Assembly (NCBI GenBank): GCA_032718475.1
Contig: JAUCBJ010006956.1
Coordinates: 62,001-126,000, forward strand
DNA length: 64,000 bases
Direction: 5' to 3'
Source of the DNA: Nemertoderma westbladi
Lineage: Eukaryota; Animalia; Xenacoelomorpha
Shown here: one piece after another, positions 1 through 64,000 of the stretch
Layout of the letters: every line of letters starts with the position of its first letter
How positions within the stretch are numbered: the first letter of the stretch is position 1
Translations under genes and position numbers: made by a program
Notes under the pieces: model-generated
What the model saw: the letters and a program-made list of their open reading frames with translations, nothing else
What the model was told of the DNA's origin: nothing
The model's database searches: none

Positions 1-2026
1 AAGGGGTATTCCTCGAGGCTAATATACCGTACACAATATACACTATCAATAAAAAACGACAATATTGTTGTATTGTAATGCATACAATTTTAAATGATCA
101 AGGTACGAGAGACATACATTTTAATCTACATACAATTTTTAAATTCATCTTGTGATTTTAATTAATTGGCACTATAAATTAAATATTTTCAGTGATTTTA
201 ATGTGATTTTAAGCGTGATTTTAACTTAGCCTGCATAGATTCATAAATCTGTAAATTTGATTCGTTAACTAATTATATTTTGTGCCTTGTGTTAAATCAT
301 TAATCTGTTAAATTAAAGTGTTAAATCTTTGGATATGAGGAGTAGCGCCACCCATACCCTCGGCTTCGGGTACGGTAACAGCTATCGACAGATAGAGCTG
401 TCGAAAGAGGAGTTGCCTTCGGGTTACCTTCGGCTTTGGTCGGCTGTTTGCTTCACTTTGCTTTGCTGCTTTGGTACATATCCAGGCAACCTCAGCCAGT
501 AGTGGTCTGGTATTAGTGCCGGTTTCGAATCGATTCACAGGATGGACAAGGAAGACAAAAGACGTCACAATACTGCTATGTCATGATTAAAGTAAAAAAA
601 GCGTCACATATAAACCCTCGAAGCGGCAACTGGCGACAGCAAGACGCCCCGGAAAGCTTTAAGCCCATTGGACCACCAACAAAAACGAAGCAGGGAACTT
701 CCAATAAACTAATTAATGGAATATCTTATTGGACAACTTTATATGTGTGTCTATTAATAGACCATTAGAATTTGAATACTTGAGATTTTAATTTGTAAAT
801 AATATAATAACTTTGAACAGTTTATTATAAATATTTTATAGCGTGTTATAGCTAATTATAAGTATGCCTAAAACATTATTCAGGGTTTTTTTTTCTAAAT
901 ATGTTAGTGAAATTTATTAATAAAAATTGTGATTTCTAAATTTTTAAAACTTGTTTAGAAATATTTCTAAAACTAAAAATTTAAAATAACAAATTTAAAA
1001 TTATCAATTTTACTATACAGTGATTCAAATAAGAACACAGCTACAAATCAGAATTTAACATTAGCCATATATAATTTTTGTTTGTTTATTGTTCATTCAC
1101 CCGAATCGAATCCTTGAATCTCCAAACTTCTATAACATGAAATACGCTTATTTGTGTGTTTTTAATTGTTTCAAAGTATATTGATATAGACTGTGTTACT
1201 CTAAGTCTAAGGGTGTTTTTTGTTGCACTGAACAGAATTCTCTCTTACGGAGGAAACAACCGAAAATGCATGGGACATTATCGTAAGAAAGGCGAATGTT
1301 TTTTTTAATTTTCGAATAGTATGAATTAGCTTCATAAAGGGATGGTGAGGTGGGTATGGCAATGGTTCGAATATAAAAAGGCATTTTTTTTTGTAATGCT
1401 TACTGCCCCAAAATACAAATAAGTAGAATTAAAGTGTAACATTCATTGTGGACTATATTGAAATTAAATTATTAAACAATTATTTTTTGTTGCAACTTAG
1501 TGGCCGCAGTCAGAATTCATATTTTTAACTTATTCATATTTTTTCTCAACCTGTTTTGTGGAATCACAATGGTGGATTACACATGAAAAATTCGAGTATC
1601 TCTATCACAATTTTCAAGGAAACTTATGAAAACTAATGGCTAATTTTAACAATGGTAATTTTAATTTGGTTTTTAGGTACAGTTACATTACAGTCAGTAA
1701 TACATTTAGTAGAAAGGGACCAAGTGCCAAGTGCGACTAATTAGTTCAACATTTTAATATATTATAGGTGCAGAATTTACCGTATGAAAAAATTAAGTAG
1801 AAAACAAGCAATACAACAGTATTTTCATGGCCTACTTTTCACTTTCAATTTTACTTTTCAATTCATTCACGCCATTTGGCATTGGGAAAATTATTTTGGT
1901 TTCCTAAACAAAATTCAATTTTTCTAAATTTTGTCTAAATGAATGATATCAGAAATCCCGTGTTGTACGGCACAAAAAAAGCTAAAGAAAATACCTGACC
2001 GGTGAGTACTATTTTTTTCATTTTAG

Positions 2027-2249
2027 GTTGAAAGAGGTTCTCAGACAGAAGCTGATTGAATGCGGGTGGCGGGATCAGTTGAAAGCATATTGTAAAGAGG
2101 TTGTACGTCAGAAAGGTTTGGAGAATATCACAGTAGACGACTTGGTCGCGGAGATAACGCCTAAAGGAAGGGCCTTGGTGCCGGACAATGTTAAAAAGGA
2201 ACTCCTACAAATGATTCGATCGTTTTTGGCCCAACAGAACCAAATATAA
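2027..2249 (+). CDS. ENY2: ENY2/Sus1 (SAGA DUB module / TREX-2 subunit), last coding exon; upstream exon(s) not found in window
   Basis: Acceptor tttttttcattttag ends at 2026. Translation [67 protein letters not shown] closely matches recalled vertebrate ENY2 ([67 protein letters not shown]). Stop TAA ends at 2249. Confidence 0.95.
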
Positions 2250-2384
2250 TCAAGACTTCTGAGTTTCTATGCATTTTTTGCAATATCTATTTGTTGTGTT
2301 TGAGTTTATATTTTTACTTTATTTAGTTGTAGCTTTGTGTACTTACCTATACTTATTAGTTCATAACGTATAATCACTGTGTTT

Positions 2385-2390
2385 AATAAA
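2385..2390 (+). terminator. Probable ENY2 polyadenylation signal
   Basis: AATAAA about 135 nt after the stop, followed by T-rich sequence. Confidence 0.5.
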
Positions 2391-4054
2391 TTATTTTACA
2401 TTTACACATCTTTTTCTTTCTTACTTCCCATCAGGGGGGGGTCCATTGGGGGACAAGGTGTCTCAACTAATATTGCCATTATTCGCCATTAATAGCTGTA
2501 TCATCAAGTTTCGTTTGTGAGTTTAATTCAATAGATTCATCATAATCTATAATCCTGATTGTCTCATCGGTGAAATTGGATATTCGAATTGTTAAAATAA
2601 TTATAAGTATTTTAATATTATAAATTTCTTAAATATTATAAGTCGACAATATTCGGAAAAATATACATTTAGAATATACAATAATTAAATAAAGTATAGG
2701 ACGAAGTATATATCGTTATTGTATAAATTACAGCGTAATAATTAAATAAAAATTCGTGTAATAATTTTAAGTTATAAAGAATATTTAATTAGGACGACTT
2801 TCCATAATTTACTTCATATTTTAATGTAAACATATTTTCTAAAAATAAGTGTAAAAATGTGAATATTTTACTATATAAATACACACGTAGGTATTACAAT
2901 AAATATTAATAATTTATTGTTAAATTATTGCACAATATTAACTCCAGCACCTTGACATCTGTATTTAAGACAATAAATAATGAGATTTATTAGAATTATG
3001 TTTTTTTATTGTTTAGTCCCATAGGTATTAATGCTAAACAATAATTCGCAGCTTTACGCAATGGAATATTGACCACGTTATTATTGTCCATAAAATAGCA
3101 TTTTATAGCGTTACGGCATTTCCCGAGCGACGGCAACGAGGCAATAAAAAAAAGTAAAAACTTTAAAGTGCTAATAAATTAATGAACAATAGCGAATCTA
3201 ATTGTATTTATTTGTGGGGAATTATATTGTAAGCAAGTGGATGATGTTCGTTGTTTCGAATCACAGCAATTTAATAATTTTTGTTTTTATTATTATAATG
3301 CATGCCAAAGAAATCATGATATTTATAACGCAGTGTGAACGGCGGTCAAGCTAACTTCATCCTTTCTCCCGATAAAAGTTAGAAAATAATTCCACACAAA
3401 TAAGTAAAATTACATAGAAGTTGTGTCCAATATGTGCCTACATCCTAGTAACCAACAAAATCGAATTCGTACGTTTTTGACTAGTGTATGGGGAAACGTT
3501 TTCCATGGGCGATTTTGTTTAAACTATGAATGGTCGCAGTGATCAGTCTGGAGAAATGTCATCACAGGAGTGGAAAAGCTGGATTCACATCCATTCCAAA
3601 ATATCCTTGTTTTCAAAAGTGTAAAATGAAAATCACGAAACATCACAAAATAAATGACAGCAGTCATCCATCAAATAGAGCCAGTCATTTTAAATTTCAC
3701 CATACTGTTGCAGCCACTAACTATAGTAGTAAATATCGCTTAAAATGTTTGTACTGTTTTTACTGTTAATTTTTGTATAAATCGATTTGCTGCAAATTAA
3801 ATCCAAAAACAACAAATATCGCGCCGAGACATTTATTGGATAATAAGCTACGTGTTTCTCGGTAATGAAACTTGGAGAAGTATTTTCAATTAAAGGTAAA
3901 TTATTACAATTATAGGAAAAATGTAGCAAATATATGGAGGGGCTCTAAAAAATATTCAAAACATACTTATTTTCTATATTAGTAACTTAGTCGGTCGCAT
4001 TTTCGTTAATAGAGTTCCGTTGTTTCAGGTTCGTCCGTTTTACTACGTGTTCGT

Positions 4055-6582
4055 TTACGTCGATGATTTGGCGGTGTCTTCCGTCTTTGTCTGTCCCTGA
4101 TTAGGTGCCTTATTCATTAGCTCTTCAGTGGGCTTACTCTCGCTCCATAGGTAACTCTGTCTCACAGCCGGAGACGGCCCTCCAGGGAACGATGGACCGG
4201 AGCCCAGTGGACTGATCGGCGAGTTCGGAGACGGAAGTCCTCCCGGGGCGAAAGTAAACTTGAGTTCGTTCGGGTTCGGCGGTTTCGAGTTCCACTTTAC
4301 CTTTTTATCCGAGGGAGGCGGGGCTGCCTCGACTACGATCTCTTTCTTCACTTTTACCGGCGGTGGTGGTGCAACTTTCTTGGGTTCCGTTGTTTTAGAA
4401 TCGACGGGTTTCACCTCCGAATCGTCGGTTTTTTTCCAGGGATGAGGATCCCCTCCACCACCTGCGATGTAAATCCCCCCGGCCGCTGCGGCTACGCCTT
4501 TTTCGTCGTTCTCCAACGCCTGAGCCTTTCCGACCGATGATTTTCTTGCTTCAGTGGCGAGAACTGACATATTGCTTACTTTGGCATCTACTTCTGGCTC
4601 TTCCTTGGTTTCTTCCGTTGGACTTTTCTCAGTTTTCTCCTCACCCTCAGCTGTTTTTTCTGTTAAATCTTCTTTACTAGCCGATTTATCCCCTTTACCC
4701 TTCTTCTTTTTCTCCTTCTTCTCCCGTTTCTCCCTCTCTTTTCTATCCTTTTCTTCTTTCTTTTTAGCCTCTTTCTCTTTTTTCTCCTGTGCCTTTCTCT
4801 CTTTATCCGTTAATTTAGCCACGACAACAGCTGCCGCTGCAACCTGGCCAACATCACCTTTTTTACTGCCAGTTGTGGGCTCATCTGATTTCTTTGCTTT
4901 ATCATCTACCTTCACTGCTGTATCATCTGCTTTCTTTGCTTTATCATCTACCTTCACTGCTGTATCATCTGCTTTCTTTGCTTTATCATCTACCTTCACT
5001 GCTGTATCATCTGCTTTCTTTGGTTTATCATCTACCTTCACTGTTGTTTCATCTGCTTTCTTAATTTTATCATCTGTCTTCTTAGCTTTATCTTCTGTCT
5101 TTACTGCTGTATCATCTGCTTTCTTGGTTTTACTATCTCCTTTACTTGCGGTATCGTCTGACTTCGGTGTGGTTTCTAGTAACTTTTTCCCAATCGCGCC
5201 ATCTTTCAAGACTTTTCCCTCAGACTTAATTGCTTCCGGCTTATCAACCTTCTTGGATTCATCAGTCTTTTTCTGTTCTGATATGTCTGGTTTGCTAGGA
5301 ATCTTTTCATCTTTCTTTATATCAGGTTTTACTGATGATTCCTGTTTAACAGGGGCTCCTTCAACATCATCTACTTTTTTTACCTTATCGGAAACCTTAG
5401 CAACAATTGTGTTGTCGGTCTCATCCTTTTGGGCTTTTGAATCCTTTTCACTAGAAACATCCTTGGCGTCTTTCATCTCTATAGGTAATTTTTTGTCTTT
5501 TGATACAACTTTTGCACCATCATCTCTCGAACTAGGTGGAACGTCAATGTCTATTATAGTATCTTTTATCTTTGGTTTCACATCTATATCTATCTTAACG
5601 TCATCCACCGATAAGGATTTATCTACATTATTTTCATCAAGTTTTGCCAATACTTGTTCAGGTGTCATTATGGTGTCATTGCCAACAACCTGCTTTGCAT
5701 CAGCTGTTGTTTCTACCTTTGCTTTCACCTCATCTTTACCTTTCATTCCCTCGGTACGGTACTTTACCCCGGCAACTCCGACACCACCAGCGGATTTCCC
5801 CTGAAGATCTTCTTTAACAATTGGGTCTGAACCTTTCTTTGTGTCGTCTTCCATTTGATTAAACTTGTCAGTCAATGCAGAAATGCCACTCCCACTAGGT
5901 TTCGAAATTGAATCATCCTTCTTTACTTCCTTACCATCCTCCAAGGACTTTTCCTTCTCTAAAAACGGCGAAACAACTTTATTTCCTTTTATGACATCAC
6001 TGGGAGCGGATTTCGAATTATTAGTTATTTCTGATGGCTTCTCACCAACTTTATCGATAGCCTTATCACTCACCAAATCTGCAGCTATGGGGTCTTTATT
6101 AATCTCAGCCTCCACTTTATGGACCGCATGTCCACTGTGTGACTTGTCTTTCTCTTCAACTGACTCGTCTGCCTCTTCACTGTGTTTCGCCATCATCGGA
6201 ACAGTCGCTCCTATTTTTGGAAGCGATTTCTGTGAATCTTTCTTTTCTGTCGAGTCAGGCATGTCGACGAATACCGCTTCCCTGCGTCGCGGAGACTCCT
6301 TCTTCTGAGTTTCATTAACCGCGGTAGACGGAGTCGCGTCTCCCATCGGTACTACAATCGGCGTGGTCGGCGTTGTCATGGGGATGATTGGTTGCTGTAC
6401 GATAGCGGATGCGGCGTGGTAGACGTTGGGGTTCGTCTTGTCCTGCTGAAGAACCAGGGGTTCGCTTCCCAGTCCCGAGTTCTGTATGATGATCGGAGTT
6501 ATCGGAGTCTGGGATCCGTCCGGGGCCTGAATATAGACCATGTTGGTGTTCTGGACGTTATAGCCAGTGGTGGGGGTCGCCG
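4055..6582 (-). CDS. TRPC: TRPC terminal exon: about 840-aa low-complexity K/D/E/P-rich cytoplasmic tail
   Basis: Acceptor ttttttttccccag at 6583-6584, phase 1, in frame with ORF 4055..6541. Contains [14 protein letters not shown] repeats and a K/E-rich tract. Confidence 0.85.
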
Positions 6583-9500
6583 CTGGGGAAAAAAAAGTGT
6601 GGAAAAACAGTATGTTAGTAACAAAATATTATACAAACGTAACGGAATAACCCGCATGCGAAAATTCTAATACACCACATAATACATAGGGCAGCAAATA
6701 ATATTAATATTGTTGTAGACTGTATTCACCATATACTGTACAGGCCTATTATATAACAACGTCCAATAGAGTTAATAATGATAATGAAATTACCTTGGAT
6801 AACGTTAACAGAAGGACTTTCGTGGTCAGATACTTTTATATTTGGCGTCCCTTTGGTCTTTTTCTGTAGAAAACTCGGCAATGGGGGCTGGCCTGGTGGT
6901 AGACCAATATCTCCCTAGAAGTATAATATTAAAAATTGTTAATTATAATTAATAGAGCGATTTAGAATAATAATATAGTATGGAAGTAAATAGTGAATAC
7001 AGTACGAACAGTTTTCGCTATTTATTAAAATTATTCAAGTCGTTAGTGTCTTATTAAGTTTTGCACTGTTTTGTATTGGTACAAAAATTTATTGTATGTT
7101 AATGAATTAAGCCATTTATATAAATTTAAAATATATAATAAAATAAATATAATTAAATATTAATTAATTAAAAATAATATAAAGAATAATATATAATATA
7201 AATTTCAGTTATACTGCAGGCAGAGTTATAAAAGGCAGATAGACAGACATACTGTAGCAATAAGTTAATTACTTACCGATGGAATTGATTGCTGAAAAAG
7301 AAATAAAAAATATAATCGAAAAATGCTATACGTACTTTGCTATTTGTGAGATTACAGAATTACCATAATACACTACTGTATGTTAAAAAATACAGTTTTT
7401 CCTCCTTCCCAACCCACTTGCATTCCACTCCCTTGTTAAGGAGGAGGGGGGGGGGGGGGGGGGGGGGTGTTAAGTAATTAACTAGAAATTATTTTATCCA
7501 AATTTATTGATGTTTTTCATACGTATAATTTTTCAAATAAATTAACACAATTTATGTAATTGGCACGTAACACTTTAAGCCGAAAAAAGTGGTCAAAACA
7601 TAAAAGTTTTCAAAAGCATGACATATACATATTTCGAAAGCTCAGAATTGTCTCTTTTTTTTAGTGCTAATCAGAGATAAAGCTAATTAAAACAGGACAA
7701 ATTAAAAAATAAAATGTGGTAAAATTTTACAAATCTGTCTCCCAGACTACAAATCTCAGACAAGTCTACGCTCGACAAGACTACATTTTGTAGTCTTGTA
7801 CAACTTCCAAGACTACATTGTAACCTTGGAAACTTGCTTATTACACATTATTTCATCTTTAAGCCCTTCGTACCTACTATTAAGTTCATTCAATACACTA
7901 TTATTGATTAGACTAAATCAAACAATTACCATTTAATTTAAATTTAATTTAAAATCCGGGATACGCCCCGGCGCTATATTAGATCTCTTAAATTAATTAA
8001 AAGAGTTAAAATGTGTTATATACGGAGCCCAGGAAGGGAAATGGGCTCCGTAGATACAACAGATATAGATGGACATGTAAAAATTAACGGAACTCTACAG
8101 AGCTCTACATAAATAGTCTCGGAATTTTTTTATAGCCTTGAATGTTGATTTCCAAGGAAAAACTTGTCTCAATATTTCGCGTAGTTGTAATAAACGTTAA
8201 CCCAATTTCATACCGCTAATAGATATGATATTTTGGAAGGTTCCATCAAATAGAACATAAAATTTTAGTATAGAAAAATTATATATGAAATATAATACTG
8301 AAATTTCAAGATATAATTTTTTTATGCAAAGAAGATGTTACAGAGGTTTTTCGACACATATATAATTTCCTTACACTTTATACTTGGGTTTCCTGTCGCG
8401 ATAAAATCGAAGGAAATGTACTGCAAGTAGTTTTACTGAACTGCAAATTATATGAGGATCACATGGGTATGTTATATATTTGCTAAACTTGTTTTTAATT
8501 CTTCATTTTCGATATATTATGACGCCACCTCTTCTAAAACAACACAAATTTTATTGACATGTCTACGTTTTTATGTATTTTTAGATTTACTTTCTCATGT
8601 TGTGTATAATTAAATTTGTGCTACAATTTTACAATTTATATATGTTAAAGATAAAAAAATTAGCTTTCGAACGATACTTGAATGACATAAATCCGTTTGG
8701 CAGTTAAGATTTTACAACTTTGACCAAAATCTTGGACATTTAATTCCTTAAAGTGTTACGTGCCGATTACATATTTTTAAAATGCAAAGGATCTTAGATG
8801 GATGGCTAGAATGTCATAATTTGTGCACAATGGGGTCATGAAACGACTGTATGAATTTTGATAAATGCTCCAGTTCAAAAATTATTTAAAAAATATTTTT
8901 TTCGACACATTTTGCAATTGTTACCTAAATTTGACACTTTTGACATATTTCAGCGACCGTGACCAAAATTTAAAAAGTGGTCATAGGTGGTGTTAGGCAC
9001 CCAGTCATCATTTATGCCAAATTTCACGTAAATTAGTTATTTTTTGGTAAAGCCTTTGCAATTTGAAATTTATAAAATGCATTCGCCAGAAAATCTATTT
9101 CAAGTATAATATGGTTAGGGTAAATAGGTTTGTTCATTGAAATGTTAGATATGTAAAGTACACCCAGTTAAACATTTTGTTGCAAGGGTTTTCTTTTGTT
9201 CGAGTGTGCCATATCCTGTCACTCACTCCTTACCTTCCGTTTCGGTTTGGTTTCTGTCCGAGTGTGCCTTATCCTGTCACTCACTCCTTACCTTCCGTTT
9301 CGGTTTGGTTTCTGTCCGAGTGTGCCTTATCCTGTCACTCACTCCTTACCTTCCGTTTCGGTTTGGTTTCTGTCCGAGTGTGCCTTATCCTGTCACTCAC
9401 TCCTTACCTTCCGTTTCGGTTTGGTTTCTGTCCGAGTGTGCCTTATCCTGTCACTCACTCCGTACCTTCTGATTCGGTTTGGTTTCTGTCCGAGTGTGCC

Positions 9501-12500
9501 TTATCCTGTCACTCACTCCTCACCTTCCGTTTCGGTTTGGTTTTTGTCCGAGTGTGCCTTATCCTGTCACTAACTCCTTACCTTCCGTTTCGGTTTGGTT
9601 TCTGTCCGAGTGTGCCCTATCCTGTCACTCACTCCTTACCTTCCGTTTCGGTTTGGTTTCTGTCCGAGTGTGCCTTATCCTGTCACTCACTCCTTACCTT
9701 CCGTTTCGGTTTGGTTTCTGTCCGAGTGTGCCTTATCCTGTCACTCACTCCTCACCTTCCGTTTCGGTTTGGTTTTTGTCCGAGTGTGCCTTATCCTGTC
9801 ACTAACTCCTTACCTTCCGTTTCGGTTTGGTTTCTGTCCGAGTGTGCCTTATCCTGTCACTCACTCCTTACCTTCCGTTTCGGTTTGGTTTCTGTCCGAG
9901 TGTGCCCTATCCTGTCACTCACTCCTTACCTTCCGTTTCGGTTTGGTTTCTGTCCGAGTGTGCCTTATCCTGTCACTCACTCCTTACCTTCCGTTTCGGT
10001 TTGGTTTCTGTCCGAGTGTGCCTTATCCTGTCACTCACTCCTTACCTTCCGTTTCGGTTTGGTTTCTGTCCGAGTGTGCCTTATCCTGTCACTCACTCCT
10101 TACCTTCCGTTTCGGTTTCTGTCCGAGTGTGCCATATCCTGTCACTCACTCCTTACCTTCCGTTTCGGTTTGGTTTCTGTCCGAGTGTGCCTTATCCTGT
10201 CACTCACTCCTTACCTTCCGTTTCGGTTTGGTTTCTGTCCGAGTGTGCCTTATCCTGTCACTCACTCCTTACCTTCCGTTTCGGTTTGGTTTCTGTCCGA
10301 GTGTGCCTTATCCTGTCACTCACTCCTTACCTTCCGTTTCGGTTTGGTTTCTGTCCGAGTGTGCCTTATCCTGTCACTCACTCCTTACCTTCCGTTTCGG
10401 TTTGGTTTCTGTCCGAGTGTGCCTTATCCTGTCACTCACTCCTTACCTTCCGTTTCGGTTTGGTTTCTGTCCGAGTGTGCCTTATCCTGTCACTCACTCC
10501 TTACCTTCCGTTTCGGTTTGGTTTCTGTCCGAGTGTGACTTATCCTGTCACTCACTCCTTACCTTCCGTTTCGGTTTGGTTTCTGTCCGAGTGTGCCTTA
10601 TCCTGTCACTCACTCCTTACCTTCCGTTTCGGTTTGGTTTCTGTCCAAGTGTGCCTTATCCTGTCACTCACTCCTTACCTTCCGTTTCGGTTTGGTTTCT
10701 GTCCGAGTGTGCCTTATCCTGTCACTCATTCCTTACCTTCCGTTTCGGTTTGGTTTCTGTCCGAGTGTGCCTTATCCTGGCACTCACTCCTTACCTTCCG
10801 TTTCGGTTTGGTTTCTGTCCGAGTGTGCCTTATCCTGGCACTCACTCCTTACCTTCCGTTTCGGTTTGGTTTCTGTCCGAGTGTGCCTTATCCTGTCACT
10901 CACTCCTTACCTTCCGTTTCGGTTTGGTTTCTGTCCGAGTGTGCCTTATCCTGTCACTCACTCCTTACCTTCCGTTTCGGTTTGGTTTTTGTCCGAGTGT
11001 GCATTCCCCTTCCACTCCCTCCACTGCGTTTTCTCGCATGGCCTTTCCCCTTTCCATCCTTATCGGTATCATCATCATCTTCGTCACGTTTCCGTAAAAG
11101 TTCAATAACCTCGTAGCGAAACGCCGAAATATCCTGAATAAAAGAAACGAAAGACGAACAAATTAACGTAATACGGGAAAACTTATTGGTTAATCAAATC
11201 GTTATTATCAAAAAATCCAGATTACGTAATATTAATTGCGAAAATTATTTCGTTAATTACAGCTAATACGCTACAATTATATAAAGTGCTAGTTTAAACG
11301 ATGTGAAGAAAATATAATTATTACACCGGTAAAAAGTATGCAATATTTTGTAAAATTTGAAGATATTATGACATCGATAAATTATATTATTACTTTCATC
11401 TCCATAGTCCAGCCCTTGAGCATGATTGGATTTAACGGTCAGGATAAATAAATGTATTAATATTATTTTGAGTACCTCAACACAGTCACTATAGTAACGG
11501 TTCTTCTACATAAATAACCTGTTTAATCTCATTGAGGTCGTCCTCTGTAACTGGTTTAATATCAGCACTCCGCTTCATGCTAGCTATGTAACGCTTCACT
11601 AAGTTACGGATCACTTCCTGTTAGTCGGGTTATTGTAAGAGAAATAAAGGGTTAATTATTGAATTTATAAGGGGATGAGATTGGTTAGTAAGGTAGTAAA
11701 GTGTTAATTGTAAAGGTCATTATGGTTAATAATTAAACCTCTATTTTGGGTACAAGTTAGTTATTATGTTAGATTATTTTATTAAGTGTTAATCGAAATA
11801 TTAGGTGGTTTCAATTAATCAGAAATAAATAATAAAACTTCCTCCAATGCTAGGTGCTATGGAAGTAGAAAGTGACAACTTGGAGTGAATTAAACTCATT
11901 TTTCCCGAACCTGTTTTATCTCGTTTAAATCGTCCTCTGTTACGGGATGAATATCGGCGTTTCGTTTTACCGAGATTATGTAACGCTTCACAATGTTGCT
12001 CATTACATCCTTGTTGTAATTAATTAGGTCATTAAATAAATAAAAATTGAATATTAATACGCAAAAATAATGCTATACGTAATGGCATTAAGTGATAACA
12101 AAAGTAATGTAATAATTATAACTATAGCGAATATTTATCTCTACTATACAATAGGTCCGTACCTGGTACTTTCTATCCGAATCTGCTAATTTCGTGGCGA
12201 GTTTCGTAATATTCCTTAGTCGATCTCCTTTCATTCCACCCGGAACCATGCGGAGGGCTACCCATTTACCGAAGTAGAAGAACGATTTGGGACTGGGGAT
12301 GATGTTAAATGGGGGTGGTAAGGTGGCCCCGTCGTCAAAGTAACTCATCCACAGACGAGAGCGAGCGAACTTCCATTCCACATCCGCGTGATCCTAAACA
12401 ACAACCTTATAATGACTTCCCCGTACACTGTACAGTAACTCTACCACGCTACAAAGTACAATAACTCCTCCAAGCTATACTCTACAGTGACTCTACCTTG

Positions 12501-15500
12501 CTACAAAGTACAATAACTCCTCCAAGCTATACTTTACTGTAACTCTACCTTGCTACAAAGTACAATAACTCCTCCAAGCTATACTCTACAGTAACTCTAC
12601 CTTGCTACAAAGTACAATAACTCCTCCAAGCTATACTCTACAACAACTCTACCTTGCTACAAAGTACAATAACTCATCCAAGCTATACTTTACTGTAACT
12701 CTACCTTGCTACAAAGTACAATAACTCCTCCAAGCTATACTCTACTGTAACTCTACCTTGCTACAAAGTACAATAACTCCTCCAAGCTATATTCTACAGT
12801 TACTCTACCTTGCTACAAAGTATAATAACTCCTCCAAGCTATACTTTACTGTAACTCTACCTTGCTACAAAGTACAATAACTCCTCCAAGCTATACTCTA
12901 CAGTAACTCTACCTTGCTACAAAGTACAATAACTCCTCCAAGCTATACTCTACTGTAACTCTACCTTGCTACAAAGTACAATAACTCCTCCAAGCTATAC
13001 TCTACAATAACTCTACCTTGCTACAAAGTACAATAACTCATCCAAGCTATACTTTACTGTAACTCTACCTTGCTACAAAGTACAATAACTCCTCCAAGCT
13101 ATACTCTACAATAACTCTACCTTGCTACACAGTCCAATAACTCCTCCAAGTTATACTCTAAGGTAACTCTACCTTGCTACAAAGTACAATAACTCATCCA
13201 AGTTATACTTTACTGTAACTCTACCTTGCTACAAAGTACAATAACTCCTCCAAGCTATATTCTACAGTAACTCTACCTTGCTACAAAGTACAATAACTCC
13301 TCCAAGCTATACTCTACAGTAACTCTACCTTGCTACAAAGTACAATAACTCCTCCAAGCTATACTCTACAATAACTCTACCTTGCTACAAAGTACAATAA
13401 CTCCTCCAAGCTATACTCTACTGTAACTCTACCTTGCTACAAAGTACAATAACTCCTCCAAGCTATACTCTACAATAACTCTACCTTGCTACAAAGTACA
13501 ATAACTCCTCCAAGCTATACTCTACAATAACTCTACCTTGCTACTAAGTACAATAACTCCTCCAAGCTATACTCTACAGTGACTCTACCTTGCTACAAAG
13601 TACAATAACTCATCCAAGCTATACTTTACTGTAACTCTACCTTTGCACAAAGTACAATAACTCATCCAAGCTATGCTTTACTGTAACTCTACCTTGCTAC
13701 AAAGTACAATAACTCCTCCAAGCTATACTCTACAATAACTCTACCTTGCTACACAGTACAATAACTCCTCCAAGTTATACTCTAAGGTAACTCTACCTTG
13801 CTACAAAGTACAATAACTCATCCAAGCTATACTTTACTGTAACTCTACCTTGCTACAAAGTACAATAACTCCTCCAAGCTATACTCTACAATAACTCTAC
13901 CTTGCTACACAGTACAATAACTCCTCCAAGCTATACTCTACTGTAACTCTACCTTGCTACAAAGTACAATAACTCCTCCAAGCTATACTCTACAATAACT
14001 CTACCTTGCTACACAGTACAATAACTCCCCCAAGCTATACTCTACAATAACTCTATACCTTGCTACAAAGTACAATAACTCCCCCAAGCTATACTCTACA
14101 ATAACTCTACCTTGCTACAAAGTACAATAACTCATCCAAGCTATACTTTACTGTAACTCTACCTTGCTACAAAGTACAATAACTCCTCCAAGCTATACTC
14201 TACAATGACTCTACCTTGCTACAAAGTACAATAACTCCTCCAAGCTATACTCTACAATAACTCTACCTTGCTACAAAGTACAATAACTCCTCCAAGCTAT
14301 ACTCTACAATAACTCTACCTTGCTACACCTTGCTACAAAGTACAATAACTCCTCCAAGCTATACTCTACAATAACTCTACCTTGCTACACCTTGCTACAA
14401 AGTACAATAACTCCTCCAAGCTATACTCTACAGTGACTCTACCTTGCTACAAAGTTCAATAACTCCTCCAAGCTATACTCTACAATAACTCTACCTTGCT
14501 ACACCTTGCTACAAAGTACAATAACTCCTCCAAGCTATACTCTACAGTGACTCTACCTTGCTACAAAGTACAATAACTCCTCCAAGCTATACTCTACAAT
14601 AACTCTACCTTGCTACACCTTGCTACAAAGTACAATAACTCCTCCAAGCTATACTCTACAGTGACTCTACCTTGCTACAAAGTACAATAACTCCTCCAAG
14701 CTATACTTTACTGTAACTCTACCTTGCTACAAAGTACAATAACTCTTCCAAGCTATACTCTACAATAACTCTACCTTGCTACAAAGTACAATAACTCACC
14801 CAAGCTATACTTTACTGTAACTCTACCTTGCTACAAAGTACAATAACTCCTCCAAGCTATACTCTACAATAACTCTACCTTGCTACAAAGTACAATAACT
14901 CCTCCAAGCTATACTCTACAATAACTCTACCTTGCTACAAAGTACAATAACTCATCCAAGCTATACTTTACTGTAACTCTACCTTGCTACAAAGTACAAT
15001 AACTCCTCCAAGCTATACTCTACAATAACTCTACCTTGCTACACAGTACAATAACTCATCCAAGCTATACTTTACTGTAACTCTACCTTGCTACAAAGTA
15101 CAATAACTCCTACAAGCTATACTTTACAATAACTCTACCTTGCTACAAAGTACAATAACTCCTCCAAGCTTTACTTTACTGTAACTCTACCTTGCTACAA
15201 AGTACAATAACTCCTCCAAGCTATACTCTACAGTAACTCTACTTTGCTACAAAGTACAATAACTCCTCCAAGCTATACTCTACAGTAACTCTACCTTGCT
15301 ACAAAGTACAATAACTCATCCAAGTTATACTCTACAATAACTCTACCTTGCTACACAGTACAATAACTCCTCCAAGTTATACTCTAAGGTAACTCTACCT
15401 TGCTACAAAGTACAATAACTCATCCAAGCTATACTTTACTGTAACTCTACCTTGCTACAAAGTACAATAACTCCTCCAAGCTATACTCTACAGTAACTCT

Positions 15501-18500
15501 ACCTTGCTACAAAGTGCAATAACTCCTCCAAGCTATACTCTACAGTAACTCTACCTTGCTACAAAGTACAATAACTCCTCCAAGCTATACTTTACTGTAA
15601 CTCTACCTTGCTACAAAGTAAAATAACTCCTCCAAGCTGTACTCTACAGTAACTCTACCTTGCTACAAAGTACAATAACTCCTCCAAGCTATACTTTACT
15701 GTAACTCTACCTTGCTACAAAGTACAATAACTCCTCCAAGCTATACTCTACAGTAACTCTACCTTGCTACAAAGTACAATAACTCATCCAAGCTATACTT
15801 TACTGTAACTCTACCTTGCTACAAAGTACAATAACTCATCCAAGCTATACTTTACTGTAACTCTACCTTGCTACAAAGTACAATAACTCCTCCAAGCTAT
15901 ACTCTACAGTGACTCTACCTTGCTACAAAGTACAATAACTCCTCCAAGCTATACTCTACAGTAACTCTACCTTGCTACAAAGTACAATAACTCCTCCAAG
16001 CTATCCTCTACAGTAACTCTACCTTGCTACAAAGTACAATAACTCATCCAAGTTATACTCTACAATAACTCTACCTTGCTACACAGTACAATAACTCCTC
16101 CAAGTTATACTCTAAGGTAACTCTACCTTGCTACAAAGTACAATAACTCATCCAAGCTATACTTTACTGTAAATCTACCTTGCTACAAAGTACAATAACT
16201 CCTCCAAGCTATACTCTACAGTAACCCTACCTTGCTACAAAGTGCAATAACTCCTCCAAGCTATACTCTACAGTAACTCTACCTTGCTACAAAGTACAAA
16301 AACTCCTCCAAGCTATATTTTACTGTAACTCTACCTTGCTACAAAGTACAATAACTCCTCCAAGCTATACTCTACAGTGACTCTACCTTGCTACAAAGTA
16401 CAATAACTCTTCCAAGCTATACTTTACTGTAACTCTACCTTGCTACAAAGTACAATAACTCCTCCAAGCTATACTCTACAGTAACTCTACCTTGCTACAA
16501 AGTACAATAACTCCTCCAAGCTATACTCTACAGTAACTCTACCTTGCTACAAAGTACAATAACTCCTCCAAGCTATACTTTACTGTAACTCTACCTTGCT
16601 ACAAAGTGCAATAACTCCTCCAAGCTATACTCTACAGTAACTCTACCTTGCTACAAAGTACAATAACTCCTCCAAGCTATACTTTACTGTAACTCTACCT
16701 TGCTACTAAGTACAATAACTCCTCCAAGCTATACTCTACAGTGACTCTACCTTGCTACAAAGTACAATAACTCTTCCAAGCTATACTTTACTGTAACTCT
16801 ACCTTGCTACAAAGTACAATAACTCCTCCAAGCTATACTCTACAGTAACTCTACCTTGCTACAAAGTACAATAACTCCTCCAAGCTATACTCTACAGTAA
16901 CTCTACCTTGCTACAAAGTACAATAACTCCTCCAAGCTATACTTTACTGTAACTCTACCTTGCTACAAAGTACAATAACTCCTCCAAGCTATCTAAACTA
17001 TACCGGGTACATGCCGTATTGGTTTGATTACCAATTATGTTGACACATTTCTTAATAGATTCCGTAAAGCTATTCTATGAGCAGGCTGCCGGGAAATAAA
17101 GCCGCTTGCTAGTACAATTATTTATCTTCCCATGGGATAAAGTCTAATATACAATACATACATAAAAATAATATTCCTAAAATACACTTTAAGAATTACT
17201 AAAATAATAACAATATTAATTATAAGTGTTTGCCACCCGGAATTTCAATACTAACATTAATCAAAACAACAACAGAAAGGGAGTTTAGGTCGTATGCCTA
17301 ATACTTACCATAAAGCATAATAGCTTACATTGTAAATAACATTAACTGAGCAACATATAATATGTAAACAACTAAATCTGCGAACAATAACATTTACCGC
17401 AAAATTAATTTCGATTCTGTTGAGAAGGCAAAAGAAATGTTTAAAAAAACACCCAACCATCATAATGTAATTACTTATTATTAGATATCTACCGATACAA
17501 TTAATTTATATTTATTAAATAAACAAACGTTTACAATTTTGCCACTTACCGATATATAAAAATATTTATACTACCGTGACGTAATACACCAACATACCAG
17601 GATATTTTGGTAAGAATTACTCATCATTGCAATAAGCATGTTGAGTAATACAATGATGGAGAATATATGGTAGGAGGCGTACATAGCACCCCCGAGGATC
17701 TCGTTGAAGTAGTGAGATTTGTAGTTTAATAGCTCCGCCTCGTCTTTGACGGAGAAGAACCTTATGACGTGGATGGAAACCAGTCCGTAGAGAGTCCAGT
17801 AGAGAGACCAGATAGTGCCCGGGAGACTGGAAGACAGACGGGGTATTAGAAAGATGTTGCAATCTGAGTTCGAACTATCTATAACCACATCCACGGAAGA
17901 AGTCAGGTTGAAGGGTGTTAGTTGGTGGAGAGATGAACGGAGGGTAGAACATCGTCAAAATGTCATCGGAGTTAGTTAGTATGTTAGTTATGTATTAATG
18001 GTAAATGGCAATGATTGTTATTGCAAACGATGGGTAAAATACTACCAGGCCTATATGAATAATTATGGTAAAATTGTGACGAAATATATTATTTAGGGCA
18101 AATGACAGAAACGATAAGATGCAACACAAGCAACATATATTATCGCATCTACAAAATAAGAAAGCACTCTACCGGCTACAAAATAAGCAAGCAATCTATC
18201 GGTTACAAAATAAGCAAGCAATCTACCGGCTACAAAATAAGCAAGCAATCTACCGGCTACAAAATAAAATATTGCAGTAAAATATTGTCCGCTGGGATAA
18301 AGGGCTTCACTTTACCACACAATAATCATCACTTCCTATTGGTTAAAATGTTCAAAACTTACTAACTGATAGAGCCTGTTGAATTGTACAAAAAAGTAAA
18401 AGCTGACAAAAATCGACTTATGAACTTATGATACTTAATCTACGATAAGTGCCTCAGGGAAGCCAATTAGCACATTTTACCTAATTAAGAATTTAAGAAC

Positions 18501-21500
18501 CGTTACCTTTTACCCGAAGTTTCACCCGCTAGCTGTAATACTGATGAACTTCCTTAGGTTGATTACTTCCCAGTCAGAACTCACCCCTATGTATCTGATA
18601 CCAATATATTTGGATAATTAGATGGTAGCAACCCTTAGAACGTTTTTGTGACTAACGATTTTATTGTTTTATAAATTTGTTCGGTTTCTTTCCTTTTGGG
18701 ATGACAGGTTCAACAATTTCGGAGGATATCGGTGCTCTACACATAGCAGCCACATCTAGAAATCGGCATACATGAAGAACTAACGATCAGTAACAAGAGA
18801 GAGTTCACAGCGGATTTTGACTCCAGTCACTTGCAAAAATACAATATTAAATACAAAATTAATTATCCCTTGCCCGGCCACTAAAAACCAGAACTGGGAG
18901 AGTCAATAAAAATGTATCTCTCTGCACAGGGGGAAATCGACGCAAATAACAGCTGATTACTCTATAAAATAAAAATATAACATGTTCTAGTGACTTTAGT
19001 TTATTGTTTTGGTTAGAATAACGCGACACAGTAACCTGCTTGGTGATTTAATATTGACACGAGATATTAATTTGCCGAGATTGAATTGAATGAGCCGCCC
19101 CCCCCCCCGCCCTTGGCTAAAAAAACAAATGACTGGAACCAACTGCATCGATGATATTCACCCAGAACTAACCAAAATATTTTCGTACGACAAATTCATC
19201 ATAGCAATGAGAGTGTTGAGTAGAACGACCACTGCCACTATATGGTATATGGCGAACATTCCGCCGCCCACGTACTCCGTGAACGAGTGTTTAGTCGACG
19301 AAAACTGGGCATCGGAAGTCGCTTCATCGATATTTTTCATGCCAATGTTGTGTAAGTCGGTTAGACCCATAGTTGCCCAATACAGGGACCATATAGACTC
19401 TGGTACACTGTGTAGAGTTAATACATACAGAGGGAAACAAGTAGCGTGCGTGTTAGTTAACGGTGTAACGGCGTTGTATTGTTAATTATAATCAATTTAT
19501 GTACCAGGAATTGAATTGGGAATTATTAGTTGTTAGTGAAGGGAAAAAATTATAGATGGTTAGTTTCATAAATAAATACTTAATATAGGAGTAAATTTTT
19601 ACAAATCGATGTCCTAAAAAAACTTCTGATTTGTTTGGCTTTTGTTAATGTTTAACGAATTGCATACGCAATTACATTACAACTACTTTGCCGAACTTAT
19701 AAAGTTTCAACGGATATAATATGTTTAACATTAATAAAACTTAATGCTAATGTACCGATTCAATTTTATTAAAAGTTATAATTTACATTACAACTACTTT
19801 GCCGAACTTATAAAGTTTCAACGGATATAATATGTTTAACATTAATAAAACTTAATGCTAATGTACCGATTCAATTTTATTAAAAGTTATAATTTACATT
19901 ACAACTACTTTGCCGAACTTATAAAGTTTCAACGGATATAATATGTTTAACATTAATAAAACTTAGTGCCAATGTACCGACTCAATTTTATTAAAAGTTA
20001 TAATTTTAGGTAATTCAATTGTAACCATTTACATAAAATGAATTAATTATCTTAACGTATCGTATAAGTAACATATATACTCAGTAAGATACTCTACTCA
20101 CGTTTCAAATATTCTGTTTTGTTCAATGCACGTAACCCCGCTACAAGTGACGTCATCTCCTGGGTTTGGATCTTCCTTCTCCACATATTCGGCAAAATAA
20201 AGCTGGTTCATCCCGCACGCGAAAGATAACAGAACCAAAAGAAATATGCACATAAACTTCATAATATCCTACAATTAAAAAAGTAGAAATGCAATTATTA
20301 AACATGATATGAAGCAAAATTGTAAAACACTGACTAATTCAATCACCAATTCTCGAAATAGTAAAACAAATGTATTCAACTTACCCAAAGATGAATCAAA
20401 CACAAACAAATCTAAACAAGTTACCTCTATAGTCACCCCGAGTTACCTGTACCAAATATTCTTCATTATTCTTGTTCTGAACTTAAAATTAACATTTCTG
20501 AACCAAAAATACTCAACTTTCCACTACCAAACATACTCAACTAACTTGTGCAAACAAACTCAACTTTCCACTACCAAACAAACTCAACTTGCATGTACCA
20601 AACATACTCAAAACTCAACTTGCCTGTACCAAACATACTCAAAACACAACTTGCCTGTACCAAACATACTCAACTTGCCTGTACCAAAAATTCTCAACAT
20701 TCCACTATTACTACCAAACAAACTCAACTTGCCCCTACCAAACATACTCAACTTGCCTGTACCAAAAATTCTCAACTTTCCACTACCAAACAAACTCAAC
20801 TTGCCTGTACCAAAAATACTCAGCTTTCCACTATCAAACAAACTCAACTTGCCTCTACCAAACAAACTCAACTTGCCACTACCAAACATACTCAACTTGC
20901 CTGTAACAAACATACTAAACTTGCCTGTACCAAACAAACTCAACGTGCCTGTACCCAACATACTCAACTTGCCTGTACCAAATATACTCAACTTGCCTGT
21001 ACCCAAAATACTCAATGTGCCACTACCAAACATACTCAACTTGCCCGTACCAAACATACTAAACTTGACTGTACCAAACAAACTCAACTTGCATGTATCA
21101 AACATACTAAACTTTCCTGTACTAAACATACTCAACTTGCCTGTACTAAACATACTCAACTTGCCTGTACCAAAAATACTCAATGTGCCACTACCAAACA
21201 TACTCAACTTGCCTGTACCAAACATACTCAACTTGCCACTACCAAATATACTCAACTTGCCTGTACCAAACATACTCAACTTGCCACTACCAAACATACT
21301 CAACTTGCGACTACCAAACATACTAAACTTGACTAAACATACTCAACTTGCCACTACCAAATATATTCAACTTGCCTCTACCAAACATACTCAACTTGCC
21401 ACTACCAAACATACTCAACTTGCCTGTACTAAACATACTCAACTTGCCTGTACCAAAAATACTCAATGTGCCACTACCAAACATACTCAACTTGCCTGTA

Positions 21501-24500
21501 CCAAACATACTCAACTTGCCACTACCAAACATACTCAACTTGCCACTACCAAACATACTCAACTTGCCTGTACCAAACATGCTCAACTTGCCACTACCAA
21601 ACATACTCAACTTGCATGTACCAAACATACTCAACTTGCCACTACCAAATATACTCAACTTGCCTGTACCAAACATACTCAACTTGCCACTACCAAACAT
21701 ACTCAACTTGCGACTTCCAAACATACTCAACTTGCCTGTACCAAACATACTAAACTTGCCTGTACCAAACATACTAAACTTGCCTAAACATACTAAACTT
21801 GCCTGTACCAAACATACTCAACTTGCCACTACCAAACATACTCAACTTGCCTGTACCAAACATACTAAATTTGCCACTACCAAATATACTCAACTTGTCT
21901 GTACCAAACATACTCAATTTGCCACTACCAAACATACTCAACTTGCGACTACCAAACATACTCAACTTGCCTGTACCAAACATACTAAACTTGACTGTAC
22001 CAAACATACTAAATTTGCCTGTACCAAACATACTAAACCTGCCTGTCCAAATATATTCAACTTGCCTGTACCAAACATACTCAACTTGCCACTACCAAAC
22101 ATACTCAACTTGCCTGTACCAAACATACTCAACTTGCCACTACCAAACATACTCAACTTGCCTGTACCAAACATACTCAACTTGCCATTACCAAACATAC
22201 GCAACTTGCCACTACCAAACATACTCAACTTGCCTGTACCAAACATACTCAACTTGCCATTACCAAACATACTCAACTTGCCACTACCAAACATACTCAA
22301 CTTGCCTGTACCAAACATACTCAACTTGCCTGTACCAAACATGCTCAACTTGCCACTACCAAACATACTCAACTTGCCTGTACCAAACATACTCAACTTG
22401 CCACTACCAAACATACTCAACTTGCCTGTACTAAACATACTCAACTTGCCACTACCAAACATACTCAACTTGCCACTACCAAACATACTCAACTTGCCAC
22501 TACCAAACATACTCAACTTGCCTGTACCAAACATACTCAACTTGCCACTACCAAACATACTCAACTTGGCACTACCAAACATACTCAACTTGCCTGTACC
22601 AAACATACTAAACTTGCCTGTACCAAACATACTAAACCTACTAAACCTGCCTGTCCAAATATATACAACTTGCCTGTACCAAACATACTCAACTTGCCAC
22701 TACCAAACATACTCAACGTGCCACTACCAAACATACTTAACTTGCCACTACCAAACATACTCAACTTGCCACTACCAAACATACTGAACTTGCCACTACC
22801 AAACATACTCAACTTGCCACTACCAAACATACTCAACTTGGCACTACCAAACATACTCAACTTGCCTGTACCAAACATACTAAACTTGCCTGTACCAAAC
22901 ATACTAAACCTGCCTGTCCAAATATATACAACTTGCCTGTACCAAACATACTCAACTTGACACTACCAAACATACTCAACGTGCCACTACCAAACATACT
23001 TAACTTGCCACTACCAAACATACTAAACTTGCCACTACCAAACATACTGAACTTGCCACTACCAAACATACTCAACTTGCCACTACCAAACATACTCAAC
23101 TTGCCACTACCAAACATACTCAACTTGCCACTACCAAACATACTCAACTTGCCACTACCAAACATACTCAACTTGCCTGTACCAAACATACTCAACTTGC
23201 CACTACCAAACATACTCAACTTGGCACTACCAAACATACTCAACTTGCCACTACCAAACATACTCAACTTGCCTGTACCAAACATACTCAACTTACCACT
23301 ACCAAACATACTCAACTTGCCTGTACCAAACATACTAAACTTGCCTGTCCAAATATATTCAACTTGCCACTACCAAACATACTCAACTTGCCTGTACCAA
23401 ACAAACTCAACTTGCCTGTACCAAACAAACTCAACTTGCCTGTACCAAACATACTCAACTTGCCTGTACTAAACATACTGAACTTGCCTGTACCAAAAAT
23501 ACTCAATGTGCCACTACCAAACATACTCAACTTGCCTGTACCAAATATACTAAACTTGCCTGTACCAAATATACTAAACCTGCCTGTCCAATTATATTCA
23601 ACTTGCCTGTACCAAACATACTCAACTTGCCACTACCAAACATACTCAACTTGCCTGTACCAAACATACTCAACTTGCAACTACCAAAGATACTCAACTT
23701 GCCACTACCAAACTTACTCAACTTGCCTGTACCAAACATACTCAACTTGCCACTACCAAACATACTCAACTTGCCTGTACCAAACATACTCAACTTGCCA
23801 CTACCAAAGATACTCAACTTGCCACTACCAAACTTACTCAACTTGCCATTATCAAACATACTCAACTTGCCACTACCAAACATACTCAACTTGCCTGTAC
23901 CAAACATACTCAACTTGCCATTACCAAACATACTCAACTTGCCACTACCAAACATACTCAACTTTCCTGTACCAAACATACTCAACTTGCCACTACTAAA
24001 CATACTCAACTTGCCACTACCAAACATACTCAACTTGCCTGTACCAAACATACTAAACTTGCCTGTACCAAACATACTAAACCTGCCTGTCCAAATATAT
24101 TCAACTTACCTGTACCAAACATACTCAACTTGCCATTACCAAACATACTCAACTTGCCACTACCAAACATACTTAACTTGCCACTACCAAACATACTCAA
24201 CTTGCCACTACCAAACATACTCAACTTGCCTGTACCAAACATACTAAACTTGCCTGTCCAAATATAATCAACTTGCCTGTACCAAACATACTCAACTTTC
24301 CACTACCAAACATACTCAACTTGCCACTGCACTACCAAACATACTCAACTTACCTGTACCAAACATACTATACTTGTCTGTACCAAACATACTAAACCTG
24401 CCTGTCCAAATATATTCAACTTGCCTGCACCAAACACCCCAACTCCCTATGAACCTCACCACCGGGTATCTGCCGTCACCCCAACTTCCTATGAACCTCA

Positions 24501-27500
24501 CCACCGGGTATCTGCCGTCACCCCAACTCCATATGAACCTCACCACCGGGTATCTGCCGTCACCCCAACTCCCTATGAACCTCACCACCGGGTATCTGCC
24601 GTCACCCCAACTCCCTATGAACCTCACCACCGGGTATCTGCCGTCACCCCAACTCCCTATGAACCTCACCACCACCGGGTATCTGCCGTCACACCAACTC
24701 CCTATGAACCTCACCACCACCGGGTATCTGCCGTCATACCAACTCCCTATGAACCTCACCACCACCGGGTATCTGCCGTCACCCTAACTCCCTATGAACC
24801 TCACCACCGGGTATCTGCCGTCACCCCAACTCCATATGAACCTCACCACCGGGTATCTGCCGTCACCCCAACTCCCTATGAACCTCACCACCGGGTATCT
24901 GCCGTCACCCCAACTCCCTATGAACCTCACCACCACCGGGTATCTGCCGTCACCCCAACTCCATATGAACCTCACCACCGGGTATCTGCCGTCACCCCAA
25001 CTCCCTATGAACCTCACCACCACCGGGTATCTGCCGTCACACCAACTCCCTATGAACCTCACCACCACCGGGTATCTGCCGTCACCCTAACTCCCTATGA
25101 ACCTCACCACCGGGTATCTGCCGTCACCCCAACTCCATATGAACCTCACCACCGGGTATCTGCCGTCACCCCAACTCCCTATGAACCTCACCACCACCGG
25201 GTATCTGCCGTCACCCCAACTCCATATGAACCTCACCACCGGGTATCTGCCGTCACCCCAACTCCCTATGAACCTCACCACCACCGGGTATCTGCCGTCA
25301 CCCCAACTCCCTATGAACCTCACCACCACCGGGTATCTGCCGTCACCCCAACTCCATATGAACCTCACCACCACCGGGTATCTGCCGTCACCCCAACTCC
25401 CTATGAACCTCACCACCACCGGGTATCTGCCGTCACCCCAACTCCCTATGAACCTCACCACCGGGTATCTGCCGTCACCCCAACTCCCTATGAACCTCAC
25501 CACCACTGGGTATCTGCCGTCACCCCAACTCCCTATGAACCTCACCACCACCGGGTATCTACCGTCACCCCAACTCCCTATGAACCTCACCACCACCGGG
25601 TATCTGCCGTCACACCAACTCCATATGAACCTCACCACCACCGGGTATCTGCCGTCACCCCAACTCCCTATGAACCTCACCACCACCGGGTATCTGTCGT
25701 CACCCCAACTCCATATGAACCTCACCACCGGGTATCTGCCGTCACCCCAACTCCCTATGAACCTCACCACCACCGGGTATCTGCCGTCACCCCAACTCCC
25801 TATGAACCTCACCACCACCGGGTATCTACCGTCACCCCAACTCCCTATGAACCTCACCACCACCGGGTATCTGCCGTCACACCAACTCCATATGAACCTC
25901 ACCACCACCGGGTATCTGCCGTCACCCCAACTCCCTATGAACCTCACCACCACCGGGTATCTGCCGTCACCCCAACTCCCTATGAACCTCACCACCGGGT
26001 ATCTGCCGTCACACCAACTCCCTATGAACCTCACCACCACCGGGTATCTGCCGTCACACCAACTCCCTATGAACCTCACCACCACCGGGTATCTGTCGTC
26101 ACCCCAACTCCATATGAACCTCACCACCGGGTATCTGCCGTCACCCCAACTCCCTATGAACCTCACCACCACCGGGTATCTGCCGTCACACCAACTCCCT
26201 ATGAACCTCACCACCACCGGGTATCTGTCGTCACCCCAACTCCATATGAACCTCACCACCGGGTATCTGCCGTCACACCAACTCCCTATGAACCTCACCA
26301 CCACCGGGTATCTGCCGTCACCCCAACTCCCTATGAACCTCACCACCACCGGGTATCTGCCGTCACCCCAACTCCCTATGAACCTCACCACCGGGTATCT
26401 GCCGTCACCCCAACTCCCTATGAACCTCACCACCACCGGGTATCTGCCGTCACCCCAACTCCCTATGAACCTCACCACCGGGTATCTGCCGTCACCCCAA
26501 CTCCCTATGAACCTCACCACCGGGTATCTGCCGTCACCCCAACTCCCTATGAACCTCACCACCACCGGGTATCTGCCGTCACACCAACTCCCTATGAACC
26601 TCACCACCGGGTATCTGCCGTCACCCCAACTCCCTATGAACCTCACCACCACCGGGTATCTGCCGTCACACCAACTCCATATGAACCTCACCACCACCGG
26701 GTATCTGCCGTCACCCCAACTCCCTATGAACCTCACCACCACCGGGTATCTGTCGTCACCCCAACTCCATATGAACCTCACCACCGGGTATCTGCCGTCA
26801 CACCAACTCCCTATGAACCTCACCACCACCGGGTATCTGCCGTCACCCCAACTCCCTATGAACCTCACCACCACCGGGTATCTGCCGTCACCCCAACTCC
26901 CTATGAACCTCACCACCGGGTATCTGCCGTCACCCCAACTCCCTATGAACCTCACCACCACCGGGTATCTGCCGTCACCCCAACTCCCTATGAACCTCAC
27001 CACCGGGTATCTGCCGTCACCCCAACTCCCTATGAACCTCACCACCGGGTATCTGCCGTCACCCCAACTCCCTATGAACCTCACCACCACCGGGTATCTG
27101 CCGTCACCCCAACTCCCTATGAACCTCACCACCACCGGGTATCTGCCGTCACCCCAACTCCCTATGAACCTCACCACCGGGTATCTGCCGTCACCCCAAC
27201 TCCCTATGAACCTCACCACCGGGTATCTGCCGTCACCCCAACTCCCTATGAACCTCACCACCGGGTATCTGCCGTCACCCCAACTCCCTATGAACCTCAC
27301 CACCGGGTATCTGCCGTCACCCCAACTCCCTATGAACCTCACCACCACCGGGTATCTGCCGTCACCCCAACTCCATATGAACCTCACCACCGGGTATCTG
27401 CCGTCACCCCAACTCCCTATGAACCTCACCACCGGGTATCTGCCGTCACCCCAACTCCCTATGAACCTCACCACCACCGGGTATCTGCCGTCACACCAAC

Positions 27501-30500
27501 TCCCTATGAACCTCACCACCACCGGGTATCTGCCGTCACACCAACTCCCTATGAACCTCACCACCACCGGGTATCTGCCGTCACCCCAACTCCCTATGAA
27601 CCTCACCACCACCGGGTATCTACCGTCACCCCAACTCCCTATGAACCTCACCACCACCGGGTATCTGCCGTCACACCAACTCCATATGAACCTCACCACC
27701 ACCGGGTATCTGCCGTCACCCCAACTCCCTATGAACCTCACCACCACCGGGTATCTGTCGTCACCCCAACTCCATATGAACCTCACCATCGGGTATCTGC
27801 CGTCACCCCAACTCCCTATGAACCTCACCACCACCGGGTATCTGCCGTCACCCCAACTCCCTATAAACCTCACCACCACCGGGTATCTGCCGTCACACCA
27901 ACTCCATATGAACCTCACCACCACCGGGTATCTGCCGTCACCCCAACTCCCTATGAACCTCACCACCACCGGGTATCTGTCGTCACCCCAACTCCATATG
28001 AACCTCACCACCGGGTATCTGCCGTCACACCAACTCCCTATGAACCTCACCACCACCGGGTATCTGCCGTCACCCCAACTCCCTATGAACCTCACCACCA
28101 CCGGGTATCTGCCGTCACCCCAACTCCCTATGAACCTCACCACCGGGTATCTGCCGTCACCCCAACTCCCTATGAACCTCACCACCACCGGGTATCTGCC
28201 GTCACCCCAACTCCCTATGAACCTCACCACCACCGGGTATCTACCGTCACCCCAACTCCCTATGAACCTCACCACCGGGTATCTGTCGTCACCCCAACTC
28301 CATATGAACATCACCACCGGGTATCTGCCGTCACACCAACTCCCTATGAACCTCACCACCACCGGGTATCTGCCGTCACCCCAACTCCATATGAACCTCA
28401 CCACCACCGGGTATCTGCCGTCACCCCAACTCCCTATGAACCTCACCACCACCGGGTATCTGCCGTCACCCCAACTCCCTATGAACCTCACCACCACCGG
28501 GTATCTGCCGTCACCCCAACTCCATATGAACCTCACCACCACCGGGTATCTGCCGTCACCCCAACTCCCTATGAACCTCACCACCACCGGGTATCTGCCG
28601 TCACCCCAACTCCCTATGAACCTCACCACCGGGTATCTGCCGTCACCCCAACTCCCTATGAATCTCACCACCACCGGGTATCTGCCGTCACCCCAACTCC
28701 CTATGAACCTCACCACCACCGGGTATCTGCCGTCACCCCAACTCCCTATGAACCTCACCACCGGGTATCTGCCGTCACACCAACTCCCTATGAACCTCAC
28801 CACCACCGGGTATCTGCCGTCACCCCAACTCCATATGAACCTCACCACCACCGGGTATCTGCCGTCAAACCAACTCCCTATAAACCTCACCACACCACCG
28901 GGTATCTGCCGTCACCCCAACTCCCTATGAACCTCACCACCACCGGGTATCTGCCGTCACACCAACTCCCTATGAACCTCACCACCACCGGGTATCTGCC
29001 GTCACCCCAACTCCATATGAACCTCACCACCACCGGGTATCTGCCGTCAAACCAACTCCCTATAAACCTCACCACACCACCGGGTATCTGCCGTCACCCC
29101 AACTCCCTATGAACCTCACCACCACCGGGTATCTGCCGTCACCCCAACTCCCTATGAACCTCACCACCACCGGGTATCTGCCGTCAAACCAACTCCCTAT
29201 AAACCTCACCACACCACCGGGTATCTGCCGTCACCCCAACTCCCTATGAACCTCACCACCGGGTATCTGCCGTCAAACCAACTCCCTATAAACCTCACCA
29301 CACCACCGGGTATCTGCCGTCACCCCAACTCCCTATGAACCTCACCACCACCGGGTATCTGCCGTCACCCCAACTCCCTATGAACCTCACCACCACCGGG
29401 TATCTGCCGTCAAACCAACTCCCTATAAACCTCACCACACCACCGGGTATCTGCCGTCACCCCAACTCCCTATGAACCTCACCACCACCGGGTATCTGCC
29501 GTCAAACCAACTCCCTATAAACCTCACCACACCACCGGGTATCTGCCGTCACCCCAACTCCCTATGAACCTCACCACCGGGTATCTGCCGTCACACCAAC
29601 TCCCTATGAACCTCACCACCACCGGGTATCTGCCGTCACCCCAACTCCCTATGAACCTCACCACCACCGGGTATCTGCCGTCACCCCAACTCCCTATGAA
29701 CCTCACCACCACCGGGTATCTGCCGTCACCCCAACTCCATATGAACCTCACCACCACCGGGTATCTGCCGTCACCCCAACTCACCTGAACCATCCGGCCC
29801 AATGAAATCTGCAGTGGACCGAGATGTGCGCTGGCAATAAAAAGGAACAGAAGTCGCAGCATACTGAATATATTGGCCACGGCAAATAAACCGTCAGCGA
29901 TAATCAGAGGGTCGTCGCCGGACCAATACTTCCGCGGGAAATCGGGGTCGTGCCAACCCTACAAACGGTAAACCAAAACAGAAAGTAAATCGGGGTCGTG
30001 CCAACCCTACAAACAGTAAACCAAAACAGAAAGTAGATCGGGGTCGTGCCAACCTTATAAACGGTAAAGAAAAACAGAAGTAAATCGGGGTCGTGCCAAC
30101 CCTACAAACGGTAAACCAAAACAGAAAGTAAATCGGGGTCGTGCCAACCCTACAAACGGTAAACCAAAACAGAAAGTAAATCGGGGTCGTGCCAACCCTA
30201 CAAACGGTAAACCAAAACAGAAAGTAAATCGGGGTCGTGCCAACCCTACAAACGGTAAACCAAAACAGAAAGTAAATCGGGGTCGTGCCAACCCTACAAA
30301 CGGTAAACCAAAACAGAAAGTAAATCGGGGTCGTGCCAACCCTACAAACGGTAAACCAAAACAGAAAGTAAATCGGGGTCGTGCCAACCCTACAAACGGT
30401 AAACAAAAACAGAAAGTTAATCGGGGTCGTGCCAACCCTACAAACGGTAAACCAAAACAGAAAGTAAATCGGGGTCGTGCCAACCCTACAAACGGTAAAC

Positions 30501-33500
30501 AAAAACAGAAAGTAAATCGGGGTCGTGCCAACCCTACAAACGGTAAACAAAAACAGAAAGTTAATCGGGGTCGTGCCAACCCTACAAACGGTAAACAAAA
30601 ACAGAAAGTAAATCGGGGTCGTGCCAACCCTACAAACGGTAAACCAAAACAGAAAGTAAATCGGGGTCGTGCCAACCCTACAAACGGTAAACAAAAACAG
30701 AAAGTTAATCGGGGTCGTGCCAACCCTACAAACGGTAAACCAAAACAGAAAGTAAATCGGGGTCGTGCCAACCCTACAAACGGTAAACCAAAACAGAAAG
30801 TAAATCGGGGTCGTGCCAACCCTACAAACGGTAAACCAAAACAGAAAGTAAATCGGGGTCGTTCCAACCCTACAAACGGTAAACCAAAACAGAAAGTAAA
30901 TCGGGGTCGTGCCAACCCTACAAACGGTAAACCAAAACAGAAAGTAAATCGGGGTCGTGCCAACCCTACAAACGGTAAACCAAAACAGAAAGTAAATCGG
31001 GGTCGTGCCAACCCTACAAACGGTAAACCAAAACAGAAAGTAAATCGGGGTCGTGCCAACCCTACAAACGGTAAACAAAAACAGAAAGTAAATCGGGGTC
31101 GTGCCAACCCTACAAACGGTAAACAAAAACAGAAAGTAAATCGGGGTCGTGCCAACCCTACAAACGGTAAACAAAAACAGAAAGTAAATCGGGGTCGTGC
31201 CAACCCTACAAACGGTAAACAAAAACAGAAAGTAAATCGGGGTCGTGCCAACCCTACAAACGGTAAACAAAAACAGAAAGTAAATCGGGGTCGTGCCAAC
31301 CCTACAAACGGTAAACCAAAACAGAAAGTAAATCGGGGTCGTGCCAACCCTACAAACGGTAAACCAAAACAGAAAGTAAACAGTAAACATATAGATAGTT
31401 ACGGTAAACAAAGAGTAACTGTACCCTTGAAAAAGGTGAAATAAATGTAAGAAATTAATCAGGGTGGGTTAATAAAATAGCAAGAGACTTATCATGATGT
31501 ACATACATACATATGTACATATGAGTATAGTTTCTTCGTTTCTCGAAGGTCACGCGCGAAAATTGAACTTAGAAAATTTCTAGACTTGTTACGTTTAAAT
31601 ACGAATCTACAGATTTACAGACACAACGATCAATATAGTTGTACCCGTATTCTAAGCTTGCATACTGCCGTGGCTCGCCCCACATCAGCCACACCACACC
31701 TAATGCACCGGTTGGATCAGCCATGTAAATTCACAATTAATTTCCATTAAGAGATGTGCCCTTTATTAATCTTATAAGTATCTATATAGACCAATGTCTT
31801 TTAGCAGACCTTTCAGTAATGTAAATGGCTGACCGCCACTATTTCCTCTCGCAGCCGGTTCATAGATAAATAACACGCAGAGTCAGTTATATGATCAGTA
31901 ACACCGGAAGTCCAATTATGTAAATACAATTAATACATATTCCGCGGGTTACCGACGGTGAACCTACAAGTATGTCTCTACAATTCGGAAGGTTAAACCT
32001 TCCAATGTTTTGCCATATTCGGTACCGTTCCAAACAAAGTTTATTGCGTAGAATTGACACAACTTGCAATTCTATTTTACGTGAGATCTCGCGTATTTGT
32101 AGTATTAACTCAATATCACGTATTCTTTCTTAGGTATGATTTCAGTGACCTACTTACTCATACTCTGTGCTTGATTTGTTGTGTGCTTGTTTTACTCGTT
32201 TTTATGGGCTAAGGCCTGGATTAAAGGGAATAATAATAATAATAACATAAGAGTAGTGCCATGGTACTTACCTTGATGTAAACAATAGACCTTAGTGCTA
32301 TGGTGGCCAAATATAAGGAGTTCATGAAGAAATCTAAGAGATTCCACCAATCGGAAGTGTATTCTACAAATCCACTCTCCCAGACTTCTTTGATTTCCGA
32401 CCAAATCTTTCCTACAATATGTCACATAAACGGATAATAGAATACAGTAAATGGTATTATACAGCATATTGATAGTATATGTAACCTACAGCTACACGGG
32501 TAATACCATATTACTAATTAATAATTATTTACCATACGTGTTTAATATGGTAAACCTTTGAAATTATACAGGCTATATACTAAAACACATAACTTACAAT
32601 AGTATGCTCACATTTCCAAAAAATGTGTCTTTTTCTATATTATTCGAACTTCGCATTCTATTTATATGATGTGCACATACTGCATTTTCTTCTTCCACTT
32701 ACTTCATTCACGGTATAAATACCCTGTTTACTATATTTATTTATTTACTATTTATTTTTAGTCCAAATCCAAGTGAGGAAATCGAGCCATGCATCAAACT
32801 TAGGAATACTCAAATAATCACTAGAAGGAGACAAAGGTTAATCAGATTATTGGAGCGGGTTGCTTCTAGTGTTGGTCTTTTTGTTAAATCTTATAAAACT
32901 AAAATTTTGACAGTTTTAACTTCGACAGTTCGCAGGAAATGACTCATGATATGTTATGGGGCATATACACCAATGATGGTGTGCTTCGTGCTTGATCATG
33001 TTGATGACTTCTGCTGCTTGCGATCATGGATCCGGAAGTCCGGAAGTTCGACCTTCGAATGCGAATAGTCTGTCCAAGATTAAGTCACAAAATAGAACGG
33101 GTGAGGCGATGATAGTCTATGTGTACATTATATAAAATACTGTAGGATAGGTTTATTATGCCTAGGATATATTTTATAAACATTAAAAGTTTAACATGAA
33201 TAGAAAATAAAATGACACTCATTCATTCACACGAAATATTAACTAATTATGGAATCCATATAACTGGAACTTTAAACAATATTGGTTGCAGTGTGGGGTG
33301 TGGGAGGGGCGCGGAAGAAGAAAAATATCTATTCTAAACATATTTACTTAGATGTTAGTGCAAAGTTAAGTTAAAATTTAGTGTAAAGAAATAGAACAAA
33401 AGTGACAAGCAGTCACCGAAAGTAAACAGTTGCCAATTAAGTGCATAAAATCGAGTTCTCAGGTGAACATTTCAAAGGCATTCAAATGAACACGGAACAG

Positions 33501-36500
33501 AAACTAAGTGAACACGCAGTTCCGAGTGTCTAGGTTTCTTACCAATTACAAAACTCATAACAAAAAACTCCACGTAGGAAGGGAGAGTTTCGGCGTCGTG
33601 TTTGTCTCGATGCCCGAAGGTGGAGATAGTCGGGTCACTGGCCAATCCGAGACAGACGAGGAAAATAATGAACGCCGCATTGTGATTAACAAACTTAACA
33701 AAGGGACTCCGAAAAAACTCGCCCACCTAAATAGGAAACATTAAATTAATCTAGTGACGTTGTAACATAAGGATATAGTCTAGTAGACTTACCTATGACG
33801 AAAGATAACATAAACCATTCGAGAGGGTGTGGTCTGACGTAGCCGTGGTAACTTTGTCCGAAGGTGGATGATGTAGAGCTGCCAGTCACCAATACACACG
33901 TCAAAAAGATAAAGAAGCAGGCGTTGTGATTGAGAAATTTTACGAAGGGGCCGGTGAGAAAAACTCCTAACTGAAAGACATTGGGATTATGTTATTGTAT
34001 ATGTAGGACTAACTACAAGGACGCCTCATGGGTTTTAACAATGTCATGATCCTCGTGTGTATCTCCGTTCTCGTTTATTTTATATCTTTGCACTCGTTTA
34101 CTTTATATCTTTGCACTCGTTTACTTTATATCTTTGCACTCGTTTACTTGGCATCTTTGCACTCGTTTACTTTATATCTTTACACTCGTTTACTTTATAT
34201 AATTGCACTCGTTTACTTTATATCTTTGCACTCGTTTACGTTATATCTTTGCACTCGTTTACTTTATATCTTTGCACTCGTTTACTTGGCATCTTTGCAC
34301 TCGTTTACTTTATATCTTTACACTCGTTTACTTTATATAATTGCACTCGTTTACTTTATATCTTTACACTCGTTTTCTTTATATAATTGCACTCGTTTAC
34401 TATATATTTTTGTACTCGTTAAACATACCACTGGTGCTTACGCACTCGGTCGGCACACTTTAAGGTGCTATTTTACAGTTGTACAAAAGTATGTAAATAG
34501 TATAACATCACATTATATACTACATTTAGTTACCATGGTTTTCGGGGCTGCAAGGTACATAATCGCCGTAAAGGGGAGGGAACATAAACAAGCGAAAAGA
34601 ATTCCGAGTTTCATTGGTCCGTTTCCTCGTCTCCACCCGGGCATCCCCTCGTACCAAATACTGGCCAACAATTGCTGACAATTTGGATGAGCCACAAACT
34701 AAAAACATAACAGCAACGGATTAGATACATACAAATATTCAAATTAGATATTCTGGCGCCTAGAAGGATAATTGAGAAGTTATTAACAAATAAACACAGA
34801 CGTCTGGTTATTATCTTTGTTGACTTTATTAAACCCTTCGACTCATTCTCCCGACCATGTATAACATAATTGCAGCATTTGGGATTCCTAAGAAAATTAT
34901 AGCAGCTATCAGATCACTATACGATGGTTCCACCACATTTGTGTCTACTGCTGATGGTGACACAGATCCATTCGAAGTCTTATGAGGAATCCTTCAGGGT
35001 GACGCACTTGCACCATTCTTATTCTTAATTGTGGTTGATTATGTTCTACACATGTCCGTAGACCATCATAATAAACAAAACGTACCGCACGTTACGCAAA
35101 ACGTAACATAAGCTTAATGGATCAGATTGCTTCTAGTGTTGGTCTTTTTGTAAACTCCAAGAAGACCAAAATTATGACAGTCTTGACAGCCCTCCAGAAA
35201 TGTCTGATCGTAAGAGCATAATTTACAGGGATGACTTGCTTGAGCACGTGGATGACTTCTGCTACTTGGGATCATGGATCAGAAAGTCAGATGAAGAGAT
35301 TCGGATATGTAAGGGGAAGGCATGGGCTAGGCAGCGTTAGATAGTCTGTCCAGGATTTGGAAGTCGCATAGAATAAAACAGAATCTTAAGGTTCAATTAT
35401 TAAGGGCAGCAGTAGTACCAGTTCTCTTATGAGAGTCCATGCTGGGCTCTAACTGCAGAGGATACCAAATCTCTGGATGGCACTTTCACAAGCATGCTGG
35501 GCCAGGTTCATTGTATCAAGAACAATGAATACATCTCCAATCAGACACTATATACAACATTTGAGGTCCGCCTCCGCTTTGTAGGACATTTCTTTCGCCG
35601 CGAGGACCAGCCAGTGCATAATCTAGTGCTTTGGTGGCCTCATGAAGTGAATAAGCATGGTGGACATCACACGACTTTCTTGAGACACATCTTAAAGGAC
35701 ACTGGCCTAGAAGATGCGGATGATCTAACAAATATCATGGGTGATAGGGAATTGTGGTGGCGCATATTGTCGACAAACCGGCCGGACATTATTAATATAT
35801 ATGTAATGTATATAATGTATAGCTGCAATGCAGCATGCCGATATAGTTTAGTAGTAATTGCAGCTTTTTTCCAAGGATACTTCTTGATTACAAACAATAC
35901 AGTGTTACACACTAGTGGCGACATTCCTGGGTTTCCAATTAGGAAGCCCTGGTTCGATTCCTAGATGGGGTAGCACTGTTTGGGCACAGTGCTTTAAATG
36001 CTGCAGCCTAGCTCAACACATCCTTCATACTTTCATCCTTCAGTGCTCGATAAATGGGAATCAAGGCAACTTGGGAAATAGAGTGGAAGGGTTTACTGTG
36101 GAAGATCACCCGTGGTGGTGAACAGAGGCATTCCTAGGCTTAACGAGCCTAAAAGATTCTCCCATTAATTATAATAAAAATTATTAAATAAAATGCTAAA
36201 TGGAGTAGAATGATGAACAAGCTCTATTGATTTATATTAAACGTTTTACGTTTTTATAACCTAAAGATTTCAGGGTAGACCAAAGTTTTTTTTGAGGTGT
36301 CTCCTTTTAACTTATTTTATATATAAATCATAATAAGCTTTATTAACTTATCTTTGGACCAGGGTTCTAGACCTGCAGTAATTATTATAATCAGATAAAA
36401 CGCAAAAAGTTATTCCCTTTTTTCCCATGTAATACGTAATTTTATTCTTAAATTAGTACTTCTTTGTTGCTAAATTTTTTAATAAAAGAAAGAGCGATTA

Positions 36501-37687
36501 GTGTTACTAAATAAATTGAACTGCAGTAATTTAGTACTGCCGGTATATTGTTGCCATAGTTACTGTACAGTTGAAATTCCTTCACATTCACACTCTTCAA
36601 CTGCTGATGTAACAAAAAGTAACAATTTGAGAACAAAAATAATAATTCACATATTATGAACGTCAATGTTTCAACTAACATCTTTCTGTCGGTACTGAAT
36701 GGCGAGTTTAAGGCGACATAAGGCCATCTTTTTGTTTCCCTCCTGTTCCGATTGGTCCTCCTGGTCTTCGAGCTCAGACGGGTCGGTTGTCCGGTTCAAT
36801 AGAATTCGCAACTCCTTCGATCCCCGAGTTTGTCCCAATATGTCAACCGCAAACTTACTACACTGCGCCTCCAACTCTATATAATCGTTGCGAAATTCCG
36901 TTTCTATTTTACTGTAAATAAACAATTTCATTTTATACAATTTTAAACAATTTAAAGGTTTATAAGTTACCTATATACTGTATAAATACAGTAAATAATT
37001 CCGTTTCTAGGTTACCCACAGCAAATAATGAATTCAGTTTCTGTTTTTAACTCTATTTCGGTTTTCAAATTACCTATTGTGAATAAACAATTCAGTGTCT
37101 GTGTTGCTATCCGGGTTGGAAGTTCCAACCCGGAGGTCACCAGTTCGATCCCACCTGGACGTAATTGCAGACTTTGCAAAAGCTGTGCCCAACAAAAAGT
37201 TATAACTATTTCTTGTCTTACCTTAAGGTACGGAGTTCCCAACTCAACTCGAAGGCTGTTAAGACAGGATCGTCACTGGCGAGGCACATAAGGGAGGGAC
37301 AGGAGAGAGCGCGATAGGCATTGATACGGGTTCGGGAATGTCGCAATCCGTCGAACGTGGCACTGTGAACGCATTCGTAGCAACCGCACTAATAAATAAA
37401 TATATTATAAGCTGTTAGTAGAACTTCTTAATTATAAGATACGCAATAAATACTTATATATAAATGTATGTATAATAAGATCAATCGATAACTGGGTGTA
37501 TAAAACAATAATTACAATATAGTTATAGAATATAAGAAATGATTCACACCTTTACACTATGGGGTTTCACTATTGTGGCAGAACGTTGGATTAGAATTTT
37601 TACAATTTCGTAATTATTTTTATGGGCAGCGAGAATGATTGGCGTAATATCGGGAGTGAAGTCAGATTCCTTCTTGGCGCCCGGCAT
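4055..37687 (-). CDS. TRPC: TRPC-family cation channel (TRPC4/5/TRPgamma-like), multi-exon, 5' part (ANK1-3) not found in window
   Basis: Hand-spliced exons give ordered TRPC hallmarks: [13 protein letters not shown] (ANK4), H..C.C..C zinc site, [48 protein letters not shown] pore helix, LLNMLIAMM (S6), EWKFAR and [13 protein letters not shown] (TRP boxes), [18 protein letters not shown] (coiled coil). All junctions are GT-AG with compatible phases. Confidence 0.96.
4885..5130 (-). repeat. Coding 42-bp tandem repeat (14 aa, [14 protein letters not shown]), about 5-6 copies
   Basis: Repeated tttctttgctttatcatctaccttcactgctgtatcatctgc; visible in the ORF translation. Confidence 0.85.
6794..6914 (-). 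CDS. TRPC: TRPC exon (121 nt, [40 protein letters not shown])
   Basis: tacttctag acceptor and gtaatt donor; open frame; phase 0 in, phase 1 out, matching the terminal exon. Confidence 0.8.
7277..7291 (-). CDS. TRPC: Putative 15-nt TRPC microexon (QSIPS)
   Basis: ttttttatttctttttcag|CAATCAATTCCATCG|gtaagt: strong acceptor, consensus donor, frame-preserving. Confidence 0.6.
7555..8771. mobile_element. Non-autonomous DNA transposon (MITE-like) with about 25-bp TIRs and TA flanks
   Basis: Left end TGTAATTGGCACGTAACACTTTAAG, right end CTTAAAGTGTTACGTGCCGATTACA (one mismatch). TA at 7553-7554 and 8772-8773. No ORF. Confidence 0.75.
9198..11002. repeat. 58-bp minisatellite (about 31 copies) spanning a TRPC exon/intron donor junction
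   Basis: Minus-strand unit GCACACTCGGACAGAAACCAAACCGAAACGGAAG|GTAAGGAGTGAGTGACAGGATAAG = last 34 nt of exon 10969-11133 plus first 24 nt of the intron. Confidence 0.95.
10969..11133 (-). CDS. TRPC: TRPC exon (165 nt, [22 protein letters not shown]...KTKPKRK), end of coiled coil
   Basis: ttttattcag acceptor, AAG|gtaagg donor; DIS.FRYE is the conserved TRPC coiled-coil motif. Confidence 0.92.
11519..11617 (-). CDS. TRPC: TRPC coiled-coil exon, downstream copy ([33 protein letters not shown])
   Basis: 99 nt, cag acceptor and gt donor, phase 0/0; conserved RNLVKRY and TEDD.NEIKQ motifs. Confidence 0.9.
11911..12009 (-). CDS. TRPC: TRPC coiled-coil exon, upstream copy ([33 protein letters not shown])
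   Basis: 99 nt, aag acceptor and gt donor; same length and phase as 11519-11617 and paralogous to it. Confidence 0.8.
12163..12393 (-). CDS. TRPC: TRPC TRP-domain exon ([37 protein letters not shown]...KYQ)
   Basis: 231 nt; TRP box 1 EWKFAR and box 2 LPPPFN; gtttag acceptor, gtacgg donor. Confidence 0.97.
12430..16993. repeat. 52-bp minisatellite (about 87 copies; dimer of related 26-mers)
   Basis: Unit aactctaccttgctacaaagtacaat + aactcctccaagctatactctacagt; ends about 35 nt from the acceptor of the TRP-domain exon. Confidence 0.95.
17598..17826 (-). CDS. TRPC: TRPC pore-helix/filter/S6 exon, downstream copy ([21 protein letters not shown]...[25 protein letters not shown])
   Basis: 229 nt, tgtcttccag acceptor, gtatgt donor, phase 2 in and phase 0 out. 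Confidence 0.92.
18150..18270. repeat. 27-bp tandem repeat, about 4 copies
   Basis: accggctacaaaataagcaagcaatct repeated. Confidence 0.8.
19173..19407 (-). CDS. TRPC: TRPC pore-helix/filter/S6 exon, upstream copy ([21 protein letters not shown]...[25 protein letters not shown])
   Basis: 235 nt, ctctacacag acceptor, gttagt donor; phases identical to 17598-17826. Confidence 0.92.
19673..20005. repeat. 111-bp tandem repeat, 3 copies
   Basis: aactactttgccgaacttataaagtttcaacgg... recurs at about 19681, 19792 and 19903. Confidence 0.85.
20102..20268 (-). CDS. TRPC: TRPC S5 and turret exon ([25 protein letters not shown]...[16 protein letters not shown])
   Basis: 167 nt, phase 0 in and 2 out; the C.G..C pair corresponds to the TRPC4/5 extracellular CKGIRC disulfide. 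Confidence 0.95.
20440..24435. repeat. 24-bp minisatellite (about 165 copies)
   Basis: Unit actcaacttgcc(tg/ac)taccaaacat; degenerates toward 20440 and abuts the next array at about 24433. Confidence 0.95.
24433..29783. repeat. 42/45-bp minisatellite (about 120 copies) beginning at a TRPC donor site
   Basis: Unit ccccaactccctatgaacct(cac)2-3cgggtatctgccgtca; on the minus strand it starts inside the donor CAG|GTGAGTTGGGG. Confidence 0.95.
29785..29958 (-). CDS. TRPC: TRPC S3-S4 loop/S4/S4-S5 linker exon ([58 protein letters not shown])
   Basis: 174 nt, phase 0/0; conserved [12 protein letters not shown]. Confidence 0.96.
29940..31381. repeat. 48-bp minisatellite (about 30 copies) spanning a TRPC intron/exon acceptor junction
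   Basis: Minus-strand unit TACTTTCTGTTTTGGTTTACCGTTTGTAG|GGTTGGCACGACCCCGATT = polypyrimidine tract and AG plus the first 19 nt of exon 29785-29958. Confidence 0.95.
32272..32411 (-). CDS. TRPC: TRPC S2-S3 exon ([46 protein letters not shown])
   Basis: 140 nt, phase 1 in and 0 out; W.EIK..W and WWN.LDF.MNSLY motifs; gtaagt donor. Confidence 0.96.
32770..33100 (+). mobile_element. Degenerate RTE-clade LINE fragment
   Basis: Shares ttgcttctagtgttggtctttttgt and gatgacttctgct..ttg.gatcatggatc with the RT fragment at 35140-35290. Confidence 0.6.
33543..33726 (-). CDS. TRPC: TRPC S1 exon, downstream copy ([30 protein letters not shown]...[13 protein letters not shown])
   Basis: 184 nt, ttcctatttag acceptor, gtaaga donor, phase 0 in and 1 out; PFVKF motif. 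Confidence 0.92.
33793..33970 (-). CDS. TRPC: TRPC S1 exon, upstream copy ([30 protein letters not shown]...[13 protein letters not shown])
   Basis: 178 nt, tgtctttcag acceptor, gtaagt donor, same phases as 33543-33726; absent from the ORF track. Confidence 0.9.
34068..34420. repeat. 23-bp tandem repeat, about 15 copies
   Basis: ctcgtttactttatatctttgca repeated. Confidence 0.9.
34534..34698 (-). CDS. TRPC: TRPC pre-S1 exon ([24 protein letters not shown]...YLAAPKTM)
   Basis: 165 nt, phase 0/0; [11 protein letters not shown] motif. Confidence 0.96.
34740..35790 (+). mobile_element. Degenerate RTE-clade LINE reverse-transcriptase fragment
   Basis: Broken frames read [60 protein letters not shown]; contains stops, frameshifts and an internal deletion. 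Confidence 0.8.
35905..36150 (+). mobile_element. Possible degenerate tRNA-derived SINE
   Basis: B-box GGTTCGATTCC at about 35951, preceded by an A-box-like tagtggcg; no intact cloverleaf. Confidence 0.4.
36680..36911 (-). CDS. TRPC: TRPC linker-helix exon ([39 protein letters not shown]...[14 protein letters not shown])
   Basis: 232 nt, phase 2 in and 0 out; E.EF..DY and RLKLAI.Y.QK motifs. Confidence 0.95.
37222..37388 (-). CDS. TRPC: TRPC zinc-binding/TRP_2 exon ([55 protein letters not shown])
   Basis: 167 nt, phase 0 in and 2 out; gtaaga donor; absent from the ORF track. Confidence 0.96.
37550..37687 (-). CDS. TRPC: TRPC ankyrin-4 exon ([46 protein letters not shown])
   Basis: 138 nt; the strong ttcctttttcag acceptor indicates an internal exon. 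Confidence 0.95.
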
Positions 37688-37887
37688 CTGAAAAAGGAAC
37701 AAATCAGATATAATACTCGTTGGAGGAAATAAATTAAAAAGTAAACCGAAGAAGCTTTTTAAAGGCCAAATAATTATTGTATTTATTTCAAAATCATTAA
37801 GACGTGTGTGAAATCGAAGCATAAATCCCCCCCCCCCCCCATATTAAATAGCCTGTGAGATGAGCTCCAACATGAAATATAGAAGGA

Positions 37888-40800
37888 TTGAATCCCATAT
37901 CCGCCTTCTTGCCGCCCCACTCACATTGAATCCCATATCCGCCTTCTTGCCGCCCCACTCACATTGAATCCCATATCGGCCTTCTTGCCGCCCTACTCAC
38001 ATTGAATCATGGGATTCAATGTGAGTAGGGCGGCAAGAAGGCCATATCCGCCTTTTTGCCGCCCTACTCACATTGAATCCCATATCCGCCTTCTTGCCGC
38101 CCTACTCACATTGAATCCCATATCCGCCTTCTTGCCGCCCCACTCACATTGAATCCCATATCCGCCTTCTTGCCGCCCCACTCACATTGAATCCCATATC
38201 CGCCATCATGCCGCCCCACTCACATTGAATCCCATATCCACCTTCTTGCCGCCCTACTCACATTGCATCCCATATCCGCCATCATGCCGCCCCACTCACA
38301 TTGAATCCCATATCCACCTTCTTGCCGCCCTACTCACATTGCATCCCATATCCGCCATCATGCCGCCCCACTCACATTGAATCCCATATCCACCTTCTTG
38401 CCGCCCTACTCACATTGAATCCCATATCCGCCTTCTTGCCGCCCCATTCACATTGAATCCCATATCCGCCTTCTTGCCGCCCTACTCACATTGAATCCCA
38501 TATCCGCCTTCTTACCACCCTACTCACATTGAATCCCATATCCGCCTTCTCGCCGCCCCACTCACATTGAATCCCATATCCGCCTTCTTTCCGCCCCACT
38601 CACATTGAATCCCATATCCGCCTACTTGCCGACCTACTCACATTGCATCCCATATCCGCCATCATGCCGCCCTACTCACATTGAATCCCATATCCGCCTT
38701 CTTGCCGCCCCATTCACATTGAATCCCATATCCGCCTTCTTGCCGCCCTACTCACATTGAATCCCATATCCGCCTTCTTAACACCCTACTCACATTGAAT
38801 CCCATATCCGCCTTCTTGCCGCCCTACTCACATTGAATCCCATATCCGCCTTCTTACCACCCCATTCACATTGAATCCCATATCCGCCTTCTTACCACCC
38901 TACTCACATTGAATCCCATATCGGCCTTCTTGCCGCCCCACTCACATTGAATCCCATATCAGCCTTCATGCCGCCATACTCACATTAAATCCCATATCCG
39001 CCTTCTTGCCGCCCCACTCACATTGAATCCCATATCCGCCTTCTTGCCGCCCCACTCACATTGAATCCCATATCCGCCTTCTTGCCGCCCCACTCACATT
39101 GAATCCCATATCCACCTTCTTACCACCCTACTCACATTGAATCCCATATCCGCCTTCTTGCCGCCCCACTCACATTGAATCCCATATCCGCCTTCTTACC
39201 ACCCTACTCACATTGAATCCCATATCCGCCTTCTTGCCGCCCCACTCACATTGAATCCCATATCCACCTTCTTACCACCCTACTCACATTGAATCCCATA
39301 TCCGCCTTCTTGCCGCCCTACTCACATTGCATCCCATATCCGCCTTCTTGCCGCCCTACTCACATTGAATCCCATATCCACCTTCTTACCACCCTACTCA
39401 CATTGAATCCCATATCAGCCTTCTTACCACCCTACTCACATTGAATCCCATATCCGCCTTCTTGCCGCCCCACTCACATTGAATCCCATATCCGCCTTCT
39501 TACCACCCTACTCACATTGAATCCCATATCCACCTTCTTACCACCCTACTCACATTGAATCCCATATCAGCCTTCTTACCACCCTACTCACATTGAATCC
39601 CATATCCGCCTTCTTGCCGCCCTACTCACATTGAATCCCATATCCGCCTTATTACCACCCCATTCACATTGAATCCCATATCCGCCTTCTTACCACCCTA
39701 CTCACATTGAATCCCATATCCGCCTTCTTACCACCCCACTCACATTGAATCCCATATCCGCCTTCTTACCACCCTACTCACATTGAATCCCATATCGGCC
39801 TTCTTGCCGCCCTACTCACATTGAATCCCATATCCGCCTTCTTGCCGCCCTACTCACATTGAATCCCATATCCGCCTTCTTGCCGCCCTACTCACATTGA
39901 ATCCCATATCAGCCTTCTTACCACCCTACTCACATTGAATCCCATATCCGTTCTTACCACCCTACTCACATTGAATCCATATCCGCCTTCATGCCGCCCT
40001 ACTACATTGAATCCCATATCCGCCTTCTTACCGCCCTACTCACATTGAATCCCATATCCACCTTCTTACCATCCTACTCACATTGAATCCCATATCCGCC
40101 TTCTTACCACCCCATTCACATTGAATCCCATATCCGCCTTCTTACCACCCTACTCACATTGAATCCCATATCCGCCTTCTTACCACCCTACTCACATTGA
40201 ATCCCATATCAGCCTTTTTACCACCCCATTCACATTGAATCCCATATCCGCCTTCTTACCACCCTACTCACATTGAATCCCATATCCGCCTTCTTACCAC
40301 CCTACTCACATTGAATCCCATATCCGCCTTCTTACCACCCCATTCACATTGAATCCCATATCCGCCTTCTTACCACCCTACTCACATTGAATCCCATATC
40401 AGCCTTCTTGCCACCCCACTCACATTGCATCCCATATCCACCTTCTTACCATCCTACTCACATTGAATCCCATATCCGCCTTCTTGCCGCCCCACTCACA
40501 TTGCATCCCATATCCACCTTCTTACCATCCTACTCACATTGAATCCCATATCCGCCTTCTTGCCGCCCTACTCACATTGAATCCCATATCCGCCTTCTTA
40601 CCACCCTACTCACATTGAATCCCATATCAGCCTTCTTGCCACCCTACTCACATTGCATCCCATATCCGCCTTCTTACCATCCTACTCACATTGAATCCCA
40701 TATCCGCCTTCTTGCCGCCCCACTTCACATTGAATCCCATATCCGCCTTCTTACCACCCTACTCACATTGAATCCCATATCCGCCTTCTTACCACCCTAC

Positions 40801-42420
40801 TCACATTGAATCCCATATCCGCCTTCTTACCACCCTACTCACATTGAATCCCATATCCGCCTTCTTACCACCCCATTCACATTGAATCCCATATCCGCCT
40901 TCTTACCACCCTACTCACATTGAATCCCATATCAGCCTTCTTGCCACCCTACTCACATTGAATCCCATATCCGCCTTCTTACCACCCTACTCACATTGAA
41001 TCCCATATCAGCCTTGTTGCCACCCTACTCACATTGAATCCCATATCCGCCTTCTTACCACCCTACTCACATTGAATCCCATATCAGCCTTCTTGCCACC
41101 CTACTCACATTGAATCCCATATCCGCCTTCTTACCACCCTACTCACATTGAATCCCATATCCGCCTTCTTGCCGCCCCACTCACATTGCATCCCATATCC
41201 ACCTTCTTACCACCCTACTCACATTGAATCCCATATCCGCCTTCTTACCACCCTACTCACATTGAATCCCATATCAGCCTTCTTGCCGCCCCACTCACAT
41301 TGCATCCCATATCCACCTTCTTACCATCCTACTCACATTGAATCCCATATCCGCCTTCTTACCACCCTACTCACATTGAATCCCATATCAGCCTTCTTGC
41401 CGCCCCACTCACATTGCATCCCATATCCACCTTCTTACCACCCTACTCACATTGAATCCCATATCCGCCTTCTTACCACCCTACTCACATTGAATCCCAT
41501 ATCAGCCTTCTTACCACCCCATTCACATTGAATCCCATATCCGCCTTCTTACCACCCTACTCACATTGAATCCCATATCCGCCTTCTTGCCGCCCCACTC
41601 ACATTGCATCCCATATCCACCTTCTTACCACCCTACTCACATTGAATCCCATATCCGCCTTCTTACCACCCTACTCACATTGAATCCCATATCAGCCTTC
41701 TTGCCACCCTACTCACATTGCATCCCATATCCACCTTCTTACCATCCTACTCACATTGAATCCCATATCCGCCTTCTTACCACCCTACTCACATTGAATC
41801 CCATATCAGCCTTCTTGCCACCCTACTCACATTGAATCCCATATCCGCCTTCTTGCCGCCCCACTCACATTGCATCCCATATCCACCTTCTTACCACCCT
41901 ACTCACATTGAATCCCATATCCGCCTTCTTGCCGCCCCATTCACATTGAATCCCATATCCGCCTTCTTGCCGCCCTACTCACATTGAATCCCATATCCGC
42001 CTTCTTGCCGCCCTACTCACATTGAATCCCATATCCGCCTTCTTACCACCCTACTCACATTGAATCCCATATCCGCCTTCTTGCCGCCCTACTCACATTG
42101 AATCCCATATCCGCCTTCTTACCACCCTACTCACATTGAATCCCATATCAGCCTTCTTGCCACCCTACTCACATTGAATCCCATATCCGCCTTCTTGCCG
42201 CCCCACTCACATTGCATCCCATATCCACCTTCTTACCACCCTACTCACATTGAATCCCATATCCGCCTTCTTGCCGCCCTACTCACATTGAATCCTATAT
42301 CCGCCTTCTTACCACCCTACTCACATTGAATCCCATATCCGCCTTCTTGCCGCCCTACTCACATTGAATCCCATATCCGCCTTCTTGCCGCCCCACTCAC
42401 ATTGATTCCCATATCCGCCA
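37888..42420. repeat. 38-bp minisatellite (about 119 copies) with one inverted unit
   Basis: Unit attgaatcccatatccgccttcttgccgccc(c/t)actcac; inverted copy at 38009-38043. Confidence 0.95.
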
Positions 42421-42436
42421 GTAGTAATGGTTTACC
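42401..42436 (-). CDS. Speculative 36-nt TRPC exon (GKPLLLADMGIN)
   Basis: tag|GGTAAACC...GGAATCAAT|gtgagt, phase 0/0 compatible with the next exon; acceptor lacks a polypyrimidine tract and no homology is recognised. Confidence 0.25.
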
Positions 42437-42885
42437 CTACTTCGGCGACAGTTTAGTCCCACTTCACACCTTGGGTGTTAAGTAGGTCATTAATTAATTA
42501 AACAATTAATTAATTGGTTGATTAAACAATTAATTAATTGTTTAATCAATCGATTTGTATCAAATAATGTTGCCAAAAGCAATTTAATTCGACACAAATC
42601 AATCAGATAGGGACGCGCGATGAATAAATTGTACTAGAGAAGATGAAATATACAATACAATAGGAACCATACAATACAATATACAGTACATTTGTATTAT
42701 TTTTGTCATACAGTAGGTAAAGGTAGAATGAAATATAAAGATGCGAGCGGGGCCCAAAACATAAATTAGCCTCACACGAAAATAAAGTGGGCCAGCTTGG
42801 TCCTAGCTCAACCCCTCAATAATCTGTGGCTGCTTGGGCTCTTATTAGACGTAGCATGACTAATCCCATTGAACCCCATGTTGAG

Positions 42886-43918
42886 TGTTCGCGCTTTCAG
42901 ACCTTTGGCAGTTTAACCCGCCAAATTAGGATGTCTGTTAGATAATAAATCACTTTAGCCGATGACAAATATTTGATTCACTACACTAGTCGAAACCAAT
43001 CTGTGCGCGATCATTCACCCGCTGGATAATTCCCGGGAGATTGGGTTCGACGGCTTAATTTTATTGCTATGTAAGCTTAATGTATTATTCGACTGACAGT
43101 ATTATATAATCTCTGACAATATTATTCACTTTCGGGGAATATTAACAGTTCCTTTAGGACGTGGCGCTCTATCTATATAAACAGAGTTATGACTTAAACT
43201 AATCACAACGATATGGCTTAGTTATAATTCACATATATGGCGCATTCTTTAGGAAATGCTTCGTTATCAGTATCACCCGCACACAATGCTGCACAATACT
43301 GCACACTGATCTGCCGATCTTCACTGATTTTAGTTACATATAAAAGGAACACGGACTGACTCATGTAGGGGCTATCAAATAACATTAGATTCACTTCAAA
43401 CCACTTTAACATAAGTCACAATCGTTATGTATAACCTTTCTCTCTTACCTTCAGTATATCAAGAATATTGGGTTTTCGGGGTTATTTATCGTTATTCCAA
43501 ATATAATAATTCATCAACCAAATTATGAAGTACAGACAGCAAATAGCAGTATAACAATATAAAGTATGCACAGTGTTACACAGTATGCAGTGTATGCAGT
43601 ACTGCAGTATGCATTGATTGCATTGAGTTAGGTTAGTCAAGATAACAGATATATGTCCTTATGATTAAGCCTACTAGTGTACGGCGTAGTCATAGTAACT
43701 ACTGTTCAAGAGTAGCTATCACCCCTTTGCGTCACGAATTGCCATAGAATCATAAAATATGCCTTTCACAGTACACATACGGAGGAAATAGGTCTTAGAT
43801 CCTCTAAAAACACCGATACAGCAATAATACGGTCTCTTACACTTATTAAATCAACTACAGAGTATTTTAATGTAAAAGATAATAAAAATAACGGGGCAAT
43901 TCAGCAAAGGCTTTTACA
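42886..43918 (-). repeat. 3' LTR
   Basis: tgttcgcgctttcag...cttttaca; no differences from 54096-55128 seen by eye; minus-strand AATAAA at 43060-43065. Confidence 0.95.
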
Positions 43919-46900
43919 CCGCTCCCAGAAAATGGGATTTTCAGTCTATAAAATATAAAAATCACAGTTTCTAAAACCTAAAGATACTCTAAACAGTTAG
44001 TCTTTCTTGCGCGGACGGCGTTTACGCAGTTTTTTAAAGCTAGCAAGAGTCCTTTTCTCTTTGGGGGGAACCACTTTACTAGGAGGGCCATAACTCCTGG
44101 GTGAAGGGTGCAATATGATTGCATTAGAAGGTTTGGGTTTACTGTCGGTGTCTCGTCCATTTCGATATGCTTCTCCTCGAGCTGATTTTCCTCCGCTTGT
44201 CATGGGATACGTTCGTCCAAAACTCTCGCAGAGAATAGGGTTTTCTAAGCTTGATATCTTCTTTGAGATTCGAGGTTTCCCAATCGAACTGAGATAAGGC
44301 CAATTCGTTTATCGATTGGACTTACTGTGATAACTTACGTTTATCTGAACAAACGCAGGTTTCTTTTTTGATCTTTATAAAATAGCGTTTAACTCGTTTC
44401 GTACAACGCTCTCCTTCACCTTGATGAAGGGTTGTATCGCGTTAAACGGGACGACCATACGGTTGGATAGTGATATTAGGTGTCTGCGTCATAATCCAGC
44501 TAGGTAAGATGGGCGGCTAGCTAGAAATCACTGTCGGAGTGTTACCGATTAAGTGTTAGGGTAGCACTAGATCTTGAACAGTGAATACCGTCCAATAGGA
44601 TCCGCGACACCACCAGGATCGCAGGTCTGAGGTCCAACTAAGGAATGAGGAGGTTTGACCGAGTATTCCGGGACTCTGATCGTAGGTTTACTCTAGGATC
44701 GTTAGAGCCGAGTGAGCATAGGTGATACGTCAAACAAGTTTCGCTCGAAACTCCAGTAAATATAACGAACACAACTGTGTTTAACACAACATTTCCGTGG
44801 ATGTTTATGTCTTTCCGTTTATTGGCTGGGTCTAGGGCATTTACCGTAATAATACCAAAGACGCACGTCTGGTAGGGTAAACGCGGGTGACATTTATTTG
44901 TTGTTACAATGCTTCTATCAAGAATTCCAAATATACTTTGGAGTTACCGCGTCCATTTGTTTCTTTAGTGTCTTTTCTTTCGAGCCGATTTCGAATAGAA
45001 TTTTCGCATTCGAATTTCAGTTTATGGTTCCGACTCCGCTGGGCAGGATATATAGTCGACATAGTCCGTATTGTGTAAATCGATAGGATGACCAGTAGTT
45101 AAGAAGGCCATATACGTACCATTACGCTGCGTATATCGAGCAGCGAATTTTCTATAGTTCAACTCGCGCGCGGGCTGCTCTTGGGACATTGGCGGTTCGA
45201 TATAACGACCATCGTCCTCCGCAGCAGTTGGACTAACGTCGCCGCGTATTAAGCTATCAACAAACGCTTGCAAAAATAGAGTATATCGCTCCCCGATACC
45301 AAGACCATCTTCTATCAACTCCGTCATTTCTGCTATATATGAGATTATCCACATTATAAGGAGTTTATATTTAGGCGAGCGGGCGTCGCTGCCTACCCCA
45401 ATCAACCCCCGGACAGGACGAGATCCTCAGCGCCGATGTGTCGTCGCCGCCGTACTTTCGCCAACGACGTAGCCGCACAACGACAACGACAACCGGCACA
45501 AGTCACTCGACTGTCCGTCCCAAAGGCTTAGATGTACTTCAGGTATTCCTTGGAGAGTTAGGTTACTTTACGATTGCGACTGGCTACTGTAAACACACCT
45601 TAGCAGTAACATTCACCTATAAACTCACAAATACCACACACACAACTTGTCACAAATTACACACATTCGGGCCATTTGTCCGTTAGTCAATGCCTTCCAG
45701 AATGTCACTGTATTATTATGTATCCTTGGATACTAGTAGTGCGCTATTTATTCCCTATGCTATTCAATGGTACAAGCTTTCTATTGTTCTTTTAACTCAA
45801 TTCTAATTCTAGCGTGGTTGTTGCTATGGTGACATTATGCAAAGCTAGCGGTAGAATTAGAGTAATTCCAATGCATACAGATCTGGGATGTTATTTAATA
45901 GTATTCTTTAATAGTCAATGTTCTGTTTTATACATGACTTTATGAATTTTATCGGCTATTGACTATGTTTGGGAGACTTTCACACTCTCATACGCATGAT
46001 AAGATAAATCTCCGCTCCCTTGATCTATTAATTAATGGAATTTTGGGAACTTTATAAATTGCGTAAAATGGCAATTTATTAAATTCATTAAAAGGCATGA
46101 ATTTAAATTTATTCCCTGAAATTTTATTATTTGATAATTAAATGGACATATTTTGATTCTAGAACATGTCTAGGGACACAAGATCCTTAATTCTATGACA
46201 ATTGTCTTTTTTAAGAATATCGGTAAATGCTACGATATCTTAATTGACTAGAATTGTTGAAGGATCTGAATTTTACAGATTTTGATTTATTAGATTTGCA
46301 AATATTAAATAATTAATATTTGAGATGGGCACCGATTTATTCCAGAACTTGTCTGGGGACGTTAACCACTGATTCTATAATTTGTCTTTCAAGTATATCG
46401 GTGGGTGCCACGATATCTTAATCGACTAGAATTACAGATGGTCAAAGGGTTTAACAGATTTATTTTGCGTTATACGCTACTGTTAAAGGGACATCACGCT
46501 ACTATATGTATTATTTAATATACGGTATGAGAGCAATATCGCACGAAGCAATGTCAGTGTGAAGAGGCAAGTCGTTTCCAAGGTCTACCCAGAGCTTGGT
46601 TTAGCCGAGACACGAGGATCTGAACTTTGCATTCCTAATACTCTGCCTACCAATAATACTTAAATACAGTAGTGGCTTTATTGTACTTTAATAAGTACAG
46701 ACATTTCATCTTACTGTAGTTACGTATTTATAATATAATACGGACAGTAAGGAAAGAGAAAAAATAATTATTTCTTCGCCGTCTCACTAAATATAATATA
46801 AGTAATTACGTACGTAATAAACACGAATATATTGCACTATTCTACAAAATAATCGCCAAAATAATATTCTACTAAATTAAATAAAACGATTATAATAAAA

Positions 46901-46980
46901 TTACATAGTAATACATACATAAATATAAAAATGATAAAATAATATAAAATAATAGAGTCACACACCCACTCCATATGTTG

Positions 46981-49900
46981 TTACGTTATGGAGTCCCTAG
47001 ATGTTTGAAGGATCAGGGAGGTGGTCGTGGGAAGAGAATTTTGCCTTCCACAGTTTCCGGAGAGTCCTCCATTCCCTTCCGATAAACACAAACGACCGAC
47101 TGGGTGATTGAGTCGCTGCATCCTGAATACAATTCCAGGTTTCCTCTTCGTCCTGGAATAGTGACGATAGAAACATCGCTCAAAGTATATGACGGCGTCA
47201 CAAAGCCGATTCCAGGAGCTATAGTGGTCCGTCGCTCTCTGCAGGAGAGGTGAGAGTCCCTGCGAGACGTCTGATGTTCCAGAGCTCCAATCGCTCTCTC
47301 TGATCTTCATGAAGGATCCACTCGCGGTGGGGAGGTCCAGATCCACGGCGTCGTCCCTGGTAACATGTAATACCGACAGATCTATCCCGGGTTCAAATAA
47401 CTCCGATCCACCCGTCCGGGTTTCAGGTTCGACTTTCTCCGCTCCCTTGGCTGGTCTAATCTCAGTCGGAGTAAGATGGGGAGGCCATTCATTCTCCTTA
47501 CTCAGGAAGTCGGGTTCACCTAACCGGTCTATAGTATCTGTCAGTTCTTGAGGAGTTGCTCCTCTGGAAGCGATGTCCGTTGGATTAAACTTCTTGGAGC
47601 AATATCTCCATTGATCTACATTGGAGCTAAGATTGTCATTATCTGAGGAGTGTGGTGTTCCCTCAGTTGGGTCGTCTCCCTCACTAGTATCATCTTCCCA
47701 TTCACTCACCTGGCAGACGCGATCTTGAAGCAGTCTTTCCCTGAGCGTTCTACGGGAAGGTCCAGTAAGGTACCAACCTACTCTAGTTCTTACCGCATAG
47801 GTCTGTAGTGGCTGCGGTTGAGCAGGTCGTTTCTCTAATGTCTCCAGCGCCTCATGCACGTTTTGGCCGATGAGTATTTGCACTCCAGGATAATCAGTCT
47901 GGAATCGAGGTATGTTAAGATGTTGGATGCTCTCATCCTCGTCCCAATTATAAAGGTCTGCTTGAGTAGTAGCGAAGTTCTTTATAGCCACCATTTTCAC
48001 TGACCTTATGCTATGTTCTCCTAGTTCGTCCTGGGGGGTGGACAACGCGCCTACATAATAATCAGCTGTTACTGTAGATTTCCAAACTTGCATGATTCCT
48101 GACATGTTTAGCTTGGTTCGGAACTTGGGTTGTCCAGCAAAGATGACTTCGGCTAGTTCTTTATCGATGAATGTTCCTGTGCTACCGGAGTCCAGGAGGG
48201 CGTTCACTATATAGCTCTTCTGAGGTCCGTGGACCCGTAACTGGACTACAGGAAATTCTCGGATTCCTATATTGGAAGTTGGCGCTTTCCAAGATGGTTG
48301 TTGATCTGAAGTAGTTAGGGTGAGGTCGCTGTCTGTGTCTTTTTCATACACGAGTGCTCGATACACTGCGGTGGTGTTTATTAGGTAACAGGATTCGTTT
48401 TGGTCGGAGAACTCGTCCGTATAGAATCCTTCCATCTCAGATTGATCAGTGTCGTTCACATCACTGAATTGGACATGTAGTTCGGACTCACTTACCTGAC
48501 TCGGGCTGTTTCGTTCGAATTCCGTGTGCAACAAGATATGATGTTTTACGCCGCACTGTGCACACCTTGCGTCGGAGTTACAGGTTCGCCGTTGGTGTCC
48601 TCGTCTGAGGCAATTATAACACAACCGCTTATCCCACATGACTTCACGTCTATCCTTTAGTGATTTCCTCAGGAATTTATCACACGCATTTAAACGGTGG
48701 GGCCCGTCGCACAGCACACATTTGGGCTTGATGTTACTTACTTTAACATGTGCTGTGTGGTGCACACTTGTTCTTTCCTCGGGCTTTCTCACCTGAATTC
48801 TTTTAGGAGACGTAGGAGGGGTTTTTTGTACCGGTTCCCTTCTGTCATTGGGTCGAGACTTGGATTTACTTACCTGATCTTTAGGCATTTTATTGACATA
48901 AGATCTGTCAGTGTCTTTCCCGCTGTCCTCTCCTTGAGAAGTTTGGCTTTCACCGTCGTCGGTATAACATACTGGTATTACCCTTCTCCTAGAAACGGGT
49001 TTCTCACTTACCTTACTTTCCGCTGTCTTCTCTCTGGACTGCTTTATGAGCTGTAATTTCACCTCGCTATCCAGGAATGACATGAGATCAGCCATGGTAG
49101 GGTCTCGCCGTTGTTGTTCCATCATATATAGCACTTTCTTATCCCAGCGTGTACCTACTCCACCTTTAGGTAAAGTAGAAGCCACTGCTCTAATAACCAT
49201 AGTGTTCTGATACTCATGAGACTTACCTAGCCAATCTAATTGTCTGCAGATCTCCTGGATCTCATCGGAAAACTCGATAATTCCGCTACTAATAAACTTT
49301 CGGGGCGCTACTAACTTTGCATACAAGTACCCAGCGATATTATTCCTATTACCATACCTGATGTTTAGTGTATCCCAAACTTGTCTTAATCCGTCTGGAT
49401 GTCCAATAAACTTTAACGCCATTAACTTGGGAGATCCTTCTAAGCACTCGATGAGGTATCTAAGTTTTTCTCCATTAGATAGTACAGAGTTCTGTATGTT
49501 ATCTTTGTAATATTCATTAAAAGGTAACCATTTCATCTCATCTCCATTGAACTTAACGATCTCTCCAACCTTTACCGCTTGCCGGGCTTCGGTTCTAGCC
49601 ATTTGACGCGTAAAACTTTCTTGGGCCATCGTGCTATTTAATATCGAGTTATCGGTATATAAATTTCTCGGATTATGATCAGTTCTATAGGGAATATCAT
49701 TATCAACAGGTCTATAATTACCCTTAATAGGGTTCACTATAGGAGTTTCTACTTCGCTAGCAGTATTAATGCGTGTAGGCTCCACACCTTGCGCATGAGA
49801 TACTTCAGACCTAACGGGTTGACACATTGTTACAGAGGGTGGTGGTATACCCTTTTTAGTATTTACTAATTTATCGCGCTCTAGCGCGATACTTTGCTGC

Positions 49901-51921
49901 ACTTCTTGCAACTCTAGTCTACTTTCCCTTACTGTGCCCTTGAATTGCTGGACAGTCTCCTGCAACTGCCCGAGCAGGAGATCCATCCCCCGCCGTCTCT
50001 CGTCCACCCATTCGACCGCCGAAGCGGGAGTCGCCAACGTTGTAGCGGGCGGACGAGGGACAACGGGCGACAAATCCGGAATATTTCGCTCGGGGTCCAG
50101 GACCTGAACTGTCGCCTGGGCAGTTCTACTGGGCACAGGTAGCTTAGTGCTATGTAGAGGGAATTTAGAAGTAGCTTCAGGGAGCACAGGTGTGTCTATC
50201 ACCGAAGGGGTGATTTCAAGAACAGGCCTAATTATTTCAGGCTCATCTACTATAGTAGGGAGTCTTTCTATTGTAATTATTTGGTCTGTGGGCTCTGTAC
50301 TACTTAAGTTGGTGTTATTTAGTTGCCTTCTAACAGCTGGAGGCAAATCAGGCAATTTCTGACGGTGGAATGTTCTTTTACGTCTGCTTAGGCGAGGTCG
50401 ATTTCCTCCGCCTTCAGTGTCGGTGGTATCACCTTCCTCAGATGATGTATACCCCTGTCTCTTGGGAGTAGATCGACTCATCATCTGCATATTGCTCGCT
50501 GTTAACTGTTTATTGAAGTTGTCTTGCTTCTCTTGAAGAATTTCCAACTCTAGTTGGGTTGCCTCTTCAGCTGCCCTTCGTTCTTCTTCTACCACTGCCT
50601 CTGCTGTTGCCAGTGCCGCCTTTCTTTCTGCTTCGGCCGCTGCCTTTGCTGCTGCTACTGCCGCTTTTGCCTCTGCCGCTGCCACTGCCGCTGCCGCTTT
50701 TGTTTCTGCTTCTGCAGCTGCCACTGCTGCTGCTACTGCCGCTGCCTTTCTGTCTTCTATACGTTTTTTCTTCACTTGTTCTTCCTGGTCCTTAACGACG
50801 CGGAGTTGTTCATCGAATTTAGCTTGATTAGCCGCTAACCTATCCACGTCGATGGCGTCAAGCACACGCTGTGCTCCTTCACTATTAGGGCTAAGTCCCT
50901 CTAGTCTTCTCCTCAACTCTTCATCTCCTAAAAAACGTTGATAGTCTGACAGATAGATGTCAATGGCATCTCTCTTATGTGGTTTCTCTGCCGTCGCTTC
51001 ACTTTCCACTTGGGAAAAAGTGGCGTCCGTCGATTCTCCATGGGTTGAGCGCTCCTCCAACTGAGCTTTCCACTGAGCTGCTCCTTGAACCTGGCGACTC
51101 ACCCGTTGAAACCAAGTTTTTACGGCAACTTGCAACGACGTGTCTTGTTTTCTTTTAGAAGCCTCCTCAAAGGCGGATAAGATTAGCCTAATCCGCAAAA
51201 CTCTTTCTCTAACTTGATAAAGCAGCGATCCCTGCTCTTGAGGTCCTTGAGGTTGTTGAAACAGTTGTCTCTCTACTCGCTCCATAGAGCTGAAGAATCC
51301 CTGGGCGTATCCGGCTGCGGACCTCTTCCATACAGCTGGATCGATGGTCTCCTTGGCTACTCCCATCCGGTGTATGTCTTCCCAGGCAGCTTCTGATAAA
51401 TCAAACGGGAGTCCGGGTCCGGGGAAGTTCCATTGCGACTCAACAATAGACTTCAGTTCTTCACTCGTGTATCCCGCGTAACTATCTCTAGTTGACCGTT
51501 GACTTCTCGCCCAATCGATCTGGTGTTCTTCCACCGCGATCAATAACCCAGCGAGCACGGCTGCAGGAAGGATGAGAAGGGGATCCGTATAAACCGCATC
51601 CGTCATCTCTGCTCCGCGCTCGGGTGTCAGCTCTACAGTATCCTCACTACTGGAGCTGCTGGGCCGCTGAGGAATAAGTTCTTGACTAGCGGGTTGTTGC
51701 TGTTCCGCTGCCTTTTGGTCCCGCTTGACCTGAGCTCGAGTGCCTATGATAGACCTACGATGTTGGACCAGCCTAGGTTCTGTTATTACTACTGGAGGGA
51801 TGACTTTCCTCACAGTGGGAGGTGAACTGGATTTACGACCAGACGGTTGTACGTCTCTATCTGAGTCGCAGATAGTTACATCTAATAAACTGTCTGACAG
51901 GTTCTGCTTAGTATCAGACAT
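46981..51921 (-). CDS. BEL/Pao Gag-protease polyprotein with internal deletion (1646 aa)
   Basis: DUF1759-like KFNGDEMKWLPF...EKLRYLIECLEG; three zinc knuckles (CVLCDGPHRLNAC, CYNCLRRGHQRRTC, CAQCGVKHHILLH); protease ALLDSGS; AVRTRVGWYLTGP; then a jump to the RNase H C-terminus QWRYCSKKFNPTDIASRG. No YxDD RT motif or integrase seen. Confidence 0.92.
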   Translation of the reverse strand: MSDTKQNLSDSLLDVTICDSDRDVQPSGRKSSSPPTVRKVIPPVVITEPRLVQHRRSIIGTRAQVKRDQKAAEQQQPASQELIPQRPSSSSSEDTVELTPERGAEMTDAVYTDPLLILPAAVLAGLLIAVEEHQIDWARSQRSTRDSYAGYTSEELKSIVESQWNFPGPGLPFDLSEAAWEDIHRMGVAKETIDPAVWKRSAAGYAQGFFSSMERVERQLFQQPQGPQEQGSLLYQVRERVLRIRLILSAFEEASKRKQDTSLQVAVKTWFQRVSRQVQGAAQWKAQLEERSTHGESTDATFSQVESEATAEKPHKRDAIDIYLSDYQRFLGDEELRRRLEGLSPNSEGAQRVLDAIDVDRLAANQAKFDEQLRVVKDQEEQVKKKRIEDRKAAAVAAAVAAAEAETKAAAAVAAAEAKAAVAAAKAAAEAERKAALATAEAVVEEERRAAEEATQLELEILQEKQDNFNKQLTASNMQMMSRSTPKRQGYTSSEEGDTTDTEGGGNRPRLSRRKRTFHRQKLPDLPPAVRRQLNNTNLSSTEPTDQIITIERLPTIVDEPEIIRPVLEITPSVIDTPVLPEATSKFPLHSTKLPVPSRTAQATVQVLDPERNIPDLSPVVPRPPATTLATPASAVEWVDERRRGMDLLLGQLQETVQQFKGTVRESRLELQEVQQSIALERDKLVNTKKGIPPPSVTMCQPVRSEVSHAQGVEPTRINTASEVETPIVNPIKGNYRPVDNDIPYRTDHNPRNLYTDNSILNSTMAQESFTRQMARTEARQAVKVGEIVKFNGDEMKWLPFNEYYKDNIQNSVLSNGEKLRYLIECLEGSPKLMALKFIGHPDGLRQVWDTLNIRYGNRNNIAGYLYAKLVAPRKFISSGIIEFSDEIQEICRQLDWLGKSHEYQNTMVIRAVASTLPKGGVGTRWDKKVLYMMEQQRRDPTMADLMSFLDSEVKLQLIKQSREKTAESKVSEKPVSRRRVIPVCYTDDGESQTSQGEDSGKDTDRSYVNKMPKDQVSKSKSRPNDRREPVQKTPPTSPKRIQVRKPEERTSVHHTAHVKVSNIKPKCVLCDGPHRLNACDKFLRKSLKDRREVMWDKRLCYNCLRRGHQRRTCNSDARCAQCGVKHHILLHTEFERNSPSQVSESELHVQFSDVNDTDQSEMEGFYTDEFSDQNESCYLINTTAVYRALVYEKDTDSDLTLTTSDQQPSWKAPTSNIGIREFPVVQLRVHGPQKSYIVNALLDSGSTGTFIDKELAEVIFAGQPKFRTKLNMSGIMQVWKSTVTADYYVGALSTPQDELGEHSIRSVKMVAIKNFATTQADLYNWDEDESIQHLNIPRFQTDYPGVQILIGQNVHEALETLEKRPAQPQPLQTYAVRTRVGWYLTGPSRRTLRERLLQDRVCQVSEWEDDTSEGDDPTEGTPHSSDNDNLSSNVDQWRYCSKKFNPTDIASRGATPQELTDTIDRLGEPDFLSKENEWPPHLTPTEIRPAKGAEKVEPETRTGGSELFEPGIDLSVLHVTRDDAVDLDLPTASGSFMKIRESDWSSGTSDVSQGLSPLLQRATDHYSSWNRLCDAVIYFERCFYRHYSRTKRKPGIVFRMQRLNHPVGRLCLSEGNGGLSGNCGRQNSLPTTTSLILQTSRDSIT

Positions 51922-53269
51922 GACTATGTATACCGTTGAATGTCTACTGCTGTATTACAGTCTGAGTAAGTCTAGTAACTCAGTATTAACTGCTAGCCTA
52001 ATAATTAATTACCGGTACTGCTACTCAGTGTAGCGTGATATATATATAATATATTAGAATACCGGTATGCTTATAGTATATATAACTATATAAGTATTAT
52101 TACAGACTAGGTTTATCACAGAATACCGGTATAATTTTAGCACAAATATATATAAATATATAATAGGCCTATCGGGAATACCGGTATACAGCTTACAATT
52201 TGTAGTATATATAATTCTGGACTAGAATTAATTACAGAATACCGGTATGATTTCAACCTAAAATTCATAAAAATAAATATAATAAGCCAATTATAAATAC
52301 CGGTATATCAATTATTTTAAATAACTGAATTTCTGAATTTTAAGGGTTACTTGGTTACTTTAACTTACTTTATTGCCGTTATTTAAGCAGTAGTCCAACT
52401 GATATTGAGACCTAATTGTTGTATGGCAGGCCTACTATTTATAAATCGTTTGAGTTGATTTATAATATATATATACCCGTTTTAATGGGTTTTGTCAATG
52501 TTGAAATAAATGTTATTATTTCTGGGAAGTAATCACTACACAAAGCGGTGCGCTTTCAGTGAAGTGTTACTTATAGGACACTAAAACAAATAATTCTAAT
52601 TTACCTAAGTTACTTAATACTACAAATTACGTACAATTCGGGTGAGATTACAATCTCTAAATAAACACAAAAATTTACAAAAAACACAAAATACGAATTT
52701 TTAGGGTAATTTTACAAGAAGTCTACAAACCAGCCTAACAAAGGGTTAGATAACCGGTTATTACAACGGACAGGGTACTACGGTATTTGAAATAATAAGT
52801 AGTAGTAAATACACTGCGTTGTCTAGATAGGAAAATACCACCGCCTGACGACCTATAGCCGTATCGCTATAGGTTCTACGTTATGTATCACGGAGTGTTC
52901 CTACCTAGAAGTTAATAGAGCTAATCGAATGTGCCTATCAACCACTTTACAACACAGATATAATGTCTACACTAATTACTTCGGAAAGTACTGTACACTA
53001 AACCCTAAATTAGGTACGAGTACTTATATAACAGATAATCAGTAGTTAAATATACTTGAACAGCTAAAAGAACCACGGCATCTGCTGGAGTGACCGATGC
53101 ACAAAATCACCAGTCTTTACCTACGCCGAGCAGCCCGTGTAGTACCGGAGTTAATTTAACTATAGCGGTATGTATAACAAACACAATTACTGTAGGAACA
53201 AACTTAGGGAATGAATGTTGCGGATAATCGCATAAACTCTGAATAATAAATATTACGCTACGCGTACAA

Positions 53270-53815
53270 ACTACTCAAACAAAATACAGACCGAACACTG
53301 ACAGACTACTATCAAGCCTAAACAAACTACGGTATATGCAGACTCCGAAATGATTAGGGAGTATGCGCTCTAACCCAGTAGTGCGACTTATTCTTTAGTT
53401 GGGGGTTTACCTTACAGCGTTCGCTGCCCCTACTGCCTAACCGTACTTAATCGGACAGATGATCTACACACGCGGCAATCCGTTCAGACCTAATAACAGC
53501 CAGACAACTATCCAGCCTACAAATTATCTAAATAAAATTATACGCTACCCGTACAGACTTACACAAACAAAGTACAGACCAAACGATGGCAGACTACTCT
53601 CAAGCCTAAATAAACTACAGGACATGCAGACTCCGAAATGATTAGGGAGTATGCGCTCTAACCCAGTAGTGCGACTTATTCTTTAGTTGGGGGTTTACCT
53701 TACAGCGTTCGCTGCCCCTACTTCCTAACCGTACTTAATCGGACAGGTGATCTACACACACTGCAATCCGTTCAGACTTAACAGCAATCAGACAACAGCT
53801 CAGCCTACAAATCGT
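53270..53815. repeat. About 288-bp direct duplication in the BEL 5' leader
   Basis: gactccgaaatgattagggagtatgcgctctaacccagtagtgcgac... at 53341 and 53629. Confidence 0.85.
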
Positions 53816-54095
53816 CTGCACAATCTGATCAGGTTTACACGCCTTCTGTTCAATACTGGCCTACAAACAAATAAAACTGACAGAAATAGGCCTAAGTAAA
53901 ATCCCAATAAAAACCAGGCGTCCCCGATTAATTATTAAGACCTACCGGCATATATAATCAAATCGAATAATACTGCTGTACCTGTACTGTTGTAGGTACC
54001 GGTCCGGATGATCAGGCAGTCAGGCCTACTGGTTACCGGTCGACCGGTACTTTCGACTTTATTGCTTACTGCAATAAAGAAGCTATATCCGTTAT

Positions 54096-55128
54096 TGTTC
54101 GCGCTTTCAGACCTTTGGCAGTTTAACCCGCCAAATTAGGATGTCTGTTAGATAATAAATCACTTTAGCCGATGACAAATATTTGATTCACTACACTAGT
54201 CGAAACCAATCTGTGCGCGATCATTCACCCGCTGGATAATTCCCGGGAGATTGGGTTCGACGGCTTAATTTTATTGCTATGTAAGCTTAATGTATTATTC
54301 GACTGACAGTATTATATAATCTCTGACAATATTATTCACTTTCGGGGAATATTAACAGTTCCTTTAGGACGTGGCGCTCTATCTATATAAACAGAGTTAT
54401 GACTTAAACTAATCACAACGATATGGCTTAGTTATAATTCACATATATGGCGCATTCTTTAGGAAATGCTTCGTTATCAGTATCACCCGCACACAATGCT
54501 GCACAATACTGCACACTGATCTGCCGATCTTCACTGATTTTAGTTACATATAAAAGGAACACGGACTGACTCATGTAGGGGCTATCAAATAACATTAGAT
54601 TCACTTCAAACCACTTTAACATAAGTCACAATCGTTATGTATAACCTTTCTCTCTTACCTTCAGTATATCAAGAATATTGGGTTTTCGGGGTTATTTATC
54701 GTTATTCCAAATATAATAATTCATCAACCAAATTATGAAGTACAGACAGCAAATAGCAGTATAACAATATAAAGTATGCACAGTGTTACACAGTATGCAG
54801 TGTATGCAGTACTGCAGTATGCATTGATTGCATTGAGTTAGGTTAGTCAAGATAACAGATATATGTCCTTATGATTAAGCCTACTAGTGTACGGCGTAGT
54901 CATAGTAACTACTGTTCAAGAGTAGCTATCACCCCTTTGCGTCACGAATTGCCATAGAATCATAAAATATGCCTTTCACAGTACACATACGGAGGAAATA
55001 GGTCTTAGATCCTCTAAAAACACCGATACAGCAATAATACGGTCTCTTACACTTATTAAATCAACTACAGAGTATTTTAATGTAAAAGATAATAAAAATA
55101 ACGGGGCAATTCAGCAAAGGCTTTTACA
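54096..55128 (-). repeat. 5' LTR
   Basis: Copy of 42886-43918 at offset 11210; the ORF track shows the same 64-aa ORF in both. Confidence 0.95.
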
Positions 55129-55489
55129 TTGAGTTATACTCTATGTCAACGTGGGCCTGCCACACATTTTAAATTATTCAAACCTCCAGCTTCGTTATTA
55201 TGCCAATTCGCCCGAGAAATTATAATAAACATCTGCTCTTGCAATAGATTGCATTCTTTCGCATTGTACTTTATGAAGCAGTCCACGCGCGTATTAGCTC
55301 AACGACAAAGCCAATACCCAAACACCATGTTCTAGCCTCCCTCTATAATAGCCCCCATTCACCGCATTCCCATTCATTCTCTAATTTTATTTTTAAAAGT
55401 TTTATTTATTTTCATAAAAGTTTTATTTATTTAAAATTTTGTAAAATCATTCAGCGAAAATTCATAATATCAATTGACATTGCTATATA

Positions 55490-55714
55490 ATGCCTAGTTA
55501 TGAAAGATGCTTGGTTTGTAATAAAGAAATGAGACAAGACAATCTATCTCGTCATATGGAAAGACATAGAAAGGATAAACTAATGGATCCATTACCAAAG
55601 AAATTTAAAAAATCCGAAGATATTTTTAGTGAAGAAGAAAAGAAAAAGAGAGTTGAACGTGATATATTAAATATAAAACAGACAATGGAAAATAAATTAT
55701 TCATAAAGTTATGA
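55490..55714 (+). CDS. Small C2H2-type zinc-finger ORF, probably mobile-element or virus derived
   Basis: MPSYERCLVCNKEMRQDNLSRHMERH (C-x2-C-x11-H-x3-H); intronless; TATA-like tatataa upstream. Confidence 0.5.
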   Translation: MPSYERCLVCNKEMRQDNLSRHMERHRKDKLMDPLPKKFKKSEDIFSEEEKKKRVERDILNIKQTMENKLFIKL

Positions 55715-56451
55715 ATATTTTGAAAGGGATACAAAAACAGTTACCCCTAGAAAATGATGAGAATTTGAGTGAGAAAGATGAAGAAGAAGAGGACGATGAG
55801 ATGGAGAATGAAAATAGTGAGGGTCAAGATGAAGTTGAAGAGAGTGAGGTTGAGAACGAAGTGAGTGAAGGTCATGAAGATGACGAAGAAAGTGAAGGTC
55901 AGGAAGAGGGTGAAGAAAGCGAAGGTCAGGAAGAGAATGAAGAACAGGAAGAGGATGAAGAAAGTGAAGAACAGGAAGAGGATGACGAAAGTGAAGGTCA
56001 GAAAGAGGATGAAGAAAGTGAAGGTCAGGAAGAGGACGAAGAAAGTGAAGGTCACGAAAGTGAAGAAGATGATGAAAATGATAATAATAAGGAAATATTG
56101 AAACAATTACTTGGAAATAAGAATAAATTGCGGAAAATTATTAAACATTTAGAAGAGAATGATGAAAATAAAGAAGAGATATTGAGACAAATATTAGGAA
56201 ACAAAAATCAAATGCGGAAATTTATTAAACAAATGGAAGAAAATGAGGAAAATAGAGAAGAGATATTAAGACAGGTTCTGGGAAATAAAAGTAAATTATT
56301 GAAAATTAATGAACAATTGAATAAAATTAAGAAACCGTTGGTTAATGAGGAAGATGAAAGTAAAGAAAATCAACCAGCTTTTACTTATTTTCGAAGACCT
56401 ATGACATCAAACTCTCGTACAGTATTTGCCCGCGCAGGCGGACGCTATTGA
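55711..56451 (+). CDS. Acidic Glu-rich repeat protein ORF (246 aa), unknown function
   Basis: Repeats of ESEGQEEDE, then three EIL(K/R)Q(L/I/V)LGNK..LRK.IK repeats; overlaps the previous ORF by ATGA. Confidence 0.45.
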   Translation: MNILKGIQKQLPLENDENLSEKDEEEEDDEMENENSEGQDEVEESEVENEVSEGHEDDEESEGQEEGEESEGQEENEEQEEDEESEEQEEDDESEGQKEDEESEGQEEDEESEGHESEEDDENDNNKEILKQLLGNKNKLRKIIKHLEENDENKEEILRQILGNKNQMRKFIKQMEENEENREEILRQVLGNKSKLLKINEQLNKIKKPLVNEEDESKENQPAFTYFRRPMTSNSRTVFARAGGRY

Positions 56452-56860
56452 CATTTGTTTGTTTGAGTTCCTTTCATAATAGTATTAGGACTATTTATCC
56501 ATAACAATTATATTAGTATTAGGACTATTTATCCATAACAATTATATTGGTATTAGGAGTATTTATCCTTAATTATTATTAGTATTATAAATGTATTTGC
56601 CAACAATATTTATTGCTATTAGGTCTATTTATTCAAGAAATTATATGTTTTTTATAATATATTTTGGAAAATTAGTCGACTAAGTCATAATTTTTAAAAC
56701 TTTAAATAAGGGTGGAGTTATTTTATAAAGTTAAGAAGAGTGAATCAATGGAGGCAACATGAAGTCTAATCTCTTGCCCTTTACTCATAAGACCGCACAT
56801 TAACTCCCAAGGTTGCATACTATCACTATAGCTGGGAGAGTCAAAGCTAGTGTACAGGAA

Positions 56861-57644
56861 TGAGGAAGTGAGGGAAGTGAGGGAAGTGAGGGAAGTGAGG
56901 CAGTGAGGCAGTGAGGGAAGTGAGGGAAGTGAGGGAAGTGAGGGAAGTGAGGGAAGTGAGGGAAGTGAGGGAAGTGAGGGAAGTGAGGCAGTGAGGCAGT
57001 GAGGCAGTGAGGGAAGTGAGGGAAGTGAGGGAAGTGAGGGAAGTGAGGGAAGTGAGGGAAGTGAGGGAAGTGAGGCAGTGAGGCAGTGAGGGAAGTGAGG
57101 GAAGTGAGGGAAGTGAGGGAAGTGAGGGAGTGAGGCAGTGAGGCAGTGAGGGAAGTGAGGGAGTGAGGCAGTGAGGGAAGTGAGGGAAGTGAGGGAAGTG
57201 AGGGAAGTGAGGCAGTGGGGGAAGTGAGGGAAGTGGGGGAAGTGAGGGAAGTGAGGGAAGTGGGGGAAGTGAGGGAAATGGGGGAAGTGAGGGAAGTGAG
57301 GGAAGTGAGGGAAGTGAGGGGAGTGAGGCAGTGAGGGAAGTGAGGGAGTGAGGCAGTGAGGGAAGTGAGGGAAGTGAGGGAAGTGAGGCAGTGAGGAAGT
57401 GAGGCAGTGAGGCAGTGAGGGAAGTGAGGGAGTGAGGCAGTGAGGGAAGTGAGGGAAGTGAGGCAGTGAGGCAGGGGAAGTGAGGCAGTGGGGGAAGTGA
57501 GGGAAGTGGGGGAAGTGAGGGAAGTGAGGGAAGTGAGGGAGTGAGGGAAGTGAGGGAAGTGAGGGAAGTGAGGGAAGTGAGGGAAGTGAGGGAAGTGAGG
57601 GAGTGAGGCAGTGAGGCAGTGAGGGAAGTGAGGGAGTGAGGCAG
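56861..57644. repeat. (GTGAGGGAA/GTGAGGCA)n purine-rich satellite
   Basis: 8-9-bp units read directly from the sequence. Confidence 0.95.
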
Positions 57645-57852
57645 TGATTGATTGATTGATTGATTGGTTTATTGTCCATAACAATATAAATAAACTTAAA
57701 CCGAAATACAAATTGAGAAACACCATACACCAAAAGCCATGTATAGACCGGTTAAACATTAACACATTTGACAAGTTGTTCTGTAACAGAACATTACGTA
57801 CTTAAAAAGAAAATCACATCATCATAAATTCAATACCGGATATCTTATCGAG

Positions 57853-60800
57853 TTATAAATTTGCTTCTTTTGCTATTTTAAAAATAAATTTGGCAACAGC
57901 TACTTGGTCTGGTAGTGAGAATAGTTCAGTTAATGAACGCACAGGCGAGGGTAGTATATCCTCCCTAAACAAACGCGTTAGTCGACAGCTGATGAGAATG
58001 TGTTCCTCTGATTGTAGTTCACCACAGGCGCACTTGCGATCCTCCAGTTTCACCTTTCTCCACCGCATAAACTCCACCGGTAGAGAGTGACTACCGATAC
58101 GAAACCTGGACCACTCAATTCTCCAACGTTCAGGAATTATCGCTTTCTTATATACGTCGCGAGGGGGTTTTAATGTAGGGTTCATTAGTTTGTAAAGGTG
58201 TCGTTTTGTTGTTGTAGATTTCGATATTCTGCTGGTTATTGCCTCAATATGGTTTCCTAAAAAACACGCATTTAGTTGTTTCAGCTTTTCTATTTCTTTA
58301 AACATTGGCGATGAAATACTTTGAGCAATTTTTAAAGCAGCATGCAAAGGTGACTCTGGAATTACATTAATCTTCTGAAAAAACTTCCTCTGAGTATTTT
58401 TAACAAAAGCTGGTAACTCTGGAAGATCCAACTCAGTTAGGCATAAATCTAGACAAGCTGACGGACGTACATCTAACATACGCCTCACCATAGAGTTGTA
58501 TAGACTCGTAATCATATTAATGTCGCCCGTTATCCATGTCTCACATGCATACGTGATTGATGATACAATTGCTGCGTCGAATACCATTTTCTTAATATTA
58601 ACAGGTACATCTGGATTCTTTTGCAGATACGAATAGAACTTTAAGGAGTGACTTTGTTTATTTTTTGCGTGTGAGATTATTGCACTGTTGACGTCACCAT
58701 CGGCAGGTATTGGCGATCCTAGATAAACATAATTATCCGTGTGCTTTACTACCGTATCATCTATTATGAGGTCAACTCTATCTTGAGCGATGCCGTTTAT
58801 TACCATGAACTTAGTTTTAGTTTTATTTAAAACCATGCCCGAAATTTTACAGAAAGATAGCAACACGTGTAACTTCATCAGGGCCTGCTCGCGATCAGTA
58901 GCTAGGATTGCTGTATCGTCCATAAGTAGAATGCTGTGAAGATCTCTTAACCAACTGTCTAAAGGGAGAGCTTTCAATAATTTCACCAGTTCATTCATTA
59001 ATAGTTTGAACAAATACCCACTTGAGAGAAGCCCCTGCCGAAGACCTTTATTTGAATCAACTATAGTTGTACCAACAATGGATTTAGTTGAAGAATACAT
59101 TGCTTGTAAAGCTTTTAACATAACCTTGCCACATCCTAAATTACATAATAAATGAAAGATATAATTTCGTTTCACATTATCAAAGGCAGTCTTGAAATCC
59201 ACAAATATAATAAATAGCTTTACTTTGGATATAAACGCATACTCTGAAATTAGCCGAAGTGCTAAAATTTGTTCAGTACAGCTACGTCCTTTTGTAGCGC
59301 CAGCCTGTTCTGGTAATGGCTGCATCCAGCATTCCAATCTATCTGTTATAGACATATCATAAAGCTTACATAGCGAATCAGATAAACTTATACCCCTGTA
59401 ATTCGCGCACAGCATACGGTCGCCACGTTTAAATGCTGACACTAATTTCACAAAAGACCAAATTATAGGATAGGCACCAGATTTAAAAATAGCAGTCATC
59501 ATTAGAGTTAAAGTAACCAACCATTCCAAAGGTAAAGCCTTAATAAATTCGGCTGCAATACCATCCGGACCACATGCTTTATTAGAATTCAGTTTCTTTG
59601 TATTTTTAACAATTTCATCAATCGATAGATCACTATCCAATAAAGGAATTTCGACGGTGCTTATACACTCATCATCATCGACCGTTTTTTCATTCAGTAA
59701 ATCGGTGTAGTGACGATTAAAATCGTCATCGCTAGGTCGTGTGACGTTATTATTAGAAGTACATCCACCTTCAAAAGTGCCATTCCAATTTATTGCGCGC
59801 CATAACTGTCTTGAGTCGTTTTGGTCTAACAATTTCTGCCACCTATTGTTATCAGATATACCTGCTAAAGTGTTCTGTCTATTCGCCGACTTGCAGCATC
59901 TAGCGGCATTGTATAAGGTACTTGTGACATTATCACACATAAGATTAATATCACCATCAGAATCCAATTGGTTGATAATTGGGGGTGTTACTGAGGCAAT
60001 TGAGTTTTCAAATACAGATAACGTTGATCTATTAGGTTTAATCCCTTTTTTACAATTAACACCGCTTATAATCGATTTAGATTGTGCTGTATGATTCTGA
60101 AAGCAGTAATTATTATTCAAGGACTCAGCCCCACGTAGTAGTTGACTACCCGATATACCGGAACATTTAATTGTAACGCTAACAGGGCTATGGTTAGATG
60201 GCAAATCTTGATCAATCCAAGTGCTAAAGTTATAAAAATTACTTAATTCATCAGACACACTTGTAACCGGAGCAGCTACGAAGTCTAACAATGAACACCA
60301 TTTATCCTTGATTTTAAAAGTTAGGTGGTTATCTAAAGTACCGCTAGGGGTAATTAACCCATTTAATAACACAACATTATTATCAATGCAAAGTTGTCTA
60401 AACATCTTCCCATTATTATTCTGTGTGGAGTCGTCGGACGGAGAATGCTTGAAATAATGACTAGTATCGAGCGACGAACCAACTCTACTATTAAAATCCC
60501 CGCCAAAAACAGTTACTGAATTAGATTTCAATTTACTTTGAATAGCGCTAAAGCTGCAAGGATCGTAATAGTTTGAAGAACTCGGAGGTATGTAACAGCC
60601 ACCTATATAACCCTCACCAAGAAGCGAACATTTTAACCACAGCTGATCTTCGGTTGAGTCATCAACCGAAGAGATATAATCAACTAGGTAGGGTTTAACA
60701 AATACTGCAATACCGCCTCGATGTGCACGGCCAGGAATCCGTAGACTACGTTTAATAAGAATTAAACCTGGAATAGAAAAATTTAAACTAGTTTTTAGTT

Positions 60801-60925
60801 CACTTAAAAACACAATATCGAAGTTTAAGATAAATGTAAGAGTTTTTTCATTATTCAATTTGTTCTTTATACCATCAACATTCCACCAAAGTATCCTAAT
60901 AAGATGATCTATACATGGCTGTCCT
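57853..60925 (-). CDS. LINE ORF2: AP endonuclease, reverse transcriptase and C-terminal zinc knuckle
   Basis: WWNVDG, FLSELK, GCYIPP, GGDFNSR, SNH; GPDGI, NYRGISL, FVDFKTAFD, GLRQG, LMDD, YVYLG; CACGELQSEEHILISC. The frame stays open upstream of the track's TTG start, back into the end of ORF1. Confidence 0.92.
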
Positions 60926-61856
60926 AGAAAAACTGTTTGGGCTCACGGTATAAGACAGCGTCACCACGCTTAACTGAACGGGATCTCCAGTCAATCGAGA
61001 TTACAAATCCTGTATTATCTGGTTTTTTTCGCTCGTCTTCTAGCACCTTTACCAGACATCGATTGGATTCAAGTTGACGCTCGTTTAGATCTCTGCGCAA
61101 GAATACCTTACTGAACTTCGTATTCATAAGATTTTTACCGCCGGTGATTATCTTGTCTCTCGAATTCTTGGAGTCAACTGTTACCAATAAAGGACGAGGT
61201 CGAGGCTCATCTTCGGATGTTTGCCCATTAACGTTTAAAGGCGGTTTTCCAAGACGCTTAACAGCAATCAACACGGGTACATTAACTGCAGCCAAATCGG
61301 ATTCTTGATGGTTTGTGGCAATCTTTATGATTTCTAAACAATTATCGCTATCTTCCTCGCTGTAAGCACCTTCTTTTAAGCCACGGACAATTAGGTTTTT
61401 TGAACGACGTTCTGAGTCAATACCGTCAAGCTGACGTTGGTGTAGTAGTACAGCTTTCTTAGTTGAATCAAGATCATTTCTTAGATGATTGTTATCTTTA
61501 CGCAAGTTACTGACCTCATCTTCCAAGGTACCAACTTTTACACGTAACGCTCCGATTTCATCCAACTGTTTCCTAATATCAGTAATATCTTCTTTAACGC
61601 TAGAAAGTTCGCTGCGAACAGAATCTTTCACCGCAAGTTTAATATCATTTATATCGAGGGATGGCTGGGCGGAAGTACTACCGGTACCACGTAAACGTTG
61701 TGAAGTTGGTGGCGAGGCGAGTAGAGAAGAATTCTGATCGAGCAAACCCGCTGAATCGAGTGCATCATACAGACGTTCTTTCGTGACTTTACTCATGATA
61801 TGCTGCTTAGACATTCCAGCCAGCTCATCCAGCGAAAGAGTTTTTGAGGAGTTCAT
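60924..61856 (-). CDS. LINE ORF1 (coiled coil and RRM-like, 310 aa)
   Basis: Heptad region LRVKVGTLEDEVSNLRKDNNHL; RRSKNLIVRGLKE, RLGK, PRPLLV and VFLRRDL motifs typical of LINE ORF1p. Confidence 0.85.
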   Translation of the reverse strand: MNSSKTLSLDELAGMSKQHIMSKVTKERLYDALDSAGLLDQNSSLLASPPTSQRLRGTGSTSAQPSLDINDIKLAVKDSVRSELSSVKEDITDIRKQLDEIGALRVKVGTLEDEVSNLRKDNNHLRNDLDSTKKAVLLHQRQLDGIDSERRSKNLIVRGLKEGAYSEEDSDNCLEIIKIATNHQESDLAAVNVPVLIAVKRLGKPPLNVNGQTSEDEPRPRPLLVTVDSKNSRDKIITGGKNLMNTKFSKVFLRRDLNERQLESNRCLVKVLEDERKKPDNTGFVISIDWRSRSVKRGDAVLYREPKQFF

Positions 61857-62018
61857 TGTCTTTTCCGTAATACGGTATAATTATTAATTATTGCATATAT
61901 TTCAGAATTTATCCGGTATTAACAAAGTCAGGCAGTCCAGTGCAGTATTTGTCTGAAACAGCAAATTCACAGCTATAGTAGCACCAGGTGCTGTAGGCCT
62001 ACTAATAATAATTAAGAA

Positions 62019-64000
62019 TGAAGAGAGAGGAAGAGAGAGGAAGAGAGAGGAAGAGAAAGGAAGAGAGAGGAAGAGAGAGGACGAGAAAGGAAGAGAGAGG
62101 AAGAGAAAGGAAGGGAGAGAAAGAGAGAGGAAGAGAGAGAAAGAGAGAGGAAGAGAAAGGAAGGGAGAGAAAGAGAGAGGAAGAGAGAGGACGAGAAAGG
62201 AAGGGAGAGAAAGAGAGAGGAAGAGAAAGGAAGAGAGAGGAAGAGAAAGGAAGAGAGATGAAGAGAGAGGAAGATAGAGGAAGAGAAAGGATGAGAGAGC
62301 AAGAGAGATGGAGAGAGAGGAAGAGAGAGGAAGAGAAAGGAAGATAGATGAATAGAGAGGAAGATAGAGGAAGAGAAAGGACGAGAGAGCAAGAGAGATG
62401 GAGAGAGAGGAAGGGAGAGAAAGAGAGAGGAAGAGAGAGGACGAGAAAGGAAGGGAGAGAAAGAGAGAGGAAGAGAAAGGAAGAGAGAGGAAGAGAGATG
62501 AAGAGAGAGGAAGAGAGAGCAAGAGAGATGGAGAGAGAGGAAGAGAGAGGAAGAGAAAGGAAGGGAGAGAAAGAGAGATGGAGAGAGAGGAAGAGAGAGG
62601 AAGAGAAAGGAAGAGAGAGAAAGAGAGAGGAAGAGAGAGGAAGAGAGAGGACGAGAAAGGAAGGGAGAGGAAGAGAAAGGAAGAGAAAGGAAGAGAGAGG
62701 AAGAGAAAGGAAGAGAGAGCAAGAGAGATGGAGAGAGAGAGGAAGAGAGAGGAAGAGAAAGGAAGAGAGAGCAAGAGAGATGGAGAGAGAGGAAGAGAGA
62801 GGAAGAGAAAGGAAGAGAGAGAAAGAGAGAGGAAGAGAGAGGACGAGAAAGGAAGGGAGAGAAAGAGAGAGGAAGAGAAAGGAAGAGAGAGGAAGAGAAA
62901 GAAAGAGAGAGCAAGAGAGATGGAGAGAGAGAGGAAGAGAGAGGAAGAGAAAGGAAGAGAGAGCAAGAGAGATGGAGAGAGAGAAAGAGAGAGGAAGAGA
63001 GAGAAAGAGAGAGGAAGAGAGAGAAAGAGAGAGGAAGAGAAAGGAAGAGAGATGAAGAGAGAGGAAGATAGAGGAAGGGAAAGGAAGAGAGAGCAAGAGA
63101 GATGGAGAGATAGGAAGAGAAAGGAAGGGAGAGGAAGAGAGAGGAAAGAGAGAGGAAGAGAAAGGAAGGGAGAGAAAGAGAGAGGAAGAGAGAGAAAGAG
63201 AGAGGAAGAGAAAGGAAGAGAAGGAAGAGAAAGGAAGAGAGATGAAGAGAGAGGAAGGGAGAGAAATAGAGAGGAAGAGAGAAAGAGAGAGGAAGAGAGA
63301 GAAAGAGAGAGGAAGAGAAAGGAAGAGAAAGGAAGAGAGAGGAAGAGAGAGGAAGATAGAGGAAGAGAAAGGAAGAGAGAGCAAGAGAGATAGAGAGAGA
63401 GAGGAAGAGAGAGAGGAAGAGAGAGGAAGAGAAAGGAAGGGAGAGAAAGATAGAGGAATAGAGAGGAAGAGAAAGGAAGGGAGAGAAAGAGAGAGGAAGA
63501 GAGAGGAAGAGAAAGGAAGAGAGATGAAGAGAGAGGAAGAGAGAGGAAGAGAAAGGAAGAGAGATGAAGAGAGAGGAAGAGAAAGAAGAGAGAGGAAGAG
63601 AAAGGAAGATAGAGGAAGATAAAGGACGAGAAAGGAATAGAGAGGAAGGTAAAGGAAGAGAGAGGAAGAGAAAGGAAGAGAAAGGAAGAGAAAGGAAGAG
63701 AGAGGAAGAGAGATGGAGAGAGAGAAGAGAAAGGAAGAGAAAGGAATAGAGAGGAAGAGAAAGGAAGAAGAGGAGGAGAGAGGAAGAGAGATGAAGAGAG
63801 AGAAGAGAGAAGAAGAGAGAGGGAGATAGAGGAAGAGAGAGGAAGAGAAAGGAATAGAAAGGAATAGAGAGGAAGGTAAAGGAAGAGAGAGGAAGAGAAA
63901 GGAAGAGAAAGGAAGAGAAAGGAAGAGAGAGGAAGAGAGATGGAGAGAGAGAACGAGAAAGGAAGAGAAAGGAATAGAGAGGAAGAGAAAGGAAGAAGAG
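62019..64000. repeat. (GGAAGAGAGA)n polypurine satellite, runs off the window end
   Basis: 10-bp units of nearly pure A/G. Confidence 0.97.

What the first reader, a model, noticed from the sequence alone, without database searches (positions are those of the whole stretch)
9198..11002. About 31 tandem copies of a complete splice donor, with the seeding microhomology still visible
Seen: the 58-bp unit is 34 nt of exon end plus AAG|GTAAGG and 24 nt of intron. Read-through past the first donor gives GTA AGG AGT GAG TGA (stop), so use of any distal donor removes the roughly 890-aa tail. The array ends in GCACACTCGAACAAAA, nearly identical to exonic GCACACTCGGACAAAA, consistent with slippage between short direct repeats flanking the donor. 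It mirrors the acceptor array at 29940-31381.
Basis: partly seen in the sequence, partly recalled or inferred. Interest (0 to 1): 0.75.

Follow-up and report, generated by a model that had tools for sequence, protein, structure and literature searches.

The report
Splice-donor "mirage" minisatellite in TRPC gene
The end of one exon of an animal TRPC ion-channel gene, with its splice signal, is repeated 31 times into the next intron, but the one spliced RNA seen (from another individual) uses only the first signal, so this is likely a tolerated example of a repeat type already described in human, lancelet and chicken genes.

Summary
Window 11002-9194 (minus strand) has 31 units of 58 bp, each 34 nt of exon end plus 24 nt of intron. 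All 31 keep the GT, and 28 share the identical donor AAG|GTAAGG. The host is a TRPC-family channel gene. A spliced contig from run X4 holds one exon copy and joins the first donor to a 15-nt microexon; its 1971 letters equal the first-donor prediction, against 2029 for donor 2. Whether that animal carries the array is unknown. DNA contigs from two samples show the repeat junction, so it is not an assembly artefact. The class is known: human F7, 6-16, CBS, lamin B2 and PDGF (PMC1557585), lancelet "mirages" (PMC3087553), chicken exon stuttering (PMC12954441). This scan noted it before on other DNA: 67 notes in at least 28 genomes, and 16 of 19 notes on this genome fit (unchecked). The seeding-microhomology claim cannot be told from a truncated 32nd unit. 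Crowding of arrays at splice sites is only suggestive (P 0.05-0.24). Verdict: real, ordinary, likely neutral.

The parts
9194..11002 (-). 58-bp minisatellite, 31 full units plus a 16-nt partial unit; unit = last 34 nt of the exon + first 24 nt of the intron
10969..11133 (-). 165-nt phase-0 coding exon (DISAFRYEV...KPKRK) of a TRPC-family gene; its last 34 nt are unit 1
   Evidence: tblastn to TRPC5; spliced X4 contig covers 11132-10969 with 0 differences
10967..10968 (-). authentic (first) donor GT
   Evidence: X4 contig leaves the window at 10969 and goes on into the microexon
10954..10956 (-). in-frame TGA reached on read-through past donor 1 (after V-R-S-E)
   Evidence: sequence
9194..9209 (-). 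terminal partial unit, 15 of 16 identical to the start of unit 1 (seed or truncated 32nd unit)
7277..7291 (-). 15-nt microexon, next exon after the array
   Evidence: AG/GT flanks; letters between the joint in X4 (table 5c, table 7)
6794..6914 (-). 121-nt exon of the C-terminal tail
   Evidence: X4 contig piece and CT..AC joint 6582/6794
4055..6582 (-). last coding exon (long charged, low-complexity tail)
   Evidence: ORF; X4 and X5 contigs
11519..11617 (-). upstream exon joined to the array-bearing exon in RNA (one of a twin pair; twin at 11911-12009)
   Evidence: X4 joint 11132/11518, skip 385, CT..AC
29939..31380 (-). 48-bp acceptor-spanning array of the same gene, 30 units, 29 with TAG; not tested in RNA
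24435..29791 (-). 45-bp array starting at the donor of exon 29958-29785; only the first in-register unit has the GT at that place (probable decayed donor mirage)

Best explanation
This is a minisatellite whose first unit spans the exon-intron boundary of a TRPC-family gene, so the donor is repeated 31 times; the spliced RNA seen uses the first donor, and the other 30 are likely silent or nearly so, making the array a likely tolerated by-product of a repeat-prone genome. Steps: (1, inferred) a 58-bp segment across the junction was duplicated by slippage or unequal exchange; (2, shown in the variant pattern, mechanism inferred) it grew by block duplication and homogenisation, leaving the edge units distinct; (3, shown for one contig, mechanism inferred from F7) position and not strength picks the donor, since 28 donors are identical: the spliceosome likely commits to the first donor after the exon's acceptor (165-nt exon against 223, 281, ...); (4, inferred) any leak to donors 2-31 meets a stop after 4 codons and is likely degraded, so selection against the array is weak. 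Such arrays survive at exon edges likely because G/GC-rich sequence (exons 45.5% GC, unique intron 32.7%) expands readily and an edge duplication leaves the reading frame intact.
For: Array anatomy. One X4 contig of 1971 letters runs 11619-11518, 11132-10969 (0 differences, including the A that marks unit 1 and only 2 of the 30 other units), microexon, 6915-6794, 6582-5014; predicted length 1971 with donor 1, 2029 with donor 2. X4 depth in the two array-edge bins (25.3, 21.3) is fully explained by that contig. No acceptor-like AG in the unit: pyrimidine share 0.17-0.39 before its 7 AGs against 0.50-0.89 before 18 of 18 real acceptors. Variant blocks recur (B-I-B-J-K, B-I-J-K). Extra repeat copies make 62% of intron length in 4055-37687. 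Copy number tracks sense-strand G content over 9 arrays (Spearman 0.92, p 0.0005; post hoc, best of three measures). Same outcome reported for F7, lamin B2, PDGF (PMC1557585) and lancelet mirages (PMC3087553).
Against: X4 is another animal (14 differences in 1569 nt of the last exon) and no DNA of it was laid, so it may lack the array. Contigs drop rare forms, so low-level distal use is not excluded; in human 6-16 and CBS two distal donors are used (PMC1557585 Introduction). All 31 GTs are intact, whereas the 45-bp array of the same gene lost the GT in its distal units; with 12 variant types over 58 positions this has little power. Large arrays sit at splice sites a little more often than the simple null gives (3 of 5 against 0.56, P 0.011; 2 of 4 against 0.41 without this array, P 0.054). 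X4 is labelled 'DNA?' by the tool; I read it as RNA because it skips introns and has no cover on unique intron.
Confidence: 0.73

Rival explanations
1. The array is a working switch or rheostat: a regulated or allele-dependent share of transcripts uses donors 2-3 or reads into the array, giving decay or a tail-less channel that keeps pore, TRP box and coiled coil but lacks 887 residues.
For: All 31 GTs intact, 28 identical to the real donor. The stop falls after the last TRPC-conserved segment. Distal use is reported for human 6-16 and CBS (PMC1557585). The gene has three twin-exon pairs, so it is alternatively spliced elsewhere. Two AATAAA lie in the intron downstream (8555, 7508).
Against: The only spliced contig has one exon copy and X4 has no further contig on the unit. 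Units are 98.9% identical throughout, so intact donors reflect youth and homogenisation as easily as selection. Many unrelated genes of this genome are noted with the same layout (unchecked), which argues against a gene-specific device.
Confidence: 0.1
2. Origin rival: a mutational process tied to exon edges or to splicing itself (for example polymerase pausing or R-loops at junctions) seeds arrays there preferentially in this lineage, beyond what base composition and frame tolerance explain.
For: 2 clear and 1 probable of 8 arrays in the gene overlap a splice site against 0.94 expected; 3 of 5 among arrays over 1 kb against 0.56. All 9 arrays have G above C on the sense strand (skew 0.07-0.69). 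16 of 19 earlier notes on this genome fit the words 'splice tandem array' (selected by readers, unchecked).
Against: P is 0.24 for two or more and 0.053 for three or more; without the focal array 0.18. The window was picked for this feature. Array GC equals exon GC (45.5% each), so composition alone could give the pattern. No whole genome was available for a real test.
Confidence: 0.17
3. The array is an assembly artefact or inflated from a few copies.
For: Both DNA samples are flagged as possible sources of the window; no listed contig spans the array.
Against: X2 shows a goes-back-58 joint at depth 594.6 against 21.3-21.5 on long flanking contigs; X1 has an 88-letter (58+30) unit contig at 285.3 against 10-38.6; X3 780 against 33.1 in the edge bin (rough ratios, not copy numbers). 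Variant units of the window (the +strand T>G at unit position 38 and the unit-44 variant) recur in sample S1.
Confidence: 0.02

Closest known systems
Human F7 intron 7 37-bp VNTR, with the 6-16, CBS intron 13, lamin B2 and PDGF intron 4 arrays it cites (Borensztajn et al. 2006, PMC1557585; seen: abstract, synopsis, Introduction, 11 passages; the four other genes only as cited there)
   Same: First unit spans the exon-intron boundary; identical donors follow; the most upstream is used (F7, lamin B2, PDGF). Copy numbers 5-9, about 26, 15-20, 10-15, 16-18 bracket ours closely.
   Different: 31 copies and 34 nt of exon per unit (F7: 4 nt); an invertebrate-type TRPC gene; same gene also has an acceptor array. 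Scanning was tested by mutation in F7, not here.
Lancelet 'mirage' minisatellites: globins BflGb6/BflGb9, Adh3 (PMC3087553; seen: 6 passages), PGBD5 and troponin C (PMC3902484; seen: 1 passage)
   Same: Tandem copies of exon-intron boundaries at both 5' and 3' edges, most with intact signals, normal mRNA, concerted evolution with edge units excluded.
   Different: More copies than BflGb6 (6 and 3 units); organism not placed among lancelets; allele and somatic length variation not measured here.
Exon stuttering on chicken dot chromosomes (Hron et al. 2026, PMC12954441; seen: abstract, 12 of 17 passages, first part of Discussion)
   Same: Introns filled by local repeats, some copied from the exon edge with its splice site; exon part median 36 bp (ours 34), 1-44 copies (ours 30 extra).
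   Different: Described for GC-rich avian dot chromosomes, 3.4% of their introns; here unique intron is 33% GC, repeats are near-perfect, and the animal is not a bird by protein identity.
TRPC/TRP-gamma channel family (host gene)
   Same: Ankyrin end, S1-S6, pore, TRP box and coiled coil align to TRPC5; pore exon 42-46% identical to hemichordate, mollusc, echinoderm, nematode and tardigrade TRPC-like proteins.
   Different: 887-aa tail after this exon; three twin-exon pairs; no close relative found, lineage not placed.

Membership tests
Junction-spanning minisatellite (F7 IVS7 type / 'mirage') | Head-to-tail repeat of minisatellite unit length (10-160 bp in the cited cases) | tested here: met
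   58 bp x 31.2
Junction-spanning minisatellite (F7 IVS7 type / 'mirage') | First unit contains a real exon-intron boundary | tested here: met
   spliced contig leaves at 10969, 34 nt into unit 1
Junction-spanning minisatellite (F7 IVS7 type / 'mirage') | Splice signal reiterated in the intron | tested here: met
   31 of 31 GT, 28 of 31 identical 9-mers
Junction-spanning minisatellite (F7 IVS7 type / 'mirage') | Normal mRNA is made through the exon-proximal site | tested here: met
   one X4 contig, 1971 letters, one exon copy
Junction-spanning minisatellite (F7 IVS7 type / 'mirage') | Distal sites silent or minor in an animal that carries the array | tested here: inconclusive
   array status of the X4 animal unknown; X5 (same sample as array-bearing X1) had 0 contigs on the exon
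Junction-spanning minisatellite (F7 IVS7 type / 'mirage') | Length or composition varies between alleles | tested here: inconclusive
   X1's last unit differs from the window's (6 differences to unit 1, 7 to 8823-9266), which fits a different distal end by inference; lengths not resolved
Junction-spanning minisatellite (F7 IVS7 type / 'mirage') | Concerted evolution inside, edge units set apart | tested here: met
   unit 1 and the terminal partial share an A that 28 of the 30 other units lack; repeated variant blocks
Exon stuttering (chicken dot chromosomes) | Repeat-filled introns with exon-edge fragments | tested here: met
   62% of intron length is extra repeat copies; two clear junction arrays
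Exon stuttering (chicken dot chromosomes) | Avian dot-chromosome, GC-rich setting | tested here: not met
   unique intron 32.7% GC; best bird TRPC5 hits only 52-76% identical over part of the best-conserved exon
Exon stuttering (chicken dot chromosomes) | Extensive intron length variation within the species | not testable with these tools
   only contigs, none spanning the array
Recursive splice-site or mini-exon array | Acceptor (polypyrimidine tract + AG) in each unit | tested here: not met
   pyrimidine share 0.17-0.39 before 7 of 7 AGs; sense strand 9% T
Direct-repeat-seeded minisatellite (Haber-Louis / Taylor-Breden models, as cited in PMC3389668) | Incomplete terminal unit | tested here: met
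   16-nt partial at 9209-9194
Direct-repeat-seeded minisatellite (Haber-Louis / Taylor-Breden models, as cited in PMC3389668) | The short direct repeats pre-date the duplication (single-copy ancestral allele) | not testable with these tools
   no single-copy allele or related genome found

The most novel reading that the evidence does not exclude
In this animal lineage exon edges are preferred birth sites of large minisatellites through a process tied to transcription or splicing, and this array is an allele-variable rheostat: longer alleles leak more transcripts to distal donors and so lower, or truncate by 887 residues, the TRPC channel.
Probability: 0.08. Interest if true: 0.6.

Novelty: new member of a known kind. 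Interest (0 to 1): 0.2.

Why it matters
As it stands it matters little: one more junction-spanning minisatellite. It does give a natural test of donor choice among 28 identical sites outside mammals, with an acceptor-side twin in the same gene. If such arrays proved enriched at exon edges genome-wide, this genome would be a good model for how they arise and for intron gain from them (a model proposed in PMC3087553). Practical point: gene predictors and short-read aligners can misplace this donor.

Tried and rejected
No whole genome is held, so no genome-wide count. No RNA holder was listed as such; X4 was read as RNA from its joints. X5 had 0 contigs on 10925-12490; that blank is no evidence. 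Two protein searches (818 of 856 and 23 of 62 candidates passed) found no close relative, so neither the lineage nor an orthologous single-copy intron was found. RNA folding of 11060-10829 gave no notable structure (z -1.54, 19 of 200 shuffles as good), so a hairpin masking distal donors is not supported. Recursive splicing inside the array rejected. A transposon end truncating the array was looked for: the nearest terminal-inverted-repeat element is 7553-8773, over 400 nt from the array end, so not supported. N-terminal ankyrin exons were not found in the window. My first exon model had one boundary off by one base (many stops); corrected; the enrichment figures carry that 1-nt error. The 38-bp array was left out of the 8-array count because it lies upstream of the first confirmed exon. 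The 6-16 paper (PMC306954) is not held. Searches for a genome-wide enrichment study listed PMC2812944 (listing only, not read). No supplementary files were read; those of PMC12954441 and PMC3087553 may hold further cases.
Full report
Observation. Tandem Repeats Finder gives 9197-11002, period 58, 31.2 copies, 97% matches. On the minus strand there are 31 full units (30 of 58 nt, one with a 5-nt deletion) and a 16-nt partial unit at 9209-9194. Each unit is 34 nt of exon end and 24 nt of intron. All 31 keep the GT; 28 read AAG|GTAAGG, 2 AAG|GTGAGG and 1 AAG|GTACGG. Reading past donor 1 gives V-R-S-E-stop.

Host gene. An exon at 12393-12163 hits TRPC5 proteins (818 of 856 candidates passed), and tblastn with two TRPC5 proteins maps the channel from 37.7 kb to 11.1 kb on the minus strand. 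An 18-exon model has AG/GT at every internal boundary and is open for 1582-1586 aa in 8 of 8 choices of three twin-exon pairs. The array-bearing exon is 11133-10969; 887 aa follow it. The pore exon is 42-46% identical to hemichordate, mollusc, echinoderm, nematode and tardigrade TRPC-like proteins (23 of 62 candidates). The animal is not placed, and no whole genome is held.

Is the array real? Five runs from three studies hold the gene's last exon (5 of 8 listed). In X2 a contig goes back 58 letters at depth 594.6, against 21.3-21.5 on long flanking contigs. X1 has an 88-letter unit contig at 285.3 against 10-38.6, and X3 has 780 against 33.1. These are rough ratios and not copy numbers, but they fit tens of copies. 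Both samples are flagged as possible sources of the window. X1's last unit differs from the window's (6 differences to unit 1), the number expected if the window's unit-27 variant sits at the end; so a second allele with a different distal end is likely (inference).

Which donor is used? X4 is labelled 'DNA?', but it skips introns at CT..AC ends and has no cover on unique intron, so I read it as RNA. One contig of 1971 letters (depth 125.2) runs 11619-11518, 11132-10969 with 0 differences, the 15-nt microexon 7291-7277, 6915-6794 and 6582-5014. The predicted length is 1971 with donor 1 and 2029 with donor 2. X4's depth in the two array-edge bins is fully explained by this contig. Limits: X4 is another animal (14 differences in 1569 nt), whose array status is unknown; contigs drop rare forms; X5, from the array-bearing sample S1, had no contig on this exon.

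Mechanism. Since 28 donors are identical, strength cannot choose. In human F7, mutagenesis showed that identical downstream donors are functional but the most upstream is selected, by 5'-to-3' scanning, with exon size also contributing (PMC1557585; abstract, Introduction and passages). I infer the same here: donor 1 gives a 165-nt exon, the next ones 223, 281, 339 nt. The unit has no acceptor (pyrimidine share 0.17-0.39 before 7 of 7 AGs, against 0.50-0.89 for 18 of 18 real acceptors), so it cannot form mini-exons or recursive sites. No notable RNA structure was predicted (z -1.54). A distal-donor transcript would stop about 45 nt before the next junction and upstream of three junctions, a likely target of nonsense-mediated decay (recalled, untested). 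Leak is possible: human 6-16 and CBS use two distal donors (as cited in PMC1557585).

Origin. Variant units recur in blocks, and unit 1 and the terminal partial share a base that 28 of the 30 other units lack; lancelet mirages show the same exclusion of edge units (PMC3087553). An incomplete last unit is the signature of slippage models, with seeds of 5-10 bp, or 5-20 bp and mostly 7 in one survey (PMC3389668 passages). A chance 15/16 match has P about 8e-4 within 100 x 100 positions, so the 16-mer may as well be a truncated 32nd unit. Only a single-copy allele can decide.

Context. Extra repeat copies are 62% of intron length between 4055 and 37687. Of 8 arrays there, two clearly span a splice site (this one; the 48-bp acceptor array, 29 of 30 units with TAG) and one probably does (45-bp array; only the first in-register unit keeps the GT). 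A uniform-seed null expects 0.94: P 0.24 for two or more, 0.053 for three or more; without the focal array, 0.18 for two or more of 7. For arrays over 1 kb, 3 of 5 against 0.56 (P 0.011), or 2 of 4 against 0.41 (P 0.054), post hoc. Arrays and exons are both 45.5% GC and unique intron 32.7%; copy number follows sense-strand G content (Spearman 0.92, n 9, best of three measures). Composition plus frame tolerance is a sufficient reading; a junction-specific process is not excluded.

Comparison with what is known. The layout is in print for human F7, 6-16, CBS, lamin B2 and PDGF, lancelet globins, Adh3, troponin C and PGBD5 ('mirages') and chicken dot chromosomes ('exon stuttering', exon part median 36 bp, 1-44 copies). 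It meets the testable defining features of that class; silence of distal donors in a carrier and length polymorphism stay inconclusive. Earlier notes of this scan report the same layout in 67 findings from at least 28 genomes and in 16 of 19 notes on this genome, some with hundreds to about 2,100 copies. These notes are unchecked; they gave me the 'mirage' wording, two papers and the GC idea.

Verdict. Real, correctly described, a new member of a known kind, and small by this genome's reported standard. Most likely tolerated (0.73). Interest 0.2. The twin pore, S1 and coiled-coil exons of the host gene are listed as noticed in passing.

Noticed in passing
window 19407-19173 and 17826-17598 (minus): Twin pore-helix/filter/S6 exons (58% nt identity), both AG/GT and in frame; including both shifts the frame, so they are likely mutually exclusive. 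An X4 contig joins exon 12393 to the 19.2-kb twin. A Toxocara protein model carries two pore segments in tandem; earlier notes report the same in octopus TRPC (unchecked). One paper search (8 listings, none read) showed no obvious report.
   Followed up: partly
window 33970-33793 and 33726-33543 (minus): Twin S1-region exons (59% nt identity), 66 nt apart; including both shifts the frame. Not tested in RNA.
   Followed up: partly
window 12009-11911 and 11617-11519 (minus): Twin 99-nt coiled-coil exons (71% nt identity); both together stay in frame; X4 uses the 11617 twin next to the array-bearing exon. With the other two pairs, 8 open combinations.
   Followed up: partly
window 24435-29791 (minus): 45-bp array of about 121 units begins at a donor; the distal units resemble the exon end but lack the GT there, as if the duplicated donor decayed before expansion. 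It abuts a 24-bp array (20498-24436) without a gap.
   Followed up: partly
window 37887-42419 (minus): 38-bp array, 104 of 117 units with AAT|GTGAGT; a 36-nt open stretch ending in its first unit could be a small exon, which would make it a further donor mirage, but its acceptor is weak and homology is unconvincing.
   Followed up: partly
window 12427-16992 (minus): 52-bp array (87 copies) ends 33 nt before an acceptor; its goes-back-52 joint is seen in X1.
   Followed up: partly
window 7291-7277 (minus): 15-nt microexon (Q-S-I-P-S) included in the X4 transcript.
   Followed up: yes
window 7553-8773: Element with 27-nt terminal inverted repeats (96%) in the same intron, high depth in DNA runs: likely a non-autonomous DNA transposon.
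   Followed up: partly
window 46981-51954 and 57853-60942 (minus): A 1657-aa frame with gag-like zinc knuckle and protease-like motifs and a 1029-aa endonuclease/reverse-transcriptase-like frame (labels recalled from motifs, not searched), probably retroelements in an upstream intron.
   Followed up: no
window 43145-43270 and 54355-54480: The same translated stretch occurs at both places, so a dispersed repeat or long terminal repeat flanks the 47-52 kb frame.
   Followed up: no

What the first reader, a model, noticed from the sequence alone, without database searches (positions are those of the whole stretch)
9198..42420. Locus-wide pattern: unrelated minisatellites nucleate at exon boundaries
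Seen: six large arrays with unrelated units (58, 52, 24, 42/45, 48, 38 bp; about 22 kb in total). Two span splice sites, one starts inside a donor hexamer, one ends about 35 nt from an acceptor, and two end about 170-200 nt from acceptors. Units derive from local sequence, not from a shared satellite family. Five of six are G-richer than C on the transcribed-sense strand. Inference: a transcription- or splicing-coupled duplication process (R-loops or pausing at junctions) may inflate introns, and may be the same process that produced the duplicated exons.
Basis: inference. Interest (0 to 1): 0.72.

Follow-up and report, generated by a model that had tools for sequence, protein, structure and literature searches.

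The report
Mirage minisatellites inflate TRPC introns
In an animal ion-channel gene, six unrelated short sequences are repeated head-to-tail over 22 kb of introns, two of them copying an exon edge with its splice signal about 30 times, yet the spliced RNA seen uses the copy next to the exon, so these are likely harmless examples of a repeat type known from lancelets and humans, and the proposed link to transcription is untested.

Summary
The six arrays are real (21.6 kb) and lie in introns of a minus-strand TRPC4/5-type gene. Two straddle a splice site, one starts 2 nt inside a donor, and the rest end 33, 199 and 229 nt from an acceptor. Spliced contigs from one run use the exon-proximal copy. 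Distal copies would run into stop codons. The two straddling arrays are "mirage" minisatellites, known from amphioxus and human F7. This scan has noted such arrays before on other pieces of this genome (unchecked notes).

The junction excess is only nominal once arrays are collapsed to one unit: 3 of 6 touch a site against 0.75 expected (p about 0.03; 0.05 GC-matched; 0.11 with three small arrays added). The duplicated exons are far older (46-76% amino-acid identity), so a shared process is unsupported. Most likely: ordinary DNA-level duplication and expansion, tolerated by splice-site choice. A transcription-linked bias remains open (about 0.28).

The parts
4055..37687 (-). TRPC4/5-type channel gene, exons a-o (3' part; residues 1-136 of bird TRPC5 have no match in the window, so the 5' exons likely lie beyond 64000)
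   Evidence: Open 1584-aa frame through 15 exons; TRPC5/TRPC4/TRP-gamma hits; Ank, TRP_2, Ion_trans; tblastn; six exon joints seen in run X4
9197..11002 (-). A1: 58-bp x31 donor 'mirage'; unit = last 34 nt of exon l + first 24 nt of intron; 28 exact copies of the donor 9-mer
   Evidence: X4 splices at 10969, the first copy; read-through stops at codon 5
10969..11133 (-). exon l, whose donor is copied in A1
12427..16992 (-). A2: 52-bp x87 intronic minisatellite, ends 33 nt before the acceptor of exon j, 605 nt after donor i2
   Evidence: both ends in DNA runs of two samples
20498..24434 (-). A3: 24-bp x163 intronic minisatellite, most degenerate (83% matches), abuts A4, ends 229 nt before the acceptor of exon h
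24435..29782 (-). A4: 42/45-bp x121 minisatellite starting at +3 of the donor of exon g; internal copies lack the GT in that register; possibly a decayed donor mirage (inconclusive)
   Evidence: anchored similarity to exon end p=0.08-0.27; X4 splices at 29785
29785..29958 (-). exon g, bracketed by A5 and A4
29939..31380 (-). A5: 48-bp x30 acceptor 'mirage'; unit = intron end with pyrimidine tract and AG + first 17-20 nt of exon g; 3-nt microhomology at the ends
   Evidence: 28 of 29 exact acceptor copies lead to an in-frame stop, the last does not; X4 splices at the last copy
37887..42419 (-). A6: 38-bp x119.5 intronic minisatellite, ends 199 nt before the acceptor of exon a; holds a short inverted piece near 38040
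33543..33970 (-). duplicated exon pair e1/e2 (46% aa identity)
17598..19407 (-). duplicated pore/S6 exon pair i1/i2 (46% aa identity)
   Evidence: i1 joined to j in X4
11519..12009 (-). duplicated exon pair k1/k2 (76% aa identity)
   Evidence: k2 joined to l in X4

Best explanation
Six independent, locus-specific minisatellites have inflated the small introns of a TRPC channel gene; they likely arose by ordinary DNA-level duplication of 24-58 bp of local sequence followed by slippage or unequal exchange, and the two that copy a splice site ('mirages') are likely tolerated because splicing takes the copy next to the exon, as seen in one run's spliced contigs. Shown: the arrays, their positions, the local origin of A1 and A5, 2.6-fold intron inflation, use of the proximal site at exons l and g, and stop codons behind the distal copies. 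Inferred: birth by replication slippage or repair at short microhomology; growth by slippage and unequal exchange; removal of rare distal-site transcripts by nonsense-mediated decay. Also inferred: the mild crowding at exon edges comes mainly from small ancestral introns (about 1 in 7 random 50-bp units would touch a site), a preference for GC-rich, strand-skewed seeds, loss of frame-breaking duplications inside exons, and the choice of a striking window.
For: Arrays and units. Unit ends lie 34 nt inside exon l and 17-20 nt inside exon g, not at junctions, and units are contiguous exon-intron DNA, which fits a DNA template. X4 contigs join l-m-n at 10969, f-g at 29958 and g-h at 29785. Stops follow the distal copies. 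Collapsed introns total 10,850 nt, median 362; P(touch) is 0.07-0.16 per array, and 0.09-0.21 GC-matched. With all nine arrays, 3 touch against 1.22 expected, p=0.11. Strong skew in either direction marks 6 of 8 large arrays against 16% of intron 40-mers (p=0.0004). Variant units come in runs and blocks, and A6 holds an inverted piece, both typical of replication or recombination turnover. X1 depth matches the window's k-mer multiplicity in 6 of 6 comparisons within about 13%, so identical units are not dispersed elsewhere. The same anatomy and normal splicing are described for amphioxus and human F7 (PMC3087553, PMC3902484, PMC1557585; passages read).
Against: For the six large arrays the junction excess survives collapsing (3 of 6 against 0.75, p=0.028; 4 of 6 within 50 nt against 1.5, p=0.037) and GC matching only weakens it (p=0.052 and 0.030). 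All 9 arrays of 23-111-bp units are G>C on the sense strand while the non-array introns are unskewed (-0.017; sign test p=0.004). Neutral tolerance explains survival at junctions but not an excess there. Unchecked notes on other pieces of this genome report 3 to 7 junction arrays per gene, which, if right, small introns alone would not give. No pre-existing direct-repeat seed was shown at the array ends (1 of 12 ends with p<0.05). Splicing evidence is one run of contigs, which drop rare forms.
Confidence: 0.58

Rival explanations
1. A transcription- or splicing-coupled lesion (polymerase pausing, R-loops or chromatin at exon edges) biases where duplications are born or which ones expand, so arrays nucleate at junctions and are G-rich on the non-template strand.
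For: 3 of 6 large arrays touch a site (p 0.03-0.05) and 4 of 6 lie within 50 nt (p 0.03-0.04). 9 of 9 arrays of 23-111-bp units have G>C on the sense strand, p=0.004, against an unskewed background. Transcription predicts microsatellite mutability in yeast (PMC5814968, abstract), and co-transcriptional G4 raises instability (PMC7768239, abstract). Unchecked notes report the pattern in other genes of this genome; these are a lead only.
Against: One window, chosen because it looked striking. p rises to 0.09-0.13 when the small arrays are counted. The two large arrays in the inferred 5' intron are C-rich on the sense strand: 9 of 11 gives p=0.065, 6 of 8 gives p=0.29, and strongly skewed arrays split 4 to 2, p=0.69. 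Only A4 (16% of windows) and A6 (7%) reach G4Hunter 1.2. The two true straddlers have the weakest skews (0.23 and 0.07). Donor-like motifs are not enriched in units other than A1 (p 0.13-0.89). No R-loop data exist here.
Confidence: 0.28
2. The arrays are kept by selection because decoy splice sites or intron length tune splicing or expression of the channel.
For: Tandem repeats near human splice sites change exon inclusion (review PMC13196383 citing Hamanaka 2023; passage). The gene has three alternative exon pairs.
Against: Distal sites lead straight to stops. The junction-touching arrays sit on exons l and g, not on the duplicated exons. Units are unrelated. The contigs seen use proximal sites only.
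Confidence: 0.06
3. The arrays come from a shared satellite family or are carried in by transposons.
For: The window holds an LTR element and a LINE, and the 9-bp and 10-bp arrays flank the LINE.
Against: Units do not align with each other (1 of 15 nominal) or with the rest of the window (best E 0.27). A1 and A5 contain this gene's coding sequence. X1 depth leaves no room for many identical copies elsewhere for A1, A2, A4 and A5; A3 and A6 were not tested by depth.
Confidence: 0.04
4. Units were copied from RNA splicing products (lariats or circles) by reverse transcription and reinserted in tandem.
For: A4 starts within 2 nt of a donor, and LINE and LTR elements are present in the window.
Against: A1 and A5 units run across the junction with ends 17-34 nt inside exons, and units match nothing else in the window. 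A lariat or circle would end at the splice site (established knowledge).
Confidence: 0.03
5. The arrays are assembly artefacts.
For: No listed contig spans a whole array, and exon g is not covered by the DNA contigs.
Against: Five flank-array junctions recur in DNA runs of two samples, X1 depth matches the assembled copy numbers, and units carry structured variants.
Confidence: 0.01

Closest known systems
Amphioxus 'mirage' minisatellites (Adh3, globins BflGb6/BflGb9, troponin C, PGBD5). Seen: matching passages of PMC3087553 and PMC3902484. The Adh3 paper (PMC117041) is not held and is known only through those citations.
   Same: Locus-specific tandem copies of an exon-intron boundary, at either donor or acceptor; unit sizes in range (Adh3 10-72 bp); many copies keep the splice signal; regular splicing is unaffected; mechanism stated as unclear.
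   Different: About 30 copies here against 3-6 for BflGb6. One donor and one acceptor mirage sit in one gene alongside four non-straddling arrays of 87-163 copies. Only 2 of the 6 arrays qualify. Length instability is not shown here.
Human F7 intron 7 37-bp VNTR, with the IFI6 (6-16), CBS, LMNB2 and PDGF arrays it cites. Seen: passages of PMC1557585.
   Same: First unit spans the donor; identical pseudo-donors follow; the most upstream site is used. This matches A1.
   Different: All the human cases listed there are donor-type, while A5 is acceptor-type. In IFI6 and CBS the next pseudo-sites are also used; this could not be checked here from contigs.
Internal tandem repeats at exon-intron boundaries in human segmental duplications (De Grassi and Ciccarelli 2009). 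Seen: passages of PMC2812944.
   Same: Repeats at exon edges grow by slippage or unequal crossover and reshape gene structure.
   Different: There the repeats often create new introns or alternative transcripts; here no new intron or isoform is seen.
GC-rich, strand-asymmetric minisatellites in general (UPS29 passage in PMC7730309; the general rule is recalled, not from a call)
   Same: GC above background and strong G/C strand skew, as in A2, A3, A4 and A6.
   Different: The searches run found no paper testing skew direction against transcription for intronic minisatellites of an invertebrate.

Membership tests
Mirage minisatellite (A1, A5) | Repeat unit spans an exon-intron boundary of the host gene | tested here: met
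   A1 = 34 exon + 24 intron nt; A5 = intron end + 17-20 exon nt; junctions confirmed by X4
Mirage minisatellite (A2, A3, A6) | Repeat unit spans an exon-intron boundary of the host gene | tested here: not met
   Ends lie 33, 229 and 199 nt from the nearest site
Mirage minisatellite (A4) | Repeat unit spans an exon-intron boundary of the host gene | tested here: inconclusive
   Starts at +3 of the donor; a 6-nt match between exon end and unit end has p=0.08, anchored alignment p=0.19-0.27, unanchored p=0.25
Mirage minisatellite (A1, A5) | Many copies keep the splice signal | tested here: met
   28 exact donor 9-mers in A1; 29 exact acceptor copies in A5
Mirage minisatellite (A1, A5) | Regular splicing is not disturbed | tested here: met
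   X4 contigs use the exon-proximal copy at both; one run, contigs only, so rare forms are not excluded
Mirage minisatellite (A1, A5) | Length instability between haplotypes or cells | tested here: inconclusive
   X3 depth ratios differ from the window (28.5 vs 22.1 for A1; 8.2 vs 19.6 for A5), but X2 of the same sample gives about 3.8 for A5 by subtraction, and contig depth is not a copy number
Mirage minisatellite (A1, A5) | Concerted evolution with divergent edge copies | tested here: inconclusive
   Runs of identical variants in A5 and A1; no unit tree was built
Shared satellite DNA family | Units related to each other or dispersed at many loci | tested here: not met
   1 of 15 pairs nominal; no significant match elsewhere in the window; X1 depth fits one locus for A1, A2, A4, A5; whole genome not available
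R-loop/G4-driven repeat expansion | G-rich non-template strand | tested here: inconclusive
   9 of 9 arrays of 23-111-bp units, but 9 of 11 overall and 4 of 6 among strongly skewed ones
R-loop/G4-driven repeat expansion | G4-forming potential in the unit | tested here: not met
   0% of windows at G4Hunter 1.2 or more in A1, A2, A3, A5; 16% in A4, 7% in A6
R-loop/G4-driven repeat expansion | RNase H-sensitive hybrids and transcription-dependent instability | not testable with these tools
   Needs DRIP-seq or pedigrees
TRPC channel (host gene) | Ankyrin repeats, TRP_2 domain, Ion_trans region, similarity to TRPC4/5 | tested here: met
   (5' ankyrin exons are outside the window)

The most novel reading that the evidence does not exclude
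In this animal, exon-intron junctions are genome-wide birthplaces of giant minisatellites because co-transcriptional splicing or pausing damages DNA there; arrays form with G on the non-template strand and drive intron growth, making splicing itself a mutagenic engine of genome expansion.
Probability: 0.25. Interest if true: 0.72.

Novelty: new member of a known kind. Interest (0 to 1): 0.3.

Why it matters
As it stands, this is a dense natural example of a known repeat type, with about 30 decoy donors and about 30 decoy acceptors that the spliced contigs ignore, and introns grown 2.6-fold by locus-born repeats. How mirages arise is stated as unclear in the amphioxus work (PMC3087553). A genome this rich in them makes the question directly testable: a matched genome-wide null would show whether splice junctions are mutational hot spots for tandem duplication. 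If they are, it links transcription to intron growth and to intron gain by duplication. This one window cannot settle it.

Tried and rejected
Genome-wide null: not possible, no whole genome is held. No RNA holder listed; run X4, listed as 'DNA?', shows exon-exon joints and was read as a spliced assembly. Exon g, k1 and part of j lack cover in some runs; nothing is drawn from this. Distances of about 200 nt as evidence of nucleation: rejected, since 5 of 5 within 250 nt compares with 3.0 expected, p=0.078. A3's collapsed distance of 47 nt is an artefact of collapsing A4, so the p-values that use it are too low; one search counts A3 at 229 nt. Idea that all units carry donor-like (U1-binding) motifs: only A1 is significant; p=0.13-0.89 for the other eight intronic units. 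A4 as a decayed donor mirage: three tests, p=0.08-0.27, inconclusive. Direct-repeat seeds just outside the TRF ends: 1 of 12 ends nominal. Copy-number polymorphism from contig depth: two runs of one sample disagree. Same process for exon duplication: rejected on divergence and anatomy. Lineage: best named ENY2 hits are hemichordates at 86-88%, with molluscs, annelids and amphioxus at 79-84%; not decisive, so the host is called an invertebrate animal only. PMC117041 is not held; PMC6823432 was irrelevant. Searches for a published genome-wide test of junction-straddling arrays found none; subscription journals are not covered, and no supplements were opened.
Full report
**Host gene.** The arrays lie in a minus-strand gene of the TRPC4/5 type. 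An 18-exon model (a-o, with three duplicated pairs) gives an open frame of 1584 aa by either path tested. Exon j matches TRPC5, TRPC4 and TRP-gamma structures and TRPC5 proteins. Pfam finds Ank, TRP_2 and Ion_trans in 6 of the 15 exons scanned. tblastn with three TRPC5 proteins covers exons a to l in order and finds nothing for residues 1-136, so 37688-64000 is probably one long 5' intron (inferred). No whole genome is held. ENY2 hits do not fix the lineage.

**Observation.** TRF confirms six arrays with the stated units, 21,634 bp in all. Nearest splice junctions are: A1 0 (spans donor l), A5 0 (spans acceptor g), A4 2, A2 33, A6 199 and A3 229 nt. Sense-strand GC skews are 0.23, 0.59, 0.67, 0.54, 0.07 and 0.69 for A1-A6. 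Units are unrelated: 1 of 15 pairs is nominal at p=0.017, and none has a significant match elsewhere in the window.

**Reality of the arrays.** Of six runs listed, four were laid on two stretches. DNA contigs X1 (one sample) and X2/X3 (a second sample) carry both ends of A1 and A2 and the intron end of A5, with flanks matching the window. X1 depth ratios match the window's 31-mer multiplicities in 6 of 6 comparisons: 18.8/21.7, 21.9/23.2, 48.2/50, 27.7/27.8, 45.8/49.2 and 17.5/19.6. X1 may be the source sample and contig depth is a crude measure, but the match argues for real lengths and against dispersed identical copies. X3 ratios differ, hinting at length polymorphism, but X2 of the same sample disagrees with X3, so this is unproven. 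A3 and A6 were not examined.

**Splicing.** Run X4 is listed as 'DNA?' but shows six exon joints that match the model: k2-l, l-m, m-n, i1-j, f-g and g-h. At exon l it uses the first donor copy. At exon g it uses the last acceptor copy and the true donor. Read-through to a later A1 donor meets a stop at codon 5, and 28 of 29 exact A5 acceptor copies (all but the last) lead to an in-frame stop. This is one run of contigs, so rare distal use is not excluded.

**Is the junction pattern more than chance?** Collapsing each array to one unit shrinks introns a-o from 28,366 to 10,850 nt, median 362. A random unit not wholly inside an exon then touches one of the 35 junctions with probability 0.07-0.16. 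For the six large arrays, 3 touch against 0.75 expected (p=0.028), and 4 lie within 50 nt against 1.5 (p=0.037). Matching GC gives 0.94 expected (p=0.052) and 1.42 (p=0.030) (upstream intron set to 700 nt, A3 counted at 229 nt). With all nine arrays, 3 touch against 1.22 (p=0.11), or 0.9 (p=0.054) if the upstream intron is set to 5000 nt. Conditional on own intron, p=0.009-0.023 for the large arrays and 0.13 for eight arrays. Distances near 200 nt carry no signal. Two cautions: the window was picked after the fact, and transposon-like pieces in introns were not removed, which would make ancestral introns smaller and p larger. The signal is nominal, not established.

**Strand bias.** Non-array introns are unskewed (-0.017). 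All 9 arrays of 23-111-bp units have G>C on the sense strand (p=0.004), but the 9-bp and 10-bp arrays beside a LINE have -0.90 and -0.96, giving 9 of 11 (p=0.065) or 6 of 8 large arrays (p=0.29). Whether those two are transcribed with the gene is inferred. Strong skew regardless of direction is the firmer result: 6 of 8 large arrays against 16% of intron windows (p=0.0004), with direction 4 to 2 (p=0.69). GC-rich, strand-asymmetric units are ordinary for minisatellites (one example in PMC7730309, passage; the general rule is recalled). G4 potential is limited to A4 and A6, and the two true straddlers are the least skewed.

**Duplicated exons.** e1/e2, i1/i2 and k1/k2 share 28/61, 36/78 and 25/33 residues, and their flanks do not align. 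i1 and i2 are barely closer to each other (46%) than to bird TRPC5 (41-42%). They are old two-copy duplications of whole exons, unlike young arrays of sub-exon units, and none of the three junction-touching arrays sits on them. A shared process is not supported.

**Mechanism.** Unit ends lie inside exons rather than at junctions, and A5 ends in a 3-nt microhomology. Variants come in blocks and A6 holds an inverted piece. This fits DNA-templated duplication and turnover, and not copying from splicing products. Straddling duplications leave the exon and its nearest site intact, so they are neutral. I put this reading at 0.58. A co-transcriptional bias on birth or growth gets 0.28, because neutrality alone does not create an excess and the nominal signals point its way. 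Yeast data make it plausible (PMC5814968 and PMC7768239, abstracts and outlines only).

**Comparison with what is known.** A1 and A5 meet the definition of amphioxus 'mirages' (PMC3087553 and PMC3902484, passages), and A1 mirrors the human F7 intron 7 VNTR, where the most upstream donor wins (PMC1557585, passages). A2, A3 and A6 are plain intronic minisatellites; A4 is undecided. The mirage lead came from earlier notes of this scan. Of the 13 distinct notes I saw (19 exist for this genome), 12 describe such arrays on other pieces. They are unchecked and selected for being striking, so I use them as a lead, not as support; none lies near this window. Searches found no genome-wide test of junction enrichment in print, within a library that lacks most subscription journals.

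**Verdict.** Observation confirmed, interpretation partly supported. New members of a known kind; interest 0.3. The open question worth a genome-wide test is why such arrays crowd at exon edges in this animal.

Noticed in passing
window 33543-33970, 17598-19407, 11519-12009 (-): Three duplicated exon pairs in one TRPC gene, including the pore/S6 exon. Including both e or both i copies shifts the frame by 1, so they are likely mutually exclusive. X4 shows i1-j and k2-l. Earlier unchecked notes report pore-exon duplication in octopus and other invertebrate TRPC genes. A paper search listed three papers, none evidently on this, and none was read.
   Followed up: partly
window 7277-7291 (-): A 15-nt microexon (QSIPS) is included in the X4 contig between exons l and n.
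   Followed up: yes
window 42886-55128: Very young LTR retrotransposon: identical 1033-bp LTRs, TG...CA ends, 5-bp target duplication. One 1657-aa frame with DUF1759 and no RT or integrase hit, so likely a non-autonomous BEL/Pao-type element (family label recalled from DUF1759).
   Followed up: partly
window 56864-64000: A LINE (ORF1 60924-61880, EN-RT frame 57853-60942, minus strand) sits between two purine-rich arrays with 9-bp and 10-bp units, as if inserted into, or seeding, one repeat tract.
   Followed up: no
window about 38010-38045: A short inverted copy of the unit inside A6, a sign of template switching.
   Followed up: partly
window 24434/24435: A3 and A4 abut with no spacer; A3 is more degenerate (83% against 93% matches), so one array may have formed at the edge of the other.
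   Followed up: no
window 4881-5165 (-), within exon o: In-frame 21/42-bp coding repeats in an 841-aa Lys/Asp-rich C-terminal tail: an exonic array that survives because it keeps the frame.
   Followed up: no
window 7553-8773: 27-bp inverted repeats 1.17 kb apart in intron l-m, possibly a MITE-like insertion.
   Followed up: no
window 2028-2249 (+): Last coding exon of ENY2, tail-to-tail with the TRPC gene.
   Followed up: yes
window 55696-56451 (+): 251-aa acidic frame with 27-, 72- and 84-bp coding-like repeats just outside the LTR element; only weak Pfam hits below cut-off.
   Followed up: no

What the first reader, a model, noticed from the sequence alone, without database searches (positions are those of the whole stretch)
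11519..33970. One TRPC gene with three pairs of duplicated, probably mutually exclusive exons (S1, pore/S6, coiled coil)
Seen in sequence: three independent tandem exon pairs (33793-33970/33543-33726; 19173-19407/17598-17826; 11911-12009/11519-11617). Each pair has matching phases, intact frames, GT-AG sites and conserved TRPC motifs despite strong divergence, so both copies look selected. In the S1 and pore pairs, including both or neither shifts the frame, so only one-of-two is productive. Inference: up to 8 channel isoforms varying the sensor domain, pore and tetramerisation helix, meaning paralogue-like diversity built by splicing within one locus. I do not recall this architecture in a TRPC gene, but novelty is unverified.
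Basis: partly seen in the sequence, partly recalled or inferred. Interest (0 to 1): 0.88.

Follow-up and report, generated by a model that had tools for sequence, protein, structure and literature searches.

The report
TRPC channel with three swappable exons
An animal TRPC ion-channel gene carries two old, intact copies each of three exons (first membrane helix, pore and gate, cytoplasmic rib helix), so it likely makes up to eight channel versions by splicing in one copy of each, with the two pores predicted to differ in calcium flow.

Summary
Observation confirmed. One minus-strand TRPC gene (TRPC1/4/5/gamma type) has single-copy constitutive exons and exactly three tandem exon pairs: A (pre-S1/S1), B (pore helix, filter, S6) and C (rib helix). 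All 8 one-of-two paths are open; both or neither of A or B gives a stop, C does not. Synonymous sites between copies are near saturation while proteins stay 46/46/76% identical, so both copies were under selection. New here: ACTAAY clusters (Quaking/branch-point motif) sit directly upstream of B1, B2 and C2 only, and B1 has Asp where B2 has Ser at TRPC5 N584, a residue known to set calcium permeability. Correction: C differs in the rib helix, not the coiled coil. No RNA or close relative was available, so use of each copy is inferred. The pore-exon duplication recurs: 10 of 149 database hits hold two pore-exon copies, and this scan reported it before in octopus DNA. I found A and C pairs nowhere else. 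New variant of a known kind.

The parts
37550..37687 (-). Constitutive exon E1 (last ankyrin repeat); first TRPC exon found in the window
   Evidence: Ank E 3.9e-5
37222..37388 (-). Constitutive exon E2 (TRP_2 domain)
   Evidence: PF08344 E 4.5e-23
36680..36911 (-). Constitutive exon E3 (linker helices)
34534..34698 (-). Constitutive exon E4 (pre-S1 elbow)
33793..33970 (-). Alternative exon A1: pre-S1 helix, S1, S1-S2 loop, start of S2; the more derived copy
33727..33792 (-). 66-nt intron between A1 and A2; candidate branch A at 46-52 nt from the donor
33543..33726 (-). Alternative exon A2 (TRPC5 356-411)
32272..32411 (-). Constitutive exon E6 (rest of S2, S3)
29785..29958 (-). Constitutive exon E7 (S4, S4-S5 linker)
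20102..20268 (-). Constitutive exon E8 (S5, turret with two cysteines)
19452..19564 (-). Four ACTAAY motifs inside a 169-nt AG-free zone upstream of B1
19173..19407 (-). Alternative exon B1: pore helix, filter (TMGLTD, Asp at TRPC5 N584 position), S6, gate I-N-E
17917..17988 (-). Four ACTAAY motifs upstream of B2
17598..17826 (-). Alternative exon B2: pore helix, filter (LYGLVS, Ser at TRPC5 N584 position), S6, gate I-S-Q
12163..12393 (-). Constitutive exon E10 (TRP box and TRP helix)
11911..12009 (-). Alternative exon C1: inner rib helix and start of C-terminal helix; weak splice sites (AAG acceptor, GTTCGG donor); the more derived copy
11620..11761 (-). Three ACTAAY motifs upstream of C2 (119-nt AG-free zone)
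11519..11617 (-). Alternative exon C2 (TRPC4 708-741)
10969..11133 (-). Constitutive exon E12 (C-terminal coiled-coil helix)
7277..7291 (-). Predicted 15-nt micro-exon (QSIPS)
   Evidence: inferred from splice sites and frame
6794..6914 (-). Predicted 121-nt exon
4055..6582 (-). Predicted last coding exon: 841-residue low-complexity Lys/Asp/Glu-rich tail and stop
   Evidence: no Pfam match

Best explanation
This is one TRPC channel gene in which three exons were each duplicated in tandem long ago and both copies kept intact, and each mature message likely takes one copy of each pair, which would give up to eight subunit forms. Shown: the exons, their phases, the open paths, the stops when A or B is doubled or skipped, and purifying selection between copies. 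Inferred: A is kept one-of-two by frame plus, possibly, the 66-nt intron (branch point about 50 nt from the A1 donor); B by frame plus regulated acceptors; C has no frame check and must rely on splice regulation. The ACUAAY clusters before B1, B2 and C2 likely act as multiple branch points contested by SF1 and a Quaking-type repressor. Predicted effect: B1 (Asp after the filter glycine, net loop charge -3) passes more calcium than B2 (Ser, -1); A changes the S1 surface and outer loop; C changes packing of the rib helix next to the calmodulin site.
For: Gene model and frame test. Only A, B, C are doubled among 12 exon classes. pS/pN 0.84/0.37, 0.70/0.37, 0.70/0.19; pN >= pS in 0 of 5000 codon bootstraps for each pair, omega 95th percentile 0.23, 0.47, 0.27. 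Flanking introns of the copies do not align. Copies share 11-19 residues that differ from amphioxus and vertebrate TRPC4/5, so they arose within this lineage; B1+B2 group at 88/86. ACTAAY: 4, 4, 3 copies in 200 nt before B1, B2, C2 against 0-1 at the other 15 of 18 acceptors; of 2048 patterns tested 4 cluster at three or more acceptors and only ACTAAY is confined to alternative exons; 3 of 4 sense-strand clusters and 0 antisense; 0-1 before 17 of 17 single-copy B exons and 10 of 10 single-copy C exons of other animals. TRPC5 N584D is 2-fold more Ca-permeable than wild type (PMC7565274, passages); position mapped. QKI and SF1 compete for tandem ACUAA branch sites (PMC13004596, abstract).
Against: No transcript shows any junction. 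No close relative was found, so conservation of both copies across species is untested. A1 and C1 fit an outgroup profile worse than A2 and C2 (25.0 vs 50.8 and 37.6 vs 53.9 bits), and C1 has weak splice sites. dN/dS between copies cannot see a recent loss. C both/neither stays in frame. The ACTAAY motif was picked after viewing the sequence (controlled), and A1, A2 and C1 have none. The calcium prediction rests on one residue, in a pore loop 11-13 residues longer than that of TRPC5.
Confidence: 0.68

Rival explanations
1. At least one copy (most likely C1 or A1) was once used but is now a rarely or never spliced relic, so fewer than eight forms are made.
For: A1 and C1 are the more derived copies; C1 has an AAG acceptor without a pyrimidine tract and a GTTCGG donor; for C the changes against bird TRPC5 fall 6 to 0 on the C1 side. 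No RNA support.
Against: All six keep frame, length class and AG/GT ends. C1's changes are mostly conservative (D/E, M/I, I/L, V/M). A copy neutral for 0.4-1.0 substitutions per site would keep 42-16% identity against 76% seen for C. Chance of no stop after neutral drift of half dS is 0.03-0.07 for A and B, about 0.24 for C. B1 and B2 fit the outgroup profile equally (78 vs 80 bits).
Confidence: 0.15
2. A and B are mutually exclusive but C is a pair of independent cassette exons, so messages with both or neither copy are also made.
For: C1+C2 and no-C paths are open. The C1-C2 intron is 293 nt and its nearest ACTAAY is about 150 nt from the C1 donor, too far for the roughly 50-nt steric limit (PMC7969005, passages). 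No convincing docking/selector pairing.
Against: The two copies are equal-length homologues of one structural element; TRPC4 704-725 packs against the channel core (PMC7735759, passages), so doubling or deleting it is likely harmful (inference). The ACTAAY cluster and 119-nt AG-free zone mark C2 as regulated.
Confidence: 0.15
3. The pairs come from two interleaved genes or from merged haplotypes in the assembly.
For: Introns are filled with long minisatellites that are hard to assemble. Read depth could not be checked.
Against: 9 of 12 exon classes are single-copy; copies are only 46-76% identical as protein with near-saturated third positions and unrelated flanks, far beyond allelic divergence; the window has no N.
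Confidence: 0.02

Closest known systems
Limulus TRP cDNA variants (Bandyopadhyay and Payne 2004, PMID 15525336)
   Same: A TRPC with an alternative pore-domain segment of about 63 residues, the size of exon B in ordinary TRPCs (content recalled; only the title was seen, in the reference list of PMC4843991).
   Different: cDNA evidence exists there, none here. No S1 or rib-helix pair is recalled there. Homology of the two duplications is untested.
Tandem pore/S6 exons in other invertebrate TRPC genes
   Same: Two copies of the same pore-S6 segment in a row; in P0123-P0126 and P0149 the second copy starts after a Ser codon as B1 and B2 do.
   Different: Other TRPC subgroups; copies mostly group by gene in the exon tree, which points to separate duplications. 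These fragments do not show A or C.
NALCN exons 15a/15b and 31a/31b (Senatore et al. 2013, PMC3557258, passages)
   Same: Tandem mutually exclusive exons that swap a charged residue in a cation-channel filter in invertebrates.
   Different: Four-domain channel; conserved across phyla and confirmed by cDNA; one pair per gene.
TRPM3 alpha1/alpha2 pore splicing (PMC12799467, passages)
   Same: Splicing in the S5-S6 pore changes cation selectivity of a TRP channel.
   Different: Longer or shorter pore segment rather than a duplicated whole exon; TRPM family.
Bactrocera dorsalis TRPL exons 2/3 (PMC6137742, passages)
   Same: Mutually exclusive exons in a TRPC-family gene, shown by RT-PCR.
   Different: One pair near the 5' end, outside the membrane core.

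Membership tests
TRPC (canonical TRP) channels | Ankyrin repeats, TRP_2 domain, six membrane helices, LFW-type pore helix, TRP box, rib helix and C-terminal coiled coil in order | tested here: met
   colinear with TRPC5 137-792 at 48-49%; LYW for LFW; EWKFAR present. Only the last ankyrin repeat is in the window.
TRPC1/4/5/gamma subgroup | Closer to TRPC1/4/5/gamma than to TRPC3/6/7 | tested here: met
   Top solved-structure match was TRPC4/5 or TRP-gamma in 7 of 7 exon searches.
TRPC1/4/5/gamma subgroup | Orthology to chordate TRPC4/5 rather than TRP-gamma | tested here: inconclusive
   Sister to amphioxus plus vertebrate TRPC4/5 at 81/89 only, with no full-length TRP-gamma in the tree; TRP-gamma was top for C2 and E7.
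Mutually exclusive exons from tandem duplication | Neighbouring homologous exons of similar length and identical phase | tested here: met
Mutually exclusive exons from tandem duplication | Both copies under purifying selection | tested here: met
   pairwise only, cannot exclude recent loss.
Mutually exclusive exons from tandem duplication | A mechanism that bars both or neither | tested here: inconclusive
   Frameshift for A and B, none for C; A1-A2 branch distance 46-52 nt is borderline; no clear RNA pairing.
Mutually exclusive exons from tandem duplication | Transcripts carry exactly one copy and each copy is used | not testable with these tools
   No RNA run was available to lay on the gene.
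Quaking/SF1 branch-site-regulated exons | Tandem ACUAAY elements upstream of the alternative exon | tested here: met
   B1, B2, C2; absent at A1, A2, C1.
Quaking/SF1 branch-site-regulated exons | Binding and repression by a STAR protein | not testable with these tools
   Needs CLIP, knock-down or minigenes.

The most novel reading that the evidence does not exclude
One splicing factor of the Quaking type flips the pore and rib-helix choices together, so that a single TRPC gene builds a calcium-rich and a calcium-poor channel with matched sensor and regulatory parts in different cell types: a TRPC paralogue set made by splicing instead of gene duplication.
Probability: 0.25. Interest if true: 0.75.

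Novelty: new variant of a known kind. Interest (0 to 1): 0.52.

Why it matters
Vertebrates vary TRPC calcium permeability and regulation with seven genes. Here one gene appears to offer natural swaps of the pore, the S1 region and the rib helix on a fixed background, which makes their separate contributions directly testable. The Asp/Ser swap at a known calcium-permeability site gives a sharp prediction. The repeated, separate duplication of the same pore exon across invertebrate TRPCs suggests pore tuning by splicing is a general, under-described feature of the family.

Tried and rejected
No whole genome was held. RNA run search: no RNA holder listed; no reads were laid. Protein searches with B1 and with C2 plus flank gave 0 hits from 43 and 3 candidates; E10 gave 818 hits whose best 120 were vertebrate TRPC5 or unnamed fragments like it; no close relative turned up. 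ESM Atlas was uninformative (one weak Xenacoelomorpha label resting on 2 members is not used). 29 metagenome TRPC loci: 0 of 29 show a doubled A, B or C exon, but most are short and none is a close relative. Inverted-repeat search found only AT-rich, imperfect pairs, so no docking/selector model. TGCATG (RBFOX) occurs once in the gene: rejected as main regulator. The N-terminal ~135 residues were not found in the window. Excluded from the tandem-exon count: P0179 (longer duplicated block), P0122 and P0160 (minisatellite-like partial repeats). No fold or complex was predicted: single exons would be uninformative. The Limulus paper was not held. No supplements were opened; splice tables there could bear on novelty.
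Full report
Observation. I placed nine constitutive exons between 37687 and 10969 and joined all paths in a script. The 8 one-of-two paths are open (695-699 aa) and 48-49% identical to bird TRPC5 residues 137-792. Taking both or neither of A, or of B, gives an early stop; both or neither of C stays in frame. Profiles for 12 exon classes searched over all six frames find a second copy only for A, B and C and no third copy, which rules out two interleaved genes. The gene runs on through a predicted 15-nt micro-exon, a 121-nt exon and a long last exon to a stop at 4055. The first ~135 residues were not found in the window. No genome was held, so the animal is unidentified.

Age and selection. The copies are 46%, 46% and 76% identical as protein. 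Synonymous/non-synonymous difference is 0.84/0.37 (A), 0.70/0.37 (B) and 0.70/0.19 (C), and the flanking introns do not align. In 5000 codon bootstraps per pair pN never reached pS; the 95th percentile of omega was 0.23, 0.47 and 0.27. This excludes merged haplotypes and long-dead copies, but not a recent loss. The copies share 11-19 residues that differ from amphioxus and vertebrate TRPC4/5, so all three duplications happened within this lineage. Against my reading: A1 and C1 fit an outgroup-only profile worse than A2 and C2 (25.0 vs 50.8; 37.6 vs 53.9 bits), while B1 and B2 tie (78.3 vs 80.1), and C1 has weak splice sites.

What the exons encode. A matches TRPC5 356-411: pre-S1 helix, S1, outer loop and the start of S2 (helix names recalled). 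B matches TRPC4 about 564-628, which holds the filter glycine G577 and the gate I617/N621 (bioRxiv 10.1101/280503, passages). C matches TRPC4 708-741. There, residues 704-725 are the buried part of the rib helix, calmodulin binds 688-703 just upstream, and 727-731 link to the C-terminal helix (PMC7735759, passages). All 8 C1/C2 differences lie in the first 21 residues; the coiled-coil start is identical.

Predicted effect of the pore swap. With bird TRPC5 numbered F576...G581...N584, B1 has Asp and B2 Ser at 584, the outer loop carries 5 acidic/2 basic residues in B1 against 4/3 in B2, and the gate reads I-N-E against I-S-Q. TRPC5 N584D is about 2-fold more calcium-permeable than wild type and the matching TRPC3 E630 controls calcium permeability (PMC7565274, passages); Drosophila TRP D621 does too (PMC4164786, passages; that D621 is the same position is recalled). 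B1 is thus predicted to pass more calcium. This is inference from one residue in a longer loop.

How the choice may be made. For A, the intron is 66 nt and candidate branch adenines lie 46-52 nt from the A1 donor, at the ~50-nt steric limit (PMC7969005, passages); whether that limit holds in this animal is unknown. For B and C, I noticed ACTAAY clusters: 4, 4 and 3 copies within 200 nt upstream of B1, B2 and C2, with AG-free zones of 169 and 119 nt at B1 and C2, against 0-1 at the other 15 of 18 acceptors. Because I picked the motif after looking, I tested all 2048 patterns of the same form: 4 cluster at three or more acceptors, three are AT-only, and only ACTAAY is confined to alternative exons. 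Of 4 sense-strand clusters in the window 3 are these, the fourth lies in a tandem repeat, and the antisense strand has none. Single-copy B exons (17 of 17) and C exons (10 of 10) of other animals have 0-1. Tandem ACUAA sites are where Quaking competes with SF1 and represses exons in mammals (PMC13004596, abstract). This is non-coding evidence, independent of the reading frames, that these exons are regulated; the factor is inferred. What bars C1+C2 is unexplained; no RNA pairing stood out.

Family. The top solved-structure match was TRPC4/5 or TRP-gamma in 7 of 7 exon searches. An 11-row tree put the gene beside amphioxus and vertebrate TRPC4/5 at 81/89, without a full-length TRP-gamma. No close relative was found; the best full-length matches are 47-49% identical.

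Comparison and novelty. A B1+B2 profile against 1.84 billion representatives gave 1080 hits. Of the 149 newly listed, 10 hold two pore-S6 copies in a row (P0123-P0126, P0130, P0133, P0149, P0171, P0178, P0180), after dropping P0179, P0122 and P0160. Eight are unnamed; two are a moth and a spider model. In a 27-row exon tree B1+B2 group at 88/86 and the copies of P0123, P0126 and P0130/P0178 group by gene type; P0180's do not, and five copies and P0228 were left out because my pattern found no pore helix. So this exon has probably been duplicated several times. The scan reported three such exons in octopus DNA before, and a Limulus TRP variant with an alternative pore segment is in print (title seen; content recalled; paper not held). 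A doubled A or C exon was seen in 0 of 29 metagenome TRPC loci, most of them short and none a close relative. Literature searches for TRPC mutually exclusive or duplicated exons gave 28, 13, 0, an uninformative set, 8, 0 and 0 papers; I read passages of PMC6137742 (one 5' pair in TRPL), PMC7143563 (passages and section 12, no such pair in TRP-gamma), PMC13483504 (none in the passages seen) and PMC3557258 (NALCN filter exons). None describes three pairs in one TRPC gene; subscription journals and supplements were not seen.

Verdict. A real feature, a new variant of a known kind. Mutually exclusive exons in ion channels are well known and the pore pair recurs in TRPCs. Three selected pairs in one TRPC gene, a charge swap at a calcium-permeability site and a shared splice motif make it a good, testable case. 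Without RNA or relatives, use of every copy stays inferred. Interest 0.52.

Noticed in passing
window 29939-31380 and 9197-11002 (minus strand): Minisatellites built from exon edges: a 48-nt unit x30 holds 28 exact copies of the E7 acceptor plus the first bases of E7, each unit ending in an in-frame stop; a 58-nt unit x31 holds 28 copies of the E12 end and donor. The spliceosome must pick one true site among about 30 decoys; it also shows a high supply of tandem duplications at exon borders.
   Followed up: partly
window 12427-16992, 20498-29782, 37887-42419: Further intronic minisatellites of 4-5 kb each (periods 52, 24, 45, 38); the 45-nt array starts at the E7 donor.
   Followed up: no
window 42886-43918 and 54096-55128: 1033-bp direct repeat, 100% identical, flanking a 1657-codon frame at 46984-51954 with DUF1759; likely the LTRs of a very recent BEL/Pao-type retrotransposon (family name recalled).
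   Followed up: partly
window 57856-61880 (minus strand): LINE-like element with an open 318-codon frame and an open 1029-codon endonuclease/reverse-transcriptase frame.
   Followed up: no
window 4055-6582 (minus strand): The predicted TRPC tail is 841 residues, Lys/Asp/Glu-rich, with a 14-residue repeat (42-nt period at 4881-5075) and no Pfam match.
   Followed up: partly
protein P0122 (unnamed ENA record): A TRPC S6 exon end repeated about seven times inside a tandem array in another genome, the same exon-edge repeat habit as in this window.
   Followed up: no

What the first reader, a model, noticed from the sequence alone, without database searches (positions are those of the whole stretch)
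17598..19407. Swappable ion pore: alternative exons change the selectivity filter (GLTD vs GLVS) and the S6 gate
Seen: upstream copy [12 protein letters not shown]...[10 protein letters not shown]; downstream copy [12 protein letters not shown]...[10 protein letters not shown]; the outer loops are unrelated. Established: the Asp in Drosophila TRP GLVD (D621) sets Ca2+ selectivity, and the TRPC4/5 lower gate is I-x3-N-x3-Q in S6. Here it is I/N/E in one copy and I/S/Q in the other. Inference: splicing switches between a more Ca2+-selective and a less selective channel, similar to the TRP vs TRPL split but inside one gene.
Basis: partly seen in the sequence, partly recalled or inferred. Interest (0 to 1): 0.85.

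Follow-up and report, generated by a model that had tools for sequence, protein, structure and literature searches.

The report
Either-or pore exons in TRPC channel
An animal TRPC ion-channel gene carries two old, intact copies of the exon that builds its pore, likely used one at a time, and only one copy has the acidic residue that raises calcium flow in related channels, so splicing would likely tune how much calcium the channel lets in.

Summary
Observation confirmed. A TRPC4/5-like gene on the minus strand has two tandem pore-helix/filter/S6 exons: A (19407-19173) and B (17826-17598). Both have GT-AG ends and matching phases; either alone keeps the frame, both or neither gives an early stop. 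Silent sites are near saturation while the protein is conserved (pS 0.70, pN 0.37), so both were long kept under selection. D (A) and S (B) align without gaps to TRPC5 N584, where Asp doubles Ca2+ permeability (PMC7565274, passage). Gates are I/N/E and I/S/Q as reported, but I/S/Q is the commonest gate in relatives (38 of 75), not a sign of low selectivity. The same exon appears doubled in 10 of 149 database hits, with repeated origins; none of the 8 readable pairs swaps acid for neutral at the filter. No RNA or physiology evidence. This scan found such exons before in octopus. Verdict: likely either-or exons tuning Ca2+ permeability a few-fold; a full TRP/TRPL-sized switch is unproven.

The parts
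19173..19407 (-). Pore exon A: pore helix (SLYW), filter GLTD, 31-residue outer stretch, S6, gate I/N/E; 235 nt, phase 2 to 0
17598..17826 (-). Pore exon B: pore helix (SLYW), filter GLVS, 29-residue outer stretch, S6, gate I/S/Q; 229 nt, phase 2 to 0
17827..19172 (-). Intron between A and B, 1346 nt; no third copy, no significant docking-type pairing
20102..20268 (-). Constitutive S5 and turret exon upstream of the pair; phase-2 donor fits both A and B
12163..12393 (-). Constitutive TRP-box exon (EWKFAR) downstream of the pair; phase-0 acceptor
33793..33970 (-). Second duplicated pair, copy S1a (S1 helix and S1-S2 loop), 178 nt, phase 0 to 1
33543..33726 (-). Second duplicated pair, copy S1b, 184 nt, only 66 nt from S1a; both or neither gives a stop
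11911..12009 (-). Third duplicated pair, copy C1 (helix after the TRP domain), 99 nt, phase 0 to 0
11519..11617 (-). Third duplicated pair, copy C2, 99 nt; frame is kept with one, both or neither
37550..37687 (-). Constitutive exon, last ankyrin repeat region (most upstream exon found)
37222..37388 (-). Constitutive exon, Pfam TRP_2 (E 4.5e-23)
36680..36911 (-). Constitutive exon, linker helices
34534..34698 (-). Constitutive exon, pre-S1
32272..32411 (-). Constitutive exon, S2-S3
29785..29958 (-). Constitutive exon, S4 and S4-S5 linker
10969..11133 (-). Exon starting the C-terminal coiled coil (DISAFRYEV); 3' end inferred from the first donor of a 58-nt array

Best explanation
A and B are old tandem copies of the single TRPC exon for pore helix, filter, outer loop and S6, and they are likely spliced either-or, so that the gene would make two pore types, with the Asp copy (A) predicted to pass a few-fold more Ca2+ than the Ser copy (B). 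How: the S5 exon's phase-2 donor can join either acceptor and either phase-0 donor joins the TRP-box exon (shown on sequence); messages with both or neither carry an early stop and would be removed by nonsense-mediated decay (stop shown, decay inferred). In the tetramer four Asp side chains one turn above the Gly constriction would attract Ca2+; four Ser would not (inferred from TRPC5 N584 and fly TRP D621 mutants). The unrelated outer loops and A's unusual S6 end would also change block, modulation or gating, and mixed A/B tetramers would give intermediate channels (inferred). Two further duplicated pairs make eight open one-of-each isoforms. Odds: both exons used either-or about 0.85; A measurably more Ca2+-permeable, given that, about 0.7.
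For: Canonical splice sites and matching phases; all 8 one-of-each combinations open over 680-684 codons; A+B stops at B+207, neither stops at TRP-box exon +46. pS 0.70 against pN 0.37, bootstrap of the difference 0.18-0.48, 0 of 2000 at or below zero; 12 of 14 four-fold sites differ where the residue is kept; neutral decay of one copy to 0.8 or more changes per site gave 0 of 20000 stop-free copies with 36 identities at each distance. A and B score alike (83.2 and 84.8 bits) on a profile of 75 other pore segments. Gap-free register on TRPC5 G581-N584 (numbering PMC6656536). N584D 2-fold over wild type, 5.7-fold over N584G; fly Asp621 the main determinant (PMC7565274 passages). Precedent for either-or filter exons in NALCN (PMC3557258 abstract and section 6). 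The same exon appears doubled in 10 of 149 listed proteins.
Against: No transcript, read or protein record of this gene was obtained (searches gave no close relative), so use of each exon today is not shown; pairwise dN/dS cannot exclude recent silencing. No D-to-S mutant is reported in the passages read. D is the default residue (33 of 75) and sits in channels not all known to be Ca2+-selective, for example the TRP-gamma chain 9vqq (GLID); TRPC permeability ratios span 1 to 9 with non-Asp residues (PMC7116371 table). In 8 of 8 other doubled exons with both filters readable there is no acid/neutral swap, so the recurring duplication is usually about something else. B's gate is the commonest type. 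No RNA pairing that would enforce exclusion stood clear of shuffles.
Confidence: 0.6

Rival explanations
1. Either-or exons, both used, but the selected difference lies in the outer loop and S6 (gating, block or potentiation by cations or protons, lipid sensitivity, partner choice); Ca2+ permeability differs little.
For: Loops share 3 of 20 residues; A has an N-L-S-Y-E S6 end seen in none of 75 relatives as N/E. Other doubled pore exons keep the filter class (0 of 8 swap). In TRPM3 the spliced pore loop sets pharmacology (PMC9290681 abstract); TRPC5 N584A affects Gd3+ potentiation.
Against: The D/S change falls on the one residue tied by mutation to Ca2+ permeability in TRPC5, TRPC3 and fly TRP.
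Confidence: 0.25
2. One copy is now silent or only rarely used; the pair is a remnant of a once-working choice.
For: No expression data. B has the longer branch (1.1 against 0.5).
Against: Both copies are stop-free with in-frame length difference, intact splice sites and equal profile scores despite near-saturated silent sites.
Confidence: 0.12
3. Assembly artefact (two alleles or two paralogues merged) or a recent local duplication.
For: The gene's introns are full of long minisatellites, which are hard to assemble; no reads or second assembly were available.
Against: 55% base identity with saturated silent sites is far beyond alleles; flanking introns share no homology; 8 other exons are single-copy and the order is collinear.
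Confidence: 0.03

Closest known systems
NALCN alternative exons 15a/15b and 31a/31b (Senatore et al. 2013, PMC3557258; abstract and section 6 read)
   Same: Tandem, mutually exclusive copies of a pore exon in invertebrates that swap a key filter residue; arose more than once.
   Different: Four-domain channel, E versus K in one domain; here a homotetrameric TRPC, D versus S in all four subunits or in mixtures, with the whole S6 gate swapped too. That paper could not record the currents.
TRPM3 alpha1/alpha2 pore-loop splice variants (PMC9290681 abstract; PMC4435931 passage)
   Same: Splicing in a TRP pore changes divalent permeability and pharmacology.
   Different: A length change of the pore loop, not a choice between two duplicated exons; other TRP subfamily.
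Limulus TRP mRNA variants (Bandyopadhyay and Payne 2004, pmid 15525336; only the reference entry was seen; text not held)
   Different: Could not be checked whether its variants swap this exon or the filter residue. If they do, the arrangement has been in print since 2004.
Drosophila TRP versus TRPL (Asp621; review passage PMC7565274; the primary paper was not held)
   Same: The same filter position separates a Ca2+-favouring from a less selective channel (TRPL's Gly there is recalled, not seen in a call).
   Different: Two genes there, two exons here; the gate does not follow the filter here; orthology to TRP or TRPL was not tested.
Vertebrate TRPC4/TRPC5 and amphioxus TRPC4
   Same: About 50% identity over about 655 residues; one clade with the window gene (SH-aLRT 97, quick tree); same exon ends for the pore exon in the genomic ORF hits.
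   Different: Single pore exon in the hits seen; outer loop 11-13 residues shorter; LFW rather than LYW.

Membership tests
TRPC channels | TRP_2 domain, six-helix core, EWKFAR TRP box in order | tested here: met
   collinear exons cover TRPC5 residues 137-762; TRP_2 E 4.5e-23; EWKFAR present
TRPC channels | Four N-terminal ankyrin repeats | tested here: inconclusive
   Only the last repeat region was found; exons for TRPC5 residues 1-136 were not found in the window
TRPC channels | L-F/Y-W pore helix, Gly constriction, I-x3-N/S-x3-Q/E gate | tested here: met
   LYW, G and the gate triad in both copies
TRPC1/4/5 group (with fly TRP, TRPL, TRP-gamma) | Groups with TRPC4/5 in a tree | tested here: met
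   SH-aLRT 97 on a quick tree of 21 rows; no full-length fly or mollusc sequence was in the set, so finer orthology is open
Mutually exclusive exons from tandem duplication | Adjacent homologous exons of similar length, same phases, canonical splice sites | tested here: met
Mutually exclusive exons from tandem duplication | Both or neither not tolerated | tested here: met
   early stop in both cases; for the C1/C2 pair this is not met, the frame is kept
Mutually exclusive exons from tandem duplication | Transcripts contain exactly one copy and both forms occur | not testable with these tools
   no run was listed and no protein record of this gene was found
Splice-switched ion selectivity (NALCN, TRPM3 type) | Swapped residue is the mapped selectivity position | tested here: met
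   aligns with TRPC5 N584
Splice-switched ion selectivity (NALCN, TRPM3 type) | Isoforms differ in measured permeability | not testable with these tools
   needs electrophysiology
Docking-site/selector RNA pairing | Competing intronic pairings stronger than chance and conserved | tested here: inconclusive
   best duplex -29.8 kcal/mol against -27.4 +/- 1.5 in 12 shuffles; other two intron pairs weaker than shuffles; no relatives for covariation

The most novel reading that the evidence does not exclude
One TRPC gene encodes both a Ca2+-selective and a non-selective channel, the TRP/TRPL division inside a single gene, chosen by cell type through an Asp/Ser exon swap and combined with two more exon choices into eight channels. 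It is the only acid/neutral filter swap among nine doubled pore exons compared here, in an exon that animals have duplicated again and again in TRPC and TRPN-like genes.
Probability: 0.25. Interest if true: 0.75.

Novelty: new variant of a known kind. Interest (0 to 1): 0.52.

Why it matters
Ca2+ permeability decides whether a TRPC channel mainly depolarises a cell or also delivers a Ca2+ signal. A natural pair of pores on one protein background is a clean test of how much the N584/D621 position, the outer loop and the S6 end each contribute. It would extend splice-switched selectivity from NALCN and TRPM3 to TRPC, and the repeated duplication of this one exon points to a general route for tuning TRP pores that I did not find described in the searched library, with the unread Limulus paper as a possible earlier report.

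Tried and rejected
No whole genome is held. No RNA holder listed for 17300-20400; this is no evidence either way. Homologue searches found no close relative: exon A against longer proteins 0 of 43 candidates; TRP-box exon best hits vertebrate TRPC5; A+B profile best identity 49% to A and no hit under E 1e-30 among 1.84 billion representatives. So the animal group and cross-species conservation of A and B stay open. ESM Atlas gave only generic Ion_trans clusters for A and did not answer for B. An AlphaFold model of exon A alone (pLDDT 71, pTM 0.45) ran one helix through the filter because S5 and the other subunits are missing; not used. Docking-type RNA pairing: not clear of shuffles. A third, decayed pore copy: none. 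A single origin of all doubled TRPC copies, or of all first copies, was rejected (p-AU 7e-32 and 9e-96); A+B as sisters was neither recovered nor rejected (p-AU 0.16) on 66 columns; exon conversion could mimic sister pairs. The idea that B's Ser gate marks low selectivity was rejected. A recalled lead on Brugia trp-2 splice forms found no support in PMC7387335 or PMC8841521 (term searches). The crayfish TRP survey PMC13483504 (passages) reports no pore-exon choice. Primary papers on D621, N584 and Limulus variants were not held. No supplements were read; those of the crayfish and NALCN papers could bear on novelty.
Full report
Observation. Six-frame translation shows both peptides on the minus strand. 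Exon A runs 19407-19173 (235 nt) and exon B 17826-17598 (229 nt), 1346 nt apart, each between AG and GT, entering in phase 2 and leaving in phase 0. Each matches TRPC4/5 structures at E about 1e-9.

The gene. tblastn with three vertebrate TRPC5 proteins gives collinear exons from 37687 to 11133 covering TRPC5 residues 137-762. The joined core is about 50% identical to TRPC4/5 and groups with them and amphioxus TRPC4 (SH-aLRT 97, quick tree of 21 rows, no full-length fly or mollusc channel in the set). The first ankyrin exons were not found. No close relative turned up in four protein searches, no genome is held, and the animal group is undetermined. Three positions, not one, are doubled: S1 (33970-33793, 33726-33543), pore/S6 (A, B) and the helix after the TRP domain (12009-11911, 11617-11519); the other 8 exons tested are single.

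Either-or logic. All 8 one-of-each combinations are open. A plus B stops at B+207; skipping both stops 46 nt into the TRP-box exon; the S1 pair behaves alike; the C-terminal pair keeps frame with one, both or neither. These stops lie well upstream of later junctions, so nonsense-mediated decay would remove such messages (inference). No intronic pairing stood clear of shuffles: the best of three intron pairs gave -29.8 against -27.4 +/- 1.5 kcal/mol in 12 shuffles, the other two were weaker than shuffles.

Both copies were kept by selection. A and B share 36 of 76 residues; pS 0.70, pN 0.37 (corrected about 2.0 and 0.5); bootstrap of the difference 0.18-0.48; 12 of 14 four-fold sites differ. 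S6 has pN 0.24, the outer loop 0.63. Neutral decay of one copy gave 0 of 20000 stop-free copies with 36 identities at each distance of 0.8 or more (0.4% at 0.5). The other pairs show the same pattern (pS 0.84/pN 0.36; pS 0.70/pN 0.18). On a profile of 75 other segments A scores 83.2 and B 84.8 bits; the training rows score higher by construction (median 94). This shows long-term function of both, not present-day use; no sequencing run was listed.

Filter. G-L-T-D and G-L-V-S align gap-free to TRPC5 G-L-L-N. PMC6656536 (passages) places the constriction at G581, N584 above it, and the gate at I621/N625/Q629. PMC7565274 (passages) reports N584D 2-fold more Ca2+-permeable than wild type and 5.7-fold more than N584G, E630 of TRPC3 as a similar position, and Asp621 as the main determinant in fly TRP; the primary papers were not held. 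So the swap is at the right residue and the direction A above B follows. Size is open: among 75 dereplicated relatives (from 263 proteins, 247 segments) the position is D in 33, E in 9, S in 8, N in 4; zebrafish TRPC4a has S, TRP-gamma has D, and mammalian TRPCs span ratios of 1 to 9 (PMC7116371 table). A is the default type and B the neutralised one. A's outer stretch has 5 acidic and 2 basic residues, B's 4 and 3, a small difference in the same direction.

Gate. I/N/E and I/S/Q are in register. But I/S/Q is the commonest gate (38 of 75), and D filter with S gate the commonest pairing (28 of 75); N with E occurs in none of 75. The gate therefore does not support 'B is the non-selective form'; A's S6 end is the odd one and may alter gating or rectification (inference).

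Recurrence. Of 149 proteins newly listed by the A+B profile search, 11 had two S6 motifs by pattern; 3 were dropped as simple repeats (P0121, P0159, P0178) and 2 added by eye (P0177, P0179), giving 10 of 149 with tandem pore/S6 copies. In 9 of 10 the first copy is followed by Val, as a read-through GT intron would be; their DNA was not seen. Such ORFs survive only when the intron is in frame and stop-free, so the true number is probably higher. Copies within P0122, P0123, P0124 and P0125 are sisters (99/95, 99/94, 99/93, 98/87), a single origin is rejected, and A+B as sisters is not rejected (p-AU 0.16). Conversion between neighbours could mimic this, and only 66 columns were used. In the 8 with both filters readable the residue is S/S, E/D, D/D, D/D, T/T, P/S, T/T and Q/S: no acid/neutral swap. 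The window pair (47% identity) is older or faster than six of those eight (64-86%; the other two 38-40%). After these tests the scan's notes showed three earlier reports of two to three such exons in octopus TRPC (unchecked notes); they agree with my reading and gave the Limulus lead.

Comparison. It works like NALCN exons 15a/b and 31a/b (PMC3557258 abstract and section 6) and, in outcome, like TRPM3 pore splicing (PMC9290681 abstract; PMC4435931 passage). Five searches of the open library for TRPC or NompC pore-exon choice found no description, but the library lacks most subscription papers, and the 2004 Limulus paper on TRP mRNA variants was seen only as a reference entry. It may already describe this exon.

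Verdict. Real and non-trivial: an old either-or pore/S6 exon pair in a TRPC4/5-like gene with three such pairs. Shown: structure, phases, selection, register. Inferred: exclusive use (about 0.85), a few-fold Ca2+ difference (about 0.6 overall), a full TRP/TRPL-like switch (about 0.25). New variant of a known kind; interest 0.52.

Noticed in passing
window 33970-33793 and 33726-33543 (-): Second duplicated exon pair (S1 and S1-S2 loop), 28 of 59 residues identical, pS 0.84, pN 0.36; only 66 nt apart, which may block joint splicing sterically; both or neither gives a stop.
   Followed up: yes
window 12009-11911 and 11617-11519 (-): Third duplicated pair (33-residue helix after the TRP domain), 25 of 33 identical, pS 0.70, pN 0.18; phase 0/0, so exclusion is not enforced by frame; donors are weak (GTTCGG, GTTATT).
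   Followed up: yes
proteins P0122, P0123, P0124, P0125, P0148, P0170, P0179: Database ORFs with two tandem TRPC pore/S6 copies; spacers as short as about 11-24 residues begin with Val, as a read-through GT intron would. DNA not seen. P0170 is from the spider Caerostris; the rest are unnamed.
   Followed up: partly
proteins P0129, P0132, P0177: The same doubling in a distinct clade that I recall as NompC/TRPN-like (NCBI names P0132 TRP-gamma of the bagworm Eumeta); a doubled pore exon in a mechanosensory channel would merit its own look; one paper search found nothing on it.
   Followed up: partly
protein P0261: Unnamed ORF that runs across both exon borders without introns and shares A's unusual MMNLSY end; nearest row to A in both trees (90/83, 90/88; long branch).
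   Followed up: partly
window 9197-11002, 24435-29782, 29939-31380: Minisatellites that start at exon edges and copy the splice site: 58-nt units repeat a donor 28 times, 45-nt units follow the S4 donor, 48-nt units overlap the S4 acceptor. Other arrays: 52-nt x87, 24-nt x163, 38-nt x119.
   Followed up: no
window 6628-4055 (-): 857-codon open frame, K/D/E-rich with 14-residue repeats and no Pfam match; probably the gene's last exon, link to the upstream exons not established.
   Followed up: partly
window 51954-46984, 60942-57856, 61880-60927 (-): Retroelements upstream: a 1657-codon frame with DUF1759, and a LINE-like pair (endonuclease plus reverse transcriptase, and a coiled-coil frame). 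The first ankyrin exons were not found in the window.
   Followed up: partly
window 55110-54431 and 43900-43221: Identical translated frames at two places about 11.2 kb apart, bracketing the DUF1759 element: probably its long terminal repeats or a local duplication.
   Followed up: no

What the first reader, a model, noticed from the sequence alone, without database searches (positions are those of the whole stretch)
29940..31381. About 30 tandem copies of a complete splice acceptor; only the last is productive
Seen: each 48-bp unit carries the polypyrimidine tract, TAG and first 19 exon nt of the S4 exon. In the exon frame a unit reads [15 protein letters not shown] then TAG, so the next acceptor's TAG is an in-frame stop. 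Splicing to any of the about 29 upstream near-identical acceptors truncates the channel before S4, presumably triggering NMD. Inference: correct choice must rely on exon definition with the donor at 29784, or copy number tunes productive mRNA.
Basis: partly seen in the sequence, partly recalled or inferred. Interest (0 to 1): 0.8.

Follow-up and report, generated by a model that had tools for sequence, protein, structure and literature searches.

The report
Splice-acceptor "mirage" repeat in TRPC gene
The boundary between an intron and an exon of an animal TRPC ion-channel gene has been copied 30 times in a row, but the spliced transcript found uses only the last, genuine copy, so this is likely a harmless repeat of a kind ("mirage") already known from lancelets.

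Summary
A 30 x 48-bp array (29939-31380) copies the last 28 intron bases and first 20 exon bases of the S4 exon of a minus-strand TRPC gene (probably from a xenacoelomorph). All 29 upstream acceptors would give a premature stop. The array is real: 3 of 3 genomic runs laid hold the unit as a high-depth contig, at 17.5x flank depth in one run against 19.6x expected. One run yields spliced contigs: an 886-nt contig joins the upstream exon straight to the last acceptor, and no contig of that run holds a repeat unit. Contigs drop rare forms, so a small leak remains possible. The used acceptor is not the strongest by sequence, so selection is likely positional (exon definition). The same gene has a mirror case: 31 x 58 bp over a donor, with the exon-proximal copy used. 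About 58% of the gene span is tandem array, and two junction-spanning arrays out of eight is near chance (p about 0.22). This is a new member of the amphioxus 'mirage' class (human relatives: F7, CBS). This scan has already noted such arrays in other genomes.

The parts
29939..31380 (-). Minisatellite of 30 units (29 of 48 bp, 1 of 47 bp); each unit holds a branch-point-like TTTAC, pyrimidine tract, AG and the first 20 exon nt
   Evidence: unit contig in 3 of 3 genomic runs laid
29785..29958 (-). TRPC S4 exon (174 nt, phase 0-0; S3-S4 loop, S4 and S4-S5 linker); its acceptor is the last array unit
   Evidence: tblastn, exon model, spliced contig of X4
29959..29986 (-). Productive acceptor (intronic part of the last unit), identical to the array consensus
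29987..30081 (-). The two decoy units nearest the exon; they carry 6 of the 7 private changes in the array (AG shifted in one; the branch-point-like TTTAC that serves acceptor 30006 changed to TCTAC)
   Evidence: the 47-bp unit was not covered by any laid contig, so it is not independently verified
32272..32411 (-). Upstream S2-S3 exon (140 nt); its donor is joined to 29958 in the spliced contig
   Evidence: (loose end)
24435..29782 (-). 45-bp x 121 array starting 2 nt after the S4 exon donor; the unit resembles the exon/intron junction with the GT lost, and holds another donor-like GTG|GTGAGG
   Evidence: X4 uses the 29785 donor joined to the exon at 20268
9197..11002 (-). Mirror case: 58-bp x 31 array over the donor of exon 11133-10969; 28 copies keep GGAAG|GTAAGG; the exon-proximal donor is the one used in X4
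4055..37687 (-). TRPC channel gene, part present in the window: 18 exons including 3 duplicated pairs and a 15-nt microexon; open frame of 1582-1586 aa in 4 of 4 exon combinations tried (of 8 possible); N-terminal ankyrin exons not found

Best explanation
This is a 30-copy minisatellite built from the intron/exon junction of the S4 exon of a TRPC gene, the spliced transcript seen uses only the last copy, and the other 29 copies are likely silent by-products of repeat instability that the spliceosome passes over. Step 1 (inferred): a 48-bp slippage duplication between TTT microhomologies copied the acceptor. Step 2 (inferred from runs of shared variants): unequal exchange or slippage expanded and homogenised it, in a gene where about 58% of the span is tandem array. 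Step 3 (shown for the dominant form in one run): splicing goes from 32272 to 29958. Step 4 (inferred): the choice is positional. Only the last copy is followed by the whole 174-nt exon and lies closest to the donor at 29784, so it wins by exon definition. Decoys have only 20 exon nt, and all but one would give exons of 269-1565 nt, beyond the 15-235 nt of this gene's other internal exons. Step 5 (untested): any rare mis-spliced RNA carries a premature stop and would be cleared by NMD, which would make the array cheap to tolerate.
For: Spliced X4 contig (886 nt, depth 23.9) runs unbroken from exon 32272 through 29958-29785 to exon 20268, and no X4 contig lies on 29961-30035. Its length fits S5 + pore exon A exactly. 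Mirror donor array: X4 uses the exon-proximal donor at 10969. The used acceptor is not the strongest: matrix score 8.5, against 9.9 in 10 decoys, 8.8 in 1, 8.5 in 17 and 6.4 in 1 (matrix built from only 17 acceptors). Predicted pairing of the -25..-1 stretch is alike in 4 of 4 positions folded (unpaired 0.61-0.64), so structure does not single it out. Variants that spread in decoys lengthen the pyrimidine tract (10 units) or give TTAAC (3 units), so there is no array-wide decay of the decoys. Chance of at least 2 of 8 arrays spanning a splice site: 0.22. [quoted passage not shown]
Against: RNA evidence is one run, as assembled contigs that drop rare variants, without NMD inhibition, and from a different sample than the genomic runs; its array length is unknown. 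X4 is listed as 'DNA?'; that it is cDNA is my inference from intron-skipping contigs and no intron cover. The penultimate acceptor (30006) would give a 222-nt exon, within this gene's range, so exon size alone does not exclude it. 6 of 7 private changes sit in the two decoys nearest the exon, which could mean selection against leak there. In CBS a trace of the other transcript is reported in nuclei (PMC1334203). Counting the degenerate 45-bp donor array as a third case gives p about 0.045, though that count is post hoc.
Confidence: 0.82

Rival explanations
1. Leaky rheostat: upstream copies are used at a rate that rises with copy number, the products go to NMD, and array length tunes TRPC level between alleles.
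For: 29 of 29 decoys lead to a premature stop with many introns downstream; decoys are as strong by sequence as the real site; unit-to-flank depth ratios differ between samples (17.5 in X1; 8.2 and 3.8 in X2/X3), a hint of length variation; CBS 844ins68 leaves a trace nuclear transcript (PMC1334203).
Against: No unit-bearing contig in X4, and the spliced contig does not break where ladder forms would branch. The two runs of one sample differ twofold in ratio, so depth is a poor length measure. Known mirages are reported not to give aberrant mRNA.
Confidence: 0.1
2. Tolerated only after local repair: the array is mostly neutral, but the decoys nearest the exon did compete and were disabled by selected mutations.
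For: 6 of 7 private changes fall in the two nearest decoys. One has its AG shifted (score 6.4), and the branch-point-like TTTAC serving the other became TCTAC. These two would give the shortest, most plausible exons (269 and 222 nt).
Against: Boundary units escaping homogenisation is a described neutral feature of mirages (PMC3087553). The changes cluster in one old unit and are not independent events. The shifted AG still leads to a stop. In the 58-bp donor array the nearest decoys are intact.
Confidence: 0.12
3. Assembly artefact: a single or double acceptor was inflated by the assembler.
For: X2/X3 depth ratios (8.2, 3.8) are well under the 19.6 expected for the window's allele; no laid contig spans the array.
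Against: X1 ratio of 17.5 is close to 19.6; the 58-bp array gives 18.8 and 21.9 against 21.7 and 23.3 expected; units carry structured variants; 3 of 3 genomic runs show the unit at multiples of flank depth.
Confidence: 0.03

Closest known systems
Amphioxus 'mirage' minisatellites (globin BflGb6 acceptor side, BflGb9 donor side; Adh3, troponin C, PGBD5); PMC3087553 and PMC3902484, passages read
   Same: Tandem copies of an intron/exon boundary with splice signals kept in most units; both acceptor and donor types; normal splicing; edge units diverged from a homogenised core; unit length within the 10-72 bp given for Adh3.
   Different: More copies than BflGb6 (30 against 3-6) with higher unit identity; here in a probable xenacoelomorph TRPC gene that holds an acceptor-type and a donor-type array together.
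Human F7 intron 7 37-bp VNTR; PMC1557585, abstract and Discussion read
   Same: Identical splice sites in a row, all potentially functional, with only the exon-adjacent copy used. It matches the 58-bp donor array here directly.
   Different: Donor side, 5-9 copies, tested with 50 constructs; the 48-bp array is on the acceptor side and untested.
[quoted passage not shown]
   Same: A duplicated junction at the acceptor end of an exon; the distal copy is strongly favoured and normal mRNA results.
   Different: Two copies, not 30; a trace of the other transcript is reported in nuclei.

Membership tests
Mirage minisatellite (Ebner et al. 2010, PMC3087553) | Minisatellite-like tandem duplication spanning an exon-intron boundary | tested here: met
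   30 units of 28 intron + 20 exon nt
Mirage minisatellite (Ebner et al. 2010, PMC3087553) | Many but not all units keep AG/GT splice signals | tested here: met
   29 of 30 units keep TAG|GG; 1 of 30 has a shifted AAG
Mirage minisatellite (Ebner et al. 2010, PMC3087553) | Regular splicing is not disturbed | tested here: met
   Dominant spliced contig in run X4 uses the genuine acceptor; no unit-bearing contig. One run, contigs only; a rare leak is not excluded
Mirage minisatellite (Ebner et al. 2010, PMC3087553) | Concerted evolution of the core with boundary units excluded | tested here: met
   Runs of shared variants in the core; 6 of 7 private changes in the two decoys beside the exon. The far-edge unit is not diverged
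Mirage minisatellite (Ebner et al. 2010, PMC3087553) | Length differs between haplotypes | tested here: inconclusive
   Depth ratios 17.5, 8.2 and 3.8; two runs of one sample disagree twofold
Mirage minisatellite (Ebner et al. 2010, PMC3087553) | Somatic instability (reported for Adh3) | not testable with these tools
   No raw or long reads available
Recursive-splicing or intron-gain repeat (AG|GT proto-splice site; definition recalled) | The acceptor AG is followed at once by a usable GT donor | tested here: not met
   Units read AG|GGTTGG; the 5 GT sites in a unit score -3.2 to 2.9 against 1.7-11.9 (16 of 17 above 4.8) for real donors
TRPC channel (host gene) | TRP_2, S1-S6, TRP box and coiled coil in order, grouping with TRPC proteins | tested here: met
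   55 TRPC-type hits among 60 candidates; co-linear tblastn; groups with Hofstenia TRPC-1 and 3 unnamed proteins at 99/98. Ankyrin N-terminus not found in the window

The most novel reading that the evidence does not exclude
The array is a length-variable splicing rheostat: decoy acceptors divert a copy-number-dependent share of TRPC pre-mRNA into NMD, and selection has knocked out only the two decoys close enough to the donor to compete. That would make this locus a natural ruler for how far exon definition reaches.
Probability: 0.1. Interest if true: 0.6.

Novelty: new member of a known kind. Interest (0 to 1): 0.2.

Why it matters
As it stands it is one more clean example that 29 near-perfect upstream acceptors can be ignored. 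That argues for exon-side (exon-definition) choice over first-AG or strongest-site choice in a probable xenacoelomorph, and would extend mirages to that group. Having an acceptor array and a donor array in one gene makes it a handy minigene substrate. It would matter more only if leak scaled with copy number, and no evidence here shows that.

Tried and rejected
No whole genome is held, so no genome-wide enrichment test was possible; the window-only permutation gave p=0.22 for at least 2 of 8 arrays. The run search listed no holder on record as RNA; X4 proved spliced only when laid. X5 and X6 laid nothing, which is no evidence either way. In X1-X3 no contig was laid on the S4 exon itself (a filter leaves records out). 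RNA folding did not distinguish the used acceptor. Acceptor strength did not explain the choice. Recursive splicing and pseudo-exon formation within units were rejected because internal donors are weak. A coding role for the array was rejected: the exon frame stops in every unit. An in-exon alternative AAG acceptor 30 nt into the exon was considered; the X4 contig includes those 30 nt, so it is not the form seen. A list of purine-rich 4-5-mers occurred in the exon past nt 25 and not in the unit, but I chose the list by hand after seeing the exon, so it is not counted as evidence. Literature: PMC1914867 is not held; the search for tandem-duplicated 3' splice-site experiments (Reed and Maniatis, recalled) returned 0 papers; searches gave nothing usable by listing; PMC10078293 passages had no acceptor-array case; for RHD-psi only a mention of a 37-bp duplication was seen, so it is not used. 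A search of earlier findings by place and by sequence found nothing.

Full report
Observation. TRF finds a 48-bp array at 29939-31380 with 30.1 copies and 97% matches. On the minus strand there are 30 units; 29 carry TGTAG|GGTTGG and one 47-bp unit carries TATAAG|GTTGG. Each unit is 28 intronic plus 20 exonic bases, and the array is bounded by a TTT microhomology, which fits birth by slippage (inference). From a phase-0 donor, 24 of 29 upstream acceptors give 15 residues and a stop, 3 give GWHDPD*, and 2 run out of frame to a stop; only 29958 opens the 58-residue exon.

Host gene. The exon's product hits TRPC-type channels (55 of 60 candidates at E<=0.001). tblastn with 10 of these (7 printed) lays co-linear exons from 37687 down to about 11086. 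An 18-exon model with three duplicated exon pairs gives open frames of 1582-1586 aa in 4 of 4 combinations tried, out of 8 possible. In a tree of 26 rows (25 of the 55 hits, chosen for length and spread, plus the window protein) it groups with Hofstenia TRPC-1 and three unnamed proteins at 99/98, at 56% identity. The organism is therefore an animal, probably a xenacoelomorph (inference from one gene; root at midpoint).

Is the array real? Three genomic runs (two samples, two studies) each hold a 78-nt contig, the size of one unit's cycle, at depth 538.5, 43.3 and 115.6, beside a 616-nt contig at 30.7, 5.3 and 30.5 that joins a unit to the unique upstream intron. The window's allele predicts a mean 31-mer multiplicity of 19.6; X1 gives 17.5, X2 8.2 and X3 3.8. 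The 58-bp array gives 18.8 and 21.9 in X1 against 21.7 and 23.3 expected. The tool warns that depth is no copy number, and X2 and X3 are one sample yet differ twofold. So the array is real and multi-copy, and length variation is only hinted at.

Which acceptor is used? Run X4 is listed as 'DNA?' but its contigs skip introns and cover no intron, so I take it as cDNA (inference). An 886-nt contig (depth 23.9) covers 29784-29960. Its loose ends are the S2-S3 exon (32272 side) and the S5 exon (20268 side), so it joins directly to the last acceptor with no extra unit; no X4 contig lies on the units at 29961-30035. The contig runs unbroken past the point where a ladder form would branch. It does end at the pore-exon/TRP-box junction with a 30-nt overlap to the next contig, the pattern expected where two forms merge, so alternative forms can break contigs in this run (inference). 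Contigs drop rare variants and NMD would deplete ladder RNAs, so a low leak is not excluded.

How is the last copy chosen? Not by strength. On a matrix from the gene's other 17 acceptors the used site scores 8.5, while 10 decoys score 9.9, 1 scores 8.8, 17 score 8.5 and 1 scores 6.4 (crude). Not by predicted structure either (unpaired 0.61-0.64 in 4 of 4 windows). Position is what differs: the last copy gives a 174-nt exon with its whole body, while the others give 222, 269, 317 and up to 1565 nt against 15-235 nt for the 17 internal exons. Exon definition is the most likely mechanism (inference; experiments with duplicated 3' sites by Reed and Maniatis are recalled only, and search found 0 papers). 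The 222-nt option is not excluded by size. The two nearest decoys carry 6 of the array's 7 private changes, including loss of the TTTAC branch-like motif ahead of 30006. This may be selection, but diverged boundary units are a described neutral feature (PMC3087553), and the nearest decoys of the donor array are intact.

Context. 17,904 of 31,106 bases between 6582 and 37687 are tandem arrays. A 58-bp x 31 array spans the donor of exon 11133-10969, with 28 intact GGAAG|GTAAGG copies, and X4 uses the exon-proximal one. A 45-bp x 121 array starts two bases after the S4 donor with degenerate junction copies. Placing 8 collapsed units at random in the collapsed gene gives at least 2 over a splice site in 22% of 20,000 trials and at least 3 in 4.5%. 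No targeting mechanism is needed.

Comparison with what is known. Earlier notes of this scan (11 findings in at least 6 genomes, 8 shown) pointed to amphioxus 'mirages', which I then checked in the papers. [quoted passage not shown] PMC3902484 (1 passage) adds PGBD5 and troponin C. Human relatives are the F7 VNTR (abstract and Discussion) and CBS 844ins68 (passages). Four of six mirage features were met, one was inconclusive and one was untestable. A search for mirages + amphioxus + minisatellite gave only these two papers; neither passage set mentions TRPC or xenacoelomorphs, but I ran no search that could show such a case is absent from print. No supplements were read.

Verdict. A real, expressed-gene, acceptor-type mirage; a new member of a known kind; most likely neutral. 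Interest 0.2. The boldest reading not excluded, a copy-number-dependent leak with selected damage to the nearest decoys, has probability about 0.1.

Noticed in passing
window 33970-33793 and 33726-33543; 19407-19173 and 17826-17598; 12009-11911 and 11617-11519 (minus strand): Three tandem-duplicated exon pairs in the TRPC gene (S1 region; pore helix + S6; C-terminal coiled coil), all with GT-AG ends and matching phases, so likely mutually exclusive. Including both S1 or both pore exons would shift the frame, and the S1 pair is only 66 nt apart. X4 contigs show pore exon A and coiled-coil exon B; a contig break at the pore/TRP-box junction hints that pore exon B is also used. Alternative pore exons in a TRPC channel may be more interesting than the given finding.
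   Followed up: partly
window 7291-7277 (minus strand): 15-nt in-frame microexon, included in the X4 spliced contig between exons 10969 and 6914.
   Followed up: yes
window 9197-11002: Donor-type mirage, 31 x 58 bp; exon-proximal donor used in X4.
   Followed up: yes
window 12427-16992: 52-bp x 87 array that ends 33 nt upstream of the TRP-box exon acceptor (12393), in the branch-point zone; that acceptor has a short pyrimidine tract.
   Followed up: no
window 6582-4055 (minus strand): Very long last coding exon (about 840 aa, low complexity, with a coding 42-bp repeat at 4881-5165); no Pfam hit.
   Followed up: partly
window 42886-55128: LTR-retrotransposon-like insertion: two 1033-bp direct repeats, 100% identical (42886-43918, 54096-55128), around a 1657-aa ORF with DUF1759 (51954-46984); no RT domain found in that ORF. 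Likely recent.
   Followed up: partly
window 61880-57856 (minus strand): LINE-like element: 318-aa ORF followed by a 1029-aa ORF with endonuclease and RVT_1 domains.
   Followed up: partly
window 37687-64000: No exon for the first ~110-130 residues (ankyrin repeats) of TRPC homologues was found by tblastn, so the upstream intron is probably over 26 kb and holds a 38-bp x 119 array and two retroelements.
   Followed up: no
X4 contigs on window 10969-11619 versus 12241-12398: The contig over the 3' exons has depth 125 against 23-24 for upstream contigs and begins at the AG of coiled-coil exon B; 3' bias or a shorter transcript, not resolvable from contigs.
   Followed up: no
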